IMG/VR virus record: IMGVR_UViG_3300032322_002674 | Location: 45,458 to 109,457 of that record | From: a virus | Taxonomy: Duplodnaviria > Heunggongvirae > Uroviricota > Caudoviricetes | DNA: 64,000 nucleotides | Reading direction: 5' to 3' (one strand) | Part shown: positions 1-64,000 of the stretch, piece by piece | Numbering within the stretch: position 1 is the first letter of the stretch | How the letters are laid out: every line of letters begins with the position of its first letter | Translations under genes and position numbers: made by a program | The notes under the pieces: model-generated | The model's database searches: none | What the model was told of the DNA's origin: nothing | The model's input: only the letters and a program-made list of their open reading frames with translations

Positions 1-1435
1 TTACATTATCATCATTTTGGAATCTTTCTACTGCAAGTTGTCTATCTTCTGTTTTTGTTTCACCATTAATTTTTACTGCAATGTCTTTATATTTTTCAAA
101 GATTTGGTTTAACACTTCTGTATAACAAGTAAAAATAACCACTTTTTCACCGTTTTCTATGATTTCATCAATTAATTCTTGTGTATGTTTTATTTTTTCT
201 TCTGCAACATATTTTCTAAGAACTGATAATTGAACTAATTTGTTATTTGCGGATATATTTCTTCCTTCTTTTCTTTTCCATTCAATGTATCTATCAATTG
301 CAGAATTATATCCTTTTTCATCAATTTCCAAATATATTGGTTTAATAATTTTTTCTGGTAATTCAGATAAAACATCAACCCTTCTTTTTCTTAACATTAC
401 TGTTTGAATTCTTCTGTTTAATTCATCCAAATTTGATGCACCATTATAATCATAAATCATTCTTCCCCTTACCATCATTAATTTTGCATTACAATATGAT
501 TTAATAAAACTAACCCAATTTGATGTAATTGGATGTTCTACAATTCTAAGTAAATTAAAAATATCAAATGGTTTATTTGTTATAGGCGTTCCAGTTAATA
601 ACCAAACTTTTTTAACAGTACTTTGTATTTGGTCAAATATTTTACTACGTTTTGTATTTTTATTTTTAAGATAATGGGATTCATCTGAAATAATTAAATC
701 AAAATTTTCTTCAATTATTTGTTTTTTAAATTTAATTAACCTATCATAATTTATTATTGTCCATTTATTTACTTTCCATTTATCTTTAATAACACTTATA
801 TTATCATCACTATCATAGAACATTATTTCATGTTTCCAATTTAATTTAAGTGTTGCAGGACAAACTATTAATATTTTGTTAGATTTGGATTCTAATCCTG
901 CAATAACACCACAAAGAGATTTACCACAACCTGGGTCAAATGCAAGAATATATTTGTCATTTTTTAAAAGATGTTCAATACCTTCTTTTTGATAATTTTT
1001 TGGTGGTCTTGAGTTATATTTTTCCCAATCAATATTAACTTCATTTTCTACCTTAAAAAGATTTTCATTTAAATTAAACTTTGGAAACCATATTAATTTT
1101 GAATCTCCACCTTTTGTTAATTTAACATAACAATGCATTGCCTTTTCAGTTTCACCTATTACTTTCTCTATAAAAATTCTTTCGGGTAGAAATTCTAATT
1201 CTTCTTGTTTTTTTAATTCTTCTGCAAAATATTTTGTTATTTCTACTATTTTATTAACTTCCTTTGGTTTATATTCTTTATTTTTAATAATATAATCACA
1301 TTGGTTTGGGGTTATGGTGTTTAATAACTTAGTTTTAAATAATTTTTTAAGTTTTTGTATGTAAGGGTTTTCACCAGAATAATCTTCAATTATTTGGTAA
1401 CAACGTTTTAATTTATTTTCTGAAATTTTTTGCAT
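1..1435 (-). CDS. SNF2/SWI2-family helicase, 3'-truncated by the window edge (not in ORF track)
   Basis: Hand translation from ATG at 1435: MQKISENK...ILAFDPGCGKS (Walker A), LIVCPATLKLNWKHE, IISDESHYLKN (DExH), WLLTGTPITN, LPEK; frame stays open to base 1. Confidence 0.9.
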   Translation of the reverse strand, partial: MQKISENKLKRCYQIIEDYSGENPYIQKLKKLFKTKLLNTITPNQCDYIIKNKEYKPKEVNKIVEITKYFAEELKKQEELEFLPERIFIEKVIGETEKAMHCYVKLTKGGDSKLIWFPKFNLNENLFKVENEVNIDWEKYNSRPPKNYQKEGIEHLLKNDKYILAFDPGCGKSLCGVIAGLESKSNKILIVCPATLKLNWKHEIMFYDSDDNISVIKDKWKVNKWTIINYDRLIKFKKQIIEENFDLIISDESHYLKNKNTKRSKIFDQIQSTVKKVWLLTGTPITNKPFDIFNLLRIVEHPITSNWVSFIKSYCNAKLMMVRGRMIYDYNGASNLDELNRRIQTVMLRKRRVDVLSELPEKIIKPIYLEIDEKGYNSAIDRYIEWKRKEGRNISANNKLVQLSVLRKYVAEEKIKHTQELIDEIIENGEKVVIFTCYTEVLNQIFEKYKDIAVKINGETKTEDRQLAVERFQNDDNV

Positions 1436-1473
1436 TAAAATAAATTTAACTATTTATATAAAAAAATAAAGTA

Positions 1474-2328
1474 ATGTTAAATGAAGATTTAGGGAAAGTT
1501 GATTGGATAAATAATTTGTCAATAAACATTACTGAACAATTACTTGATAATGGTTTAAATAACATGATAATTGATGTTTACAACGACTATATTGATAAAA
1601 TCTTTATTTCAGTTATAAACAATAATGAAACAACAGGTAAATTAATTAATAAAGATTTAGGTAAAGATGTTATTATTAATCTAAAAATTAACAAAGATGA
1701 AAATCTTAAAGATAAAATAATATCTATATTAAGTCATGAATTACTTCATTTTTATGAAAAAATAAAAAAATATAATAAAAACTATAAAAAATATTATGAT
1801 GTTAGAAATCTTCTTCAATTAAACTACCAATTTAAAAAAAATAAAATTATAGATAAATTTTTAAAAATGTTTTATCTTTCTTTGGATGAAGAAATAAACG
1901 CAAGGGTACAACAAACTTATTCTGAAATTTTTAAATTAAATAAAGAAGAAATAATAGATTTTATTAAAAATTATTCCCTACCTTTTAAAGATTCTATTGA
2001 ATTAATTAATTATGATATTAATGAATTAGATGAATTAAGTAATGAAGAAAAAGATAATCTATTAAAGTTAGTGAATTATTTGTTTGATTATTTTAAATTA
2101 AAAAATAAGTTCACCACATTTAATCAGTTTAAAAAATTCTTTACAACGAAAATAAAATTTTCTGGTCAAAAACTTTATAGAAAAATTTTAAAACTCGTTG
2201 GTTCAATAATTGTCACTAAAAATGTTAATGAAAATTTAAATTATCTTATCTTATTTTATCAAGAAGAATTATTAACAGAAAATTTTAGTCAAAATTTTGT
2301 AGATTTTGATTTTTCTAATTGGAACTGA
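1474..2328 (+). CDS. Zincin-like metallopeptidase (HExxH), paralog of 24975..25883
   Basis: LSHELLHFYE plus downstream FYLSLDEEINARVQ (ExxA third-ligand motif); TATTTATA at 1451-1458. Confidence 0.65.
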   Translation: MLNEDLGKVDWINNLSINITEQLLDNGLNNMIIDVYNDYIDKIFISVINNNETTGKLINKDLGKDVIINLKINKDENLKDKIISILSHELLHFYEKIKKYNKNYKKYYDVRNLLQLNYQFKKNKIIDKFLKMFYLSLDEEINARVQQTYSEIFKLNKEEIIDFIKNYSLPFKDSIELINYDINELDELSNEEKDNLLKLVNYLFDYFKLKNKFTTFNQFKKFFTTKIKFSGQKLYRKILKLVGSIIVTKNVNENLNYLILFYQEELLTENFSQNFVDFDFSNWN

Positions 2329-2331
2329 TTG

Positions 2332-2340
2332 ATATTTATA
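2332..2340 (+). promoter_or_regulatory. Putative late promoter ATATTTATA
   Basis: Motif 14 nt upstream of the neck gene; it recurs upstream of many structural genes. Confidence 0.55.
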
Positions 2341-2354
2341 TATAAAAAAATCAA

Positions 2355-3461
2355 GTGAAAGTAGATATAACATTAGAAGAAAAAGAATTTTTATTTACAC
2401 TAGTAAAACACCTTTTGGGTGCTCCTATAAGAAAAATAGAAATTGCAGATGAACAATTAGAATCTGCACTTTTTATGGCAATAGATGAATATTCAGGTAA
2501 ATTAAATGAATGGATTACAGAGAATCAGTGGCCCAGTTTATTAGGGTTAGATTTACCAGTACAAGATTTTACTGTTGCTCTTACTAATTTTACACTTGAT
2601 TTTGAAAAAAGATATTCTTATGCCTATTCAAAAATTGTTGGTTTACAAACTGTTGGACCCTGGGAGTTAAAACAAGATTTTATTGAATTGGTTAGAAATC
2701 AACAACAATACATTATTCCTGCTGGACGTGAAGTTAATGAAGTATTGTGGTTTACACCACCACCATTATTTAGAGCATTTAATGATGGTTTTTATACATC
2801 ATTTATTAATCCTACTGTTGCAACAAATGCAGCAGGAGCATTTAATCCAACTGGTCATTATATAATGCCTGCACATGATTATCTATTAAGATTAACAGAT
2901 GTTTCATTAAAAAATAGAATGTTATTTGGTGATTTAATTTATAAAATCACAGGAGGACCAAATGGCACAAAAATTTTACATTTAATGCCCACTCCTGGAG
3001 GTCGTTTTGATTTTAATGCAATGAAATATAATGGTAGTAAAGTTTATTATTGGTATTATGATGTTAATAATAAAAATCCAGAAGATTGTAGAAAAGATAA
3101 TCCTGATATTATCAAATATCCAACACAAGTACCTTTACAATTACTTTCTTATACACAAATGAATCAAACTGCAAAAAATGATGTAAGAAAATTATTCATA
3201 TCACATACTAAAGAAATGTTGGGTAGGGTTAGAGGAAAATACTCTGGACAAGTTAAAATTGGTGAAGCAGAAGTAACTTTAGATTATGATGCTCTACTTA
3301 ATGAAGCAAAAGAGGAAAGAAAAGAATTTATGGATAAATTATCTGAAAGATTGGAAAAATTAAATCCACAAAAAATAATGGAAAGGGTTGCTCAACAAGC
3401 AGAAAACCATAATAAGTCTTTACAGTTTCACCCATTCCCAGCACCAATAATACATATTTAA
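2355..3461 (+). CDS. Neck / head-completion protein, T4 gp13-like
   Basis: N-terminal KHLLGAPIRKIEIADEQLESAL resembles the gp13 RRLGAPIINVELTPDQI motif; GTG start. Confidence 0.75.
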   Translation: MKVDITLEEKEFLFTLVKHLLGAPIRKIEIADEQLESALFMAIDEYSGKLNEWITENQWPSLLGLDLPVQDFTVALTNFTLDFEKRYSYAYSKIVGLQTVGPWELKQDFIELVRNQQQYIIPAGREVNEVLWFTPPPLFRAFNDGFYTSFINPTVATNAAGAFNPTGHYIMPAHDYLLRLTDVSLKNRMLFGDLIYKITGGPNGTKILHLMPTPGGRFDFNAMKYNGSKVYYWYYDVNNKNPEDCRKDNPDIIKYPTQVPLQLLSYTQMNQTAKNDVRKLFISHTKEMLGRVRGKYSGQVKIGEAEVTLDYDALLNEAKEERKEFMDKLSERLEKLNPQKIMERVAQQAENHNKSLQFHPFPAPIIHI

Positions 3462-3462
3462 A

Positions 3463-4722
3463 ATGAGTAATTTTACAACAAAAGTTGATTTTTTAAGGCA
3501 AATTAAGAATTTTACAGGTTTAACTGCAACTGGCAGTTGGAATTTAACTGGAAATACTATTACTTCTTCTGATTTTATTGGTTCTTTAAATGACCAACCT
3601 ATAAAGATTAAAGTTAATAATACTGATAAAATAAATGTTGATAATGAAGGTTTAATAATTGGTAATAATTCTATAAATGAAGTAGGTGTTACTAACACAT
3701 TATCTATAAGAAATGGTATTAAACCAACATCAGGTAATACTGATTCTGTATTATTGTTTGCAGATGATATTGAAGGTACTAATTCTTCTGGTTTAGTAAT
3801 TATTTCAGAAGATAATTACATTCATAAATTTGGTAATAAAGTAATTTTTAATAGTGGTAATGGTTTGATTGAATCATCAACTTTATTAAGTGTTGATGGT
3901 GGATTATCACTATCAATATCTGCAACAACAGATAATACAGTAAATTTCACTAATGATTTATATACATTATTATGTGATACATCATTAAATAACATAACAG
4001 TTAATTTACCAAGTTTATCAAATTATAGGGGTAAAATAATAGTTATTAAAAAAGTTTCACAATCTAATCATGTTAAAATTCAACCATCAATTTTTGAAGA
4101 TATTGATGGTTATGAAAATATGTTTTTATTAAACAATAATGATTATATTATTTTACAATCACCAGGTAATATTGGTGGATTTACTGGTTGGAAATCTATT
4201 TCCAAAAAATATAGTAATTTATTATTTACTCAAACAGGTAATAGTTCAACAGTAAGTGGAACAACAGTTGAAACAACAATAATTGATGGTGGTATAGGGA
4301 CATTAGTAATACCAGCAGACTTTTTTAAGGTTGGTCAAATTTATACTGCAAAATTAAGTGGTATGTTATCTGCAGCAAACTCACAAACATTAACAATAAG
4401 ATTAAAATCGGGAAGTGTCACTTTGGGAAGTGACACAATTACATTTCCTAATATTTCTAATAGACCCTGGCAATGTTATATTGATTTTATTATAAGAGAA
4501 ACTGGTGGTGTAGGTGTTGCATCAATTAAAACAAATGGTTTATTTAGTTTTCATAATTTTGCAAGTGATGTTTTAGGTGGTGGTTTTGATACTACTAATA
4601 ATTCAACATTTAATACTACTATTTCTAACACATTAGATTTTACTGTACAATGGGGTAGTAATAACTCAAGTAATTCAATTTATAGTACAAATTTTTACTT
4701 AGAATTGAAAAATCAATTTTAA
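3463..4722 (+). CDS. Virion structural protein (fibre/appendage-like)
   Basis: Gly/Ser/Thr/Asn-rich; LCDTSLNNITVNLPS...IVIKK...IDG motif common in tail/fibre proteins; directly follows the neck gene. Confidence 0.55.
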   Translation: MSNFTTKVDFLRQIKNFTGLTATGSWNLTGNTITSSDFIGSLNDQPIKIKVNNTDKINVDNEGLIIGNNSINEVGVTNTLSIRNGIKPTSGNTDSVLLFADDIEGTNSSGLVIISEDNYIHKFGNKVIFNSGNGLIESSTLLSVDGGLSLSISATTDNTVNFTNDLYTLLCDTSLNNITVNLPSLSNYRGKIIVIKKVSQSNHVKIQPSIFEDIDGYENMFLLNNNDYIILQSPGNIGGFTGWKSISKKYSNLLFTQTGNSSTVSGTTVETTIIDGGIGTLVIPADFFKVGQIYTAKLSGMLSAANSQTLTIRLKSGSVTLGSDTITFPNISNRPWQCYIDFIIRETGGVGVASIKTNGLFSFHNFASDVLGGGFDTTNNSTFNTTISNTLDFTVQWGSNNSSNSIYSTNFYLELKNQF

Positions 4723-5042
4723 AGTCCATTTAAACGAATTTCTTCATTTACCTTGTCTTGGTATTCCTGTAAGGAAGAAAGTAGTGGAAATGGTATTCTA
4801 ATGGGTAAATCTGGGTAAAAATCAAACTCTAACCCTCCGAATTGTGGATTCGCTAGTTGAATTAACCATCCGTAAGTTGGATTATTATAATATTTTTGTG
4901 ATAATTTATCAAATCTTGTTACACCATCTTTATAAGTTTCATACTTATCAGTACTTTTAATACCCAATTTAATGAATGGAATAAATTTAAATTGACCATC
5001 ATTAAAATATTTATCATATCTATTGAAATATTGATTTGCCAT
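4719..5042 (-). CDS. LysM-like baseplate wedge protein (gp53 / tail X-like)
   Basis: RFDKLSQKYYNNPTYGWLIQLANP matches the LysM-like pattern; ATATTTAT on the minus strand at 5047-5054. Confidence 0.7.
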   Translation of the reverse strand: MANQYFNRYDKYFNDGQFKFIPFIKLGIKSTDKYETYKDGVTRFDKLSQKYYNNPTYGWLIQLANPQFGGLEFDFYPDLPIRIPFPLLSSLQEYQDKVNEEIRLNGL

Positions 5043-5056
5043 ATTAATAAATATTA

Positions 5057-7948
5057 TTATTCGTCATCTATAAAATCATCCAATTGTTTACCTGACATAA
5101 GTAATGTTGGTGGGTCTGCTGCAATTGTTGGTCCTAATGGACTAGAAAATTTTGTAGATAATAAATCAGAATCTTTTAAAGTTATTGGTTTATTAAATCC
5201 AATAGTATCAATATTTATTGATTTGTTATACATATTTTGTTCACTTTCAGAATATTTTATATATTTTTGATTATCTTTTTCAAATTTTTGATATAATTCA
5301 GTATTCGCAAAGAAATTATGTTGTAATGCATTTTGTAATCTACTAACAGGACCTGACATAGAAGAACCACCTATAAATTTAAAATTAATAGTTACATTTG
5401 CAATCATAGGTTGAACACCTATTCCTTCTGGATTCAAATCCCACATTTTTTCATAATCTATATTAACACTATCAATTACTATTTTTGTATTATAAAAATC
5501 ACCTAATCTTAAAATACAAATTGGTGGTGTTGAGAATGTTGTATTTAATACTTTTTTTACACCATCTTCAAAACGTTCTTTTGAAATTGTTTTTCCTGGT
5601 CTTGTACATTGTGTTAAAAAAGTTAATCTTCTATTTAAACCTTGAGGTGTCGTAGAATGGAATGAAGGATGAAAATGTCTTATTTTTTCTTTCATTCTAT
5701 CTCTAAACATTGCATTCATTATAGCATCTTTTTTTAATGTTTCAAATTCAATTTCATCTTCAAAAATAAAATCACTTTCTATTTTTTCAAAAGTTCTTTC
5801 ATTTCTTTCATCTAAGTCAACTCTTTGGTATTTTCCAGTTTTTTTAACATATTTTAAAACAGAACTATTACTAACACTATCACCTACTAAAATTGTTGCC
5901 TTTGCAAAACGTGATTTTATTTCTTTATCAGTATTTTCACCACCTGGATTATTATCTCCTATTGTTGCAGGTAATGGTTTACCAATTATATATTTAAAAA
6001 ATATTTGATTATTTCCAAGTTCATTTTTCAAAAAATTTTCAAATTCTTTTGCTCTTGCATTTGGTAATGTATCATTATTATATTCTTGACAATTAGGTAT
6101 GTTGTTACCTTGAATACATCTTTTAGATGCAGAACCTACAATAGTTATAATAATTTCATTATCAGGATATTGACTTAATTCATTTTTTATTTCATTTATT
6201 TTATCTTCAAAATCACTATAACCACCAGGATAAGCAACTGCCCATCCAGACCATGAAGAATTAATTGTTGTTATATCATTTTCAAAAAACGCACTTATTT
6301 CACCAATTGGTATTTTATTAATTATTTTACTACCACTTACAATTAAATCTTGTTCTTTATCAAAATTTGGAATATCAGGAAAATTTGGTTCACAACCCCA
6401 AAAAAACTTTTGAAATTCTTCATAAGATAAATCTTTAAAATCATCTGAATCCATTATTGCAGGATAATCAGATAATACTGTAAAAGATAATGTTCCTGTT
6501 CTTTCAGAATTATTATAAGTATAGATTGGTTCAACTCTACCAAGTATTTGTGTTGTTTCCCAATTTGCACTATTTTGTTCAGAAAATTCTAAATTATATG
6601 GTGGAAACCACATTAACCTTCCACGATTTTTACCCCTTTCCAATTCTGGTAAATCATCTGTTAACCCTTCCCATCCTAAATTTTCAATAGAGAACATGAA
6701 ATCTTTAATTGAAATATCTTTTTTATCATAACCTACTCTTATAAAACCATTATCTTGTAATACTGAAAAAGAACCATTTGGTTTTTCTAAAAAATTACCT
6801 TTTATAAAAGTAGAGTTACTACCTCTTACTAAAGAATCAACATTATCATATCTTCTATTTTTTGTCCAATTTCTACAATAAGTTCCATTTTCTGTACCAT
6901 CAGAACTATAATTAACACCAACTCTTGTACCTCTTGGAATTGCACCTTTAGATGGGTCAGTTGCACTATCACCTTCTTTAAAAGGCATAGTGATTATTTT
7001 ACCTGGATGATATTTATCAGTACCATCAGAATGTCCATCATTTATTAATTGTTGAGTAAATCTTAATAAACCTCTTTTATATGGATTTGTGCCTCTAAAT
7101 GCATTTTCAATTGGATTATCTTTTAAAGATTGTTGATTTTCCCATTGAAGTGCAGTACCAGGTGTTATTTGAGAATCTTTATCATTTTTAGATAATATTA
7201 AATTTGTATTAGTATAAACTAATCTACCAAATCCTTCATCATCTAAATCTATACCTTTAAAGTTTACTTGTCCTCCAACAGTATTGGGTGGTAAAGAATG
7301 GTCTCTACCGATAACTCTTGGTTCTTGTATTGGTGAACCTATATAATAGTATCTAAATCCTCTTACATCAGATACATAAGGTGCAGAAATACTCCAATCA
7401 TTAGGTTTTAAACTAATTCTTCCTGATTCATCCCTTATATCTATTGATGGTACTAAACCTTGTAAATATTCTTGAGAAGTTCTTTTTGCAAATAAAATTA
7501 CTAAATTTTGTAAACCAATTTTACCTAATTCAGTTTCATTTGGATTATTTAATATTCTACCTATAACACTATTTTGTAATTTTGAATTTGTTTGAAAATC
7601 TCCAGTTCCAATATTACCTATAATTGAATTACCCCTATAAACATCTGAAATACCATTGATTACATCAAATACTTTTGAAAGTTTATCATTTTCTAAATTA
7701 TAAGGATTTTCAGGAGTATATTTATTTGAACCATTTGAATTTAATACTTCACTACCTTGTTTATAATTATTTTGAATATATTCTGGAATATGATTATTTA
7801 AATCATTATCTCTAACAAATACACTAGTATCTACTGAATATTCTTGAAGAATCGTATCTGGAGGTAATGGCAAATTTTTTGATAAAAGATTAATTCTTTC
7901 TTGATTTGCAATTTCTCTTAATATAACTGATGAACTATTGTTTGCCAT
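5057..7948 (-). CDS. Large baseplate / tail-tube-initiator-like protein with inserted OmpA-like domain
   Basis: WFPPYNLEFSEQNSANWETTQILGRVEPIYTYNNSERTGTLSF and ILRLGDFYNTKIVIDSVNIDY...QPMIANVTINFKFIGG are tube-fold baseplate motifs; IVGSAS...N..L...RA segment is OmpA-like. Confidence 0.65.
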   Translation of the reverse strand: MANNSSSVILREIANQERINLLSKNLPLPPDTILQEYSVDTSVFVRDNDLNNHIPEYIQNNYKQGSEVLNSNGSNKYTPENPYNLENDKLSKVFDVINGISDVYRGNSIIGNIGTGDFQTNSKLQNSVIGRILNNPNETELGKIGLQNLVILFAKRTSQEYLQGLVPSIDIRDESGRISLKPNDWSISAPYVSDVRGFRYYYIGSPIQEPRVIGRDHSLPPNTVGGQVNFKGIDLDDEGFGRLVYTNTNLILSKNDKDSQITPGTALQWENQQSLKDNPIENAFRGTNPYKRGLLRFTQQLINDGHSDGTDKYHPGKIITMPFKEGDSATDPSKGAIPRGTRVGVNYSSDGTENGTYCRNWTKNRRYDNVDSLVRGSNSTFIKGNFLEKPNGSFSVLQDNGFIRVGYDKKDISIKDFMFSIENLGWEGLTDDLPELERGKNRGRLMWFPPYNLEFSEQNSANWETTQILGRVEPIYTYNNSERTGTLSFTVLSDYPAIMDSDDFKDLSYEEFQKFFWGCEPNFPDIPNFDKEQDLIVSGSKIINKIPIGEISAFFENDITTINSSWSGWAVAYPGGYSDFEDKINEIKNELSQYPDNEIIITIVGSASKRCIQGNNIPNCQEYNNDTLPNARAKEFENFLKNELGNNQIFFKYIIGKPLPATIGDNNPGGENTDKEIKSRFAKATILVGDSVSNSSVLKYVKKTGKYQRVDLDERNERTFEKIESDFIFEDEIEFETLKKDAIMNAMFRDRMKEKIRHFHPSFHSTTPQGLNRRLTFLTQCTRPGKTISKERFEDGVKKVLNTTFSTPPICILRLGDFYNTKIVIDSVNIDYEKMWDLNPEGIGVQPMIANVTINFKFIGGSSMSGPVSRLQNALQHNFFANTELYQKFEKDNQKYIKYSESEQNMYNKSINIDTIGFNKPITLKDSDLLSTKFSSPLGPTIAADPPTLLMSGKQLDDFIDDE

Positions 7949-7954
7949 TTATTT

Positions 7955-7963
7955 TATAAATAT
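7955..7963 (-). promoter_or_regulatory. Putative late promoter ATATTTATA
   Basis: tataaatat on the + strand, 6 nt upstream of the 5057..7948 start. Confidence 0.55.
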
Positions 7964-8020
7964 TTAAAAATTTTTTTTTGTAAAAATACTTTACTTTTTT
8001 TTTTATTCCCTTATATTGCA

Positions 8021-8224
8021 CTGGACCCTAGTATATATTAATAATATTAATATTTAAATAATTTAATAAAATATATATTAATTTATTATAAGGTCCAGAA
8101 GGACCTAGTATATTTAAATAATTTAATAAAATATATATATATATATATATATTAATTTTTATAAGGTCCAGAAGTACCTAGTATATTTAAATAATTTAAT
8201 AAAATATATATTAATTTATTATAA
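8021..8224. repeat. Three imperfect tandem AT-rich repeats with GGACC/GGTCC inverted ends and an (AT)n tract
   Basis: Core tatttaaataatttaataaaatatatattaattt recurs three times; aggtccagaa closes units 1 and 2; (AT)11 at 8131-8152; intergenic between divergent genes. Confidence 0.9.
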
Positions 8225-8267
8225 AATTAATATTATTAATAGTTATATATAAAAATAAAAAATAATT

Positions 8268-9038
8268 ATGGCAAATTCAAATTATGAAAATCAACCAGTA
8301 TATCAAATTCCTTTTGATGTATTAGAATTACCAAGTAAAGGTATTTTATATCCTAATAAAATTGATAGAGTTAAAGTTGAATATTTAGTTGGAAATGATG
8401 AAAATATATTAACTTCTTTCAATTTAATTCAAAATGGACAAGTATTTGATATTTTACTTCAAAGAAAAGTAAAAGATTTACCTTTTAGAACTGATGAATT
8501 ATTAATTGGAGATAGAAATGCAATATTAATTTGGTTAAGAGCAACTGCATACGGAACTCATTATCCAGTTAAAGTCAATGACCCAGATACAGGAGAAGAA
8601 TTAGAAGGTGCGTTAGATTTAACTAAATTAAAACCTAAATATTTAAATCATCAACCTGATGAAAATGGATTATTTGAGTTTGTTCTACCAATTTCAAAAA
8701 AAGTAGTAAAATTTAAATTATTAACAGTTAAAGATGAAAGAGAATTACTTCAAACTTCTGAACAAAAAATGAAAAGAGGTTCAAATATATCAACTCTTTT
8801 AACTGATAGATTAACAAAATTTATTAAATCAATAGATGGAAATACTGATGGTATTCATATTATGAATGAAGTTCAAATAATGTTGGCAGGTGATTCTCTT
8901 GCATTAAGAAAATTTTATGAACAAGTAGAACCTGGTTACGAATCCAAAGTAGATGTAGAATTGCCATCGGGAGGTGTGGTAAATTCCTTTTTTCGTATTG
9001 GACCAGACTTTTTTTACCCTGACATTAGAGTATCGTAA
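8268..9038 (+). CDS. Baseplate hub assembly / tail assembly chaperone (T4 gp26/gp51-like)
   Basis: ELPSKGILYP...VEYL...DENILTS, IGDRNAILIWLRATAYG, VKFKLLTVKDE pattern; lies next to baseplate genes. Confidence 0.65.
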   Translation: MANSNYENQPVYQIPFDVLELPSKGILYPNKIDRVKVEYLVGNDENILTSFNLIQNGQVFDILLQRKVKDLPFRTDELLIGDRNAILIWLRATAYGTHYPVKVNDPDTGEELEGALDLTKLKPKYLNHQPDENGLFEFVLPISKKVVKFKLLTVKDERELLQTSEQKMKRGSNISTLLTDRLTKFIKSIDGNTDGIHIMNEVQIMLAGDSLALRKFYEQVEPGYESKVDVELPSGGVVNSFFRIGPDFFYPDIRVS

Positions 9039-9213
9039 ATATTTTGAAGAAGAAGTTTACTATATGGTTAAACATATAGGTTTTACTGATGCAGATGTTC
9101 AGAATATGCCAACTTATAGAAGGAAATTTCAGATTAATATGTTCTTAAAAGAATTAGAAGAACAAAAAGAACATTATGAAAGGGAAAACAGGAAGAATAA
9201 ATTTAATAGATAA
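8998..9213 (+). CDS. Small tail-assembly-chaperone extension (P2 gpE'-like), possibly reached by +1 frameshift
   Basis: YMVKHIGFTDADVQNMPTYRRKF; only a TTG start before the conserved-looking part; overlaps the upstream gene across a T7 run. Confidence 0.55.
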   Translation: MDQTFFTLTLEYRKYFEEEVYYMVKHIGFTDADVQNMPTYRRKFQINMFLKELEEQKEHYERENRKNKFNR

Positions 9214-9214
9214 A

Positions 9215-9595
9215 TTATTCTTCATCAATTAAATCTTTATAAAAATCTGTTGTTTTTAACCATTTACCCCAAGATGATTCCATAAATAAATCCCACAAAA
9301 TAAAGGGTATTGATATTGTATTAATAATAGGAATAAACCAAATCCAAACTTTTTTATGGTAAATATCAGGATTAATTTTATAAAGTTTTAAATTAAATTT
9401 CCTTAATAAAATAACAGATATTATATAACCAAAAAATAATAAACTAGGTATTACATTAATACATGGGGATTTTAAACCATAACAATCACATATAGATGCA
9501 TTTGTTGTTATAGATTTAACCCCAATAAGTATTAAAACACCAACAAACAAAAGTATTACAGAAAGTGTGGTTAATAAAGGATAATATTTTTTCAT
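9215..9595 (-). CDS. Hypothetical membrane protein
   Basis: Three hydrophobic segments. Confidence 0.6.
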   Translation of the reverse strand: MKKYYPLLTTLSVILLFVGVLILIGVKSITTNASICDCYGLKSPCINVIPSLLFFGYIISVILLRKFNLKLYKINPDIYHKKVWIWFIPIINTISIPFILWDLFMESSWGKWLKTTDFYKDLIDEE

Positions 9596-9800
9596 AAATT
9601 TATTTTATTGAAATAACCAAATTAAATCGTTAATTAATGTTTTTAAACCTAAATAAAATTTAGGGAATAAAATAATAATCCATATCCAACCAATTTCAAA
9701 TTCATTTTCTTTTGGATTAAATTTTAATATTATTTCTTCTAAAAACCAATTATATATTTTTGAAAACACTTTTAAAATCGTTTAATTTCATTGATAATAC

Positions 9801-10076
9801 TTAAATATAAAACTTTTCTTTTGTTAATAAATCCCAAAGATTATTTTGTGTATCCATTTTTTTAAAAAATAATTTATATAAATTAGAGCATAAAGTTGTC
9901 ATTACAAATTCAAACCAGTGAATGTGTTTATTATCAAAATCAATAAAATCTTCTTCTTCATAATTTACTTCTTGGTCTTTTGAAAACATAATAATATCGT
10001 TATATTCAGGAAATAATGTTTTACACATTTCCAATAATTTTTCTTTATGTTTTTCTGTTAGTTCTATTGATTTCAT
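9801..10076 (-). CDS. Hypothetical protein
   Basis: ATG ORF adjacent to the M42 gene on the same strand. Confidence 0.6.
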   Translation of the reverse strand: MKSIELTEKHKEKLLEMCKTLFPEYNDIIMFSKDQEVNYEEEDFIDFDNKHIHWFEFVMTTLCSNLYKLFFKKMDTQNNLWDLLTKEKFYI

Positions 10077-10077
10077 A

Positions 10078-11208
10078 TTAATCCAATTTATAATTTAAAT
10101 CATTTTTAAAATTACCACCCAAATTTCTTAAAATAGTGTCAAGAATTCTTATTAATCTTGATACATCTTTTAAAGAACATGTTTCCTGTGTGGAATGCAT
10201 ATACTTTATTGGAATTTGGAATAATCCTGTTAATGGAGACCACATAGAAAAAACATCTGCATCAGTACCAGTAACTTTTCCTTTTGCTCTTATTTGATAA
10301 GGAATTGTTCTTGTTTTCTTTTGGTTATCAGTAGATTTAATAGGTATTTGAATAGATTCAATTTGTTGAATAACAAAATTAAATAAATTCTGATTAATTG
10401 CAGGTGCAGTTAATACCAAAGGACCTAACCCACTCATGAATTGTTGTTTTTGTCCAGTAATTCCAGGTGATGTTGTATCATGTCCAACATCCAAAACAAA
10501 TGTTAAATCAGGTTTAATCAATCTTGCCATTAATTCTGCACCCCTTTTACCAACTTCTTCTTGTACACAATTAACCAAATAAAGGTCAAAAGGTAATTCA
10601 ACATCTTGAAGTTTCTTTAAGAGTTCTACCAAAACAAAACCAGATATTTTATTGTCTAATCCTTTTGCCACCAAATATTCTTCATTTAAAATTTGAATAT
10701 TTTGTTTAAAAACAATTGGGTCACCAGGTTGAACCATTTTCTCAACCAATTTCTTATCATAGATACCTAAATCAATATAAATGTCTTTAATAGAAGTTCC
10801 CGATTTTTTTGATTCTGCGGTTTTAAAATGTGGTGCAACTGTTGTAGTAATACCATTTATAATATCACCGTTTCTATTTAAAATTTGTACTTGTTTTCCT
10901 TGACAAATATTTGGGTCAATTCCACCGTTTTCAAAAACAGAAATATAACCACCTGAATTAACACTTTCAACTGTCATACCAATTTCATCAACATGAGCAG
11001 TAATTGCAACCTTTAAAGGATTTTCAACTTTTGATTTTTTATATAAAAAACCTGATTGTGAATGGTCAAGATGATATAAATCACCTTCATTAAGGAATTT
11101 TCTTCCATAGTTTAACCATTTTTTTTGACCAAGAATTTCAAATCCTGCAGGAGTGGGAGTTTGCAGGTATTCCAATAGGAATTCCATGTTGTATTTAAAG
11201 TTATTCAT
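10078..11208 (-). CDS. M42-family metallo-aminopeptidase
   Basis: Metal-ligand motifs TAHVDEIG, GLDNKISG, VQEEVGKRGA, LDVGHD, KYMHS. Confidence 0.9.
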   Translation of the reverse strand: MNNFKYNMEFLLEYLQTPTPAGFEILGQKKWLNYGRKFLNEGDLYHLDHSQSGFLYKKSKVENPLKVAITAHVDEIGMTVESVNSGGYISVFENGGIDPNICQGKQVQILNRNGDIINGITTTVAPHFKTAESKKSGTSIKDIYIDLGIYDKKLVEKMVQPGDPIVFKQNIQILNEEYLVAKGLDNKISGFVLVELLKKLQDVELPFDLYLVNCVQEEVGKRGAELMARLIKPDLTFVLDVGHDTTSPGITGQKQQFMSGLGPLVLTAPAINQNLFNFVIQQIESIQIPIKSTDNQKKTRTIPYQIRAKGKVTGTDADVFSMWSPLTGLFQIPIKYMHSTQETCSLKDVSRLIRILDTILRNLGGNFKNDLNYKLD

Positions 11209-11212
11209 AAAA

Positions 11213-11244
11213 CAAAGATAAAATTTATTTTTTTATTTTTCAAA
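11213..11244 (-). promoter_or_regulatory. Bacteroidetes sigma-A-type promoter (TTTG-N20-TATCTTTG)
   Basis: Minus strand TTTG (11244-11241), 20-nt spacer, TATCTTTG (11220-11213), 4 nt before the M42 ATG; a second TATTTTTG box at 11301-11294. Confidence 0.75.
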
Positions 11245-11350
11245 TGCAAATTTATTTAAAATATTTATTCTTTTTACATTCTTCTTCATAAAACAAAAAT
11301 ACTAATTTTTTCATAAAATCTTAATGCAATTATTTATTTAATAATAAATT

Positions 11351-14300
11351 ATGAATTCAATTAATCCAAATAGTATTTACGAAGAAGGTATCCCACTACC
11401 AGAAAATTATATAATATATGCGAATTTAGAAGTAAAACTAACTAAACGTAGTATTTTAGTGAGTGATGGTGATGGTAATTTTTCTTCATCACAAAGAACA
11501 TTTAATATTTCTTTTTTGAATAGTGATTTATCAAAAAATGAACAAACAACAAATTGGACAAATGAATTAATAAATAATGAAAAGGTTAATGATGAAACTT
11601 TTGGTATGACAGATATTCAAATTAAATTTGACAAAAATAATATACCAAGAGTTACAATACAATTTGTGGATATAAGGGGTGCATCATTAATTGGTCAGGG
11701 AAATAATTCACCATATAATGCATTTTTTAGTTTACCATATCCAGAATTTTTATTAACAATTAAGGGTTATTATGGTAAACCTGTAACTTATTCACTTTCT
11801 TTGTTGGATTTTTCATCACGGTATAATTCACAAAATGGTAATTTTGAAATTACTTGTGAATTTGTTGGTTTTACTTATGCAAAATTAACTGATATTCCTG
11901 CTGCATATATTTTATATGCAAAAGATATAAATGGACAACCAAAATTGGATGAAAATGGGGAAGAATTACCTTATTTAAGGGATTTTATTGAAAATATTGG
12001 TACTTTAAATGAACAAATTGATACCTTAAAAAATGATGAAACCACAAAAGAAATAGAAAATTTAAGACCAATCTTAGATAGAATAGTAAATTGGAAAGGT
12101 GAATATGAAAGGGGTTGGAGAAATCGAGATTTTTATTCTAATGAAACATATATTAAAGGTAATGAATTTTGGAAAGATTTAAAAATACTTAATGAATATG
12201 GTATTGAATTTCCTTATACGAAAGAAAATTTTTCATTAAGAAAAAATAGACCTTATACAACAAAACAAGAATTACCACCTTATGCATTTTATCAGAACAC
12301 AAAAATAACTTATATATCAGGTGGTATTACAATACCTTATCTTAGTATAGAATTACAAAATCAATTTACAACAGAAACTTTTGAAATATTTAAAGATGAA
12401 AAATTTGGGGAAGTTACAAAATCTTTTCAAAAATTAATTGATGATATTAATATAAAATTAAACAACAATAAAGATATTATTGCAGATAAAATAAATAATT
12501 TGGCAAAAAAAACATTAGGTAGAATACCAACAATAAAATATGTTTTTGATATTATTTTAAGTGATACAGAAATTTTTTTAAATAAACTTAGAGAAGTTGC
12601 AATTAGTGCAGAAAAAGAAAATCAAAGTAGATTAGAAATTTTTAGTGGTGTAGATTCTGATATTCCAGAAACAAAAAAAAATAAAAATGTTTTTCCTTTT
12701 CCAGCATATTATATAAAAGATGAACAAAATAATGAATATAAACATGAATATTTGGGTAACAATGATAAAGTAAAACAAAATAGAAATTTTTTTCCTGAAT
12801 TAGATTTTACTGAAAGATTTATTATTTTTCAAAAAAATTTTGAAAATACACAAAGACAAAATAATTTACTTAATCCTGAAAGTGGTTGGTTTCCAATATC
12901 TCCTTTAGAAAGTGTTTATTATTTTAATGGAAATAATCCTTTATCACCTTACTCAAATATTACAAATGTAAATGAACTTTTGGATAAAATAATTGATAGA
13001 TATGTTATTTTATTATCATCATTTTTATCAAATGAAGGTAATGATAGAGATAATTTAAAAAACGAACTTGAAATACAACTTGCCAAAATAGAATTAAGTA
13101 ATTTGTTACTTTCTTTTCCTGAAAATAGTAATGAATTTAAAACATTACTTAAAAATATAAAAACTAATGGATTTTATTCTAAAATAATAGAAAGAATAAA
13201 ATTAAGACAGGTAATTAATTATAATGGTACAGATTATTTTGTTAATATAAATCCACCTATAATTGGTAATTTAGTATTAGATGATAATATTGAATCTAAA
13301 ATATTAAATTTAGATAATGAAAGTGTTAGTTCTAATATTACAGATAATAATTTAAATAGTTTAATAAGTCAAAATTTAAATATTTTTAAAAATAATTTTG
13401 TAAGTCCTGATAGAAATATTGTAATTGATGACAAAAGTAAATTACCAAGATTATTATTAGATTATAAAAATTTTATACAAAAACCATCATTAATAAATGA
13501 AGGTAAAAGTACTTTTGATGATAATTTAAATCCATTAAATCTTGAAGAAATTAATATTAAAAAAGATTTTTACAATTCTGTAATAGAACTTGAGAATTTA
13601 TATGGGGTTAATGGGGGAACATCAATTTATTTTTTAAATAATATTTACAAAATAAATTGGGAAGAAATTACAAATATATTAACTAACTTCGCTGGGGTTA
13701 TTGAATTACCTTATTTTACAGTATTGCAAATAGGTTCCATTTTATGGGATAATTTCAATAATAATAATTTCAATATTAATAATATAGAAAATTTATTTGA
13801 TATTAGTTATAATGCAATTATAAATGATTTATCATTTTACATAAACAATAGGGAAGTTTTTATTAATGAATTTTTAAATTTTGATTTTAATGAAATATTT
13901 ACTGAATTTTTTACAACACAAGGAATTGATGATAATAATTCAGATTTTTTATTTTTTAATAAAAATCAATTAATAAAATTTAAAAATTTCTTAAAAGAAA
14001 AAAGAATATTAATAAATCCATCATACAGATTATGGAAAAATCCTAATACTGAATTAGGTTATTATTCTAATAATGTTTCATTTTTATATCAACCGTTAAT
14101 TTATAATAGAACAAACGAAAGTTTTGAAATAGAAGATATATTAAAAAATGCTGGTGAAATTTTCTTTAGAACTTTTGAAAGTGAATTGAAAACAAAAATT
14201 GATACAATTGAAAAGGAACAAAAATCTAATTTTAATGAATTATTAAAAGAATTTAATGATTATAAATTGGAAACTTATAACTCATTTAAATCATTATATG

Positions 14301-15232
14301 ATAGATGGATTGCGAATACAAGTTCTGATTTTAATTTAAGGAAAGACTTTATTTATATAAATCGGTTTTATAAAGATATTGGTGATATTTTGGTTATAAA
14401 TCCACAAAGTTTAACAAATTTATTTGATAATCCAAAAACACCACTTTATTCAATTATATCCAATTTATTATCAGAAAACAAATTGGATTTTCATCCTTTA
14501 CCTGCATTTATAAATAATTTTAATCCAGAAAATGATAAACTGGCAAAAGAAATGTTTGGTCAATATAACACAATAGAAAATGTAATAACTGAACCAAAGT
14601 TTATTTGCATGTATGTTGGTGGAACTTCAAAATATATTATTAATGATAAAGTTGGTAATGTATTCGGTGATTTTTTAAATGATAGTCCAGATAAAATAAC
14701 CCCTAAAGATTATAATGATGAAATTGAAGTTATAAATTATAAACCATTTTCATTTGATGTAGAAATAGGTTCACAAACACAATCACATTTTAAGGATTTA
14801 CAGTTTGACCAAAAACAATTTAAAGTAACAAATGAATCTTTGCAAGCACAAGAAAATATTGCAAATTCATCAAATACAAGAAAAGGTTTATTAACAAGTC
14901 AATCATTATATTCAGTTTATTTACAATATTCTTATTCTTGTACTGTTACTGGATTAGGTAATGCATTAATACAACCATTACTTTATTTTAGAATTCCTAA
15001 TATTCCATTAATAAATGGTTATTATTTAATTATTAATGTAGAACATTCAATTACACCAAATTTTATGGAAACAAAATTCACTGGTGTAAGAATTAGTAAT
15101 GCAACAATACCTATTGTAAAAAGTTATTTTGAAACATTAGGTATAAGTGATTCAAGTGGTAGCAATCAAGATAACGTAAACCCAACAGAAAATGGTTGGA
15201 TAAAACAATTAAAAGAATTAAATATAGTATGA
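11351..15232 (+). CDS. Large baseplate hub-like structural protein
   Basis: FGMTDIQIKFD...PRVTIQFVDIRG...PYPEFLLTIKGYYGKPV at the N-terminus; GNALIQPLLYF...GYYLIINVEHSITP at the C-terminus (hub-like); followed by an amidase. Confidence 0.6.
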   Translation: MNSINPNSIYEEGIPLPENYIIYANLEVKLTKRSILVSDGDGNFSSSQRTFNISFLNSDLSKNEQTTNWTNELINNEKVNDETFGMTDIQIKFDKNNIPRVTIQFVDIRGASLIGQGNNSPYNAFFSLPYPEFLLTIKGYYGKPVTYSLSLLDFSSRYNSQNGNFEITCEFVGFTYAKLTDIPAAYILYAKDINGQPKLDENGEELPYLRDFIENIGTLNEQIDTLKNDETTKEIENLRPILDRIVNWKGEYERGWRNRDFYSNETYIKGNEFWKDLKILNEYGIEFPYTKENFSLRKNRPYTTKQELPPYAFYQNTKITYISGGITIPYLSIELQNQFTTETFEIFKDEKFGEVTKSFQKLIDDINIKLNNNKDIIADKINNLAKKTLGRIPTIKYVFDIILSDTEIFLNKLREVAISAEKENQSRLEIFSGVDSDIPETKKNKNVFPFPAYYIKDEQNNEYKHEYLGNNDKVKQNRNFFPELDFTERFIIFQKNFENTQRQNNLLNPESGWFPISPLESVYYFNGNNPLSPYSNITNVNELLDKIIDRYVILLSSFLSNEGNDRDNLKNELEIQLAKIELSNLLLSFPENSNEFKTLLKNIKTNGFYSKIIERIKLRQVINYNGTDYFVNINPPIIGNLVLDDNIESKILNLDNESVSSNITDNNLNSLISQNLNIFKNNFVSPDRNIVIDDKSKLPRLLLDYKNFIQKPSLINEGKSTFDDNLNPLNLEEINIKKDFYNSVIELENLYGVNGGTSIYFLNNIYKINWEEITNILTNFAGVIELPYFTVLQIGSILWDNFNNNNFNINNIENLFDISYNAIINDLSFYINNREVFINEFLNFDFNEIFTEFFTTQGIDDNNSDFLFFNKNQLIKFKNFLKEKRILINPSYRLWKNPNTELGYYSNNVSFLYQPLIYNRTNESFEIEDILKNAGEIFFRTFESELKTKIDTIEKEQKSNFNELLKEFNDYKLETYNSFKSLYDRWIANTSSDFNLRKDFIYINRFYKDIGDILVINPQSLTNLFDNPKTPLYSIISNLLSENKLDFHPLPAFINNFNPENDKLAKEMFGQYNTIENVITEPKFICMYVGGTSKYIINDKVGNVFGDFLNDSPDKITPKDYNDEIEVINYKPFSFDVEIGSQTQSHFKDLQFDQKQFKVTNESLQAQENIANSSNTRKGLLTSQSLYSVYLQYSYSCTVTGLGNALIQPLLYFRIPNIPLINGYYLIINVEHSITPNFMETKFTGVRISNATIPIVKSYFETLGISDSSGSNQDNVNPTENGWIKQLKELNIV

Positions 15233-16203
15233 GTTTAATACAAGGATTTCAATATTCTTTAATAGATATAAATAACAATCCAATTGGTGCAAGTGGACAA
15301 CCAAATGAAAATTTTGGTAGATTATCACCAAGATTTGTGGTATTACATTCAACAGGAGGACCCAATTTTAATACAAACTTGGATTTACTAACATCAAAAA
15401 AATTACCACCAAAATCAAACACTTATGTTTGTGCTCATTATTTAATTGGTAATAAAGATAAAGAAAATGGTTTAATATTTCAATTGTTGGATGAAAGATT
15501 AAAAGGTGTACATGCAAATAATTTAAATGATTTATCAATTGGTATTGAATTAGTTGATAAATTTTATAATAGTTTACCCAATTATGAACCCTTTATTAAT
15601 GATAATAGGGTTGGGGAATGGTTAACACCAGAAGAATATTTATCATGTTTAATATTATGTACAGATTTATCAATTAGATTAGGAATTCCAAGAAAGTATA
15701 TTTCTTTATATGAAATAAAAAATAATACAAATATTGTATCACCAAACCCCATCTTTAATGTAAATGATAGAACAGTTTCAGGTAATGGGTCTAATGCAAT
15801 AGAAAAATTAAAAAAATCTAATTTAAGTGGTTTTATTTTTCATAAAGATTTTATAAGTACCAAAAGTGACCCAGTATTTTTTAATGGTGAAAAATTTATA
15901 AATGATTTAAATAAAACTTTTATTGTTACAGGTATTGGTTCTGCACCACAAAATTATTTAAACATTTTTAATGGTATAATTAATGGTAATATAACAGTTG
16001 ACCAAATAGGGGGTAATCAAACCTTTGAATTACTACCAAATGTAAATATAAAAGAAACTTTCAGAAAAGTTATATCTATTTTGAAAAATTCAAAAAAAGA
16101 AAGGGAAGAATTTGAAAAAACTTTAAAAGTAACTAATACTTTAACCAAACAACAACAAAAGAAAGTATATCCAGGAAGTAGTATAAATGATGGTTCTATT
16201 TAA
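15229..16203 (+). CDS. N-acetylmuramoyl-L-alanine amidase (Amidase_2), probably tail-associated
   Basis: VVLHST, AHYLI, VHANNLNDLSIGIEL, HKD...KSDP; likely true start is the ATG at 15229 (ATGA overlap with the hub gene). Confidence 0.85.
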   Translation: MSLIQGFQYSLIDINNNPIGASGQPNENFGRLSPRFVVLHSTGGPNFNTNLDLLTSKKLPPKSNTYVCAHYLIGNKDKENGLIFQLLDERLKGVHANNLNDLSIGIELVDKFYNSLPNYEPFINDNRVGEWLTPEEYLSCLILCTDLSIRLGIPRKYISLYEIKNNTNIVSPNPIFNVNDRTVSGNGSNAIEKLKKSNLSGFIFHKDFISTKSDPVFFNGEKFINDLNKTFIVTGIGSAPQNYLNIFNGIINGNITVDQIGGNQTFELLPNVNIKETFRKVISILKNSKKEREEFEKTLKVTNTLTKQQQKKVYPGSSINDGSI

Positions 16204-16513
16204 TTTTTAAAATCATTCTATAATAAAGTCCACAATCTTTTTGTTTGGTGAAACCAAAACTTTTATAAAGATTTTGGGCAATTATATTTTCTTTCATTAC
16301 CCCTAATTCTAAAACTTTTACTTCTTTCTTTTTTAAATCATTTACTAATAGTTTTAAAAATATTTTACTGTAACCTTTACCTCTGAATTTTTCATTAATT
16401 ATAAATTCCCATAAACTACTTTTTGTAGTTGTTTCTTCTTGAATGAAACAAGAACCTATATTTTCATTTTTATCAATTAAATGAAATTCACCATTATATT
16501 TTATTATCTCCAT
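16196..16513 (-). CDS. GNAT-family acetyltransferase
   Basis: FRGKGYS acetyl-CoA loop and ENIIAQNLYKSFGF. Confidence 0.85.
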   Translation of the reverse strand: MEIIKYNGEFHLIDKNENIGSCFIQEETTTKSSLWEFIINEKFRGKGYSKIFLKLLVNDLKKKEVKVLELGVMKENIIAQNLYKSFGFTKQKDCGLYYRMILKIK

Positions 16514-16645
16514 TTTATTACCATTTTAAACCCATTACATAAGAATAAGTATCGTATTTATTAATACCATAATTTTTAAACCCTAATTTACTGATTTCAT
16601 AAATTATATTTTACACAAAGTTACATATTTATTTATTAAAAACTA

Positions 16646-18688
16646 ATGCAAAATTCTTGTGGAATCCTTTTTATTTCAAAACCAACAAAAAAAATTGGTT
16701 TGGGTTTACGTGCAGATGGTAATAGTCCTAATACTTGGTCAACCATTGGTGGTGGAATTGAAGAAGGTGAATCTTTTTTGGAATGTCTAACAAGGGAAAT
16801 TAAAGAAGAATTGGGAATTGATTTAAACCCAAAATTAATTCCAATTGATGATAATGAAAATTATAAAACATTTATTTCTTTTGTTGATTCAGAATTCACA
16901 CCCACTCTTAATAAAGAACATTCAGATTTTAAATGGTTTGATTATTCTGAATTACCCAAAAATATCCATCCAGGACTTAACAAAACATTAACAAAACCAT
17001 TTGTTCAAAAAGTTTTAAATAAACATTTAAATGAAACCACAACTGATGCAAGTGGTAGTTTTGTGGGTACTTTAAATTCACCAATACATAGGGGTAATAT
17101 TGGGGATTATATAAAAGAGGATTTGGAGTTAAAATCCAGAGCAAAAGACCAAGAAAAACAAAGGGAAGAATATATTAAAGATTTAATAAATAAAGTGACA
17201 AAACCCCCTATAAGGGAAGTTAAATTGGAAGATTTACAGAAATTAAAAGAATGGGATATACAAAATGATACAAAATATATAAATGAATTTAATAATAGAC
17301 TTTTTGAATATTATTATGAAATTGAAAGTTATTTTGATAAAGGTGTTTTTATTTTAAAAAATGGTGAAAAATTTCAATTACAATACATAACCAATCATTT
17401 TTCTTTGGTTACACCTAAATTAAGGGATTATATTAAAGGAAATAAATGGCATGATATAGTGTACTTCTCAAACACAAAAGAAATGTTTGAAATATTGGAT
17501 AAAATAATGGAATCAGTAAATATGAAAGAAAACATAAGTATTAAAGAAAACATAAAAAATGATGGAAAAAATTATGATGTTATTCATGAAGATGATGATT
17601 TATTGGTTATAAATGTTAGAGATGCAAAAACTGCAAAATGTTTTAGTCAAAATACACAATGGTGTTCACAAAGTAATCCAGGTTTTAGAAATCATTATTT
17701 ATCAGAAGAGTTACAAAAAGAATATTTTAAAAATAAAGGTTTATTAAATGAAACAATTGTAAAAAATAATAATGAATATTGTTTAAAATCCAAAAAAGGA
17801 AAAAATTTGGGTTGTTACCCAACAAAATCTGGCGCAGAAAAAAGGGAAAGACAAGTACAATATTTTAAACACTTAAATGAATATCAGGTTTCACCTGGGG
17901 AAACAGTAGAATGGGATTTGGAAAATAATACCACCAAAATTAATCGTTTAGATGGTTCTATTGAATGGATTTTACAAAATGAACACCAAACCCTACCTTA
18001 CTTAGAAAAGTTGTTTAAAACATTAAATAAACAACAAATTATCGAATTCTCAAAAAGATTATATAATAAATTATCATCTGGTGGAAATAAAAGAAAAATC
18101 ATAATGATTGGTTTGGTTACTGCAATGATAAATTATGGTATATCAAAAGATGATATTCTTCATGAATTTAATAGTTCAGATATTGAACAACTTATTCAAA
18201 AAGATATTAAACCTAAAATAGAAAAACAATATAGGGGTGATATTAATGATTTTTTAAATCTTCTTGCATTTAAAGAAAGTTCTGGTAATTGGAAAAAAAT
18301 CAGATATTCTAAAAAAACTGGTAATCCTGTATATATTGGAAAATATCAATTTGGTAAAATTGCACTTGAAGATTTGGGTGTTAATCCTGATATTATTTTA
18401 CAATTTAAAGATAATCCTAATGTATTCCCACCAAAAATGCAAGATAATTTAGTTAAAAAATTATTAAATAAAAATAGAAAATACTTGGGTGATAATTATC
18501 TTTCTTATGATGGTAAAACTGTTGGTGGTATAAATGTTACTGAATCAGGTTTACTTGCAGCATCACATTTAAGGGGTGCTCTTGCAGTTAAGAAATTTAT
18601 TGATTCAAATGGTAAGATTGATTTATCTGATGCAAACGGAACAAAGGTTTCTGATTATATGAAATATTTTGGTGGATTTAATATTTAA
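16646..18688 (+). CDS. Multi-module polyprotein: NUDIX hydrolase + LKSRA-tagged module + lysozyme-like C-terminal domain
   Basis: GGGIEEGESFLECLTREIKEELG (Nudix box); LAFKESSG...IGKYQFG...AASHLRG (lysozyme/lytic transglycosylase-like); ATATTTAT at 16625-16632. Confidence 0.8.
   Translation: MQNSCGILFISKPTKKIGLGLRADGNSPNTWSTIGGGIEEGESFLECLTREIKEELGIDLNPKLIPIDDNENYKTFISFVDSEFTPTLNKEHSDFKWFDYSELPKNIHPGLNKTLTKPFVQKVLNKHLNETTTDASGSFVGTLNSPIHRGNIGDYIKEDLELKSRAKDQEKQREEYIKDLINKVTKPPIREVKLEDLQKLKEWDIQNDTKYINEFNNRLFEYYYEIESYFDKGVFILKNGEKFQLQYITNHFSLVTPKLRDYIKGNKWHDIVYFSNTKEMFEILDKIMESVNMKENISIKENIKNDGKNYDVIHEDDDLLVINVRDAKTAKCFSQNTQWCSQSNPGFRNHYLSEELQKEYFKNKGLLNETIVKNNNEYCLKSKKGKNLGCYPTKSGAEKRERQVQYFKHLNEYQVSPGETVEWDLENNTTKINRLDGSIEWILQNEHQTLPYLEKLFKTLNKQQIIEFSKRLYNKLSSGGNKRKIIMIGLVTAMINYGISKDDILHEFNSSDIEQLIQKDIKPKIEKQYRGDINDFLNLLAFKESSGNWKKIRYSKKTGNPVYIGKYQFGKIALEDLGVNPDIILQFKDNPNVFPPKMQDNLVKKLLNKNRKYLGDNYLSYDGKTVGGINVTESGLLAASHLRGALAVKKFIDSNGKIDLSDANGTKVSDYMKYFGGFNI
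17111..17179 (+). repeat. LKSRA peptide tag, copy 1 (IKE|DLELKSRAKDQEKQREEYIK)
   Basis: Direct translation. Confidence 0.9.
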
Positions 18689-18720
18689 TTAATTTGAAGA
18701 GTATAATAAATTATAGAAAT

Positions 18721-18882
18721 TTATCTTTGTGGTACTAATACCACTGGTTGGTTATTTTTACCTCTTGTCCACATTCTTAATGAATTAACAGTTAATTGAA
18801 TATCATTGGTTTTAATTAAACCTTCATCAATCAACATTTCTTGTATTAATTGTTTTTTATTTAATTCATAAAGGTTACTCAT
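18721..18882 (-). CDS. Small hypothetical protein (53 aa, MSNLYELNKK...; not in ORF track)
   Basis: ATGA overlap with the stop of 18879..19334; open to TAA at 18721. Confidence 0.5.
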   Translation of the reverse strand: MSNLYELNKKQLIQEMLIDEGLIKTNDIQLTVNSLRMWTRGKNNQPVVLVPQR

Positions 18883-19334
18883 TTCAAAATTTTATTAAAC
18901 ATATTATATAATTCAACAATTTTGTCAATATCATTTCTGCTAGTATCTTTTCCCAAAGAAAATAATTTTTTATAATTTTTTCTTTCCAAATCAAAATCCA
19001 TTTCTTTTTTATCATTAATATAAAATCTTTCATAAATTTCATACCAAAAATAATTGAATAAATCTGAATTAACCCCAAGTATTGTTATTTTTTCTTTTTC
19101 AAATTGTTTGCAAACTTTATTCCAACACCATTTAAAATGACCTTTGAAAATTTCATTTGAATTCATTACATCTTTACCCAAAAAAGTTTCATCCAATAAT
19201 TTTAATAAAGAATCAGTAAAATCTGATAAAATTTCAATTCTTTCACACTTCAAATTAAAATTTTTATAAAGTGAAAGAATTTGTTCTTCTTTTAGTGGAT
19301 GGGTTGCATTATAAAATTCCATTAGGTTTTTCAT
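18879..19334 (-). CDS. Hypothetical protein
   Basis: ATG ORF with ATATTTATA on the minus strand at 19342-19350. Confidence 0.7.
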   Translation of the reverse strand: MKNLMEFYNATHPLKEEQILSLYKNFNLKCERIEILSDFTDSLLKLLDETFLGKDVMNSNEIFKGHFKWCWNKVCKQFEKEKITILGVNSDLFNYFWYEIYERFYINDKKEMDFDLERKNYKKLFSLGKDTSRNDIDKIVELYNMFNKILK

Positions 19335-19380
19335 CTTTATTTATAAATATTAATGATAATATAATAAAGATTTTTGGAAA

Positions 19381-20067
19381 TTAAAGAAAATGTATTTTAT
19401 AATATATTCTTTTTATTTTATTTCTTTTATAATCATTTTTAACAATACCTTTCATTTTTCCCTCCATTAATCTTTTTTCTGGATTTGTCCAATATTCATG
19501 TGCATCTTCTAAAGTCATATCACCATTTATGTGTAATTTTTTGATTGAACTACCATAACGATTAGAAATATCTTTACGAATAAAAATATATGATTTAGGA
19601 TTTTCTACATTAAACATATCATATTTATCACTAAAAATTGTTTTAATTATTTCAGAAAATCTTTCATTACTATAAATTTTATCATTTCCATCAGTTTGAT
19701 GTGAGTATTTTAACATTGTTGGGTTATTTGTTTTAATAAAATCATTAATTATTTTTGGTGCAGTTGCAGTTACTTTTAACCAAGATTTAGATGTTTTTAA
19801 ATCATTATTCATATCTTTTAACCAACCCCAATGTATGTCAAAATAAAAATCAGGTATTTTACCTTCTAAGAAATAATTAAAATAAAAATGAATGTCATTT
19901 TCTCTACGAAAATAAAATTTAACTTTTATCCCATCTTCATTAATAATATATTCTGTATCTGAAATTTTTTTAATATTATTCAAAGGTGAATCAAATAATT
20001 CTTCATTTAAAACATTATATCTTTTAAATTCTTTTAATAATTGATTATAAATTTTTTGTTCTTTCAT
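19381..20067 (-). CDS. Unknown-domain protein (family A), paralog of 24316..24978
   Basis: KVTATAPKIINDFIKTNNPTMLKYSHQTDGNDKIY; N-terminal segment ending VLNE; ATATTTATA at 20072-20080. Confidence 0.7.
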   Translation of the reverse strand: MKEQKIYNQLLKEFKRYNVLNEELFDSPLNNIKKISDTEYIINEDGIKVKFYFRRENDIHFYFNYFLEGKIPDFYFDIHWGWLKDMNNDLKTSKSWLKVTATAPKIINDFIKTNNPTMLKYSHQTDGNDKIYSNERFSEIIKTIFSDKYDMFNVENPKSYIFIRKDISNRYGSSIKKLHINGDMTLEDAHEYWTNPEKRLMEGKMKGIVKNDYKRNKIKRIYYKIHFL

Positions 20068-20989
20068 TATTTATAAATATTTCATATTCATCTATTGGTT
20101 TACCTATTTTAGATACAATAAAAACTTCTGTATATTCATTTGTTTTTTCATAAATTTCTTTTGCCTTTTCAAATGCAAGTTTTTGATATAACTTACCAAC
20201 ATGATTTCTATTATTCTTACCATGAAATGCTTCAATAGTCATAGGTCTATTTGGTGTTATTAAACCATTATATCTATTTCCTCTACCAACTTGTCCATCA
20301 TCACCGTTTTCGATTGATGACCCACAAAGAGTTAAAAAAGGAATATCTGACGTATTAAATAAGACATTTCCAATATTTAATTTATTAATAAAATCTTTTT
20401 TTATTAAATCATATTCATTTTTATTTTTACAAAATTTTGAATATATTGGTGAACATATTGTAATTGAGTTTGGTGTTAGCATTATTTTATATAATTCACC
20501 AATTGGTAATACCTTTATTAAATCTTTAATTTTTTCTGAAATTTCAAAAACAAAATTTTCATTCTTAGAATAAGGATAATAACCAACACCAAAACTTGTA
20601 TCATTCGCTAAAATTATTTCATTTTCAGAAATTTTATTTAATGAATAAGACACATTATTTGATTTTATCAAAATATTAATATTAGGTAAATTTGGTACAA
20701 GTTCTTTTATTTTTTTATTTATTCTTTCATTTAATATGTTTTTTAATTCATCATCTAAAAAAGATATTTGCCCACCTAAAATAAATTCAGGTTCTTTAAT
20801 TATTTCACCACCACCAAAATAAATATTTATATCACCAGCACAAAGTAAAGATTTATCAATATTATAGTGTTTTATATGACCATATTTAGTTTTATAATAA
20901 TAATCTAAGGTATTTGTTAAATCATCACAAACTATATCACATATAGTGTCTGGATGTGCGTTGCTTTTATACTCAATTATTTCAAACAT
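20045..20989 (-). CDS. S-adenosylmethionine synthetase, archaeal type (compact)
   Basis: AHPDTICD, HYNIDK, ANDTSFGVGY, GDDGQVGRGNRYNGLITPNRPMTIEAFHGKN..NHVGKLY match archaeal-type MAT motifs. Confidence 0.85.
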   Translation of the reverse strand: MFEIIEYKSNAHPDTICDIVCDDLTNTLDYYYKTKYGHIKHYNIDKSLLCAGDINIYFGGGEIIKEPEFILGGQISFLDDELKNILNERINKKIKELVPNLPNINILIKSNNVSYSLNKISENEIILANDTSFGVGYYPYSKNENFVFEISEKIKDLIKVLPIGELYKIMLTPNSITICSPIYSKFCKNKNEYDLIKKDFINKLNIGNVLFNTSDIPFLTLCGSSIENGDDGQVGRGNRYNGLITPNRPMTIEAFHGKNNRNHVGKLYQKLAFEKAKEIYEKTNEYTEVFIVSKIGKPIDEYEIFINNERTKNL

Positions 20990-21012
20990 AATTTAAAATA
21001 TAACAAATAAAT

Positions 21013-21516
21013 TTAAATTTTAAAATCTTTATGAAAATCTTTTAAAATTAATTTTTGTGGCATTATAAATTCCCCATTATGTAATGATGAATAACATGAT
21101 TGATAAAGTATTTCAGAACGTAAAACTTTATGTATTAATTGATTATTCGTTAAATTGCAAGTAAACTTATATACTTTTAATTCCCCATCAAAAGAAAATG
21201 GTTCATTTAATAATAAATGAAAATAATCATGAGATGCTCTAAATAAAAGATTATAAACATCACCAAGTACAGGTGAAAAGTTATATTTTGTTGATATTTT
21301 CAATATACCATTATTGAAATCGTTTTTCATATCTTCAAAACTTTCATAAGTAAAATTATTATGAAAATCTATAAATACAAAATTACTTATCATTGAATAA
21401 GTATTACCTATGAATTTTCTTATATTATTTAAGTCATTTTTTTGTAAACTACTTAATTCACATTCAGAAAATTCATAGGTATCAGACATTAATTTAATTA
21501 AATCATTATTTGACAT
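21013..21516 (-). CDS. FRAxHDxxH-motif protein, paralog of 59632..60294
   Basis: LFRASHDYFH...F...GE...E...Q...QK shared with the paralog. Confidence 0.65.
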   Translation of the reverse strand: MSNNDLIKLMSDTYEFSECELSSLQKNDLNNIRKFIGNTYSMISNFVFIDFHNNFTYESFEDMKNDFNNGILKISTKYNFSPVLGDVYNLLFRASHDYFHLLLNEPFSFDGELKVYKFTCNLTNNQLIHKVLRSEILYQSCYSSLHNGEFIMPQKLILKDFHKDFKI

Positions 21517-24313
21517 TATATATGCCTATTTTACCATTAGTTTTATAACCAACATTAGATATATCAAAATTACTTATAATTAAATCCAATTTTTTAAATT
21601 CTTTATTACACTCAATTAATTGATTATAAATATTTTTTAAATTATCATCTAATGTTTTTTCAAATTTATTTTCCTTAGAATCTAAGAGTTGGAAATTAAA
21701 TTTTTCATCATAAAATTTTTCTATTTTTTTAACAAGTTCTTTAACATCATTACTTAATTCAGAATCTTTTCTAAGAAATTCCATAGTATTCCATATTGTG
21801 TCATTATCTATTTTTCCATATTCATAAACATCAACAATATGTTTATTCTTTTTACCTTCTAATTTTTTAATATTTTGTATTTCTGTATAATCATTAGTAA
21901 TATTTAAAATTGAATTTTCTTCTAACATATAAGAAACTCCTTCTTTACTTTTAAAAATTTGTTTACCAACTTTAGTTTTAAATTTTGATGGTATAGTGAA
22001 TTTACTTTCCATTATCATTTCTTTAACTTTATTATTTTCATCCAATCTATTTTTTTGATGCAATTCTCTTGAATCAAATGACCATAATTTTTTCATTAAA
22101 TTGAATTCATCAGATTTTTTAACTGATTCATAAAGTTCAGTTTTTTCATCAACAAATTTTGGTTTGTTATTTTCCCAAATAAATTTAAGTGTTTGTTCAC
22201 CATTTGTTAAAGAAATTCTATTTCCTTCAACTCTATATTTTTCTGGTAAAATATCCATTATACTTGATTCATTTAATGTAACAGATGTTTTTAATCTGTA
22301 TTCTTTATTTTCTTTCATATTTTGTGAAATTTTTTCTCTACGATTTTTAAGGTATTCATCTTGTGAATCTACCTCACCATCATTATTAATGTCAGAATCT
22401 TCCTGACCAACTTTATCTGTATTTTCAACCATATCCAATTCTTCATAATTTGCATCATGAGTAATATCGAAATCCCTTTCAATTTGATTAAGAATAGTGT
22501 TAAGAGTTTGTTCATCCATTTTTCTAACAATATTATCCATTAATTCTTCTTCACCAATTATATTTTTAAGATTTTCCAATCTATCCATTGTGGTATCCAC
22601 AACTGTTTCATCAATTTTTTGTTCCATATTTTCTTGTTTTTCTAATTTATTTATTTCATCACCTGATATATGGTCTGCAACCACATCAAGTTCGTTAGTT
22701 CCAACACTTACTTTTGATTGAATCCATGCAGGAAATTGTTCATCACCAGTTTTTATTTCATCTTTTATTGTATCAATTGCATTACTTGCACTTGTTAATT
22801 GATTCATAATCATATTACCTTCATCATCAGTTTCCAATCCAAGTAAAGTATCTTCATGATTTTCCTCAATTGAATCCAAAAATTCAATATTTTTTACTGT
22901 TTGCATATTATCTTTTTCACCATTACCAATATTAAATTTTCTACCAACTTTATAATAATTTTTTATTTCTTCATTAGTTCCATTAATTGATGTTGTTATA
23001 GAATCACCATTTTCAAAATTAACTTTCACAGTTCTCATGGGGGTGAAGGATTCTTTTAGTTGATTCTTACATAAATTTTTTAAATATTCTTTAACATTAG
23101 TTATATTTTCTTTTTTTATTTCATTTCCATTATCATCTATTGTAAAATTAACTTTATTTTTTTTAACAAAAATTGTTTTGTTTCGATTATTTGGTAATAT
23201 CCAAAGTTGACACATAACACTATTTTCTCTATGTAGAAAACAATTACATATTTTATTAGTTTCTTGACGTAAATCTAATAATTCTTCTTCCCAAGAGTCT
23301 ATTTCTGGTGAATATAAAATATGTTTTGTTCTAATTTTTTGCTCATTCCCAAAACTTAATCCTTCTTTTAAACCATCAAAATATTCAGAACTTGCAGATA
23401 AATCTTCATCAGAAACTTCATTACTTTCACCCATATTTAACCAATCACTTAATTTTTGAGGATTTAATCCTTGTTTCAATAATGCACCTTTGGTTAGAAT
23501 TTTTGTTTCCTTTGGATTAAAACCCATATCTTTAATATCAACAGTAAAATAATCTTTTTTGAAACTATTTAATTCATCTTTATCAATATCTGAATAATCC
23601 CAACCAGTAATAATTTTATTTGTATTCTTATCAACTGCATAGTGAGTGTAATTTGGATTTGATACTTCTTCTGATTCATTAATATTATTCATCTTTTTAA
23701 TTAATTCACTTACTGTAATAGTTTTATTATTTATTTTTTTACCAATTCCATCATAAAAATAAATTGTTTGGTCAACTGGATTTAATGAATAATCTTCTGC
23801 ATATATAGTTTTTTTATAATTATCTAAAAAATCTTCCATTTCAGAAGTAAGGTCATTAATTTTTGAATTTTCGGATTCTTTTAATCCAAATTTCTTTTTT
23901 GTGTAATTAACTTTTTCTTTATCTTTAAGTGTTACATTAAATCTGTTTCCTGCACCACTATCCATATATTCCCTTCTTTTCTTTGCTCTGTCCAACATTC
24001 CTTTTCCAACACCATCAGAAAAATCTCCCTTATCATCCATGTTTTTTTCCATTCTTTTTTTGAATAATTCATCTGGTTCAGAATCATATTTTAAATCTTC
24101 CATACCAAAACCTCTATTAAAGACATCAACTTCTTCTTCTTGTTTTTTTGATAAATCTTTCTTTACAGGTTTGAATTTAACATCAGTATTTGTTTTGGTT
24201 GATTTTTCAACATCTTTCATTAAATCTTTAACCTCTTTATCTTCGGTTTCCTTATTTTGTTTTTTTAATTTATCCAATTGTGTTAGGATATGCACTTTAA
24301 GGTTGTCTGACAT
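21506..24313 (-). CDS. Acidic multi-module probable head protein with C-terminal degenerate kinase-like domain
   Basis: Several I/L-x-E junctions; modules FPAWIQSKV, DINNDGEVDSQDEYLKNRR, VNFENGDSITTSINGT; C-terminal HIVDVYEYG...MEFL; ATATTTAT at 24331-24338. Confidence 0.6.
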   Translation of the reverse strand: MSDNLKVHILTQLDKLKKQNKETEDKEVKDLMKDVEKSTKTNTDVKFKPVKKDLSKKQEEEVDVFNRGFGMEDLKYDSEPDELFKKRMEKNMDDKGDFSDGVGKGMLDRAKKRREYMDSGAGNRFNVTLKDKEKVNYTKKKFGLKESENSKINDLTSEMEDFLDNYKKTIYAEDYSLNPVDQTIYFYDGIGKKINNKTITVSELIKKMNNINESEEVSNPNYTHYAVDKNTNKIITGWDYSDIDKDELNSFKKDYFTVDIKDMGFNPKETKILTKGALLKQGLNPQKLSDWLNMGESNEVSDEDLSASSEYFDGLKEGLSFGNEQKIRTKHILYSPEIDSWEEELLDLRQETNKICNCFLHRENSVMCQLWILPNNRNKTIFVKKNKVNFTIDDNGNEIKKENITNVKEYLKNLCKNQLKESFTPMRTVKVNFENGDSITTSINGTNEEIKNYYKVGRKFNIGNGEKDNMQTVKNIEFLDSIEENHEDTLLGLETDDEGNMIMNQLTSASNAIDTIKDEIKTGDEQFPAWIQSKVSVGTNELDVVADHISGDEINKLEKQENMEQKIDETVVDTTMDRLENLKNIIGEEELMDNIVRKMDEQTLNTILNQIERDFDITHDANYEELDMVENTDKVGQEDSDINNDGEVDSQDEYLKNRREKISQNMKENKEYRLKTSVTLNESSIMDILPEKYRVEGNRISLTNGEQTLKFIWENNKPKFVDEKTELYESVKKSDEFNLMKKLWSFDSRELHQKNRLDENNKVKEMIMESKFTIPSKFKTKVGKQIFKSKEGVSYMLEENSILNITNDYTEIQNIKKLEGKKNKHIVDVYEYGKIDNDTIWNTMEFLRKDSELSNDVKELVKKIEKFYDEKFNFQLLDSKENKFEKTLDDNLKNIYNQLIECNKEFKKLDLIISNFDISNVGYKTNGKIGIYNVK

Positions 24314-24315
24314 TT

Positions 24316-24978
24316 TTATTTGTTTTTATAATAAATATATGTTAATTTATATTGTTTTCTTTTTTCTTCTTCTTTTATGAAATCGTTTTTAACAATTCCT
24401 TTTAGGTCATTGATATTTGGATGTAGAACTCTTTGTTTTGCAACATCAAAAGATTCATTTAAAAATTGTATTCTTTTTTTGATTGCAGTTTCATAAATTG
24501 TTGATAGTTCTTTTTGAACTAAGAAAAAATTTTCTTTTTCATCATCGGATATGAAAATATATTTATCACCAAAAATCGTTCTTACTTTATCAATAAAATT
24601 TGGATTTGAATAAATTTTTTTATTTCCATCAGTTTGCCTACCAAAATGAATTACTTTTGGTTGATAATCTTCAATAAATTCGTTTATTATTTTATAAGAT
24701 GTTGCAATTACTCTACCCCAATTTTTAGGAGTTTTTAATTCTTCTTTCATTTCTTTATTCCACAACCAATAAACTTCCCAAAAAATATCTATTTCTTCTT
24801 TTTTAACTTTAATTAAATTTTCTACATCAAATCTGATTTTGAAACGAAAATCAACAATAACACCTTCTTCATTTATTTGATAGAATTGGTCATCAATTTT
24901 TTTAACATTTGTAAATGGGGTGTCAAAAATTTCTTCGTTTAAAATTTCTCTAACCAATTTAATAATTTCGTTTTTCAT
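24316..24978 (-). CDS. Unknown-domain protein (family A), paralog of 19381..20067
   Basis: RVIATSYKIINEFIEDYQPKVIHFGRQTDGNKKIY; MKNEIIKLVREILNE leader; ATATTTAT at 24990-24997. Confidence 0.7.
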   Translation of the reverse strand: MKNEIIKLVREILNEEIFDTPFTNVKKIDDQFYQINEEGVIVDFRFKIRFDVENLIKVKKEEIDIFWEVYWLWNKEMKEELKTPKNWGRVIATSYKIINEFIEDYQPKVIHFGRQTDGNKKIYSNPNFIDKVRTIFGDKYIFISDDEKENFFLVQKELSTIYETAIKKRIQFLNESFDVAKQRVLHPNINDLKGIVKNDFIKEEEKRKQYKLTYIYYKNK

Positions 24979-25883
24979 AATGTATTAAAATAAATATATG
25001 GTGATTCATTCATCACTATTCTTTCATCCAAAAATTCATCAACATAAAAAATTAAATCACCTTCCTTTAAACCAACAGAATAACCTGCAACTTTAAGAAT
25101 TTTTTTATGTAATTTTTCTCCTTTTTCCTTAAATTTTTTATCAATATATTTTTTTAATTCATTAAAATCTTTAAAATTAAAATTCATTTTAGTTATTTTA
25201 AAACCACTATTAAAGGAAATTAAAAATTTTTCCTTTTCTTCATCACTTAATTCATCCAATTGATTTATGTTATAATTCATTAAATAAAATGAATCTTCAT
25301 AAATCTGTGATTGTTTTGTAAATTCTATAACTTCTTCTTTAGTTTTATTTTTTAATTGATAATGAAATTCTTGTACCCTTGCATTTATTTCTTCATCGAG
25401 TGATAAATAAAATAATCTTAAAAAATTTTTTATAATAGGATTTTCAATAAATCTATATTCAAAATTTAAAAGATTTTTTACTTTAACTAAATTTTTAGTT
25501 TTGGTTTCCTTATTAAATCTAATATAATCATCCCAGAAATGATGTAATTCATGTGAAAATATAAATCTAATTGTTTCTTTATCAGGATTATTATGATTAA
25601 ACCAAAGTTCAATATTTAAATTGTATTTAACATCACCAATATCATCAATAAAAGGATTTAAATTAATTCTTGCAGTTGTTTTATTTAAATCATTATTTGT
25701 TTTTATAACAATACTATTAATTGGTAAATCTTTAAAGTCATAGTTACCTTTATGAAGAATAAAACCAAATTTATTATTAATTGTTAATTCTGTTAATTGA
25801 TTAGTAAATTCATCTAATTTATTAACTTTACCGATTGATTCAAAAATATTATAAATTTCTTTTAATATTTCTTTAGTTTCCAT
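24975..25883 (-). CDS. Zincin-like metallopeptidase, paralog of 1474..2328
   Basis: FSHELHHFWD and FYLSLDEEINARVQE. Confidence 0.65.
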   Translation of the reverse strand: METKEILKEIYNIFESIGKVNKLDEFTNQLTELTINNKFGFILHKGNYDFKDLPINSIVIKTNNDLNKTTARINLNPFIDDIGDVKYNLNIELWFNHNNPDKETIRFIFSHELHHFWDDYIRFNKETKTKNLVKVKNLLNFEYRFIENPIIKNFLRLFYLSLDEEINARVQEFHYQLKNKTKEEVIEFTKQSQIYEDSFYLMNYNINQLDELSDEEKEKFLISFNSGFKITKMNFNFKDFNELKKYIDKKFKEKGEKLHKKILKVAGYSVGLKEGDLIFYVDEFLDERIVMNESPYIYFNTL

Positions 25884-26463
25884 AAATAATACTTCTAATC
25901 AGATTTTCAGAAATATTCATTTCTTTACTCAATTCTTTTATTGATTCTTTAACTAATTCTTCATCTTCCCACAATTCAAGTGCGTTTATATCTCCTTGAT
26001 TGCAATAAGGGAATTTTTTACATTTTTCTTTAACCTTAACAAATTTTCCTCCAGGAAATGTGGTTTTACTTTGATGTCTCCAATCTTTCTTGGACATTGA
26101 TTTTGCCCATGCCTTAGGTGTTTCATAACTCCCAGTTGAATCTGTGGTTGTTGCCTCACCCAATTCTGATTCCACCAATTTGATGAAATCACCTTTTTTT
26201 ATTACGTTTTCTTTCATATTTATTTGTTTTATAAAATCTATTAAAAATTTATAATCATTATTTAATTTACCATTTTTTATGTAACTTTCTATTTTTTTTA
26301 TTAAAGTATCATTATTTAAAAGTTTATAATTTTTTTGACTATCATAAAAATTTTTATTTAAATCCATTAATAAATCAATATCATCAAATGATAAATAATT
26401 TTTACCATCTATAACAATATTATCAGTTCCTATTTTATTATTTCTAAATTCTTCTACCACCAT
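25873..26463 (-). CDS. Hypothetical probable head protein
   Basis: LGE|ATTTDSTGSY resembles LNE|TTTDASGSF in 16646..18688; Cys pair KCKKFPYC. Confidence 0.55.
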   Translation of the reverse strand: MVVEEFRNNKIGTDNIVIDGKNYLSFDDIDLLMDLNKNFYDSQKNYKLLNNDTLIKKIESYIKNGKLNNDYKFLIDFIKQINMKENVIKKGDFIKLVESELGEATTTDSTGSYETPKAWAKSMSKKDWRHQSKTTFPGGKFVKVKEKCKKFPYCNQGDINALELWEDEELVKESIKELSKEMNISENLIRSIIYGN

Positions 26464-26554
26464 AAGTTAAATCAATATTTAATCTTAGTTTTCTATTTAT
26501 TTTTTTGAATATAATACGATATAAAATTTAAATACCAATTTTTCATTTCTTCAC

Positions 26555-27472
26555 TTAATAATTCAAATTCATCCCTAAGTAAAGTTGTTTTATTTTAATC
26601 ACTTTTCTATGTTCTATATATTTTTTTATTTGCTCATCAGTTAAATTTTTAAATTCAAGTAAGGTAAACCAATCATCTCTTTCTAATTTTCCATTAATAT
26701 AAATTTGTTTAATATTATTTGGTAATAAATCAAAAATAATATCAATAGGATTTGTATAATCACCTTGAATTTCATGTTCATTTTCAATTTCCAAAAAACC
26801 ATTAACATCCCTTTTAATTAATTCTGAATAATAATTTACATATTTTGATAAAACTTCATTTGGTAATTTTCTTATAATATTTTCTGGAATATCTTCATAT
26901 TCACCATTCATTATTTTTTTTGAATAATATTCTATTGCCTGTTTTTCTTGGTCATTTGCACGAGATTTAAGGTTTAAATTTTCTTTCACATTTTCTTTCT
27001 TTTCCAATTTTTCAATCTGTAATTTTATTAATTGTTCAATCGTTTTAAATGGATATTTGGAAAATTGAATCTCTGAACTAAAATCAATATGATTATGATT
27101 ATCAACATCAATCCTAAATAACCAAAAATCTGAACCACTTAAATTATGAAAATAAAAATGAACTTCATGTTTACCAATGTTTTTTTCAAAGAAGATTCTA
27201 AAATCAATAACATTTGGTTCATCAGTAAAAATTATTACTTTTTTTGTTAGTTCTAATTTATATTTTTCTTTTAAATAATCAGTAAATTTATTTAATATAT
27301 CTTTTTTTTGTACACCTAAAATATTATAATCTTGGTAATTAATATCAGTAATTTCTTTTTTTAAAATCTGATTTATATATTCTTCCCTTTGTTTTTCTTG
27401 GTCTTTTGCACGACTTTTTAACTCCAAATCTTCGATTAGTTTTAATTGTTTTTCGGTAAGAATATATTTCAT
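26555..27472 (-). CDS. Two-module LKSRA-tagged polyprotein (revised start MKYILTEKQLKLIE)
   Basis: In-frame ATG at 27472 with ATATTTAT at 27478-27485; the track's 27604 start overlaps a + strand gene. Confidence 0.75.
   Translation of the reverse strand: MKYILTEKQLKLIEDLELKSRAKDQEKQREEYINQILKKEITDINYQDYNILGVQKKDILNKFTDYLKEKYKLELTKKVIIFTDEPNVIDFRIFFEKNIGKHEVHFYFHNLSGSDFWLFRIDVDNHNHIDFSSEIQFSKYPFKTIEQLIKLQIEKLEKKENVKENLNLKSRANDQEKQAIEYYSKKIMNGEYEDIPENIIRKLPNEVLSKYVNYYSELIKRDVNGFLEIENEHEIQGDYTNPIDIIFDLLPNNIKQIYINGKLERDDWFTLLEFKNLTDEQIKKYIEHRKVIKIKQLYLGMNLNY
26924..26989 (-). repeat. LKSRA peptide tag, copy 2 (VKE|NLNLKSRANDQEKQAIEYY)
   Basis: Direct translation. Confidence 0.9.
27374..27440 (-). 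repeat. LKSRA peptide tag, copy 3 (LIE|DLELKSRAKDQEKQREEYI)
   Basis: Same peptide as copy 1 but Ser-Arg encoded AGT CGT rather than TCC AGA. Confidence 0.9.
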
Positions 27473-27569
27473 ATAGAATAAATATTTTAATTTTTGGAAT
27501 AATTTATTATATTTATGCATTATGAACGCAATTAAATTAAAATCAAAAAGAAATAATTCAGAATTAATA

Positions 27570-28256
27570 ATGGAAAATGAGGTAATTAATACCTCACAAA
27601 CCAATTTCCCTAAGAATGTAATGGTCTTTAAATTAAAGAATGAAAGAAAAAATTTAAAAGACAGAATTAAATCTGCATATAATATAATCCTGAATGGTGA
27701 ATTATATGACGAATTTACTTTTGAAGAAAATGAAATGAATTATCTAACAAATGTTTTAAAAAAACAAGAAAAGGATAAAGAAAATTTGATTAAACAATAT
27801 AACAAAAAAGATAAATATATCCAAGATATGCTTAATTTTGACATTAAATCTTTTTTGACAAAATGGTTTGGTGAAAGAAAAATTAAAACTATTTCATCAG
27901 AAGTTAGATTTAATACAATTGAAGAAGAAAAAGAAAGATATATAAAATTAGGGGTTAATCCTGATAAAATTTTAGTTACAGATTTACCAGTGTTTACTTA
28001 TTCTTTAACAAAAAATAAAATTGTTAATTATCATGATTCTTTTGATTTAATTAGTGATGGTAATGGTAGTTTTAAAATGACTAATGAAAATAATATAACA
28101 TTAGGTGTTGAAACCTATACAGAAGATTATGTTAAAGAAAATTTAGAAAAAATAAATTCTTTAGGTATAGTAATTTACCCAACATTGAAAATTTATGATA
28201 ATGAAGAAAATAATAAATTTTACCGTTTTACATTCATTCCTGAAAAAACAAATTAA
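27570..28256 (+). CDS. Hypothetical protein
   Basis: Long ORF heading a + strand run; ATG 27570 preferred, track start 27522 also possible. Confidence 0.65.
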   Translation: MENEVINTSQTNFPKNVMVFKLKNERKNLKDRIKSAYNIILNGELYDEFTFEENEMNYLTNVLKKQEKDKENLIKQYNKKDKYIQDMLNFDIKSFLTKWFGERKIKTISSEVRFNTIEEEKERYIKLGVNPDKILVTDLPVFTYSLTKNKIVNYHDSFDLISDGNGSFKMTNENNITLGVETYTEDYVKENLEKINSLGIVIYPTLKIYDNEENNKFYRFTFIPEKTN

Positions 28257-28258
28257 CC

Positions 28259-28474
28259 ATGACAGAATTAGAATTTAAATCATTAAAAGAAGAAATTGAA
28301 AGATACAAAAATATTAATTTCTTAATAGAAAAAAACATAACCAAGTTTGATGAATTTGGTGTTAAAAAAAATGGTAAACTTGCAAGACGTTACTTAAATG
28401 AAATGCGTAAACAATCTCTTAAATTAAGAAAAATTATTTTGTTTATGTTAAAAGATATGGGAGGTATTAAATGA
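28259..28474 (+). CDS. Small basic protein resembling Bacteroidetes histone-H1/Hc1-like proteins
   Basis: KFDEFGVKKNGKLARRYLNEMRKQSLKLRK resembles the GNKAAGxRARK...RK pattern (from memory). Confidence 0.4.
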   Translation: MTELEFKSLKEEIERYKNINFLIEKNITKFDEFGVKKNGKLARRYLNEMRKQSLKLRKIILFMLKDMGGIK

Positions 28475-28671
28475 TAATTAATTTAATCAATATAGTTTTA
28501 TTATTTGGTTTATTTGTATCAATTTTTTTATGTGGAAAATATTTGTTTGATTTTGTAATGGAATTAAGAAAGGAATTTCCTGAACCGATAATATTAGATA
28601 AAAGAGATAAAATGTATTTGTTGTTTGCAATATCTTTTATATTTACTTATATTTTTAAAATATTTTTATGA
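28471..28671 (+). CDS. Small two-TM membrane protein
   Basis: Two hydrophobic helices; ATGA coupling. Confidence 0.6.
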   Translation: MIINLINIVLLFGLFVSIFLCGKYLFDFVMELRKEFPEPIILDKRDKMYLLFAISFIFTYIFKIFL

Positions 28672-29021
28672 TAGAATTAGAAAAATTAAAAGATTATATT
28701 AAAGAAATTAAATTTTTAAAGGAAAATATCCTTTTCACTATTTCCATTAAAAATAGTTGGTTTATTCCTGAAAGTGAAGGGATTATAGTAATTCGTGAAG
28801 ATAATTCAGATTTAAATGAAATGAATAAAAAAACTGTTTTCTTTTATTCAGAAAAGGAAAGTAAAATTGAATCATCTGTTGAATATATTAAAAAATTGAT
28901 TAATGATAATATTGAAAAGGAAAAGAAAGATGAATTACTGCAACAAACTATTGAAAAATTAAAACAAACTTTTCAGAATTCAGATTTGCAGAAATTGACT
29001 GAATTGGTGGAAAAAATTTAA
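28668..29021 (+). CDS. Hypothetical protein
   Basis: ATGA-coupled ORF. Confidence 0.65.
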   Translation: MIELEKLKDYIKEIKFLKENILFTISIKNSWFIPESEGIIVIREDNSDLNEMNKKTVFFYSEKESKIESSVEYIKKLINDNIEKEKKDELLQQTIEKLKQTFQNSDLQKLTELVEKI

Positions 29022-29050
29022 TTTCTGCAATTTTTCATTATATTTAATCC

Positions 29051-29737
29051 ATGTTTATAGAAGATTATAAAGATGTTATAAATAAAATTGTTAAAGAACA
29101 ATTTAAAGATTTTTATTCAGAAGAAAAAAGGGGTGTTGTTAAACCTTTAACTGAAAAAGATAATCCTACTTGGAGTAATATAAATTTTATCAATACTCAT
29201 TATACAACTTTCCAAAAAGTTGTTTTACCTTATTTAGAAAAAATTTCAGGAAAGAAATTTGGTTATGAGCAACAAAAAACTAGATTAGATTCAAAAAAGA
29301 ATAATGACCTTTTAAATATGATTTGGTATTATAGAAATGATATGTTCTCACCAAATTCCCCACTAATACCACAAATAATTGATTTTATAACGTTTTCTCG
29401 TGAAAGGGGTAGTAAGACAGAGAAAATAGTAGAAAGTCGTTTAAATGAAGTTTATGAAAGAATTAAGGTAACTTCTGGTGATGGTTCAGTAATAGATTTT
29501 ATTGGACAGGATATTATAATAGATGGAAAGACTGGACAAATTAAAAAAGTTAAATCTGTAAAAGAAGGGGAAAAGGTTTATTTTATTAACTTAAATCAAT
29601 TCGCAAAGGATTATAAACAAGATTTATTTATATTTCATGATAATGATGATAAAATATGGATTTTTGAAAATAAAGGAGTTAAAATAAAAAATAATTCTTA
29701 TTTGATTGAAAAGGATAAACTTATAAAGATTTTATAA
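29051..29737 (+). CDS. Hypothetical protein, possible PD-(D/E)xK nuclease fold
   Basis: GSKTEKIV...DFIGQDIIIDGKTGQIK resembles the E...D...QxK core. Confidence 0.4.
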   Translation: MFIEDYKDVINKIVKEQFKDFYSEEKRGVVKPLTEKDNPTWSNINFINTHYTTFQKVVLPYLEKISGKKFGYEQQKTRLDSKKNNDLLNMIWYYRNDMFSPNSPLIPQIIDFITFSRERGSKTEKIVESRLNEVYERIKVTSGDGSVIDFIGQDIIIDGKTGQIKKVKSVKEGEKVYFINLNQFAKDYKQDLFIFHDNDDKIWIFENKGVKIKNNSYLIEKDKLIKIL

Positions 29738-30014
29738 AATTTTTTTCAAAAACATCATAATCAATAACTTTATGAAAACCACTTGATTTTAGGTTCATTA
29801 TACGAATGAAATTTTTAAAAATTATTTTTTTTGATTCAATACCATAATAACATTCTATTTCTGTTCCCTCATAAAAATTAGGATTTTTAAAACCTAATTG
29901 TTGTAAAGTTTTAACTATTTTTCTTGATTTTTCATAACTATCACTCCAAATTAAAAAATCATTATGCAATAAGGAATATTTTTTAATATTTTCAAAAGTT
30001 CTTTTTAATGTCAT
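29721..30014 (-). CDS. Hypothetical protein
   Basis: ORF in a tightly packed minus-strand run. Confidence 0.55.
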   Translation of the reverse strand: MTLKRTFENIKKYSLLHNDFLIWSDSYEKSRKIVKTLQQLGFKNPNFYEGTEIECYYGIESKKIIFKNFIRIMNLKSSGFHKVIDYDVFEKNFIKSL

Positions 30015-30017
30015 ATT

Positions 30018-30470
30018 TTAATACCAGTTATCGTATATACTTTCAGGATATAAATTTTCATTAAAATAACCATAACTTTCATATCCTGAAATAGAATCAC
30101 CAACCTGAAATAATTTTTCTGTTTTAATTATACCATTAAACCTTTTAAGTTTTTCTTTTGGTAATTTAATAACTTCTTCTAAATGATTTAAACAAGTTAC
30201 TTCATTATCATTAACAGAATCTACAACAAAGAATTCATTTTCATAAATAACTATATTACTTTTAAAAATTGATTTATTTGTTGCAAATAACAAAATTGGT
30301 TTAATTTCTTTTAATGTATATTTTTTTTCACCATCTTTTGTTAAACAACAAATACCTGATGAAAATCCAATTACCTTACCTATGGTTTGGTCAGGTAATA
30401 ATACAAAAGAATTTTTTGTTATTAACTTTTTTGTATATAAAAAATCTACTTTATAATCATTATAGTACAT
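30018..30470 (-). CDS. Hypothetical protein
   Basis: ORF in a tightly packed minus-strand run. Confidence 0.6.
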   Translation of the reverse strand: MYYNDYKVDFLYTKKLITKNSFVLLPDQTIGKVIGFSSGICCLTKDGEKKYTLKEIKPILLFATNKSIFKSNIVIYENEFFVVDSVNDNEVTCLNHLEEVIKLPKEKLKRFNGIIKTEKLFQVGDSISGYESYGYFNENLYPESIYDNWY

Positions 30471-30885
30471 TTTCTTCTACTTTATATAAATTAAAGTAAT
30501 AATTCATATCATCAAATTTTCTAATTGTTTTTGCAGTTTCATTATCAGACTTATTTATAATTCTTCTTTGTTCCCTTTCCAAAAATTTACTACCTTCCTG
30601 AATTCCAAATTGATATGGGTCAGGTTTAATTTCTTTTAATTTATTTGAAATAAATGTAACTTGGGAAGTCCAAATATGTAATGATAATTGATTTGTTACA
30701 AATTTGGTATGATTTAAAATCATTGGTTTTTTGGAAAAGTATATTGAAAAACCTTTTTCCATAGTTTTTTGAAATAAAAACATACCGAATTTTGTAGTGT
30801 AAACAACACCTAATCTTTTTGGATTGTTGCAAACAATTATTAATGTTAATGAAACAAAAAATAATAATATTAGTAAGTATATCAT
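30460..30885 (-). CDS. Hypothetical protein with N-terminal membrane anchor
   Basis: MIYLLILLFFVSLTLIIVC. Confidence 0.6.
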   Translation of the reverse strand: MIYLLILLFFVSLTLIIVCNNPKRLGVVYTTKFGMFLFQKTMEKGFSIYFSKKPMILNHTKFVTNQLSLHIWTSQVTFISNKLKEIKPDPYQFGIQEGSKFLEREQRRIINKSDNETAKTIRKFDDMNYYFNLYKVEENVL

Positions 30886-30991
30886 AATTAATTATTTAAT
30901 AGTTTTATAAACCAGTCAAATTGACAATTACTTTTTAAATTTAATTTATATTTTAAAATATTTATAAAATATTCTATTTTCAGGATTATTC

Positions 30992-31048
30992 TTAATAAAA
31001 TGAATCAATCTTTTCTTTATGTTCTTCTACTGTAAAAACTGTATTCAT
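30992..31048 (-). CDS. 18-aa micro-ORF MNTVFTVEEHKEKIDSFY
   Basis: ATG 1 nt after the sigma-gene stop; carries a variant of the N-terminal motif seen in five other ORFs. Confidence 0.35.
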   Translation of the reverse strand: MNTVFTVEEHKEKIDSFY

Positions 31049-31049
31049 T

Positions 31050-31883
31050 TTATTTAAATTTAAAAAGATTTTTTCCGTTTGTTCTAAGTTTTTTAAGTGC
31101 AATTTCTTTTATTTGTCTAACCCTTTCTTTGGTTAAATTTAATTCATCACCAACATCTTCTAAATTACAATTATTATTACCATCAAACCCATAATACATT
31201 GTAATAATAGTTTTTTCTCTTTCATCAAGTACATTACTAATTAAATCTTCTAATTCTTTTCTTTTATCAAATTTATCAATATTATCAGGTGGGGTTATAT
31301 TTGCTGGTATTAAATCAATTAATTCATCACCATCTTCATTAATTGAAGAATAAATTGATTGTACTGTTGGTACAAATATATCATCACTTGTATCAACAAA
31401 CTCATCTTGTTTTAGTTTTTGTTCATTCTTTTTTTGTTGTTTTTGAATATCATTAACAACATTTAAAGGTAATCTTATTTCTCTTGAATATTCAGAAAGA
31501 TATGCAAGAATGGATTGGCGAACCCACCATACTGCATAAGATATAAATTTAGTGTTTTTTTCTAAAGTATATTTTTCAGATGCGGTAACAAGACCAATTA
31601 ATGCCTCTTGATATAAATCTTTTATATCAATATTATATTGATTACAAACACCACTAAATTCATTTGCAGTTTTTATTGCGAAAAGTAAATGAGATTTTAT
31701 TATTAAATCTCTTATTTTTTTATCTTTTGTTTTAAAATATTTTTGCCACATTAATTTTTCATCATCACCTGATAATTTTTGTGTTTTTCTAACATCCTTA
31801 AAAAATAAGGATGATAGATTGGTTTCAATTATATCATCAATACCTTCTTTTTTTTCTTTTTTTCTTGTTTTGGTTTTTAACAT
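31050..31883 (-). CDS. Phage sigma-70-family RNA polymerase sigma factor
   Basis: Region 2 DLYQEALIGL...KFISYAVWWVRQSI; region 4 LEDVGDELNLTKERVRQIKEIALKKLR. Confidence 0.93.
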   Translation of the reverse strand: MLKTKTRKKEKKEGIDDIIETNLSSLFFKDVRKTQKLSGDDEKLMWQKYFKTKDKKIRDLIIKSHLLFAIKTANEFSGVCNQYNIDIKDLYQEALIGLVTASEKYTLEKNTKFISYAVWWVRQSILAYLSEYSREIRLPLNVVNDIQKQQKKNEQKLKQDEFVDTSDDIFVPTVQSIYSSINEDGDELIDLIPANITPPDNIDKFDKRKELEDLISNVLDEREKTIITMYYGFDGNNNCNLEDVGDELNLTKERVRQIKEIALKKLRTNGKNLFKFK

Positions 31884-31908
31884 ATAGGTTTGGTTTGATT
31901 ATAAAAAA

Positions 31909-32394
31909 TTATTTTAATTGAGGAAGAAATTTATCAATAATTTCATCAAAAGTTGGATTGAATTTTATTTTTGTTACATTATATTCTTGATTTGCAATCA
32001 AAGAACTAATTTCCCTTTCGTATGTGTCTGATTTTTTATTACACAAAAGATTATACATTATGAAGTGTTTTGTTTTTCCTTCATAATAATCTGTAATTTT
32101 ACATTTTAGGGATTTATTGAAATAAATTTCAAATTCATTATCATTTAAAATTTTTAATTCCAATTCGTTTTTTAAAACATCTTTTTTTGTTTCTTTGCAA
32201 AGTTTTTCATAATTCTCAAAATTTTCCAATGAATTACCAAAATCCTTTTTTTGTTGAAAAGTTTCTTTTATTTTTTCACCATACAATGTACGCATAATTT
32301 GGAACTTTAAGTTGTCCAAACCCAAAGATTTGAATTTGGGATACCATTCGTTATAAAGTTTTTCAAACTCTTCTTTTGTAATGTCTTTTTTCAT
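31909..32394 (-). CDS. Hypothetical protein
   Basis: ORF in the operon-like run. Confidence 0.6.
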   Translation of the reverse strand: MKKDITKEEFEKLYNEWYPKFKSLGLDNLKFQIMRTLYGEKIKETFQQKKDFGNSLENFENYEKLCKETKKDVLKNELELKILNDNEFEIYFNKSLKCKITDYYEGKTKHFIMYNLLCNKKSDTYEREISSLIANQEYNVTKIKFNPTFDEIIDKFLPQLK

Positions 32395-32395
32395 T

Positions 32396-32719
32396 TTATT
32401 TTTGTTTATTTATTTTTTTTAAATATAAAAGTTCTTCTTTATATTTTTTTAATGAAGGAAATGAATTAATTTCAAGACAATAATCAACTAACCCTAAAAT
32501 ATATTGACAACGTTCATCAAAGTTTTTATTATCTAAAAATAATAATAATTCATTATCATTAAGTTTTTCTATTTCATTATACTTTTTTCTAAGTAATTGA
32601 ATATTTGTAAACCAATTAGGTAATGAATTATCAATCAATTGAGTGGTTGATTCTACAACTGAATTATTTTTCTTCCTTTTTATGGGTTTTATTTCATCTA
32701 CTTGAAAAAATGTTTTCAT
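32396..32719 (-). CDS. Hypothetical protein with FFQVDE N-terminal motif
   Basis: MKTFFQVDEI. Confidence 0.6.
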   Translation of the reverse strand: MKTFFQVDEIKPIKRKKNNSVVESTTQLIDNSLPNWFTNIQLLRKKYNEIEKLNDNELLLFLDNKNFDERCQYILGLVDYCLEINSFPSLKKYKEELLYLKKINKQK

Positions 32720-33411
32720 CAGAATTTATAATTTTTTGTTTCTTTTCTAATTTTTATTTGTGACTTGGTATTATTTTTTTCGGTAATACCATTTTCCAAT
32801 GGTGCAACCATTCTCTTTAAGACCAAACCTTCATATAATTCATGTTTCACCATTTCTTCATATAATTCCTTAAAATCTTCTTTTACAAAGGTTTTAACAA
32901 CATAAAAAGTTTCATCTATTGTATATAACCATTTGTTATAGTCTTTTAAATCCAATTTACCAAAGTAATATTTATCAGTTTCATCTTTAGATGTGAACAA
33001 ATTCAAAAGAAGATTATAACGACTTTGGAAAGATTCACCCAGAAGATGTTTTGAATTATAAACAATTAAATCGAAAAAAACAAGTTTTTGGTTAAATATT
33101 TTTCCATTTTCATCTTTTTGCGATTTATTTAGATATTCACCAACCAAAACAATCCAACCCAAATCTTTATTTTTTTCATAAATTCTTTTAACTAATGTTT
33201 CTATTTCTACACTTATTTTAAAATTTGAAAAAGATTGTTTATGTCTATTTTTTACAATAAAAGTTTGACCATTTGTGAATAATAAACAGCAAGAACCATT
33301 TAATTTTGGTTGTGCGAAATAACCATTAGATTGATAAAATTCACAATCAGAAATTTTTGTTGCATTTTCTGGTCTTGGTGGAAAAATATATTTATAATCT
33401 TGATAGTTCAT
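32719..33411 (-). CDS. Stand-alone ATP-dependent ligase nucleotidyltransferase domain
   Basis: Motif I QPKLNG, III VGEYL, IIIa FFDL, IV EGLVLKR, V QIKIRK; no OB domain. Confidence 0.75.
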   Translation of the reverse strand: MNYQDYKYIFPPRPENATKISDCEFYQSNGYFAQPKLNGSCCLLFTNGQTFIVKNRHKQSFSNFKISVEIETLVKRIYEKNKDLGWIVLVGEYLNKSQKDENGKIFNQKLVFFDLIVYNSKHLLGESFQSRYNLLLNLFTSKDETDKYYFGKLDLKDYNKWLYTIDETFYVVKTFVKEDFKELYEEMVKHELYEGLVLKRMVAPLENGITEKNNTKSQIKIRKETKNYKF

Positions 33412-33428
33412 TTTAATTTATTAAAATA

Positions 33429-33740
33429 TTAACAATCTTCTTCTTCACCAGATTCATCTTCTTCATTATAATGGGTCTTATTTGTAGTACAATAAGTAAA
33501 TGCTCTTTTATTAGTAAAAAACAAAAAACTTCTTTCTTTTATTATTTCATATTTTAAAGGATTACCGCAAACAGGACAAATCTGTAAATCATAAACACAT
33601 TTGTGTATTAAATTTTCCTTTTCTTTAATTTCCTCGTTTTCTTTTTCTTTTAAAAGAATAATTTTTCTTAATTTTTCTGTATTAATCATAATATTATTTT
33701 TTAATTGAATTTCTTCTACCGTAAAAAATGTATTTTTCAT
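33429..33740 (-). CDS. Hypothetical Zn-ribbon protein with NTFFTVEE N-terminal motif
   Basis: CPVC...C...H; the ATG at 33740 overlaps the Pnk stop (ATGA). Confidence 0.6.
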   Translation of the reverse strand: MKNTFFTVEEIQLKNNIMINTEKLRKIILLKEKENEEIKEKENLIHKCVYDLQICPVCGNPLKYEIIKERSFLFFTNKRAFTYCTTNKTHYNEEDESGEEEDC

Positions 33741-35914
33741 CTTTTTAACCATTGATTTCTTAATGCAATAATTGACACTTCTTTTAAATAATCCTTATCA
33801 AGTTGTTTTAACCAACCATAAAATTCAACATCTTCTTTAGATTTTAATTTACCGTGATTAAATGGTTTATTATCATCTTTTTGTCTTGCAACTGCATCTT
33901 TAATTCCTCTTCTATACTTCCACTTATTATAAAAATAAGTTTTGTATTTAAACATAAATTTATTCATATCCTCAAATACAAATCCCTCAATCCATTCACC
34001 ATTTAAATTATAATCATGATGAAGAATTTTTTTATAGAATTCATAAAATTCTTCCCAATGATTAAAAACTGCAACTTTTTCTTTAACATCCAATCCCAAT
34101 TCCTTACCAATTTTTAATAATTCTTCATAAGAATCAGTTTTAAATTCAATATCTCTTTTTACAGATTCAATAAGAACGATATTTGGTTTGGGATATTCAA
34201 TAATATGTGGGTCTAAATTCGGTTCAATTACCTCAAAAATAAGTGAACAATTATTATTTTTTACATAATCTTTTAGTAAGTCAAAGTTAGTGATTTTTTC
34301 TTTTAATATTTTGGCAAACATTTGGGAAAATTCTCCATCAGAAGTTGATTTTGATGATATAAAAACTTCATCTTTAATGGAATCATAACCTACCAATCCC
34401 AAAAAACCATTATATTTATGCCAACAAGTAAGTGGAAATTTTATTTTTGTAGGTAATATATCCAATGATGTTTCTTTTTGTTCTCCAATATTAAAAAATT
34501 TATCATAAGAACGAGTTATAATTTCACCATTAATTGTATTAAGAAATAATCCCCTTGCCTTAATGTTTAATTGATTCCATTTTGAATTGAAAAATGCATC
34601 ACGAGTAAAATTAAAAGAAGATATATAATTGGTTAACTTATTTTCACGAACTAATCTGGATTTTCTTAATTCATTAACCAAATTAAGTCCTTCAAGATTT
34701 ACCACTTCGGTATCAAGTTCTTCTTTTATTTTAAATAAATTATTTTTAATTTCAATACCTTTAATTTCATTACCAGATAAATGCAAAATTCTTAAATGAC
34801 CACCAAATTCAATTTTACCCTCCAAGTTAAATGATTTTTCTGATGCAAATATTGATGAGTTTTTTGAATTTCTATGACCATGAATTTGATAAATTTCCTT
34901 ATTACAGTTTTGTGAAAAAACTTCATCAATATCCAAATTATGTCTGCCAACACCTTTAATCATTTCTTGCGTTGCAATATAAATTAAATTTCTTTTTGGG
35001 AACGTAGATAAACCACCATGAGTTACAAGATATTCTTTTCCATTATATGTAAACCATGACATTTGACCTAATTTTCGATATAATTCCCTTGCATCAGATT
35101 TGGTGAAATCAGATTCTTCTAATTGGGGTTTTGTTTCAACTTCAAATACTTTAGATTTTGATATTTCATTATTACCCCATTTCCAAAGATGTATTTCATG
35201 ATTACCTTCAATAAGATAAACATTGGGTTGTTTTGATAATTCCAACATATATTTTAATACATCAGAATTATTTATACCCCTATCAATAAAGTCACCAACA
35301 AAAATATATTGATTTTCTAAAGAAAAAGGATTATCTTGAAAAAATTGAATTAAAGGTTCAACACAACCATGAATATCACCGAATATATAAACATTTTTAT
35401 AATTGGATAAATCAATTGGTTTTGCATGAATATTTTCAAATAAATTATCAGGTTTTGTTATAATAAACCTACCTTGAGGTTTTTCCAAATCATATCTTGC
35501 AAATGCACGGTGAATAACTTCTTCTGGAACAAATTTATATTCATCACGCATTTTATTTTGTTTTAAAACCCTTTCTATTGGAACATCAGTAAAATCCAAT
35601 ACAAATGCACGATAACGATAATTTTCAATTAATTTTTTATAACGTTGAAAATTTGTTCTACCTTGATGTGTTGCATCTATTACCGTTAATTCACCCCTTT
35701 CCATTCGTTTTTCAAGAAGTTCAAAAAGTAATGACCAAACTTTGTTATCATTATTCATTGAAATATTTAAACCACCCAATTCATTAAGAGATGGTGATTG
35801 AAATAATAAACGAATTTGGTCTGGGGAAAGTGTATATTCCTCCAGACCATTATTTTTAATAAAAGTTGATTTTCCTGAACCAGGACAACCCCTTGTTAGA
35901 ATTAAAGTTCTCAT
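33737..35914 (-). CDS. Polynucleotide kinase - metallophosphoesterase - RNA ligase fusion (RNA repair)
   Basis: RGCPGSGKST P-loop; GDIHG, GDFIDRG, GNHE, HGG, HGH phosphoesterase motifs; ARGLF, DKFFNIGE, KYNG, EGFV, FKYKT ligase motifs. Confidence 0.9.
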   Translation of the reverse strand: MRTLILTRGCPGSGKSTFIKNNGLEEYTLSPDQIRLLFQSPSLNELGGLNISMNNDNKVWSLLFELLEKRMERGELTVIDATHQGRTNFQRYKKLIENYRYRAFVLDFTDVPIERVLKQNKMRDEYKFVPEEVIHRAFARYDLEKPQGRFIITKPDNLFENIHAKPIDLSNYKNVYIFGDIHGCVEPLIQFFQDNPFSLENQYIFVGDFIDRGINNSDVLKYMLELSKQPNVYLIEGNHEIHLWKWGNNEISKSKVFEVETKPQLEESDFTKSDARELYRKLGQMSWFTYNGKEYLVTHGGLSTFPKRNLIYIATQEMIKGVGRHNLDIDEVFSQNCNKEIYQIHGHRNSKNSSIFASEKSFNLEGKIEFGGHLRILHLSGNEIKGIEIKNNLFKIKEELDTEVVNLEGLNLVNELRKSRLVRENKLTNYISSFNFTRDAFFNSKWNQLNIKARGLFLNTINGEIITRSYDKFFNIGEQKETSLDILPTKIKFPLTCWHKYNGFLGLVGYDSIKDEVFISSKSTSDGEFSQMFAKILKEKITNFDLLKDYVKNNNCSLIFEVIEPNLDPHIIEYPKPNIVLIESVKRDIEFKTDSYEELLKIGKELGLDVKEKVAVFNHWEEFYEFYKKILHHDYNLNGEWIEGFVFEDMNKFMFKYKTYFYNKWKYRRGIKDAVARQKDDNKPFNHGKLKSKEDVEFYGWLKQLDKDYLKEVSIIALRNQWLKR

Positions 35915-35928
35915 TGATTAAGTTTCCA

Positions 35929-35936
35929 CAAAGATA
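35929..35936 (-). promoter_or_regulatory. Bacteroidetes-type -7 box TATCTTTG
   Basis: 14 nt upstream of the Pnk-ligase ATG; TTTGCA further upstream (35965-35960). Confidence 0.65.
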
Positions 35937-35967
35937 AGGAAAAAAATTTAAATTGGTATTGCAAACT

Positions 35968-36108
35968 TTAAAAAGTTCTACCCCACCAACGTCTAATTTT
36001 TTCTTCAAATTCAGGAAACCAAAATTTGTTCATAACTTCCATTGTGAACCAACGAATAATCATGTAGAAAAATAAAAATTGAACAATTGTACTTAATAAG
36101 TAAATCAT
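35968..36108 (-). CDS. Small membrane protein (46 aa; not in ORF track)
   Basis: MIYLLSTIVQFLFFYMIIRWF...; fills the gap in the gene run. Confidence 0.5.
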   Translation of the reverse strand: MIYLLSTIVQFLFFYMIIRWFTMEVMNKFWFPEFEEKIRRWWGRTF

Positions 36109-36112
36109 ATAT

Positions 36113-36280
36113 TTATTGTTTTTTTAATTTTTGTTCATCAATTTCTTTCGCAGTAAAAGGAATTCTATCCATGACCATACCATAACCTTTATCAATCCAT
36201 CTTTTATAGATTAAAGTTTTTAAACCCCTTTCCCAGAACCAAACATAAAGTTCATTACCTTTTTTTTCTTTACTAATCAT
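36113..36280 (-). CDS. Small hypothetical protein (55 aa; not in ORF track)
   Basis: MISKEKKGNELYVWFWERG...; ATGA overlap with the gltX stop. Confidence 0.55.
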   Translation of the reverse strand: MISKEKKGNELYVWFWERGLKTLIYKRWIDKGYGMVMDRIPFTAKEIDEQKLKKQ

Positions 36281-37839
36281 TTGACTAAGGTTTTTTGAAC
36301 AAATTCATAATAAGATTCCAATCTTGAAATTGTTTCTTTATAACCCCACAGAACCATTAAATCAAACAAACCAGGTGAAGGTTCACCCCCAGTCAAAGAT
36401 TGTCTTAAATACATCATTATGTCCTTTTGTTGACATTCTAATTGTGTTATTAATTCCAATCCTTTTAATTGAAATCCATCCAAATCTGTTGGTTTTGTTT
36501 CTTTTAAATAATTAATATATTCGGAAAACCATTTTTCTTGTGTTTCACCCCAATTTTTAAATGATTCAGGGTTTAAATTATTTAAGTCAAACGAATTCCA
36601 AAACCATTTTGTTAGGGAATAAAAATTTGGATAGAATTTTTCTTTTTCACCTTTTTCAGTCATTTCTTTTAAGGTAATATCTTTAAAAGACATAACCTTA
36701 TCTTTGGTTAAATCCCACATTTTTTCAACCAATTCTTTTCCATACAATTCATAAAGTTTTTCACCTTTATCATTAACCAATTGTTCAAGTGCAAGATTAT
36801 TATCCATTACTTTGATATATTGATTATTATACCACAATGCCTTTTTGAAATTGTATCTTGCTCCAGATTTGGAAACTCTTTCGATTGAAAAAGATTGAAT
36901 TAATTCATCAATGGTATATAATTCTTTATTACCACCAGGATTCCAACCCAAAAATGCAAGGAAATTATTTACTGCTTCAGGTAAAAATCCCATTTCTTTA
37001 AATTGAAGTGGATAAACAGGAATACCAAATGCATCACCATCACGTTTACTTAATTTACCATTTCCTTCAGGTCTAAGAATTAAAGGTAGGTGTGCAAATG
37101 TTGGATGTTCCCAACCAAATGATTCATATAACATTATATGTGTAGGTACAGATGATAACCATTCTTCACCACGAATAACATGTGTGGTTTGCATTAAATG
37201 GTCATCTACCACATTTGCAAGATGGTAAGTTGGAAGATTATCTTTAGATTTCCAAATAACTTTATCATCACATTCTGATGTATTAAATTTAACTTTACCA
37301 CGAATCATATCTGTGAAAATAATATCACGATTTTTTGGCATTAATAATCTAACACAATAAGGGTGATTTTCTTCTAAAAGTTTTTTTGTTTCTGATTCAG
37401 GAAGAACTAAAGAGTTCTTCATATATTGACGAGTAACTGAATCATATTTTGCAGAACGAGATTTACCACCGAAATCTTCTCTCATTTTTTCAAGTTCATC
37501 AGGGGTATCGAATGCATAATATGCATAACCTTTATTTAAAAGAATTTGAACATGTTCTTTATAGATTTCAGTTCTTTGGGATTGAGTGTAAGGACCGAAT
37601 TGTCCACCGTGTTTTGGGGATTCATCAGGCATAATACCTAACCACTCTAAAGAATCATAGATATATTTTTCTGCAGTTGGAACGAAACGTTCCCTATCTG
37701 TATCCTCGATTCGGATATAGAAATCACCACCGAGTTTCTTTGCTAATAGATAATTGAATAGTGCTGTACGCACACCACCGATGTGTAGAGTGCCGCTGGG
37801 AGAAGGTGAGAACCTTAATCTAATCTTTTTTTCTGACAT
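36277..37839 (-). CDS. gltX: Glutamate--tRNA ligase
   Basis: RFSPSPSGTLHIGG, IRIEDTD, YHLANVVDDHLMQTTHVIRGEEW, HLPLIL...GKLSKRDGD, LGWNPG. Confidence 0.95.
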   Translation of the reverse strand: MSEKKIRLRFSPSPSGTLHIGGVRTALFNYLLAKKLGGDFYIRIEDTDRERFVPTAEKYIYDSLEWLGIMPDESPKHGGQFGPYTQSQRTEIYKEHVQILLNKGYAYYAFDTPDELEKMREDFGGKSRSAKYDSVTRQYMKNSLVLPESETKKLLEENHPYCVRLLMPKNRDIIFTDMIRGKVKFNTSECDDKVIWKSKDNLPTYHLANVVDDHLMQTTHVIRGEEWLSSVPTHIMLYESFGWEHPTFAHLPLILRPEGNGKLSKRDGDAFGIPVYPLQFKEMGFLPEAVNNFLAFLGWNPGGNKELYTIDELIQSFSIERVSKSGARYNFKKALWYNNQYIKVMDNNLALEQLVNDKGEKLYELYGKELVEKMWDLTKDKVMSFKDITLKEMTEKGEKEKFYPNFYSLTKWFWNSFDLNNLNPESFKNWGETQEKWFSEYINYLKETKPTDLDGFQLKGLELITQLECQQKDIMMYLRQSLTGGEPSPGLFDLMVLWGYKETISRLESYYEFVQKTLVK

Positions 37840-37847
37840 AAAGATAT

Positions 37848-38195
37848 TTATTTTAAAACAAATTTAAACAAAAAAAAGTAATAAAACAAATGCAAAAAAG
37901 TAAAATCTATTAAATCTTTATAAAAATCAGATAGTAAAATTATATTTTTAATACCACATCTTTCCCTTATTTCTTCACAAGTTAATTCAGTTGTTTCTGC
38001 AAGAATATGGTGTTTTTCACATAAAGATGCACCATTATCAATAAAATAACCACCCTTTTCAAAATCTTCCGTAAATAATCTACGTTCTATTATATGGTGA
38101 GCATCTTTTGCAGGTTCACTACAAATTACACATTTATAATTATCTCTTTTAAAAACAGATTCCCTAAATTCATCCCTATTTAATAATTTTTCCAT
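37848..38195 (-). pseudogene. HNH-like protein, apparently C-terminally truncated
   Basis: FKRDNYKCVIC...DAHHIIERR...NGASLCEKHH, then an abrupt hydrophobic low-information tail. Confidence 0.45.
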
Positions 38196-38587
38196 AACCT
38201 AAAATGTTCTTTAAAGGGTTTTCTGAATAAATCAATAAAATCTTTTTTCAATGACTGAAACCAAAAATCAAACCAAATAATTGTGATTATAGGTTCTTTA
38301 AATTTTTTCTTTTCAAAGAATAAATCAATTATTTTATTTTCAAATTCTTTTTGACAAAATTCTATTGCAGAATTTAAATCTGAAAAAGTACTTTCTTCAT
38401 AATCAAATGAAACATAAAATTCATTTTGTGGAATTTTATCACCAAGTCTATGATTTGATATGATACAAGAATGTAATAGACTTTCACTTTTTAAATAGAT
38501 AAATCCTTTTTCTTTACCCAAATCAGTTGTAAAATCTCTAAATTCCAATTTTTTTATTTGCATAATTTTTCTATTTTTGATAAACAA
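38180..38587 (-). CDS. Hypothetical protein
   Basis: ORF in the minus-strand run. Confidence 0.55.
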   Translation of the reverse strand: MFIKNRKIMQIKKLEFRDFTTDLGKEKGFIYLKSESLLHSCIISNHRLGDKIPQNEFYVSFDYEESTFSDLNSAIEFCQKEFENKIIDLFFEKKKFKEPIITIIWFDFWFQSLKKDFIDLFRKPFKEHFRLWKNY

Positions 38588-38811
38588 TCTTCTGTACTGA
38601 TAATTGTTTTACATACTAAAGGATTAAAATTAATTTTCATATTAAAATTTTTACCTATTTCTGGAAAAATTTTAAAAACCAAATCAAAGTTAGATTCATA
38701 TACATCAAAATCTATTCCATCATTAACAAAATGATATTTATTTTTTAATTTCCTAACTTCATAACCTTTATCTAAGGTTAAAAGGATAAACTGTGATAAA
38801 TAATTTTTCAT
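38554..38811 (-). CDS. Hypothetical protein
   Basis: ORF in the minus-strand run. Confidence 0.55.
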   Translation of the reverse strand: MKNYLSQFILLTLDKGYEVRKLKNKYHFVNDGIDFDVYESNFDLVFKIFPEIGKNFNMKINFNPLVCKTIISTEDCLSKIEKLCK

Positions 38812-38820
38812 ATTTTATTT

Positions 38821-39090
38821 CTATTTTTGAAAATCAATCTTCTGTATTTGAATACAATTCTTTTCCTTTAACCACCATTGATAAACTTCCTTATCAATTG
38901 ATAAAACAACTTTTTTCCTACCAAATAAATTTTCCATTGGAATTTCTGTATCAGGAACACACATTGTTAATTTAACCTCAAAAAAATCAATACCTTTGTA
39001 TTCTTTAAAAGTTATTTCCTCTTCAATATCAAATTTAAATCCCTTTTCTTTTAAGAATTTAATTAAATCTTCTTTTTCAATCTGTAACAT
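38821..39090 (-). CDS. Hypothetical protein
   Basis: First gene after the promoter at 39105. Confidence 0.6.
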   Translation of the reverse strand: MLQIEKEDLIKFLKEKGFKFDIEEEITFKEYKGIDFFEVKLTMCVPDTEIPMENLFGRKKVVLSIDKEVYQWWLKEKNCIQIQKIDFQK

Positions 39091-39104
39091 AATTTAATTT
39101 TCCA

Positions 39105-39142
39105 CAAATATAAAACAAAATTCCCAAATTTTTCAATGCAAA
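39105..39142 (-). promoter_or_regulatory. Bacteroidetes-type promoter (TTTGCATTG...TATATTTG)
   Basis: TATATTTG at 39112-39105, 14 nt above the ATG at 39090. Confidence 0.65.
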
Positions 39143-39189
39143 TTTAATAACTTGTTTATTTTTTTTCTATATATAATATATTTCTTTTT

Positions 39190-39654
39190 ATGAACTTAAA
39201 AAGTGCATCAGGAAACTACAACTTTAAAAAAGATTTAAAGATTGGTAAAAAGGGTGAGGATTATATAATTAATTTTCTTGAATCAAAAGGTTTTAAATTT
39301 ATTGATAGAAATAATGATAAAACATTTGATTTATTAATGGAATGGAGGGGAAAAAAGATTAAATATGAAATTAAAACAGATGTTTACCCAAAAGACACAG
39401 GAAATATGGTTATTGAATTTGAGAGTAGAGGAAAAGATTCTGGAATATCTGTAACCAAATCTCATTATTATATATATTATTATGCTCATTATGATGAAAT
39501 TTGGTTAATAAGAACCAAAGACCTTAAAAAACTTATTAAGGAAAATAATCTTAAATGGGTTAATGGTGGTGATTGGAGAAGTAACACAAAAATGTGGATT
39601 ATTCAAAAGGAAAAATTTAGAAATTGGTTTAAGGTATATAATTTTGCGAAATAA
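39190..39654 (+). CDS. PD-(D/E)xK (restriction-like) nuclease-fold protein
   Basis: GKKGE...FDLL...YEIKTD...TGNMVIEF..RGKDSGI. Confidence 0.65.
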   Translation: MNLKSASGNYNFKKDLKIGKKGEDYIINFLESKGFKFIDRNNDKTFDLLMEWRGKKIKYEIKTDVYPKDTGNMVIEFESRGKDSGISVTKSHYYIYYYAHYDEIWLIRTKDLKKLIKENNLKWVNGGDWRSNTKMWIIQKEKFRNWFKVYNFAK

Positions 39655-42600
39655 TTTCCTCCAATCTCTTATATAATTCACCAACCGAATAAAATTTTTC
39701 ATCTAATAGTAGTCCTGTTGTACCAATTTTTTTATCATCAAAACATCTTAAAACAAAGTAATTTCTTGTTGATACAAAAATTGTAATGTGACTTGGTTTG
39801 TTGTCATAAGTAATATAAATAAAATTATCATCATGTTTTAAATTTGGGAATTTTTGTTTTATTCTATTAATTATAAATTTATCCATAAAATGTTCATCAA
39901 TTTTTTCAACTTCAACTACTTCTTTTGGTTTTAAATCCATAATTGATTTATCACCAATAATATTTTTTATATAATCATTTCTTTGTTTTTCTTGTTGATT
40001 TGCTCTAGAAGTTAGTTTTAAATTTTCTTTTATATTTTGTTTTTTATAATTTCTTACTAATTTTTTTAAATAATCTGGATATAAAAAATAAAAATCTTTA
40101 TCATAATTTTTGATTATTAAACCAATATACTTATTTAACAATTCATTTGAAGTATTTTTTACTTGTTCTTTAGAAAGTACTCTTGGTGTATTATTTGGAT
40201 TTAAAAATAAATAATTAATGTATTTTTCTTTTAAATCATCAGTCAAAAATTTATACTGAATATCTGATAAATTCCAATTAACGTGTTTTAAAATTTTATT
40301 TAAATAATATTGTTTTAAATCATCTGATAAAGATAAAAAATATTCATCACTCAAACCCCAACCAGAATCAATATATTCTTTTTTTAGTGGTTTACTTAAA
40401 TCTAAGAAATAATCATATTTAAGTAAATTTGGGTAGAAATTAATAATTTTAGATTTAACATCATCTGAAAGAAGTTTAAAAACCTCTTTAGGTATTTTTA
40501 AATTAAGTTTTTCACTATGAGTACCATTTAAAAATTTATCTGAATAGTATTTTACTGATTGAATTATTTGGTTATTTGCACGAGATTTTAAATTTAATCC
40601 TTCATTTAAGTTTTTTAATATAACAGAAAAAACCCAATAGTAACCAGAATTATTTCCTTTAGATAAAACTTTAAGTGTTGGATTTTTTTCTTTTATTGTT
40701 TGTAATCTTAAATTAAGATTATCAAAATTAGTATCAAAAATTAAAGACAAATTAGTAATTTTCGTATTACCTTTTTCGTAAGATATTTTATAGTTGTCAA
40801 TATCAATAACTAATGAATTTAAATTTATTGAATCATTTTTACTTATATTTAACAGTTTATTTCTTAAATCCTCTAAATTATTAGCACTAATATTAATTTG
40901 TTCATTTTTATTTTCTGAAACAACAAAAAAACTTTGTTTGTAATAAATTGTTTCACCACCTAACAAAAAATTAATTGTAACTGTTTTAATTTTTTTAGAA
41001 TTACCACCGTAATGATTTTTTAGTCTATCTTCTAATCCAGAAATTTGTTGGTTATGTCTTTGTTCAAAGTTATCACCAATACTACCTCTTGTAGTGAATA
41101 TAGTATAAGAATTACCATCTTTTGATTCAATAATATCACAAGAACTTTCTGTTATTATTTTATTATCTTTTACATAAGTTTTTATTTGTATGTTAGTTAC
41201 ATCTGTTTTAAAACCTTGATTATTTAATTTTTTTAGTTCATCAGAAACTCTTTGTTCAAAATCATCTGAAAGTCTTTTTGAACCCAGTATTCCATGCACT
41301 AAATCTAAGTCAGGGTTTGAAATTGATTGTACACCAACAGGTCCATTAACTTTAGATAAAATTTTTGTTTGTATTTGTTGTTGATTAATATTTTGAGATT
41401 TAACTTCTTGCGGATTTAAGGATGATAAACCTATCGCAGTACCAATTAACATATCTTTCCAACTTTCATTTAAATCTTTTCTTTTAATAAATGTAACATT
41501 TCCTTTGTATTCCAATTTATAATCTTGCGGTAGGTTTTTTGATAAAAATAATCTATTTATTTTTGCTCTTTTATTTGGTTCGTTGTCATCTTTTTTATTC
41601 CCACTTAAAATAGAATCAATTGAAAATCTTCCCATTGTTTCCTTTCTTGAATCAATATGTGAAATGGTTATTATTTCAGGTCTATAATCATTAATAAATT
41701 CATTTGTTATTTTTGTAACAGTACCAAGAACTCTTAAAGAATTTTCTTTATTTAATTCATTCATCCATTTTGATGTTGTGTAATATTCTCTTTCCCATTC
41801 TTCACCAAACTTTCCAATTGATAAAAGAAGAAATTTAACAAAGAATATTTCCTCACCATCTGAAAAACGATATTTTATTTTATCACCATCCACAATTTTT
41901 TCATAAGAATAAGTGTTGGTTAATTCTGCAATTTCATTAATTTGTTTTTTAGATTCTTTTAAATTTTTAAAATCAAGTAAATTACCATTAGAATCATAAG
42001 TTTTGGAAATTGAATAAAATAAAAATTCTAGAATTTCATTGATTGTATCAAACTCTATGTTTATATTCTTTAATGTTCTTTCTTGTGTTATTATATCTCT
42101 TGGACCTAAAATATGTAAGTTTATTTTATCTAAATGTTGAGTAATTGAAAACGAACCAATGATATTTTTAAAACGTATATTTTTAAAATCAACTTTATCA
42201 AAATTAAGATTATTTTCATAAAATTTATCAAAAGTATTAATAAAAGGATATTTTTCTTTAACTTTTTGTCTTATAATTAAACCCAATAAATTCAAAATAT
42301 TTTCAGGTAAATCTTTTACTGGTGAATTTAGAATTTTATCATCAATATTTTTAATGTATTCTTCCCTTTGTTTTTCCTGTTCTTTTGCACGAGATTTTAA
42401 ATTTAAATTTTCTTTTAAATTATAATTATCAGAAATAATTTCTTCCAATTTATTATATAATTCACCTACTGTATTAAATTCTTCTTCCATTATAATTTCA
42501 CCAAAACCATTATATGTTGTGATTGGTGTATAAAAATGTAAAAAAAATTTTTTCCCATTCGAGAAGAAAAGTAGTTTTTTATTTCTTATATCTATAAGAA

Positions 42601-43231
42601 ATAGATTATTATACTTTAATTTTGGGAATTTTTGTTTTAATTTATTAATTAATATTGGAAATATAAATTTAGACAAAAAAGTTGAATTTACTTCTTTTGG
42701 GGTTAATTCCATTATATCTTTATTTCCAATAATACTTTTTATATATTCTTCTCTTTGTTTCTCTTGTTCTCCAGCACGAGATTTTAAATTCAATTTATTT
42801 TCAACCAAATCAATTTCAGTATTATTACCAAAAGTTTTGATTTTATAGTTACTTGGTAATACTTTTTCCAAAAAATATTTGTTCACCCTTGTTCTTTTAT
42901 TTTCATCATAGGGGTTATTTGCAAATTCACTTTTACTTCTTACATGGTAAATTTTTATTTTCTTTGGGTTATATTTTTCAATAAAATCCAAAGTAATTTT
43001 TGTTATTGTATTTAATATTTTAAATCTTTCCTGACTATTAATATCATCAAATTGTTTCTCAAATGTTGAAAAATGTCTATTCCAAATATCATTACCATCT
43101 AATATAAAATCTACTGAAAAATTATAATCATCATCAGTCTTAAAATTATACGTAATAATATTTAGATTCCTATTTTTAGTTCTTTTTGTAATATAAACAT
43201 TAGATAAATCTACTATTTCGGTTAAAAACAT
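39629..43231 (-). CDS. 1200-aa seven-module polyprotein with four LKSRA tags
   Basis: Modules delimited by [LIV]xE; two family-A domains, two paralogous tagged domains, one helical-repeat domain. Confidence 0.8.
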   Translation of the reverse strand: MFLTEIVDLSNVYITKRTKNRNLNIITYNFKTDDDYNFSVDFILDGNDIWNRHFSTFEKQFDDINSQERFKILNTITKITLDFIEKYNPKKIKIYHVRSKSEFANNPYDENKRTRVNKYFLEKVLPSNYKIKTFGNNTEIDLVENKLNLKSRAGEQEKQREEYIKSIIGNKDIMELTPKEVNSTFLSKFIFPILINKLKQKFPKLKYNNLFLIDIRNKKLLFFSNGKKFFLHFYTPITTYNGFGEIIMEEEFNTVGELYNKLEEIISDNYNLKENLNLKSRAKEQEKQREEYIKNIDDKILNSPVKDLPENILNLLGLIIRQKVKEKYPFINTFDKFYENNLNFDKVDFKNIRFKNIIGSFSITQHLDKINLHILGPRDIITQERTLKNINIEFDTINEILEFLFYSISKTYDSNGNLLDFKNLKESKKQINEIAELTNTYSYEKIVDGDKIKYRFSDGEEIFFVKFLLLSIGKFGEEWEREYYTTSKWMNELNKENSLRVLGTVTKITNEFINDYRPEIITISHIDSRKETMGRFSIDSILSGNKKDDNEPNKRAKINRLFLSKNLPQDYKLEYKGNVTFIKRKDLNESWKDMLIGTAIGLSSLNPQEVKSQNINQQQIQTKILSKVNGPVGVQSISNPDLDLVHGILGSKRLSDDFEQRVSDELKKLNNQGFKTDVTNIQIKTYVKDNKIITESSCDIIESKDGNSYTIFTTRGSIGDNFEQRHNQQISGLEDRLKNHYGGNSKKIKTVTINFLLGGETIYYKQSFFVVSENKNEQINISANNLEDLRNKLLNISKNDSINLNSLVIDIDNYKISYEKGNTKITNLSLIFDTNFDNLNLRLQTIKEKNPTLKVLSKGNNSGYYWVFSVILKNLNEGLNLKSRANNQIIQSVKYYSDKFLNGTHSEKLNLKIPKEVFKLLSDDVKSKIINFYPNLLKYDYFLDLSKPLKKEYIDSGWGLSDEYFLSLSDDLKQYYLNKILKHVNWNLSDIQYKFLTDDLKEKYINYLFLNPNNTPRVLSKEQVKNTSNELLNKYIGLIIKNYDKDFYFLYPDYLKKLVRNYKKQNIKENLKLTSRANQQEKQRNDYIKNIIGDKSIMDLKPKEVVEVEKIDEHFMDKFIINRIKQKFPNLKHDDNFIYITYDNKPSHITIFVSTRNYFVLRCFDDKKIGTTGLLLDEKFYSVGELYKRLEEIISQNYIP
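39969..40033 (-). repeat. LKSRA peptide tag, copy 4 (IKE|NLKLTSRANQQEKQRNDYI)
   Basis: Direct translation. Confidence 0.85.
40544..40610 (-). repeat. LKSRA peptide tag, copy 5 (LNE|GLNLKSRANNQIIQSVKYY)
   Basis: Direct translation; most diverged copy. Confidence 0.8.
42352..42418 (-). repeat. LKSRA peptide tag, copy 6 (LKE|NLNLKSRAKEQEKQREEYI)
   Basis: Direct translation. Confidence 0.9.
42741..42810 (-). repeat. LKSRA peptide tag, copy 7 (LVE|NKLNLKSRAGEQEKQREEYI)
   Basis: Direct translation. Confidence 0.9.
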
Positions 43232-43240
43232 TATTTTTTG

Positions 43241-43259
43241 ATATTTATATAATAAATAT
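43241..43259. promoter_or_regulatory. Divergent pair of putative late promoters (ATATTTAT-ata-ATAAATAT)
   Basis: Inverted repeat in the 34-bp gap between the polyprotein gene and terL. Confidence 0.6.
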
Positions 43260-43265
43260 TCGTTA

Positions 43266-44936
43266 ATGGATAATAATTTATTTTTAGAATATGCACGTTG
43301 TTTAAGTGATTCAATTTACACAATTGAAACATATTTACAAACTTTTGATAAAACTCAAGGTGGATATGTTCCATTTAAACTATTCCCAAAACAAAAGGAA
43401 TTAATTGAAAATTATGAAAAGAATAATTTTGTTATATTAAAAAAACCAAGACAGGCAGGTATTACAACAACAACTGCAGCATGGGTTTCACATAGAGTTG
43501 GTCTTGCAGATGAATTAAGACCAGAAAGAATACTTCTTATTGCAAATAAACATGAAACTTCACAGAAATTTCTTGCTCAAGTAAAAGAATTTTTATCCCA
43601 ATACCCTAAATGGATGGATGTGTCTATTGCAAAAGATGCAGTAAAATGGAATGAAAAACATATAATACTTAAAAATGGTTCAGAAGTTAAGGCAGTTGCA
43701 ACATCAATTGACTCTTTAAGGGGTTATTCACCAACAATAGTTATATTTGATGAGGCAGCATTTATTGATAATGGTGATGAATTATGGAAGGCAACATTTC
43801 CATCACTATCAACTGGTGGTAAATGTTTTATGATTTCCACTACAAATGGTATGGACCCATTATATTTTGTTACTTATGATTCTTCTTTACAAGGAAAAAA
43901 TGACTTTAAAATAGTTGAAGTTGAATGGTGGCAAGACCCAAGATATAATAAAAATTTGGAATGGAGAAAAGATGATGATATAATTAAAAGTCAAGATTTG
44001 GATTTGGGTAAAGAATTAAAAAGAAAAGGTTATAAACCCTGGTCTCCCTGGTATGAAAATATGTGCAGACAAATGAATTGGAATCAAAGAGCAATTGCAC
44101 AAGAATTGGATGGTGATTTCGTTGGTTCTGGTGGTAATGTTATTGATGAAGAATATATTAAAATGCAAGAAGTTGAAAATGTATCAGAACCTATAAGAAA
44201 GGAAAATTTTGATGGTAATATGTGGATATGGAAAGACCCTGAATATGGTAAAAGATATATATTAAGTTGTGATGTATCTTCTTCTTTTGGTACAGATTAC
44301 TCAACAATACAAATAATTGATATTGAAAATAATGAACAAGTTGCAGAATATCAGGGTAAAATAAGACCAGATACATTTGCAGAATTAATATATGAATATT
44401 GGAAACGTTATGGTGGGTTAATAGTTCCTGATGTTACAGGTGGTATGGGATTAACTGTTATTCTTAAATTATACGAATTAGGTTTGGATAAAAAGAATAT
44501 GTATTATGATATACCAAAGGCAAAGATAATGAATGATAAATTTTCTCACTTAAAAACATCTGATGAAAAAATGCCAGGTTTCCAAATCCAATCAAATAGA
44601 GCATTAATTGTTGATGAATTTGAAAGACAAATAAGAATGAATGAGTTTAAAGTACGTTCTTCTCGTTTATGTAGTGAAATGAAAACATTTATTTATGATA
44701 GAAGTGGAAAACCAAACCATACAAAAAATACTCATGATGATTTAATAATGGGTTGTGCAATGGGGTTATATGTTATTCAAACTTCTTTAAAATTTATTGA
44801 TAAAAATATGAATCATGCAAAGGCAATACTTAATGCAATGATAAATGTAAATAACAAGGAAACTGTTTCTAATAATGAAAGATTTATTAGTCCAGAAAAT
44901 AAACAATATATGGATAATATGTGGTTGTTTAGGTAA
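43266..44936 (+). CDS. terL: Terminase large subunit (T4 gp17-like)
   Basis: FKLFPKQ (Q motif), KPRQAGITT (Walker A), IFDEAAF (Walker B), STTNG, QELDGDFVGSG, nuclease D...DYS and HDDLIM. Confidence 0.95.
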   Translation: MDNNLFLEYARCLSDSIYTIETYLQTFDKTQGGYVPFKLFPKQKELIENYEKNNFVILKKPRQAGITTTTAAWVSHRVGLADELRPERILLIANKHETSQKFLAQVKEFLSQYPKWMDVSIAKDAVKWNEKHIILKNGSEVKAVATSIDSLRGYSPTIVIFDEAAFIDNGDELWKATFPSLSTGGKCFMISTTNGMDPLYFVTYDSSLQGKNDFKIVEVEWWQDPRYNKNLEWRKDDDIIKSQDLDLGKELKRKGYKPWSPWYENMCRQMNWNQRAIAQELDGDFVGSGGNVIDEEYIKMQEVENVSEPIRKENFDGNMWIWKDPEYGKRYILSCDVSSSFGTDYSTIQIIDIENNEQVAEYQGKIRPDTFAELIYEYWKRYGGLIVPDVTGGMGLTVILKLYELGLDKKNMYYDIPKAKIMNDKFSHLKTSDEKMPGFQIQSNRALIVDEFERQIRMNEFKVRSSRLCSEMKTFIYDRSGKPNHTKNTHDDLIMGCAMGLYVIQTSLKFIDKNMNHAKAILNAMINVNNKETVSNNERFISPENKQYMDNMWLFR

Positions 44937-45174
44937 ACCAAATATCATCCATATACTTTAATAAGGAATACCCATATACAATAATATTCATAACCCAAAT
45001 AAATACTATTATAAAATTTGATTCTAATGTATATTCAATTGCGAAATAACAAGAAAAAATAAATATAAATAAATCAATAATATAAAGTATTTTTTTATTA
45101 TCAAAAAAGATTTTTGAACATAATAATGATAAAAAAATCATACTAAGGAATGCACTTAATGATACCATATCCAA
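44929..45174 (-). CDS. Small membrane protein
   Basis: Three hydrophobic segments. Confidence 0.5.
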   Translation of the reverse strand: MDMVSLSAFLSMIFLSLLCSKIFFDNKKILYIIDLFIFIFSCYFAIEYTLESNFIIVFIWVMNIIVYGYSLLKYMDDIWFT

Positions 45175-45617
45175 TCAGGTTTAGGTCTGTTATGAAATTT
45201 ATTAATTTTATCATTTACTTTATTAAGAAAATATTTAAATCCTATTTTGTCAATCGGATTTTTTGATAAATTATGTTGTTTAAAAACATTAAAATCAATA
45301 TCAACATTAAATAAAATGTTGTTTTGATAATAAGGAATTTCGTAATTAATAAATTCATCAATAATTTCATTATCAACACCATATATTACTATTGGTGTAA
45401 AAGTATTTATTACATATTCTATATCACTTATTCTTAATCTTTTATAATGAATTTCATTATTATTGTTTAAACCAAATCGTTTAAGAAGTAATGGTCTATC
45501 AAAATTTTTCATTACATCAGTACCATTCCAAGACCATCCCAAAGAAATAAGTTTTTCCTGAAATTTTTTATTTTCTTTGGAATTACTAAAAATAACATAT
45601 AACCATTGTTTATTCAT
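45156..45617 (-). CDS. Hypothetical protein
   Basis: ORF in the minus-strand run. Confidence 0.6.
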   Translation of the reverse strand: MNKQWLYVIFSNSKENKKFQEKLISLGWSWNGTDVMKNFDRPLLLKRFGLNNNNEIHYKRLRISDIEYVINTFTPIVIYGVDNEIIDEFINYEIPYYQNNILFNVDIDFNVFKQHNLSKNPIDKIGFKYFLNKVNDKINKFHNRPKPDWIWYH

Positions 45618-45948
45618 ATTTATCCATTATTTTTAAAATATATTCGTTATGAATTTGATTTTGTATTTTATTATTATTTATTTTAAATATTTTTTTATCT
45701 TTATCAATATAAAGATATTCTTCATCTTTATAATTTGATTTAATAAAAATACCTTTTTTTGGGTTTAAAAATGATTGAAAAAGATTTTCAGAAATAACAC
45801 CCTTAAAAATATCACCTCTAAATATTTCTATATAATAATACACATTTGTAGTACCAAAATAAATGTTACCTATATCAATAACATCTTCACTTTTTATTGA
45901 AAAAATTGAACATTTTTTAATTTTAATTTCTTCTATTTGCCAGAACAT
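45610..45948 (-). CDS. Hypothetical protein with MFWQIEE N-terminus
   Basis: First seven residues identical to the neighbouring gene. Confidence 0.6.
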   Translation of the reverse strand: MFWQIEEIKIKKCSIFSIKSEDVIDIGNIYFGTTNVYYYIEIFRGDIFKGVISENLFQSFLNPKKGIFIKSNYKDEEYLYIDKDKKIFKINNNKIQNQIHNEYILKIMDKYE

Positions 45949-46634
45949 TAGAATATATTAATTTTACTGTCATTTATATTAAAAATCAAATGTTTATATT
46001 TACATTTTACATAATTAACAACAGAATTTTTAAATGTTAAAGTACCATGTACTTTGGTCAAAGGAAAAATGTTTATATTAACACCATCTAAAGTTAAATC
46101 ACCAAAATATTCAGTACCCAATTTTTTAGGTAATTTAAAATTATTAATAGAGTTATTAGAAAGAATTTCCCTTATCATTTCTGATTTATATTTTTGCAAA
46201 CCATGAATATTATTAATATATCTATCAATTACTTCATTTTTAACTTCAATTATGTTATTGTTAATTATTTTAAATATATTTAAATCATTCATAATTACCA
46301 AAGTATTTTGATTATTATATTTCACATAATTTATCATAACACCAGTTGGTTTATCTTTTTTTATTGACATTTGGAATGTTTTCATACTATCTAAGTAGAA
46401 AATATTTTTATAGAAATATTTTATATCAGACTTAACAAAACTTTGCCATTCCTTTTGTGAAGGACTTGATTCTATTTTAAAAATCGTATTAATATCCCTT
46501 CTTTTAAATAAATTTAAAATTAAAGGAATATCTTCATTAGTAGTTTTTACAGTTTGTTTACTAATGTAGGTTTTTTTTATTCTTTGTTTCGGTATGAAAC
46601 AAGGTAATTTTAATTCTTCTATTTGCCAGAACAT
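45948..46634 (-). CDS. Hypothetical protein with MFWQIEE N-terminus
   Basis: TAATG coupling to 45610..45948. Confidence 0.6.
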   Translation of the reverse strand: MFWQIEELKLPCFIPKQRIKKTYISKQTVKTTNEDIPLILNLFKRRDINTIFKIESSPSQKEWQSFVKSDIKYFYKNIFYLDSMKTFQMSIKKDKPTGVMINYVKYNNQNTLVIMNDLNIFKIINNNIIEVKNEVIDRYINNIHGLQKYKSEMIREILSNNSINNFKLPKKLGTEYFGDLTLDGVNINIFPLTKVHGTLTFKNSVVNYVKCKYKHLIFNINDSKINIF

Positions 46635-47014
46635 TTTAGTATTTCTTTTACTTTCTTCTCTATTTTTTCTTTATTTGTAAAAGTTGAATTTAATTTTGTA
46701 CAATTAACGTAATTATTACCCAAGTAACAATTACCAACAATATCAATAATTATGTGTTCAAAATTTGAAATATTAGAAATAGTTAAAGAAGGAAATTTAA
46801 TATTATATAAAGTATTTTTTTTAATATAAAGAACTAAATTAACATTATAAATATTAGAATTAAGTTCCCATATTTCTCTTTTATATGGTTCTATTTTTTT
46901 TATTAAAGAATCTAAGGAATATCTACCCATCACTTTATTATCAAGATGAGTTACTTCCCAAAACAATTTTTTTCTCATAATCTTAAATTTAAGAAAAAAA
47001 AATGAATTAATCAA
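46619..47014 (-). CDS. Hypothetical protein
   Basis: Likely starts at the internal MRKKLFW. Confidence 0.5.
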   Translation of the reverse strand: MINSFFFLKFKIMRKKLFWEVTHLDNKVMGRYSLDSLIKKIEPYKREIWELNSNIYNVNLVLYIKKNTLYNIKFPSLTISNISNFEHIIIDIVGNCYLGNNYVNCTKLNSTFTNKEKIEKKVKEILKCSGK

Positions 47015-47016
47015 AT

Positions 47017-49584
47017 TTAGAAAAAATTTGGGTTTAAGAATACTCCAGAAAAAGTTAATGGAGTGATTAAAGTGATATTATTTGGTCTGTTTTGAAACAA
47101 AACTTGTGATGCAACCAAACCAGAATTTTGGTTATTTAAAATAACCCTTTCAACACTCAATTCACAATTATCGTTCATAATAATTGAATTTCCTGATTGC
47201 CAAAATCCACATGTTGTAAGTAATCCATTAATTTTACCTACTTGTGGTAAAACTACTTTAGAATCAATTTGTAATGTAGAAAGTTCTGTTTCTAAATGTG
47301 GTGGTTGTTCATTTTTAAATTCAGAACCATAATCAATACCTTTTTTATATTGAAATTTTTGTCTATCAAATAAGGTATTTCTATATTTTTCACCACCTTT
47401 CCATATTGTAGTTGCAGGAATAAATTGTTGTATTAAACCAAACCAATAGGAATCAATTAAATTAATATATTGATTCATCATTATTTGATATGTTAAACCT
47501 TTTGAATCAATTCCACACTTTTCTAAAGAATTTAAATAATCTTCATAAATCATTCTTAATGTTGGGTAATAAGATACTGTTTTTCTTGTTCTTGCATCAA
47601 TAAATCTTTCATAACTTAATTTAATGAATTCTGAAAAAGTCATTGCAGATATTGATTTATCATAACCATAGGTAGGATACTTTGAAATATCGCAAAGTGG
47701 ATAATTGGTTTTATAAAAATTAAATACATCACATTCTATTGCCTTTGCTGGGTCTAAAAATAATGTTACTTCCTTTGTATTTATTATTAATTCACTTCTT
47801 TTTTCATTATAATTGGTTTCCCTTAATTCTAAATTATAATTTCTATTGGTTGTATTACCTGTATAAACCCAAGATTTTTTATTATCTTCTGTTAAATTTA
47901 AAATAAAACCAATATCACGAAATTTATCCATATATTTTTGACCAAAATCATAAGAACCTTCATGGTAAACATTTTCTTCAAACCAACCACCATTCATTTG
48001 AAAATAATAATCAAAAGTATTGGGTAGTTTATTAGGAAAACCTTCTTCGGAAATTGGGTAATCAGACATATTAATTGATAATCCTGATAAATTAATTAAA
48101 TTTAATTTTAATTGGTCATAATCTACAATATTATCTACTGTGTAAACATGTTCATTAAAATCAACTAAACAATCTGGTGCACCGATAAATCTAAACAAAA
48201 ATTCTAAAACTTTTCTTGTTCCTTTTCCTTTCCATAAAAATGAAGAATTTAAAATAATTCTTCTCCAAAGTTCAATGTCCATTTCTGATGGAGTTAAAAA
48301 AGTTTTATTGTTACCATAAATGGGTGAATCCCCTGTTGAAACAAAGAATTTTAATAAATCATTTTCGTTAATTGATTGTAAAACATCAAAACCTAAAACT
48401 TTTGCAAAATTTTTAACTAATTGGTCTGGTAAATTTTCTAATTCCCTATTGTATTGTATTGTTGATGAAAATGCAATAGAATCAATAAATAATTTTATTT
48501 CATCCAATTCCCTTCCATAAACTTTTAACATTTTATCAAATTTTAAATTTGGTGTATCAAATTCCTTTAAAACTGATGTGGTTAAAAATCTTGAAACTAA
48601 ATCAGTTTTATATTGGTCATAAGTTAATGCAAGATTATTTAAATCATTTAAATACAATTGATATAGACTGGTGTTAATATCAATATTATAACCATCTGAT
48701 GTGGGAAATGTGAAACTTTGTTCTGTAAAACTGGTAATTCCATTACTATCTTCTTCTATTACTGAAAAAGTTGCAGTATATTTTGGTGTAGTATCCCTAT
48801 TTAATAAATAAGATTGAAAATAAGAAATAGAATTAAAAAAATTATCAATTACATTTTGGATAGGTTTTATATGATAAGTTATAGAAAGTGAAGTATTACC
48901 ACTAAAAGGATTTCCTTCACAAACTATTGTTAAAAATCCAGTACTAACAGTAGTAGAACCAGTAAATTCCAATATTTTATAACCAGATTCAAAAGGTGGG
49001 AAAGAAATTTCGTAATTCAAAAAATTTGCAGAAATGTTTCTTAAATCATTTGTTGGTGAAAAAGAATTAATTAAAACATCTTCTTCCGTATAAGACATTT
49101 CAAAATTATTAACAAAAGAAGATACTGGAACATTAAAAGTTGATTTGTTTGTTAAAGAATCATAAACATTATTTAATACTGTAATTTTAACTTGACCATC
49201 AATAAGTGATGAAACAACTAAAGATGATGGAAATTTTTCAATAATATCTTCTATTTCAACTCTTATAAATTCTTTTAAAGAACCAAAATATGCATAGTTT
49301 TTTAAATTTTTTCTATCATAATTTAAAAATATCTTAATATTGTTTGATTCTATGTTTTCTGAATTACTTTCTAAATTAATTGTTTCTACTGTTATAGGAT
49401 TAGAAAAACTTCCTAAAGTATAATTTTTAACAAATCTTTCTTCTAAATTTGATGTAATTTCAAAGTTACCAAATGTAAAAAGTGAACTACCATTGGTTAT
49501 TTGCAAACCAACTAAGTTTGGTGAAAAATCACTTTTATTATATGCATCCGTTAAGGACTTTGGTATGACTTTTTTATTACTCAT
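47017..49584 (-). CDS. Baseplate wedge / P2 gpI-like tail protein
   Basis: LPDQLVKNFAKVLGF...RRIILNSSFLWKGKGTRKVLEFLFRFIG resembles the Tail_P2_I KGT motif. Confidence 0.6.
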   Translation of the reverse strand: MSNKKVIPKSLTDAYNKSDFSPNLVGLQITNGSSLFTFGNFEITSNLEERFVKNYTLGSFSNPITVETINLESNSENIESNNIKIFLNYDRKNLKNYAYFGSLKEFIRVEIEDIIEKFPSSLVVSSLIDGQVKITVLNNVYDSLTNKSTFNVPVSSFVNNFEMSYTEEDVLINSFSPTNDLRNISANFLNYEISFPPFESGYKILEFTGSTTVSTGFLTIVCEGNPFSGNTSLSITYHIKPIQNVIDNFFNSISYFQSYLLNRDTTPKYTATFSVIEEDSNGITSFTEQSFTFPTSDGYNIDINTSLYQLYLNDLNNLALTYDQYKTDLVSRFLTTSVLKEFDTPNLKFDKMLKVYGRELDEIKLFIDSIAFSSTIQYNRELENLPDQLVKNFAKVLGFDVLQSINENDLLKFFVSTGDSPIYGNNKTFLTPSEMDIELWRRIILNSSFLWKGKGTRKVLEFLFRFIGAPDCLVDFNEHVYTVDNIVDYDQLKLNLINLSGLSINMSDYPISEEGFPNKLPNTFDYYFQMNGGWFEENVYHEGSYDFGQKYMDKFRDIGFILNLTEDNKKSWVYTGNTTNRNYNLELRETNYNEKRSELIINTKEVTLFLDPAKAIECDVFNFYKTNYPLCDISKYPTYGYDKSISAMTFSEFIKLSYERFIDARTRKTVSYYPTLRMIYEDYLNSLEKCGIDSKGLTYQIMMNQYINLIDSYWFGLIQQFIPATTIWKGGEKYRNTLFDRQKFQYKKGIDYGSEFKNEQPPHLETELSTLQIDSKVVLPQVGKINGLLTTCGFWQSGNSIIMNDNCELSVERVILNNQNSGLVASQVLFQNRPNNITLITPLTFSGVFLNPNFF

Positions 49585-51106
49585 TTGTTATATCACCCTC
49601 TTTTAGAATTTCAGTTAATGTTTCTATTAATGTTTTATAATTTGTTGCAAATTCTGATTTTTTAAAACCTTTATTAAAATGACCTTTACCTATTATCATT
49701 ATTTTAAATAATCCAAAAGTTGGCACTACTATAACTACAACTTCTGTATTACCATGAGTAAATTTTAAAAAACTATCAGTTATTTTATAATCCCAATAAT
49801 TACGTAAAACACCCAAATCTTCAATAACTTTTTTCCAAATTATATCTAATTTCTCAAAATTAAAAAATGTTTTTATGTCTTTTGCATTAATATTTTCAAT
49901 TCCTTTTGAAATAATGGTTTTAATATATTCTTCCTTTTGTTTTTCCTGTTCTTTTGCACGAGATTTTAAATTTAATACTTCATTTATATTTCTATTTTCA
50001 ATATACCATGTCATTTTATAATTTGATATACCAAGACCCATTTCATCAAGTCTAATTTTAATATATTTTAATTTTAATTCATCTGGGGCAAAATCAAATT
50101 CTTCATCTGATAAAACTGAACCTTTATGTTGGTTTTCAATTATATATTTAATGTATTTTAATTTTAAATCATTTGATAAAGAATTAAATTTTTCTTTTGT
50201 TAAACCAAAACCAACTTTACGATTGATAATGTTTTCAACATATTTTAATTTAATATTATCTGGTAATTTATCAAAAATATTATCTGGAATATCCCATTCA
50301 CCTTCCTCAATTTTCTTTGTATAATATTCTATTGCTTGTTTTTCCTGGTCATTTGCTCTGGATTTAATCTTATCACTTAAACTTTCACTTAATCTTTTTA
50401 TCCATAATTTAGATTTCTTTAAATCTTTTATATAATCACCAATAAATTCTTCTTTTAATGATAAATCATCCCACATATAGACTTCTAAGGTTTTTTGATA
50501 ACCTTTCATTACCTTCTTAATATTTTTTTCATCACTTAAATAACAATTAAGAAGTGTTGTTGGATAACCACCTTTTTGAATAACAAAATATTTTTCTTCA
50601 CCAATTAAAATATCCCCTATTACATAATCCAATTCTGTTTCATCCATAGGAATTCTTAGTCCACCTTTGGATATTTTAAAAGATTCAGAAATTGGTAAAT
50701 CAATAAAAGAAATAATTATAGGTGCATTTTTATTACCACCTAAAAAGTAACCCCATGCAGTAAATCCATCATCCCAAGATTGTTTAAAATAAGAATCAAA
50801 TGAATTATAATCATCATCCAATTTTTTATATTTATAGGGGTTATCATTGATAGGATAAATGTCATTAATGGGTATATAACAAATATAAAGGTAATTTGTA
50901 TTAACACCTTTATCAAATTTATAACCATCTTCATTACAATAAAAAAAACTTCTCGATTTACCCCAAATCCTAAATTCATTTTTTGAATGAATATTATAGG
51001 GTTTATTTACTTGAATAAATCCAGAATCAATTTTTTTATCAGAATAGTGATATAATTTCACCATCCCATTTTCTACTGTAAGTGATTTTAAGAAATTTTT
51101 ACCCAT
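49577..51106 (-). CDS. Multi-module polyprotein: possible ART-like N-terminal domain plus two LKSRA-tagged modules
   Basis: KLYHYS...RSFFY at the N-terminus; two tags; helical repeats; ATATTTAT at 51113-51120. Confidence 0.7.
   Translation of the reverse strand: MGKNFLKSLTVENGMVKLYHYSDKKIDSGFIQVNKPYNIHSKNEFRIWGKSRSFFYCNEDGYKFDKGVNTNYLYICYIPINDIYPINDNPYKYKKLDDDYNSFDSYFKQSWDDGFTAWGYFLGGNKNAPIIISFIDLPISESFKISKGGLRIPMDETELDYVIGDILIGEEKYFVIQKGGYPTTLLNCYLSDEKNIKKVMKGYQKTLEVYMWDDLSLKEEFIGDYIKDLKKSKLWIKRLSESLSDKIKSRANDQEKQAIEYYTKKIEEGEWDIPDNIFDKLPDNIKLKYVENIINRKVGFGLTKEKFNSLSNDLKLKYIKYIIENQHKGSVLSDEEFDFAPDELKLKYIKIRLDEMGLGISNYKMTWYIENRNINEVLNLKSRAKEQEKQKEEYIKTIISKGIENINAKDIKTFFNFEKLDIIWKKVIEDLGVLRNYWDYKITDSFLKFTHGNTEVVVIVVPTFGLFKIMIIGKGHFNKGFKKSEFATNYKTLIETLTEILKEGDITNE
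49922..49988 (-). repeat. LKSRA peptide tag, copy 8 (INE|VLNLKSRAKEQEKQKEEYI)
   Basis: Direct translation. Confidence 0.9.
50321..50393 (-). repeat. LKSRA peptide tag, copy 9 (LSE|SLSDKIKSRANDQEKQAIEYY)
   Basis: Direct translation. Confidence 0.85.
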
Positions 51107-51110
51107 TTAA

Positions 51111-51416
51111 TCATAAATATCTTATTACATAAACTATTCCTTCACGATAGTCAATAATACAAAAATATTCTAAAGAAGAGTGGTATTTTTCCTGAAATTC
51201 ATTATAAAAATTAGTGTATTCTTTTATTTTATCTTTATTCATTATTTTTAATAATTCATCATCACCTTTATTTAGTTTTAGTTTTAACCATTTATAATGT
51301 TTCATATTATCATCACCAGTATCATCAACAATAAAGGTTTGATTAACTTTTTTCCATACTTGTTCAGTCATTTTTTTGTATTCCCCATCTTCTATTTGAG
51401 AAAATAAATCCTTCAT
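51111..51416 (-). CDS. Hypothetical protein
   Basis: ATG at 51416 preferred over TTG at 51431; ATATTTAT at 51433-51440. Confidence 0.6.
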   Translation of the reverse strand: MKDLFSQIEDGEYKKMTEQVWKKVNQTFIVDDTGDDNMKHYKWLKLKLNKGDDELLKIMNKDKIKEYTNFYNEFQEKYHSSLEYFCIIDYREGIVYVIRYL

Positions 51417-51461
51417 GTTATAAATTTTCAAAATAAATATATTAAAATAATATTTATTATT

Positions 51462-51839
51462 ATGAAAGGTATTAATATTAAATTCCCTTTTAGGGATGCA
51501 GAAGAAGGTAGTTTTTTAAAATTAAATAAAACTTCTATTGAAGCAATAAGAAGTAATTTAATTCATCTTATTATGACTGAAAAAGGTGAAAGATGGTATT
51601 TGCCAGAATTTGGAACAAACTTAAAAAAATATATCTTTGAGCAACAAGATAATTTTACAAGAAATGATATTAAACGTCAATTAAATGATGATATTAGTAA
51701 GTGGATTCCTAATTTGAATATTGATGAAATAACAGTTGAAGAAGATTCTACTAATGAATATGCAGTAGAAATAGAAATAAAATATAGTGTAACAGAAGAT
51801 GTATTTAGACAATCAGATGTTATTGTTGTGAAACTTTAA
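51462..51839 (+). CDS. Baseplate wedge protein, gp25/GPW-like
   Basis: IRSNLIHLIMTEKGERWYLPEFGTNLKKYIFE...WIPNLNI; ATATTTAT at 51450-51457. Confidence 0.9.
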   Translation: MKGINIKFPFRDAEEGSFLKLNKTSIEAIRSNLIHLIMTEKGERWYLPEFGTNLKKYIFEQQDNFTRNDIKRQLNDDISKWIPNLNIDEITVEEDSTNEYAVEIEIKYSVTEDVFRQSDVIVVKL

Positions 51840-51871
51840 GATTTTATTTTTATCTCTATATTTTCACGAAT

Positions 51872-52426
51872 TTAAGTATTTAATGTTTTTTTTAATTCTA
51901 TTTCTATATTTTTAAGTATATAATCTGGTATTAAATTTTTAATTTGTATTATTTTTAATTCATCTGGAAATAGGTTTAGGTAATATTTAAATTGATATTC
52001 CGTTAAATGATACCTATCATCAATTCTATTTTTGATATAAGATAATTTATCTACTTTTTTAAGTAGATTGAATTGGTCATCAGATAAAAGATTATTTGAA
52101 AATCTACTTTTAATATTAACATATCGTTTTTTTAATTTAGTTGAAATAAAATCATATTCCCAATTAGATAAATTATAATGTTTTTCTATTCTTGTTCTTG
52201 TATATTTAATTTTTATTTTATTAGGTAGTAAAGACCATTGTTCAAAAGAGATGTTAGGTACGTAATTATCTTTTAAAAGATTTTTAAAATATAATTTTAT
52301 TAATTTTTTATTATTTTCTATTTTTAATAAATTAAAAAGATAATCTTGTAGATATAGACCTTGTTTTATTCTATAATGAATTTCTTTCCATAATTCCTCA
52401 ATTTGTTCTTTTGTAAGTTCTTCCAT
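51872..52426 (-). CDS. Stand-alone helical-repeat protein (family C repeats, no tag)
   Basis: Repeated LSxxQ/EF/Y..L...K..YI units. Confidence 0.65.
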   Translation of the reverse strand: MEELTKEQIEELWKEIHYRIKQGLYLQDYLFNLLKIENNKKLIKLYFKNLLKDNYVPNISFEQWSLLPNKIKIKYTRTRIEKHYNLSNWEYDFISTKLKKRYVNIKSRFSNNLLSDDQFNLLKKVDKLSYIKNRIDDRYHLTEYQFKYYLNLFPDELKIIQIKNLIPDYILKNIEIELKKTLNT

Positions 52427-52533
52427 AAAATTATTTTTTCAGTAAAAATAGAAATAAAAAATTTATTTTTTAATGCAATTTTACTTTAATTTGGTTTTTA
52501 AGTATTTATATTTATAATAAATTTTATTTATAT

Positions 52534-53193
52534 ATGGCACTAAAAGATTTATTTTTGGCAACTATGATGTCATTATCTAAGACAGAAAAACAAATGGTTC
52601 GTGATATTTTAGAAGATGATTTAAACATCAAAAAAGAATATCAAAAACACGAATTAAAATTAATAGATAAACAAAGATTTCACCAAATACTTGAAAAGGC
52701 AGACCAATTTGTAAGAAATAGAGATAAAGAAAAATTAAATCAAAAAATGTTACTTAAAGGTGATAAATCTGATGGTTTAGAAATAGAAAATATTTTTACA
52801 AATAATAAAAAAGTAATAAATGAATCAATTTATGCAATAAAACAAATACAAAAGTTAAAAGACACACCTGATGATTTTGAATATTCTTTAAAATGTGATA
52901 ATGAATTATATTATTTAACTGAATATGTTCATGTAAAAAAAGGTTATGGTGATTTAAAAGTTTTGGAATTTTATGTTGATTCAAAAAGTGAATATAATTC
53001 TATTTCTAATTTAGATAAACTAACAATTACTCAATATGAGGAAAATAATAAAATTTGGGAATTTTTAATTAAAGATTTTATAGGTTTTAAACCTCATGGT
53101 GATTATGTTATTTTTAAATTTAATGCAGAAATAACCAAAAACGGTGAATCAACTTTAAAATTTGATACAGTATATTATAATGGAAAAATTTAA
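52534..53193 (+). CDS. Hypothetical protein
   Basis: ATATTTATA at 52508-52516; heads the structural run. Confidence 0.65.
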   Translation: MALKDLFLATMMSLSKTEKQMVRDILEDDLNIKKEYQKHELKLIDKQRFHQILEKADQFVRNRDKEKLNQKMLLKGDKSDGLEIENIFTNNKKVINESIYAIKQIQKLKDTPDDFEYSLKCDNELYYLTEYVHVKKGYGDLKVLEFYVDSKSEYNSISNLDKLTITQYEENNKIWEFLIKDFIGFKPHGDYVIFKFNAEITKNGESTLKFDTVYYNGKI

Positions 53194-54598
53194 TTATAGT
53201 AATGAAAATTGTGTTTTTAACACAATTATGACAAATTTGAATCTTAATTCAGATTTTGAAACTTTTGTTTATCCTGATTTAGATATTAATGGTACAACAA
53301 AAATTTCATCAGGATTAACAATAACATCATTAGGAATATACAACATAACAGATAATGAAATTAATTTAGTTTTTAATGTTACAGGTAATACACAATCTTT
53401 TGATAAAATTCAAACCTTTGGTTATAATATTTATAAGTGGGAAGATTCAACAACAGGATTTACAAAAAATATTTACAATAAAGAAATAGAAAAAACAGAC
53501 TTTACTGGTTATACTTATAATGATACTATCAGTATAGAAAATTTAGAATATATTCCTGATTCCCAATATATAATAAACACTTATTATATATTTTCAGGAA
53601 CAACTGAACCTTATGGTTTAACACAAACATATAATACAAAAGAGTTTGAATTACCTAATAAAGAATATATAAATTATTCTAACAATTATTCAGGATATTT
53701 TGCATTTTATAATAACCCACCTATTCAATTAAATAATATTGGTGAAGTTAAATTTTTTGAAGGAACTTATAATAATGAAACTTTAGAAGTAGTTGTTAGT
53801 GGACAAACAGAATTTTATTTATCTAAAGTACCATCAAAAATAATAAATTTAAATTTAAATGGTTTATCTTTATTATGGGGTGAAGAAATTATAGGTGAAG
53901 TTGAATATACCAATGAACTTAATAAAATTATAATAAAATCAGGTTTAACACAAACAAATGATATAATAACGATACAATACATTGCAGATGATAATCAACC
54001 AAACTTTATAGTTGATTCTTTTTATGTTTCTGATTTAACTGATAGGGTTGTTTTAAACACAGGAACAACAAAATATGAATTTTTATTAGAAAATATACCA
54101 AATGGTGAAATAACTTTGATAATTAATGGTTTGAAATTAAATGAAGGTATTGATTTTTATCAATCATTAACAAATTCCAAAATATTAATTTTTCATGAAT
54201 TTTCTATTGAAGTTGGTGATACTTTAATTGCAATTTATGAAAGTGATGGTGATGTAGGTAACATATATTCATCAGCAGTAACTATAAATTTCCAATGTAC
54301 AATAGAACAAGAAAATGGTGAATTTTTATTAGAAGTTACTGATTTTACTGATACTAATTTTTTAAATCCAATATTTTCTGCAACAACAGATTATACTTTT
54401 AATGGTGAATACATTACTGAAAAAAATAATACTTATGAATATTTTTTAACATTTTCACCACTACAAGTGGGAAATACATATTTAGCAAGAATTAAAAATA
54501 CTAAAAATATAAATTTTGTTGAATTTTTAATTCAACCTTATTCTTATAGTAATATAATTTCTTTTAAACCAGGTGATAATTCTATTGAAAGTTACTAA
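53180..54598 (+). CDS. Virion structural protein with two beta-rich internal repeats
   Basis: TEFYLSKVP...LNGL...DIITIQY and YEFLLENIP...INGL...DTLIAIY; ATG at 53180 preferred. Confidence 0.6.
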   Translation: MEKFNYSNENCVFNTIMTNLNLNSDFETFVYPDLDINGTTKISSGLTITSLGIYNITDNEINLVFNVTGNTQSFDKIQTFGYNIYKWEDSTTGFTKNIYNKEIEKTDFTGYTYNDTISIENLEYIPDSQYIINTYYIFSGTTEPYGLTQTYNTKEFELPNKEYINYSNNYSGYFAFYNNPPIQLNNIGEVKFFEGTYNNETLEVVVSGQTEFYLSKVPSKIINLNLNGLSLLWGEEIIGEVEYTNELNKIIIKSGLTQTNDIITIQYIADDNQPNFIVDSFYVSDLTDRVVLNTGTTKYEFLLENIPNGEITLIINGLKLNEGIDFYQSLTNSKILIFHEFSIEVGDTLIAIYESDGDVGNIYSSAVTINFQCTIEQENGEFLLEVTDFTDTNFLNPIFSATTDYTFNGEYITEKNNTYEYFLTFSPLQVGNTYLARIKNTKNINFVEFLIQPYSYSNIISFKPGDNSIESY

Positions 54599-54625
54599 CC
54601 ATATATTTATAAATAAAAATTAACA

Positions 54626-56662
54626 ATGTCTTACATAATAAAAGAATCTTCTGCATTTATAAATGCAAAATTAACTGATTACGGAAGAAAACAATTAAGT
54701 TTAGGTAAACTAAATTTTAGTTTTTGGGGTTTAGGTGATTCAGAAATGGATTATCAAACGTTAGAAAACACATTTGATTTATCTACTTTTAATATTTTAA
54801 GACCAAAAGATAATAATCAAGATATAAAATATCCACTTATAAGATTAACTACTGATGTAGATTTTTATCAAACACTAAATAATTTACAATCTTTTGAACA
54901 AAAAGTGATAAATCAAGCAGAAACAAGAGGTTTTTTTACAGGAACAACGGATAATTTATCAGCAATTTTAACTAATCCAGAAAAATACTATATAAATATA
55001 GGTTTTGCCTTAAATAGTGAATTTACAGGTGGTACAATAGTTTCTAATATTGTTAATACAATTGGTTCTTTAACCGAAGAACCAGAAGTAGGTGATATTG
55101 TTTTAATTGCATATACTCACCCTAATAATCCAATAATTAGAACACAATTAATTCAAACAAAACCAGAAACATTTTTATTTTACAAAATTGAATCTTTATC
55201 AGGTACATTAAGTGGTGGTACACTTTCTATTGAAGTTGATAGGGAATTACCTGATTTTTCTTTATATCCATCTTTAACAGGTGAAACTTATTTTGTTTTT
55301 TTTCCAGGTGGTGAATCTATAACAAATTTTTATGGAAGTGGTTCTACTATACCTTATTGGAATAATTCTACTTTAATTTTTGATGGTACTTGTGATTTAT
55401 CAGTTGATGATGTGTCAGTTTGGAATTTAAATATTCCTTTTTCAGAAAATTTGGCAGGAATAGAATTAACTAATGAAGATATTAATGATTATGGGTCACA
55501 ACAATATTTAGGTTCAAAAGAACTTTTAGATTATACATCACAAAATAGTAATCAAAAATCTATTGCAATAATCCATTATACAAACAATAATATTAATAAT
55601 GTTTATGGTGAAAGATTCAATGACAATACCTTTGTTCTTTCATTACCACACATTATGTGGCATAAAAGAGAATTTAGTGGTTCTACCACAGGTAATAGAT
55701 TAGGTATGTCTTTTACTGGTGATACAGTAGAAAAAACATTAACTTTTACAGGTAATACAAACTATTCTTTAAGATATTATGATTTAGTAGATTGGTTTGG
55801 AAATGTTGTTGGTAAAATTTTTCCTGATTTAAAAATATGTACAATAGAAGATGAGGAATTGGTTACAGTTTTATCTTATAAATCTAATCGTTCTCATACG
55901 TTACCACAAATTAAATTAAATTTAGAAACAACATCACAAACATCACTTTTACAACCTTATGAAGAATTATGGGTTTCTTATTTATTCACAACAAATTCTG
56001 GTTTTACAAATGGAATACATTGTCAGTATTATTCAAGTATAAATAAAGTTGGTGTTTCTTCACCAGTTAATGTTGTTTGTTATTTTGATGCAGTAAATGA
56101 ATCCACTTTTCCTTATATGACTGATGGTTCAGATGGTAGTGGTTTTCAGGCGAATAATTTTTATGTTATTTGTCAAAAAGTAAATATTGGTGATAGACCA
56201 AACCCACAAAATTGGAAAATAATTAATTTTACAGATAATTCATTAAAATTTTCTGGAAGTGATAATTTAGACCCTATTGAAATAGAAAATTCAACATTTA
56301 TAATTGATTATAATACTTATACAGGTGCAACAACCTATAACATTAATAATTTTTTAAGTGGTTTACCATTAACAAATCAACCAAACAAATTACAATTTGG
56401 TGATGAAAGATTTTTATTTGGTAATGTTGACACTAAAATTGAGGCAACTACATATAAAACAAATTTTATTTTTAATTTAAAACCTAATGAATTTAACCAA
56501 TCAATAAATCCAACATTTGTTAATGGAAATCAAAACATACATATTACAGATATTGGTATTTATGATACAGATAAAAAATTAGTTGGTATAGGTAAATTAT
56601 CTTCACCTATCGAGAAACATAATGCAAAAACAGTAATAATAGAATTAGGAATTGATTTTTAA
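54626..56662 (+). CDS. Baseplate / tail-fibre attachment structural protein
   Basis: N-terminal AKLTDYGRKQL...LGDSEMDY; C-terminal ITDIGIYD...KLSSPIEK; ATATTTATA at 54603-54611. Confidence 0.65.
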   Translation: MSYIIKESSAFINAKLTDYGRKQLSLGKLNFSFWGLGDSEMDYQTLENTFDLSTFNILRPKDNNQDIKYPLIRLTTDVDFYQTLNNLQSFEQKVINQAETRGFFTGTTDNLSAILTNPEKYYINIGFALNSEFTGGTIVSNIVNTIGSLTEEPEVGDIVLIAYTHPNNPIIRTQLIQTKPETFLFYKIESLSGTLSGGTLSIEVDRELPDFSLYPSLTGETYFVFFPGGESITNFYGSGSTIPYWNNSTLIFDGTCDLSVDDVSVWNLNIPFSENLAGIELTNEDINDYGSQQYLGSKELLDYTSQNSNQKSIAIIHYTNNNINNVYGERFNDNTFVLSLPHIMWHKREFSGSTTGNRLGMSFTGDTVEKTLTFTGNTNYSLRYYDLVDWFGNVVGKIFPDLKICTIEDEELVTVLSYKSNRSHTLPQIKLNLETTSQTSLLQPYEELWVSYLFTTNSGFTNGIHCQYYSSINKVGVSSPVNVVCYFDAVNESTFPYMTDGSDGSGFQANNFYVICQKVNIGDRPNPQNWKIINFTDNSLKFSGSDNLDPIEIENSTFIIDYNTYTGATTYNINNFLSGLPLTNQPNKLQFGDERFLFGNVDTKIEATTYKTNFIFNLKPNEFNQSINPTFVNGNQNIHITDIGIYDTDKKLVGIGKLSSPIEKHNAKTVIIELGIDF

Positions 56663-56913
56663 TGAGTTTACCATATTTAGTTGCATCAGGAAATACTTTG
56701 ACTATTATTCTAACTAATAAGTCTAAAAATGAACTTTTAAAAGGTAATAATAACTTTTTAAAAGTAACAAAATTTAGTATTTCTGATAATGATGTTAATT
56801 ATAATATAGAAGAAAGAAATGAAGATATAAATAGAATTAGAGGAGAAATGGGTGATTGTTTACAATCAATTAATTTAGAAGATATTAAAAATAAAATAAA
56901 ATGGGTTACATAA
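56662..56913 (+). CDS. Small structural protein (N-terminal domain only)
   Basis: LTNKSKNELLKG...VTKFSISDNDVNY is paralogous to the N-termini of its neighbours. Confidence 0.6.
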   Translation: MSLPYLVASGNTLTIILTNKSKNELLKGNNNFLKVTKFSISDNDVNYNIEERNEDINRIRGEMGDCLQSINLEDIKNKIKWVT

Positions 56914-58109
56914 CAAGTGCAACAACAATAACATTAGATTCGCACCTAACACAAAAAGGTAGGGAAATTATTTTAAGTGGTATAAGTAAAAATATCACTA
57001 AATTTAGTTTAGGTGATTCTGATACTAATTATTTAATTGAAAATAGAAATTCACCAGGTAAAGTACCTGATGTTACTGGTGACCACATTGGTTGTGTGTT
57101 ATCTGTTGCAAGAAATGTGGATATTAAAAATAAAATTAGTATTTCTGGTTTAACTGAAACTACAATAAAAGAATTAAGATTTGTAAATGATAATATTTCT
57201 TATAATGTTTTAAATGTTGAAATTGATTTGGGAAATTATTGTGCTTATTTGGATAATCAATCATCCACAACTACTTTTAATAAAGATTTAAAATCACCTA
57301 TTATAGATTTTTACAACTTCATAAGAATTGAAGAAATTGATTCAAACAGTAACACAGTTGGTATAGAATATGATGATGTTAAAGTTGAATTTAAAACACA
57401 ACAGGATTATAATTTATTTAGAAAAATTCAAAATGAATATTTAAGTTTTGAAACTTTATTATTAAATCCAATTAATTATAGAAATAGAAATTTTAATAAT
57501 TTAGTTGATTCACCACTTAAATTTTTATTATCTTCTTTAGATTTAGGTTTGAATTCTTATTTTGGTTCAGGACCTGGTGGTGTTGTTTTAATGGGTAGAG
57601 AATATGGTTATTCAGTTGTTGATACAAATAACCCTTTAGTACCTTTGGATGTTATAGGTTCTGCAATATTAACTACTATACCAAATTTAGGTGTAACTAA
57701 TTTCTTTAAACCTGAATTAGTTGAAAACAATTCTAATATATTTTTATCTAAACAACGTAAATTAGTACCATCGGTTAGAATAACAAATCCCAATAACCCA
57801 ACACAAAAATTAGTTTATGTTGCAAATATAGAAACAACATATAATGACCAAAGTGGTTCACATGACCATATAAAACGTTTTGGTAATGATTTAATGAATA
57901 AAGAAATTGATTTGTTACAGCAAACAATGGGTTGGTTGGTTAATTCTGGTTTTGGTTTTACACAATCAAATATAGATTATGTTTCCATTGGAATGAATTT
58001 TATTTCTCAAACAATACAATCTAAATTTGGTGAATTAAATATTACTTTTAAAATGAGTAAAAACACTAATAATTGGAATCAAAATGGTGATTTCATAACA
58101 ATTTTATAA
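56901..58109 (+). CDS. Structural protein, same N-terminal domain family
   Basis: HLTQKGREIILSG...ITKFSLGDSDTNY. Confidence 0.6.
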   Translation: MGYITSATTITLDSHLTQKGREIILSGISKNITKFSLGDSDTNYLIENRNSPGKVPDVTGDHIGCVLSVARNVDIKNKISISGLTETTIKELRFVNDNISYNVLNVEIDLGNYCAYLDNQSSTTTFNKDLKSPIIDFYNFIRIEEIDSNSNTVGIEYDDVKVEFKTQQDYNLFRKIQNEYLSFETLLLNPINYRNRNFNNLVDSPLKFLLSSLDLGLNSYFGSGPGGVVLMGREYGYSVVDTNNPLVPLDVIGSAILTTIPNLGVTNFFKPELVENNSNIFLSKQRKLVPSVRITNPNNPTQKLVYVANIETTYNDQSGSHDHIKRFGNDLMNKEIDLLQQTMGWLVNSGFGFTQSNIDYVSIGMNFISQTIQSKFGELNITFKMSKNTNNWNQNGDFITIL

Positions 58110-58120
58110 AAAACATAATT

Positions 58121-58522
58121 ATGGCAACTTTTGATGTAAATAAACGTTTATGTAATTTAATATACAAAAATAAGAATACTATTTTGGATTCACATTTTAA
58201 TTCACTAGATAGTGAAGAAAAAAGTCAATTTATATCAGTTAGTAATTCAGGTAGTGGTGGTTTTGGTTCAGGTAAAGTTTGGGATGTTGTTTCTGTTAAT
58301 TCAAATGATATAGTAAATAGAACAACTTATACACAATATTTTTTACAAAGAGATACTTTACCTATACAGGAAAATATTACGATAATAGGTAAAGGTAAAC
58401 CTTTAATTGGTTCAAATACACAACCAACAATTAAAATAGATTGTAGTACTAATGTTAGTACATTAAATAATAACCCTAATATTAATATATTTAGTAGTGG
58501 TAGTAATCCTTTTGGTAATTAA
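58121..58522 (+). CDS. Hypothetical structural protein
   Basis: Ser/Gly/Asn-rich; lies within the structural run. Confidence 0.5.
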   Translation: MATFDVNKRLCNLIYKNKNTILDSHFNSLDSEEKSQFISVSNSGSGGFGSGKVWDVVSVNSNDIVNRTTYTQYFLQRDTLPIQENITIIGKGKPLIGSNTQPTIKIDCSTNVSTLNNNPNINIFSSGSNPFGN

Positions 58523-58582
58523 GTAGGACAAAATAATCCTTTAGGGGGAAGTAATTAACGAATATTTATAAAATAAAAAGAT

Positions 58583-59635
58583 ATGTTTTTAAAACCAGTA
58601 GAGCAAGGAACAGGACAATTTACTAAAACAATAGTTAGTTTAGGTCAAGTAACATTAAATGATTCAGACCTTAAATTTACTTATGCAAATAGAACTTTGA
58701 TTAATAATGAATTTGGTAATATGTTTGCAACATTTAATTTACCAATAACAAATTTACAAAAAAATAAATTTTTGTCAACAAGACAAAATGGTGGATTTAT
58801 AGATACAGGTTTTTCTGGATTTAATACAGATGAAATAATTTTTATTGAGATACCTAAAGATACTTATGGTGAATTAATTGATGGTAAAAAAATTAAATTA
58901 ACCATACCCACTGGTTCAACACCATCTGATGTAATTGAAATTTATTCTACATTTGTTGAACAAACAAACTATAAACAATTTTTTGATACTCTTTATTCTG
59001 ATTCATCAAATGAATCTAAGGAATTTGGTCAACCAAGTGGTACTTTAACACCTTATGAAAGTAATATTGTATTTTTATTTAGTGATTCAATTAAAAAACC
59101 TAAAGGTGATAATTCTAAATCTTGGTCAACAGGATATAATACAGGAAATGCATTTTTAACAAATAATAAAGAACCTTTTAAATTCTTTTCCTCTAATCAA
59201 TCAGAAATTGATGAACCAGTAGGTATTGCATTTTTAGATAAAGGTTTTATTGTATTATCACACCCAACAATAGTTAATAATTTCCCATTTAGTGCAGGTA
59301 CAATTAACGGTTCAACAAATTATACAGGAAATACAGAATTTTCAGATTTATATTTTACAGGTTCTACTTTATCAGAATTAACATTTAATTCAATTAATAC
59401 AGAATTTATTCAACATATTACTTGTCTTGCTCAACCTAATGAATTTTATGAAACTTCAAATCCAACATTTTTGGAATCCTATGGTCAGGGAGGTGTTGGA
59501 ATAGAATCAGTTTTTATCACAGAAATAGGTTTATATAATGATTTAGATGAATTGGTTGCAATAGTTAAACCAGATAGACCAATAGAAAAATCAAAAAATC
59601 AGGCAATAATATTTGATATACAAATTAAGGTTTAA
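58583..59635 (+). CDS. Baseplate / tail-fibre attachment structural protein
   Basis: C-terminal ITEIGLYNDLDELVAIVKPDRPIEK is paralogous to 54626..56662; ATATTTATA at 58562-58570. Confidence 0.65.
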   Translation: MFLKPVEQGTGQFTKTIVSLGQVTLNDSDLKFTYANRTLINNEFGNMFATFNLPITNLQKNKFLSTRQNGGFIDTGFSGFNTDEIIFIEIPKDTYGELIDGKKIKLTIPTGSTPSDVIEIYSTFVEQTNYKQFFDTLYSDSSNESKEFGQPSGTLTPYESNIVFLFSDSIKKPKGDNSKSWSTGYNTGNAFLTNNKEPFKFFSSNQSEIDEPVGIAFLDKGFIVLSHPTIVNNFPFSAGTINGSTNYTGNTEFSDLYFTGSTLSELTFNSINTEFIQHITCLAQPNEFYETSNPTFLESYGQGGVGIESVFITEIGLYNDLDELVAIVKPDRPIEKSKNQAIIFDIQIKV

Positions 59636-60294
59636 AGATATAATTGTTTAAATTTTTCATAGAAATTAACAGATTCAAAACCTTTAATATTCAAATAAAG
59701 TTCTTCATTCATTAAATCATTTAAAAGAACTTTATGTCTTTCTTTTAACATTGGTGATAGATATAAACCAACATTAAAATAATCAAATCCATTCATTTTT
59801 GCAACTTTTTGTTCAGGAAATCCATCAGTAATAATTGCATAAGATATTTGTCCTATTATTTCAGTAAAAAGTGCAGGTATTGCCTTATTTTTTGCTAATT
59901 TAATTTGTCTATTATATACTTTATATTCACCTCTTAAATTAAATTCGCCTATGTCATGAAAATAATCATGTACTGTTCTGAAAACCCAATTTTGTATAGG
60001 GGAAAAGAATAGATGTAAATCACTTGCACCTTTCCATATCTTTAATGTTCTATTATTTTTTATATCATTAACAATTTCAGAATGATTTTTATAGGGGTCA
60101 TCATCAACAAATATAACATTTATTTTACCAGTAATTCTTTTATAAAGAACATCATTAGATAATATTAAATAATTCCAATAATCAAAGTCATCTTCATTTT
60201 TTAATGGTAATTTATCATATTCTTCTGCCACTATACATGCATATACAAATTCATCATATTTATTTTTTATTGTTATATTTTCTTTAAAAAACAT
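59632..60294 (-). CDS. FRxxHDxxH-motif protein, paralog of 21013..21516
   Basis: NWVFRTVHDYFH...F...GE...ALFTEIIGQ...FPEQK; ATATTTAT at 60317-60324. Confidence 0.65.
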   Translation of the reverse strand: MFFKENITIKNKYDEFVYACIVAEEYDKLPLKNEDDFDYWNYLILSNDVLYKRITGKINVIFVDDDPYKNHSEIVNDIKNNRTLKIWKGASDLHLFFSPIQNWVFRTVHDYFHDIGEFNLRGEYKVYNRQIKLAKNKAIPALFTEIIGQISYAIITDGFPEQKVAKMNGFDYFNVGLYLSPMLKERHKVLLNDLMNEELYLNIKGFESVNFYEKFKQLYL

Positions 60295-60338
60295 TTATTA
60301 TTTTTTTACTTTTTATATAAATATATTAAATTTCTTTT

Positions 60339-61535
60339 ATGCAAAAGAGAATTTTAGTAATACCATCAGACCAATTTGGGGTTGGTACTTATCGTTCAAT
60401 AGAACCACATACTTTTTTAGAGAAATTATATCCAGAAGAATTTAAAGTGGATATTCGTTTTGTTAATGAATATGAACCAACAGAACAATATCTAAAAGAT
60501 TATCAAATAGTTCATTTTCATAGAACTGCAACTCATTATGAAAGAATGGATGAATTTTTTAGTGTTTGTAAGAAATTAGGTATTGTTACAATATGTGATA
60601 TAGATGATTACTGGTCTCCACCACATACCCATCCAGCACATAGTATTGTAAGACAATATGGTTTAGATAAATTAATAATTAAAAATATTAAAGAATCTGA
60701 TTATGTCACAACAACCACAAAAACATTCGCAGATTTAATAAAACCAATTAATAAAAATGTATTTGTAATACCAAATGCAATTAATTCAGAAAGTGAACAA
60801 TTTAAATCAAATCCTGAAAATTCTGATAAAATTAGGATTGGTTATTTATGTGGTTCTTCTCACTTACATGATGTTAAATTAATGTCATCCATTAATAGAA
60901 TTCCACAAGATTTCCCAAATACACAATTAGTTTTATGTGGTTTTGATTTGCGAGGTACAGTTAAAGAAATTAATAAAGATACTGGTGAAATGAAAGAAAG
61001 ACCAATCAAACCTATGGAAACTGTGTGGTATGAATATGAAAAAATATTTACAGATAATTATAAGAATTGTACACCGCAATATAAAGGATTTTTAAATAAA
61101 TTTATAAAAGATGATTTTAATCAATGGAATAACGAAAATTATAGAAGAGTTTGGACTAAACCTATTTCCACTTATGCATCAAATTACAATCTTTTTGATA
61201 TATCACTTGCACCTTTAGTGGATAATACATTTAATGGAGTCAAAAGTAATTTAAAGATACTAGAAGCAGGGTTTCATAAAAAAGTTTTAATTGCCCAAAA
61301 TCTACCACCATATCAAGAAGATATTATTGATGGTGAAAATGGATTTTTAATAGATTCACATAAAAATCATAAAGATTGGTATAAGAAAATTAAATTATTA
61401 ATAAATAACCCAAATAAAATAAAAGAAATGGGTGAAAAATTATATGAAACTGTTCAAAAATATGAAATAAAAGAAGTTTCAAAAAAAAGAAGGGATTTAT
61501 ATCATTCCCTTGTAAATAAGGAGGTTTTAGTATGA
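60339..61535 (+). CDS. Glycosyltransferase (GT-B / GT4-like)
   Basis: CDIDDYW, VTTTT, VIPNAI, DISLAPLVDNTFNGVKSNLKILEAG, ENGFLI. Confidence 0.85.
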   Translation: MQKRILVIPSDQFGVGTYRSIEPHTFLEKLYPEEFKVDIRFVNEYEPTEQYLKDYQIVHFHRTATHYERMDEFFSVCKKLGIVTICDIDDYWSPPHTHPAHSIVRQYGLDKLIIKNIKESDYVTTTTKTFADLIKPINKNVFVIPNAINSESEQFKSNPENSDKIRIGYLCGSSHLHDVKLMSSINRIPQDFPNTQLVLCGFDLRGTVKEINKDTGEMKERPIKPMETVWYEYEKIFTDNYKNCTPQYKGFLNKFIKDDFNQWNNENYRRVWTKPISTYASNYNLFDISLAPLVDNTFNGVKSNLKILEAGFHKKVLIAQNLPPYQEDIIDGENGFLIDSHKNHKDWYKKIKLLINNPNKIKEMGEKLYETVQKYEIKEVSKKRRDLYHSLVNKEVLV

Positions 61536-61852
61536 AAAAAGGAATATTAATATTAAGGGATACAAATGGAGAAAGAAGTAATGAATTTAGAATTGAATTT
61601 AATAATTCACCAAAAGTAACAATAAAAACTGTACCAAAATTTTTTGAGGGTAAATATTCTGGAGAAATTCCAATAGGACATAAATGGGATAATTTTCAAT
61701 TTAAAACATTAGATGTTGATAGAATACCTAATACCTTAAAAAATTATTCTTTTATAGATGGTACTGTTGAATATTTTATAGAAGGTAATACTGAATATAA
61801 AGGTAATGGTAATTATGAAACTACTATTTATAGAATAGAACAAAAATTATGA
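61532..61852 (+). CDS. Hypothetical protein
   Basis: ATGA-coupled ORF. Confidence 0.6.
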   Translation: MKKGILILRDTNGERSNEFRIEFNNSPKVTIKTVPKFFEGKYSGEIPIGHKWDNFQFKTLDVDRIPNTLKNYSFIDGTVEYFIEGNTEYKGNGNYETTIYRIEQKL

Positions 61853-62388
61853 AAATAGGTGAAATTTTAAAAGAATTAATTGAGGAAAACAGAATAAAAT
61901 TATTATTGGAAATAATTGATAATTTAATTTTACCAAATGAATACACTAAAACAATTAAAGGTAATGAAATAAAATTTACATTTAAAGATGGTGATTTAGT
62001 ATATTATGTTGCCTTTCTAAAAATTAAAGATATTGGGAAAATAATGATACCTGATACAGAACTTTATGAATTAATTAAAAACTTAGATAATAAATATTAT
62101 TTGGATTTTGGTGTGGTTATTGATGGTCAAAATGTTAATGATATTAAAACTAATAAAAACAACAGTATAACTATTTTTAAATATGTTTTTGCAATTATAG
62201 AAGAATTTATAAAAGAAAATGAAGTTAATGTATTAACTTATTATACTTATGATTTAAGTCGAGATAGAATTTATGATTTTTTTATAAATAAATTTTTAAA
62301 AGAAAAATTTTTCTACTATTCAAAAGATAAAAAACCTACCACCAATAAATTTTTAATTAATAAAAAATATGAACAAGAAAAAATATAA
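61849..62388 (+). CDS. Unknown-domain protein (family A, divergent)
   Basis: LLE|IIDNL...IFKYVFAIIEEFIKE...SRDRIYDFF. Confidence 0.55.
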   Translation: MKIGEILKELIEENRIKLLLEIIDNLILPNEYTKTIKGNEIKFTFKDGDLVYYVAFLKIKDIGKIMIPDTELYELIKNLDNKYYLDFGVVIDGQNVNDIKTNKNNSITIFKYVFAIIEEFIKENEVNVLTYYTYDLSRDRIYDFFINKFLKEKFFYYSKDKKPTTNKFLINKKYEQEKI

Positions 62389-62740
62389 AAAAATATTGGA
62401 TAAATGGAAAGATGTTAAAATAATTTTACCTGAAAGTTATAATGAGATTAGAATTGATTTTTTAGGTGAACCAAATCATTATTTAATTCACTATAATAAA
62501 GACAATATAAATTGTTTATACTACAAACACCCAAAATATTTCTTTAAACCAACATTTTATCCAAATTTATTACTATTTGGTGATATTATTAACTTTATAA
62601 AAGAATTGAATTTTAAAGGAAAAATAGGATTTGAAAAAATTAATTATGATGGTTTAAATAAGTTTGTGAAAATACTTTTAAAAAGAAATAACATCCAATT
62701 TCAGGAGAACGAAAAATATATTTATACAGAAGTATTTTAA
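62369..62740 (+). CDS. Hypothetical protein
   Basis: Overlapping ORF in the + strand run. Confidence 0.55.
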   Translation: MNKKKYKKILDKWKDVKIILPESYNEIRIDFLGEPNHYLIHYNKDNINCLYYKHPKYFFKPTFYPNLLLFGDIINFIKELNFKGKIGFEKINYDGLNKFVKILLKRNNIQFQENEKYIYTEVF

Positions 62741-62793
62741 TGCAAAGTTAATAAATAACTTTAACTTTCTGAAAACTACATTATATTTCTTAC

Positions 62794-63150
62794 ATGAGTA
62801 CAAAAACAAATAAAGTGTCAACAACTTCAAGGAAGTTTGTGACAAAAGGTTCAAAACCTACGGAAAAGAGTCAAATGACTAAAAACTCAATTACCAAATC
62901 ATCTAAAACAATTAAAACTCCAAAGATGGTTGCGAAAACTACTAAATCTAACCAAACTTGGTATGATTTAAAAGGTTATGTTGGTTTCTATGAAATTAAT
63001 AAAACTGGTATGATTCGTAACAAAAAAACAGGGTATGTTTTAGTAGGTTATGGTAAAAACAAAGATGGTTACTCCCTATACAACAGAAACGGTGAACGTA
63101 AAATCTGGTATAGAAGTAACTTAATCAAACACCAATTCGGTAATATCTAA
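62794..63150 (+). CDS. NUMOD4-motif protein with Lys/Thr/Ser-rich basic N-terminus
   Basis: WYDLKGYVGFYEINKTGMIRN; no HNH domain follows. Confidence 0.6.
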   Translation: MSTKTNKVSTTSRKFVTKGSKPTEKSQMTKNSITKSSKTIKTPKMVAKTTKSNQTWYDLKGYVGFYEINKTGMIRNKKTGYVLVGYGKNKDGYSLYNRNGERKIWYRSNLIKHQFGNI

Positions 63151-63159
63151 TACCGATAA

Positions 63160-63236
63160 AATTCTATCCATAATATTTAAGTTTTAATAGTCCCTTTTAT
63201 TATCTGTTATAATATTGTGGATAGAATTCTTTTTTT
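63160..63236 (+). terminator. Long hairpin followed by a T tract
   Basis: aattctatccataatatt (63160-63177) pairs with aatattgtggatagaatt (63211-63228) with one G:U; T7 follows. Confidence 0.55.
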
Positions 63237-63255
63237 CACAATTAAATAATTTTAA

Positions 63256-63399
63256 ATGTTAACTTCTTTATTAATAATTTTTCTTATTATCTTCATTATT
63301 TCCAAAACCGATTTTACAAAGTTTGGTTTAGGAAAAAAAGATAAAAAATGTTGTGGTAATTGTTCTTGTAATAATGAAAAACAACAATTAAATGGGTAA
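63256..63399 (+). CDS. 47-aa membrane protein with C-terminal CCGNCSC cluster (not in ORF track)
   Basis: MLTSLLIIFLIIFII...KKCCGNCSC; similar in layout to FeoB-associated Cys-rich proteins. Confidence 0.5.
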   Translation: MLTSLLIIFLIIFIISKTDFTKFGLGKKDKKCCGNCSCNNEKQQLNG

Positions 63400-64000
63400 T
63401 CAAAATACATTCTTTCAATTAGAAGAAATAGAAGAAAAAAAATTGTATAATAATGATACAGTTATTAAATCAATTTCTTTTGACCAAAATGAAATATTAA
63501 GGAATATAATTAAACTTTATATTGAGGAAGGTTTTTTTGAATGTGACCCAACTTATTCAAAAGGAAACTTTTATAAGAAAGGAATTAAAGAACCAATTCA
63601 TAAATTTGATTTATATCCTCAAACCAATGATACCATTGAGGCATCATCAGATGATTTACCACTTGATAATGAATCTGTAAATTCAATATTATTTGACCCA
63701 GTATTTACAGTTGGTATTCCAAATTCATCTAAAGGTAAATCAGGAAGTAATATAATTGCAAATAGATTTGGTTCATTTAAAACAATGAAAGATTTGTGGG
63801 ATTATTATTATAAAACCTTAAAAGAATGTCATAGAATACTCAAACCAAATAAATTTTTGGTTGTTAAATGTCAAGACACGGTTTCATCTTCAAAACAATA
63901 TTTATCTCATGTTGAATTGATTAATCAAGGAACTGAAATCGGGTTTTATTGTAAGGATATGTTTATTCTAAATGCAAAAAATAGAATATTATCTGGTAAA
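63392..64000 (+). CDS. Amino-methyltransferase-like (N6A/N4C) protein, 3'-truncated by the window edge
   Basis: Hand translation: FECDPTYSKGNFY (SAM-binding-like), SILFDPVF (motif IV variant), ECHRILKP...VVKCQD. Confidence 0.75.
   Translation, partial: MGNQNTFFQLEEIEEKKLYNNDTVIKSISFDQNEILRNIIKLYIEEGFFECDPTYSKGNFYKKGIKEPIHKFDLYPQTNDTIEASSDDLPLDNESVNSILFDPVFTVGIPNSSKGKSGSNIIANRFGSFKTMKDLWDYYYKTLKECHRILKPNKFLVVKCQDTVSSSKQYLSHVELINQGTEIGFYCKDMFILNAKNRILSGK

Follow-up and report, generated by a model that had tools for sequence, protein, structure and literature searches.

A conserved [LIV]xE-plus-helix junction at module boundaries in proteins of an uncultured T4-related phage

Why would a phage place the same short peptide at the head of different protein modules, each time just behind a motif of the kind cut by prohead proteases? 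The question is raised by a 64,000-nucleotide stretch of viral DNA (the window; positions 45,458 to 109,457 of IMG/VR record IMGVR_UViG_3300032322_002674), in which an earlier note described nine copies of a peptide tag across four open reading frames (ORFs) and read the products as capsid-packaged polyproteins cut into separate effectors. All nine copies were found where that note placed them, in the four named ORFs, each behind the triplet listed for it (IKE, LIE, VKE, LVE, LKE, LNE, IKE, LSE and INE). The phage is uncultured, very AT-rich and related to T4.

The junction and its copies

The 680-aa product of the first gene, P0001 (16646..18688, +), has a NUDIX domain (Pfam E 6.7e-14) followed by a junction and tag (17111..17185, +; YIKE|DLEL-KSRAKDQEKQREEYI, the bar marking the predicted cut; codon of the core Lys or Thr starting at 17132), a compact module called D (residues 151-296 match its HMM) and further modules; its proposed lysozyme-like C-terminus found no backing, Pfam returning nothing for residues 480-680. 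The second gene, P0002/P0008 (26555..27472, −), encodes a 14-aa leader, then a tag with a D module (27365..27439, −; KLIE|DLEL-KSRAKDQEKQREEYI; core codon at 27418) and a tag with a helical module (26915..26989, −; NVKE|NLNL-KSRANDQEKQAIEYY; 26968). Its true start is most likely ATG 27472 (MKYILTEKQLKLIE) and not TTG 27604, since relatives begin with the same leader, and ATATTTAT stands immediately 5' of this ATG. P0003 (1200 aa; 39629..43231, −) adjoins the large terminase gene (43266-44936, +) and reads family-A domain, tag-D, tag-D', family-A domain, beta-rich domain, tag-helical, tag-D. Its junctions lie at 42731..42808 (−; DLVE|NKLNL-KSRAGEQEKQREEYI, Glu at -6; core codon at 42784), 42344..42418 (−; NLKE|NLNL-KSRAKEQEKQREEYI; 42397), 40535..40609 (−; NLNE|GLNL-KSRANNQIIQSVKYY, a deviant copy leading helical-type cargo; 40588) and 39959..40033 (−; NIKE|NLKL-TSRANQQEKQRNDYI, deviant through K to T; 40012).

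The fourth gene, P0004 (509 aa; 49577..51106, −), encodes an ADP-ribosyltransferase (ART)-like N-terminal domain, which is a lead only, followed by tag-helical (50312..50392, −; RLSE|SLSDKI-KSRANDQEKQAIEYY, Glu at -7; core codon at 50365) and tag-D (49913..49987, −; NINE|VLNL-KSRAKEQEKQKEEYI; 49966). Atlas feature matches of the N-terminal domain all belong to the ART clan (scores 0.84-0.88), and a word-index search returned only three close homologs; two such ART-like N-terminal domains, both leads only, occur among the cargo. The gene shares sequence with the beginning of a structural-looking gene of 855 aa; it faces a gene for the baseplate protein gp25 (51462-51839, +; GPW_gp25 E 1.4e-13). 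Neither P0003 nor the product of the 855-aa gene had a tblastn match among 50,697 phage records. The upstream motif ATATTTAT, which the earlier note had seen before all four genes, does lie 12-30 nt 5' of each; it precedes 36 of 214 ORFs, compared with 2.9 in shuffles, and is common to all tag genes and the terminase, portal and sheath-like genes, a pattern that points to co-regulation and favours processing in the head.

The tag is a polar helix of ~20 residues, L-K-S-(R/K)-(A/V)-x-x-Q-E-K-Q-(R/K)-E-E-(Y/F)-(I/V), in which Ser and Arg/Lys are the best-kept residues (59/60 each). The window holds only part of the set: the whole 173-kb contig has 17 copies in seven ORFs, and another assembly of the same phage adds eight copies, in two genes found only there. 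Very few proteins belong to the family, 22 representatives among 1.84 billion, and an IMG/VR scan with the tag pattern found no confirmed relatives.

Ahead of the tag, [LIV]xE is present at 16/16 internal copies contig-wide and at 58/58 sites across the phage and its few relatives, with Leu (31), Ile (23) or Val (4) at P3, Glu and never Asp at P1, and N, G, S or D at P1' in 56 of the 58. The motif is weak evidence by itself because it is frequent in these Lys/Glu/Ile-rich proteins, occurring about once per 48 residues (0.021 per position). The comparison with shuffled proteins that the earlier note proposed gives a clear excess, shuffles averaging 1.5 of 16 with a maximum of 7, and the extended P' context xLxL is absent from other sites across the proteome. 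The combination of L/I/V at P3 and Glu at P1 agrees with the published rule for T4 gp21 (PMC5694885, PMC10052503), in keeping with the label of a prohead-protease-type site; A, S or G occupies P3 in 0/58 sites, i.e., the (A/S/G)-x-Glu motif of phiKZ and SPN3US does not occur here. The Glu stands five residues from the core Lys or Thr in seven of the nine window copies, six in one and seven in one, and with relatives included the spacing is 3, 5, 6 or 7. As both parts are kept while their spacing varies, they behave as two linear elements rather than one rigid structure. That [LIV]xE plus tag is a genuine element, conserved in its own right and placed at the joints between modules, is supported; its new part is the conserved helix after the junction. 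The L-K-S-R-A core is conserved more strongly than the Glu site, which counts against cleavage at Glu, and the putative cut could equally fall inside that core.

Cargo modules, cleavage and competing explanations

What would such an element do? In the reading we prefer, to which we give an even chance, the tagged proteins are modular late precursors of a T4-related myovirus that are packaged in the prohead, cut by a gp21-family protease and share a handle helix. Each internal boundary has a short flexible spacer carrying [L/I/V]-x-Glu and then the conserved polar helix, whose C-terminal half merges into the following fold, whichever that is. The polyproteins would enter the prohead, and a gp21-family, T4-type Glu-specific maturation protease would cut at the predicted position after Glu, freeing modules of ~130-200 residues that all start with the same helix. 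The freed helix could then serve as a common handle, either as a protease exosite or for retention or ejection. The packaged-polyprotein interpretation of the earlier note is partly supported; the part in packaging, ejection order or docking that it gives the tag is conjecture. It seems improbable that the helix is specifically an N-terminal signal exposed only by maturation cleavage and governing the fate of each released module, for example by ordering exit via the portal and tail or by docking to a host target.

The proposed split between two tag types and two cargo types was borne out in the window. Six QREEYI-type tags are followed by the compact alpha/beta module D (HMM and predicted structure), and three QAIEYY or QSVKYY tags by a helical repeat (predicted structure). 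The same helix leads an alpha/beta sandwich in one case and an alpha-solenoid in the other, predicted folds that are unrelated. Tag plus module has no Pfam match, Foldseek and VIA returned generic matches only (Z at most 7.4, spanning residues 42-137, tag excluded), and the better structural matches nearly all begin at about residue 40, past the tag helix. We therefore rejected the idea that the tag is the first helix of one known domain, since it precedes both of these folds and is covered by none of the structural matches. Module pI ranges from 4.6 to 9.3, with no consistent basic or acidic character. Some of the cargo looks enzymatic (NUDIX, HD phosphohydrolase, ART-like leads), as the term effectors had implied, but that label is not established, because most tagged modules are small, non-enzymatic domains.

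Predicted structure also bears on a possible but doubtful alternative, in which these are uncleaved multidomain proteins, the junction pairs a conserved linker with a helix for docking or oligomerisation, which would space the modules or bind a single common partner (a chaperone, DNA or a virion component), and [LIV]xE serves in helix capping or packing. Models of both module types include the tag helix with good confidence (pLDDT 75-96), and in the model of the tag-8 segment, a helical module, one unbroken helix passes straight through the Glu site, which speaks against cleavage. L-K-S-R-A and the polar face Q-E-K-Q are the best conserved parts, as for a binding surface, and a protease gene was not found for this phage on the 173-kb contig or in the other assembly. 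In the model of the tag-4 segment, which is confident (pLDDT 81.7), the tag forms helix 12-31 and the cut-site linker is a coil of low confidence (pLDDT ~54). The gene starts favour the preferred reading and argue against this alternative. Several genes of the phage and its relatives begin at the predicted P1' or no more than one residue from it (MGNLKLTSRA, MGKIELKSRA, MSIRNKLKSKV), and such N-terminal tags lack any [LIV]xE, which is thus not required for the fold. Moreover, Glu-to-helix spacing varies from 3 to 7 residues, the P1 Glu and P3 L/I/V conform to a known protease rule and are invariant across very diverged tags, and [LIV]xE likewise coincides with tag-less module boundaries and gene ends. 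The leader MK[YF][LI]ITE[KR]QLxL[IF]E, shared by P0002 and about eight relatives (P0009-P0011, P0013, P0016, P0017, P0023 and P0024), is a conserved 14-residue segment ending in LIE directly before the tag; P0003 and P0007 begin MF[LI]xE, and the remaining tag proteins have no leader.

Relatives also differ in module order and content. In a close relative (TerL 88% identical), the P0003 ortholog lacks exactly residues 146-422, a tag-D-tag-D' cassette with a Glu residue at each end, and its ORF stops where this phage reads LNE|S. The missing cassette favours the preferred reading, and such differences also fit a third explanation, in which the junction mostly serves, at the DNA level, as the edge of a recombination cassette, its conserved ~60-nt stretch promoting module exchange, gain and loss, and peptide conservation follows from DNA conservation. 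Codon use agrees with this explanation in part. The Ser-Arg codons do switch, as had been noted in arguing for selection on the peptide, but rare Arg codons are conserved: 12/16 tags spell their first Arg CGT, which makes up 12% of the Arg codons in the genome, and most spell the second AGG, which makes up 15%, so that the tag DNA is conserved too, with a mean identity of 0.72 for nucleotides, above the 0.65 for amino acids. Shared DNA ancestry or recombination would account for this conservation as well as peptide selection does. However, two tags with identical flanks differ at 5/6 Ser-Arg bases while keeping Ser-Arg, and diverged relatives keep the peptide (KSKV...QKEEYI) with different DNA. 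As the main account of the junction, recombination appears quite unlikely; it is compatible with proteolysis and explains the spread of modules, not the role of the junction in the protein. Since junctions mark sites of module gain and loss, they offer a direct view of how a cargo repertoire evolves.

Head genes and candidate proteases

Processing in the head, as the preferred reading holds, calls attention to the head genes of this phage. Its portal, GPW_gp25, T4_baseplate and head-tail adaptor genes are those of a T4-related myovirus. In the other assembly, a 1399-aa HD-domain polyprotein with seven tags is encoded directly upstream of a T4-type portal gene (phrog_213 E 1.6e-59; T4 gp20 phmmer E 1.7e-26), and 3' of the portal follows a 240-aa helical protein with eight [LIV]xE sites, after whose gene the portal-to-protease order is broken in this phage. 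The portals of 62 IMG/VR loci are 50-55% identical to this one; downstream of the portal, 46 of these loci have a homolog of T4 gp21 (E about 1e-19), and a gp23 homolog is present in 28, in T4 gene order. The portal relatives that have gp21 carry no tags, and a number of tag genes have tail and baseplate genes, not head genes, around them; both observations count against head processing.

No gp21-, gp23-, HK97- or S78-type gene turned up, either on the 173-kb contig or in the 15 kb that the other assembly adds. The contig was negative with profiles PF03420, PF07068, PF07230, phrog_207, phrog_138, phrog_213, PF04586 and PF05065 and in phmmer searches with T4 proteins. HMMs of the clade's own proteins, made from 33 gp21-like and 23 gp23-like sequences encoded by the portal relatives, were negative for contig and added 15 kb alike. 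The contig is 82% complete by CheckV, part of the rest being visible only via L020/L022, and a gp21-family (S77) protease is absent from the contig at this completeness and from L020/L022. PHROGs, Pfam, PDB sequence and atlas searches gave nothing useful for ~45 other ORFs, including candidate structural genes.

A PF00574 match, ClpP, was considered as the prohead protease and rejected, as NCBIfam places it with cellular ClpP (NF001368, 260 bits, above cut-off; ClpP-related head maturation protease model, 88 bits, below cut-off). That this bona fide ClpP, with the encoded 811-aa Clp ATPase and DnaJ, or the encoded M42 aminopeptidase (E 2.1e-63), recognises the tag as a degron or adaptor site, or cuts within L-K-S-R|A and not after Glu, would suit the top rank of Ser and Arg/Lys in tag conservation, yet it is very unlikely indeed, given that Clp proteases are processive and not site-defined cutters, that Clp and M42 genes have no positional link to tag genes, and that the invariant [LIV]xE is left unexplained.

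If cleavage is real, head cargo would be packaged as polyproteins with the same helix starting every product, going past the T4 model, in which each protein has a single removable leader. With the junction as a handle, packaged or injected proteins of uncultured phages could then be sought by sequence, and capsids might be loaded with foreign proteins by means of a second type of portable tag. Should the helix in addition be a signal, it would amount to an address for phage-injected proteins, akin to a secretion signal, from which cargo could be predicted from sequence. So much is suggested by sequence and predicted structure in one rare uncultured lineage.

Relation to known systems

Picornavirus-like polyproteins also yield many products from one ORF with a short linear motif at each boundary, but their protease lies inside the polyprotein and no repeated helix starts the products; the two are unrelated. 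Polyvalent proteins (Iyer et al. 2017, PMC5512222) resemble the tag proteins in that a single long chain joins unlike domains (ART, kinase-like, phosphohydrolase, peptidoglycan-active), and for both it is predicted that the chain accompanies the DNA and is freed by proteolysis. Several unrelated domains per polypeptide are found here too (NUDIX, HD, ART-like leads and two module folds). The hub domains of polyvalent proteins (zincin-like MPTase, ART-PolyVal) have no Pfam match in P0001-P0007, ART-PolyVal being seen solely as an atlas feature match (0.85), and polyvalent junctions have no common motif, unlike those of the tag proteins. One match in fold, a weak one, to a 'polyvalent protein-associated domain' (TM 0.41, E 0.05) was set aside as no evidence of membership.

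In the giant phages phiKZ, 201phi2-1 and SPN3US, paralogous head proteins are cut repeatedly after Glu by a gp21-related protease, and the fragments remain in the head (PMC10052503, PMC5694885). P3 is Ala, Ser or Gly in those phages, whereas it is Leu, Ile or Val in 58/58 sites here; for their processed proteins, a shared post-cleavage helix is not reported, and they have no sequence relationship to the tag proteins.

T4 offers a further parallel. Its capsid targeting sequence has 10 residues, of which residues 8 and 10 determine processing; Alt is cleaved twice, at ITE-6 and LTE-619, and gp21 itself has LIE-9 (PMC9026906, PMC5694885). The tag proteins share no sequence homology with the T4 internal proteins (IPs) or Alt, and T4 has gp21, whereas the protease has so far not been found in the incomplete genome of this phage. 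At the sequence level, the (L/I)-x-Glu processing motif of T4-type cargo is present at the boundaries. As with T4 IPI-III and Alt, N-terminal leaders are short and end in (L/I)-x-Glu, the 14-residue leader of the relatives ending in LIE and resembling the T4 capsid targeting sequence and the LIE-9 of gp21 (PMC9026906); the cargo proteins show no sequence relationship to one another, and an ADP-ribosyltransferase (here a lead only) is among them; and the genes are scattered over a genome with T4-type portal and baseplate genes. Unlike T4, this phage strings many modules in one ORF, and where T4 has a conserved element once, before the cut, this phage carries one after the predicted cut, at every joint.

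A repeated helix behind a fixed glutamate

All nine copies of the tag, a helix of about 20 residues that the earlier note had placed in four ORFs of the window (P0001, 16646..18688, plus strand; P0002, 26555..27472, P0003, 39629..43231, and P0004, 49577..51106, all on the minus strand), were recovered at their positions. The whole contig carries 17 copies in seven ORFs, the other three (P0005-P0007) lying outside the window. The consensus is [LIV]-x-E-[GNDS]-L-x-L-[KT]-S-R-A-x-x-Q-E-K-Q-R-E-E-Y-I, with a variant junction form E-x-L-x-D-K-I-K-S-R-A. [LIV]xE precedes each of the 16 internal copies, its Glu lying 5, 6 or 7 residues ahead of the K/T, and copy 17 forms the extreme N-terminus of P0006 (MGNLKLTSRA). 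Set against shuffled proteins, a comparison that the earlier note had called for, the motif is enriched: shuffles yielded a mean of only 1.5 and a maximum of 7 of 16 copies so preceded (background rate in tag proteins, 0.021 per position).

A profile of the tag and compact module matched 22 proteins among 1.84 billion representative proteins, all multi-module and metagenome-derived. Their tags either match that of this phage or take a diverged form, [LI]xE[SG][IV][RK]DKLKSKxxxIxxQKEEYI. In the phage and its relatives together, [LIV]-x-E lies upstream of 58 of 58 internal tags, at a Glu-to-K spacing of 3, 5, 6 or 7 residues. Around the predicted cut, P1 is Glu at all 58 sites, P3 is L (31), I (23) or V (4), P2 is variable, and P1' is N, G, S or D at 56 sites. 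Conservation inside the tag is highest at L-K-S-[RK]-[AV], the Ser being present in 59 of 60 copies.

An AlphaFold2 model of the junction and compact module (41-sequence alignment, pLDDT 81.7, pTM 0.72) has residues 1-11, which contain LVE, as coil (pLDDT about 54), the tag as a helix at 12-31, and then an alpha-beta4-alpha core. As a rival to a predicted cut, the junction may be a docking linker in proteins left uncleaved. Searches with Foldseek against PDB, AFDB and BFVD, with the atlas and with all-against-all VIA found nothing beyond generic similarities (Z up to 7.4, to frataxin, PsiB and Med17-like sandwiches); nearly all of these cover residues 42-137 and exclude the tag helix. The model of the second module type (from 13 sequences, pLDDT 87.4) opens with a long helix that leads into an alpha-solenoid, and its best structural matches also start near residue 40. 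From these models and matches it follows that one tag helix heads two unrelated predicted folds, and a third module type besides; that the tag is the first helix of one domain is thereby ruled out. The split of tag types by cargo also stands: the C-terminal half varies along with the cargo, being REEYI before the sandwich and AIEYY before the solenoid, and the N-terminal half is shared. The conserved, repeated helix after the junction is the new element.

Gene and module boundaries at the glutamate site

Several comparisons indicate that the Glu marks a genuine boundary. P0006, P0012, P0022 and P0015 begin with MGNLKLTSRA, MGKIELKSRA or MSIRNKLKSKV; their start Met replaces the Glu, if not exactly then at most one residue away, and they retain no [LIV]xE. 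In P0002, P0017 and nine relatives, the tag immediately follows a 14-residue leader, MK[YF][LI]ITE[KR]QLxL[IF]E. A tag-less module common to P0001 and P0022 also has [LIV]xE ahead of it (SIKE/N and NLSE/N, slashes marking the predicted cut). Amphipathic leaders with the pattern hydrophobic-x-E-hydrophobic-hydrophobic-x-E, such as MKSIYNLFKEIISE, open several stand-alone ORFs.

The locus L016, from a close relative whose terminase is 88% identical to that of this phage, encodes a P0003 ortholog of 306 aa (L016:40-960, minus strand), as against the 1200-aa protein at window 39629-43231. Residues 1-145 are there fused directly to residues 423-588, and the junction reads INLVE/SKQVINE/IAEL, compared with IDLVE/NKLNLKSRA...NLKE/SKKQINE/IAEL in this phage; the 277-residue tag-D-tag-D' cassette, two tags each leading a compact module, therefore spans from P1' to the next P1. 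The ortholog lacks this cassette and everything beyond the second family-A domain, its ORF ending KDLN* where P0003 reads on as DLNE/SWKD. By this comparison, whole modules have been gained or lost at junctions in recent time. Directly after the LNE/S junction of P0003 lies a hydrophobic stretch, WKDMLIGTAIGLSSL (window 41443-41487, residues about 589-603), which looks like a membrane or signal segment; the beta-rich domain behind it recurs in P0024.

Upstream motif, codons and cargo

The earlier note had seen a shared motif upstream of its four genes, and this was borne out: of 214 ORFs, 36 have ATATTTAT (for example at window 16617-16624, 43250-43257 and 51120-51127) 12-30 nt ahead of the start codon, where shuffles gave 2.9 and the reverse complement 6. 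The ORFs with the motif include every tag gene or its operon leader, the terminase, the portal, a 240-aa gene and a sheath-like gene. PhoH has it too, so it is not confined to virion genes; it may be a late or middle promoter element.

Switching Ser-Arg codons had been taken to mean selection on the peptide. Such switches do occur, since 5 of 6 Ser-Arg bases differ between two tags whose flanks are identical, but selection on the peptide alone does not account for the rare Arg codons that are conserved too. The first Arg (K-S-R) is CGT in 12 of 16 tags (e.g., window 27410-27418 and 42776-42784) versus 12% of Arg codons genome-wide, and relatives are likewise enriched for CGN there; the second (Q-R-E-E) is mostly AGG, which makes up 15% of genome-wide Arg codons. 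Taken together, codon switches and rare codons indicate shared ancestry or exchange of the tag DNA in addition to peptide-level constraint. Possible reasons for the rare codons are common DNA ancestry, gene conversion or slow-codon selection at module starts. As another rival reading, the junction may itself be a recombination boundary.

Recognised cargo comprises NUDIX and HD phosphohydrolase domains. The atlas neighbours of two N-terminal domains all belong to ADP-ribosyltransferase-clan families (scores 0.84-0.89, leads only), and for most tagged modules no function was recognisable.

Phage context and the T4 comparison

The window covers positions 45458-109457 of a linear IMG/VR viral contig, 173,457 bp long and 24% G+C, which CheckV puts at 82% complete. 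The window encodes a large terminase, a gp25 baseplate wedge protein, a T4_baseplate-family protein, an Amidase_2 protein, a head-tail adaptor-like protein and a sheath-like protein whose C-terminus is similar to one in the far-T4 phage RM378; Pfam and PHROGs gave no match for most other window proteins. The source is a deeply divergent contractile-tailed phage. A Pnk-phosphatase-RNA ligase fusion (window 33737-35914, minus strand; phrog_8238, E 1e-216) adjoins a 520-aa protein (36277-37839, minus strand) whose relatives lie on contigs of huge phages (LR7565xx).

Outside the window, the phage bears a Clp/chaperone set: a cellular-type ClpP (G000:C1:8257-8916, minus strand; NF001368, 260 bits, above its cut-off), a Clp ATPase of 811 aa cut by the contig end (G000:C1:1-2435, minus strand; best matches ClpB and ClpA) and a DnaJ-like protein (G000:C1:28063-28890, minus strand). 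A full-length M42 glutamyl-aminopeptidase homolog (window 10078-11208, minus strand; Pfam E 2.1e-63) lies among tail genes, and a second "peptidase" of 587 aa (phrog_4191) at genome 2479-4242. As a further rival reading, the Clp or M42 enzymes may recognise the junction or tag.

No T4-type head genes were found on the 173,457-bp contig. A second assembly of this phage (L020, L022), reached through an exact-protein match, is identical in gene sizes and order over 14 kb and extends beyond the contig 5' end. Its order is baseplate wedge protein, P0017 (150 aa, leader, tag and D module; L022:9503-9955, minus strand), a 290-aa protein, an HD phosphohydrolase-domain polyprotein of 1399 aa with seven tags (L022:10866-15065, plus strand, overlapping the 290-aa gene), a T4-type portal of 610 aa (L022:15325-17157; phrog_213, E 1.6e-59; T4 gp20 by phmmer, E 1.7e-26) and a helical 240-aa protein with eight [LIV]xE[NST] sites. 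With P0017 and the seven-tag protein beside the portal, the IMG/VR contig therefore misses part of the tag family and the head module.

Among 62 portal relatives in IMG/VR (50-55% identity), 46 loci encode a homolog of T4 gp21 (E about 1e-19), lying roughly 1.5 kb downstream, and 28 loci one of gp23, in the order portal, ~240-aa protein, ~156-aa protein, gp21 and, farther on, gp23. Given these genes, their order and the homology of this phage's 240-aa protein to theirs (E 2e-9), the lineage uses T4-type head assembly. In this phage the order is broken after the 240-aa gene, and none of the 62 relatives carries the tag.

The junction cassette is a real and non-random modular element that does not depend on the fold behind it. 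The earlier note's capsid-packaged polyproteins draw partial support from the junction statistics, the boundaries and the T4-type context; against them, no protease was seen for this phage on the contig or on L020 and L022. The best reading, at about even chances, is that packaged polyproteins would be processed at the predicted cut into modules sharing one tag. The Glu site fits the published T4 rule of cutting after (L/I)-x-Glu (PMC5694885, PMC9026906), the phage itself having T4-type head assembly. The five-residue N-termini of P0003 (MFLTE, window 43217-43231) and P0007 (MFINE, G000:C1:125010-125024), both ending in [LI]xE, resemble the ITE-6 propeptide of T4 Alt.
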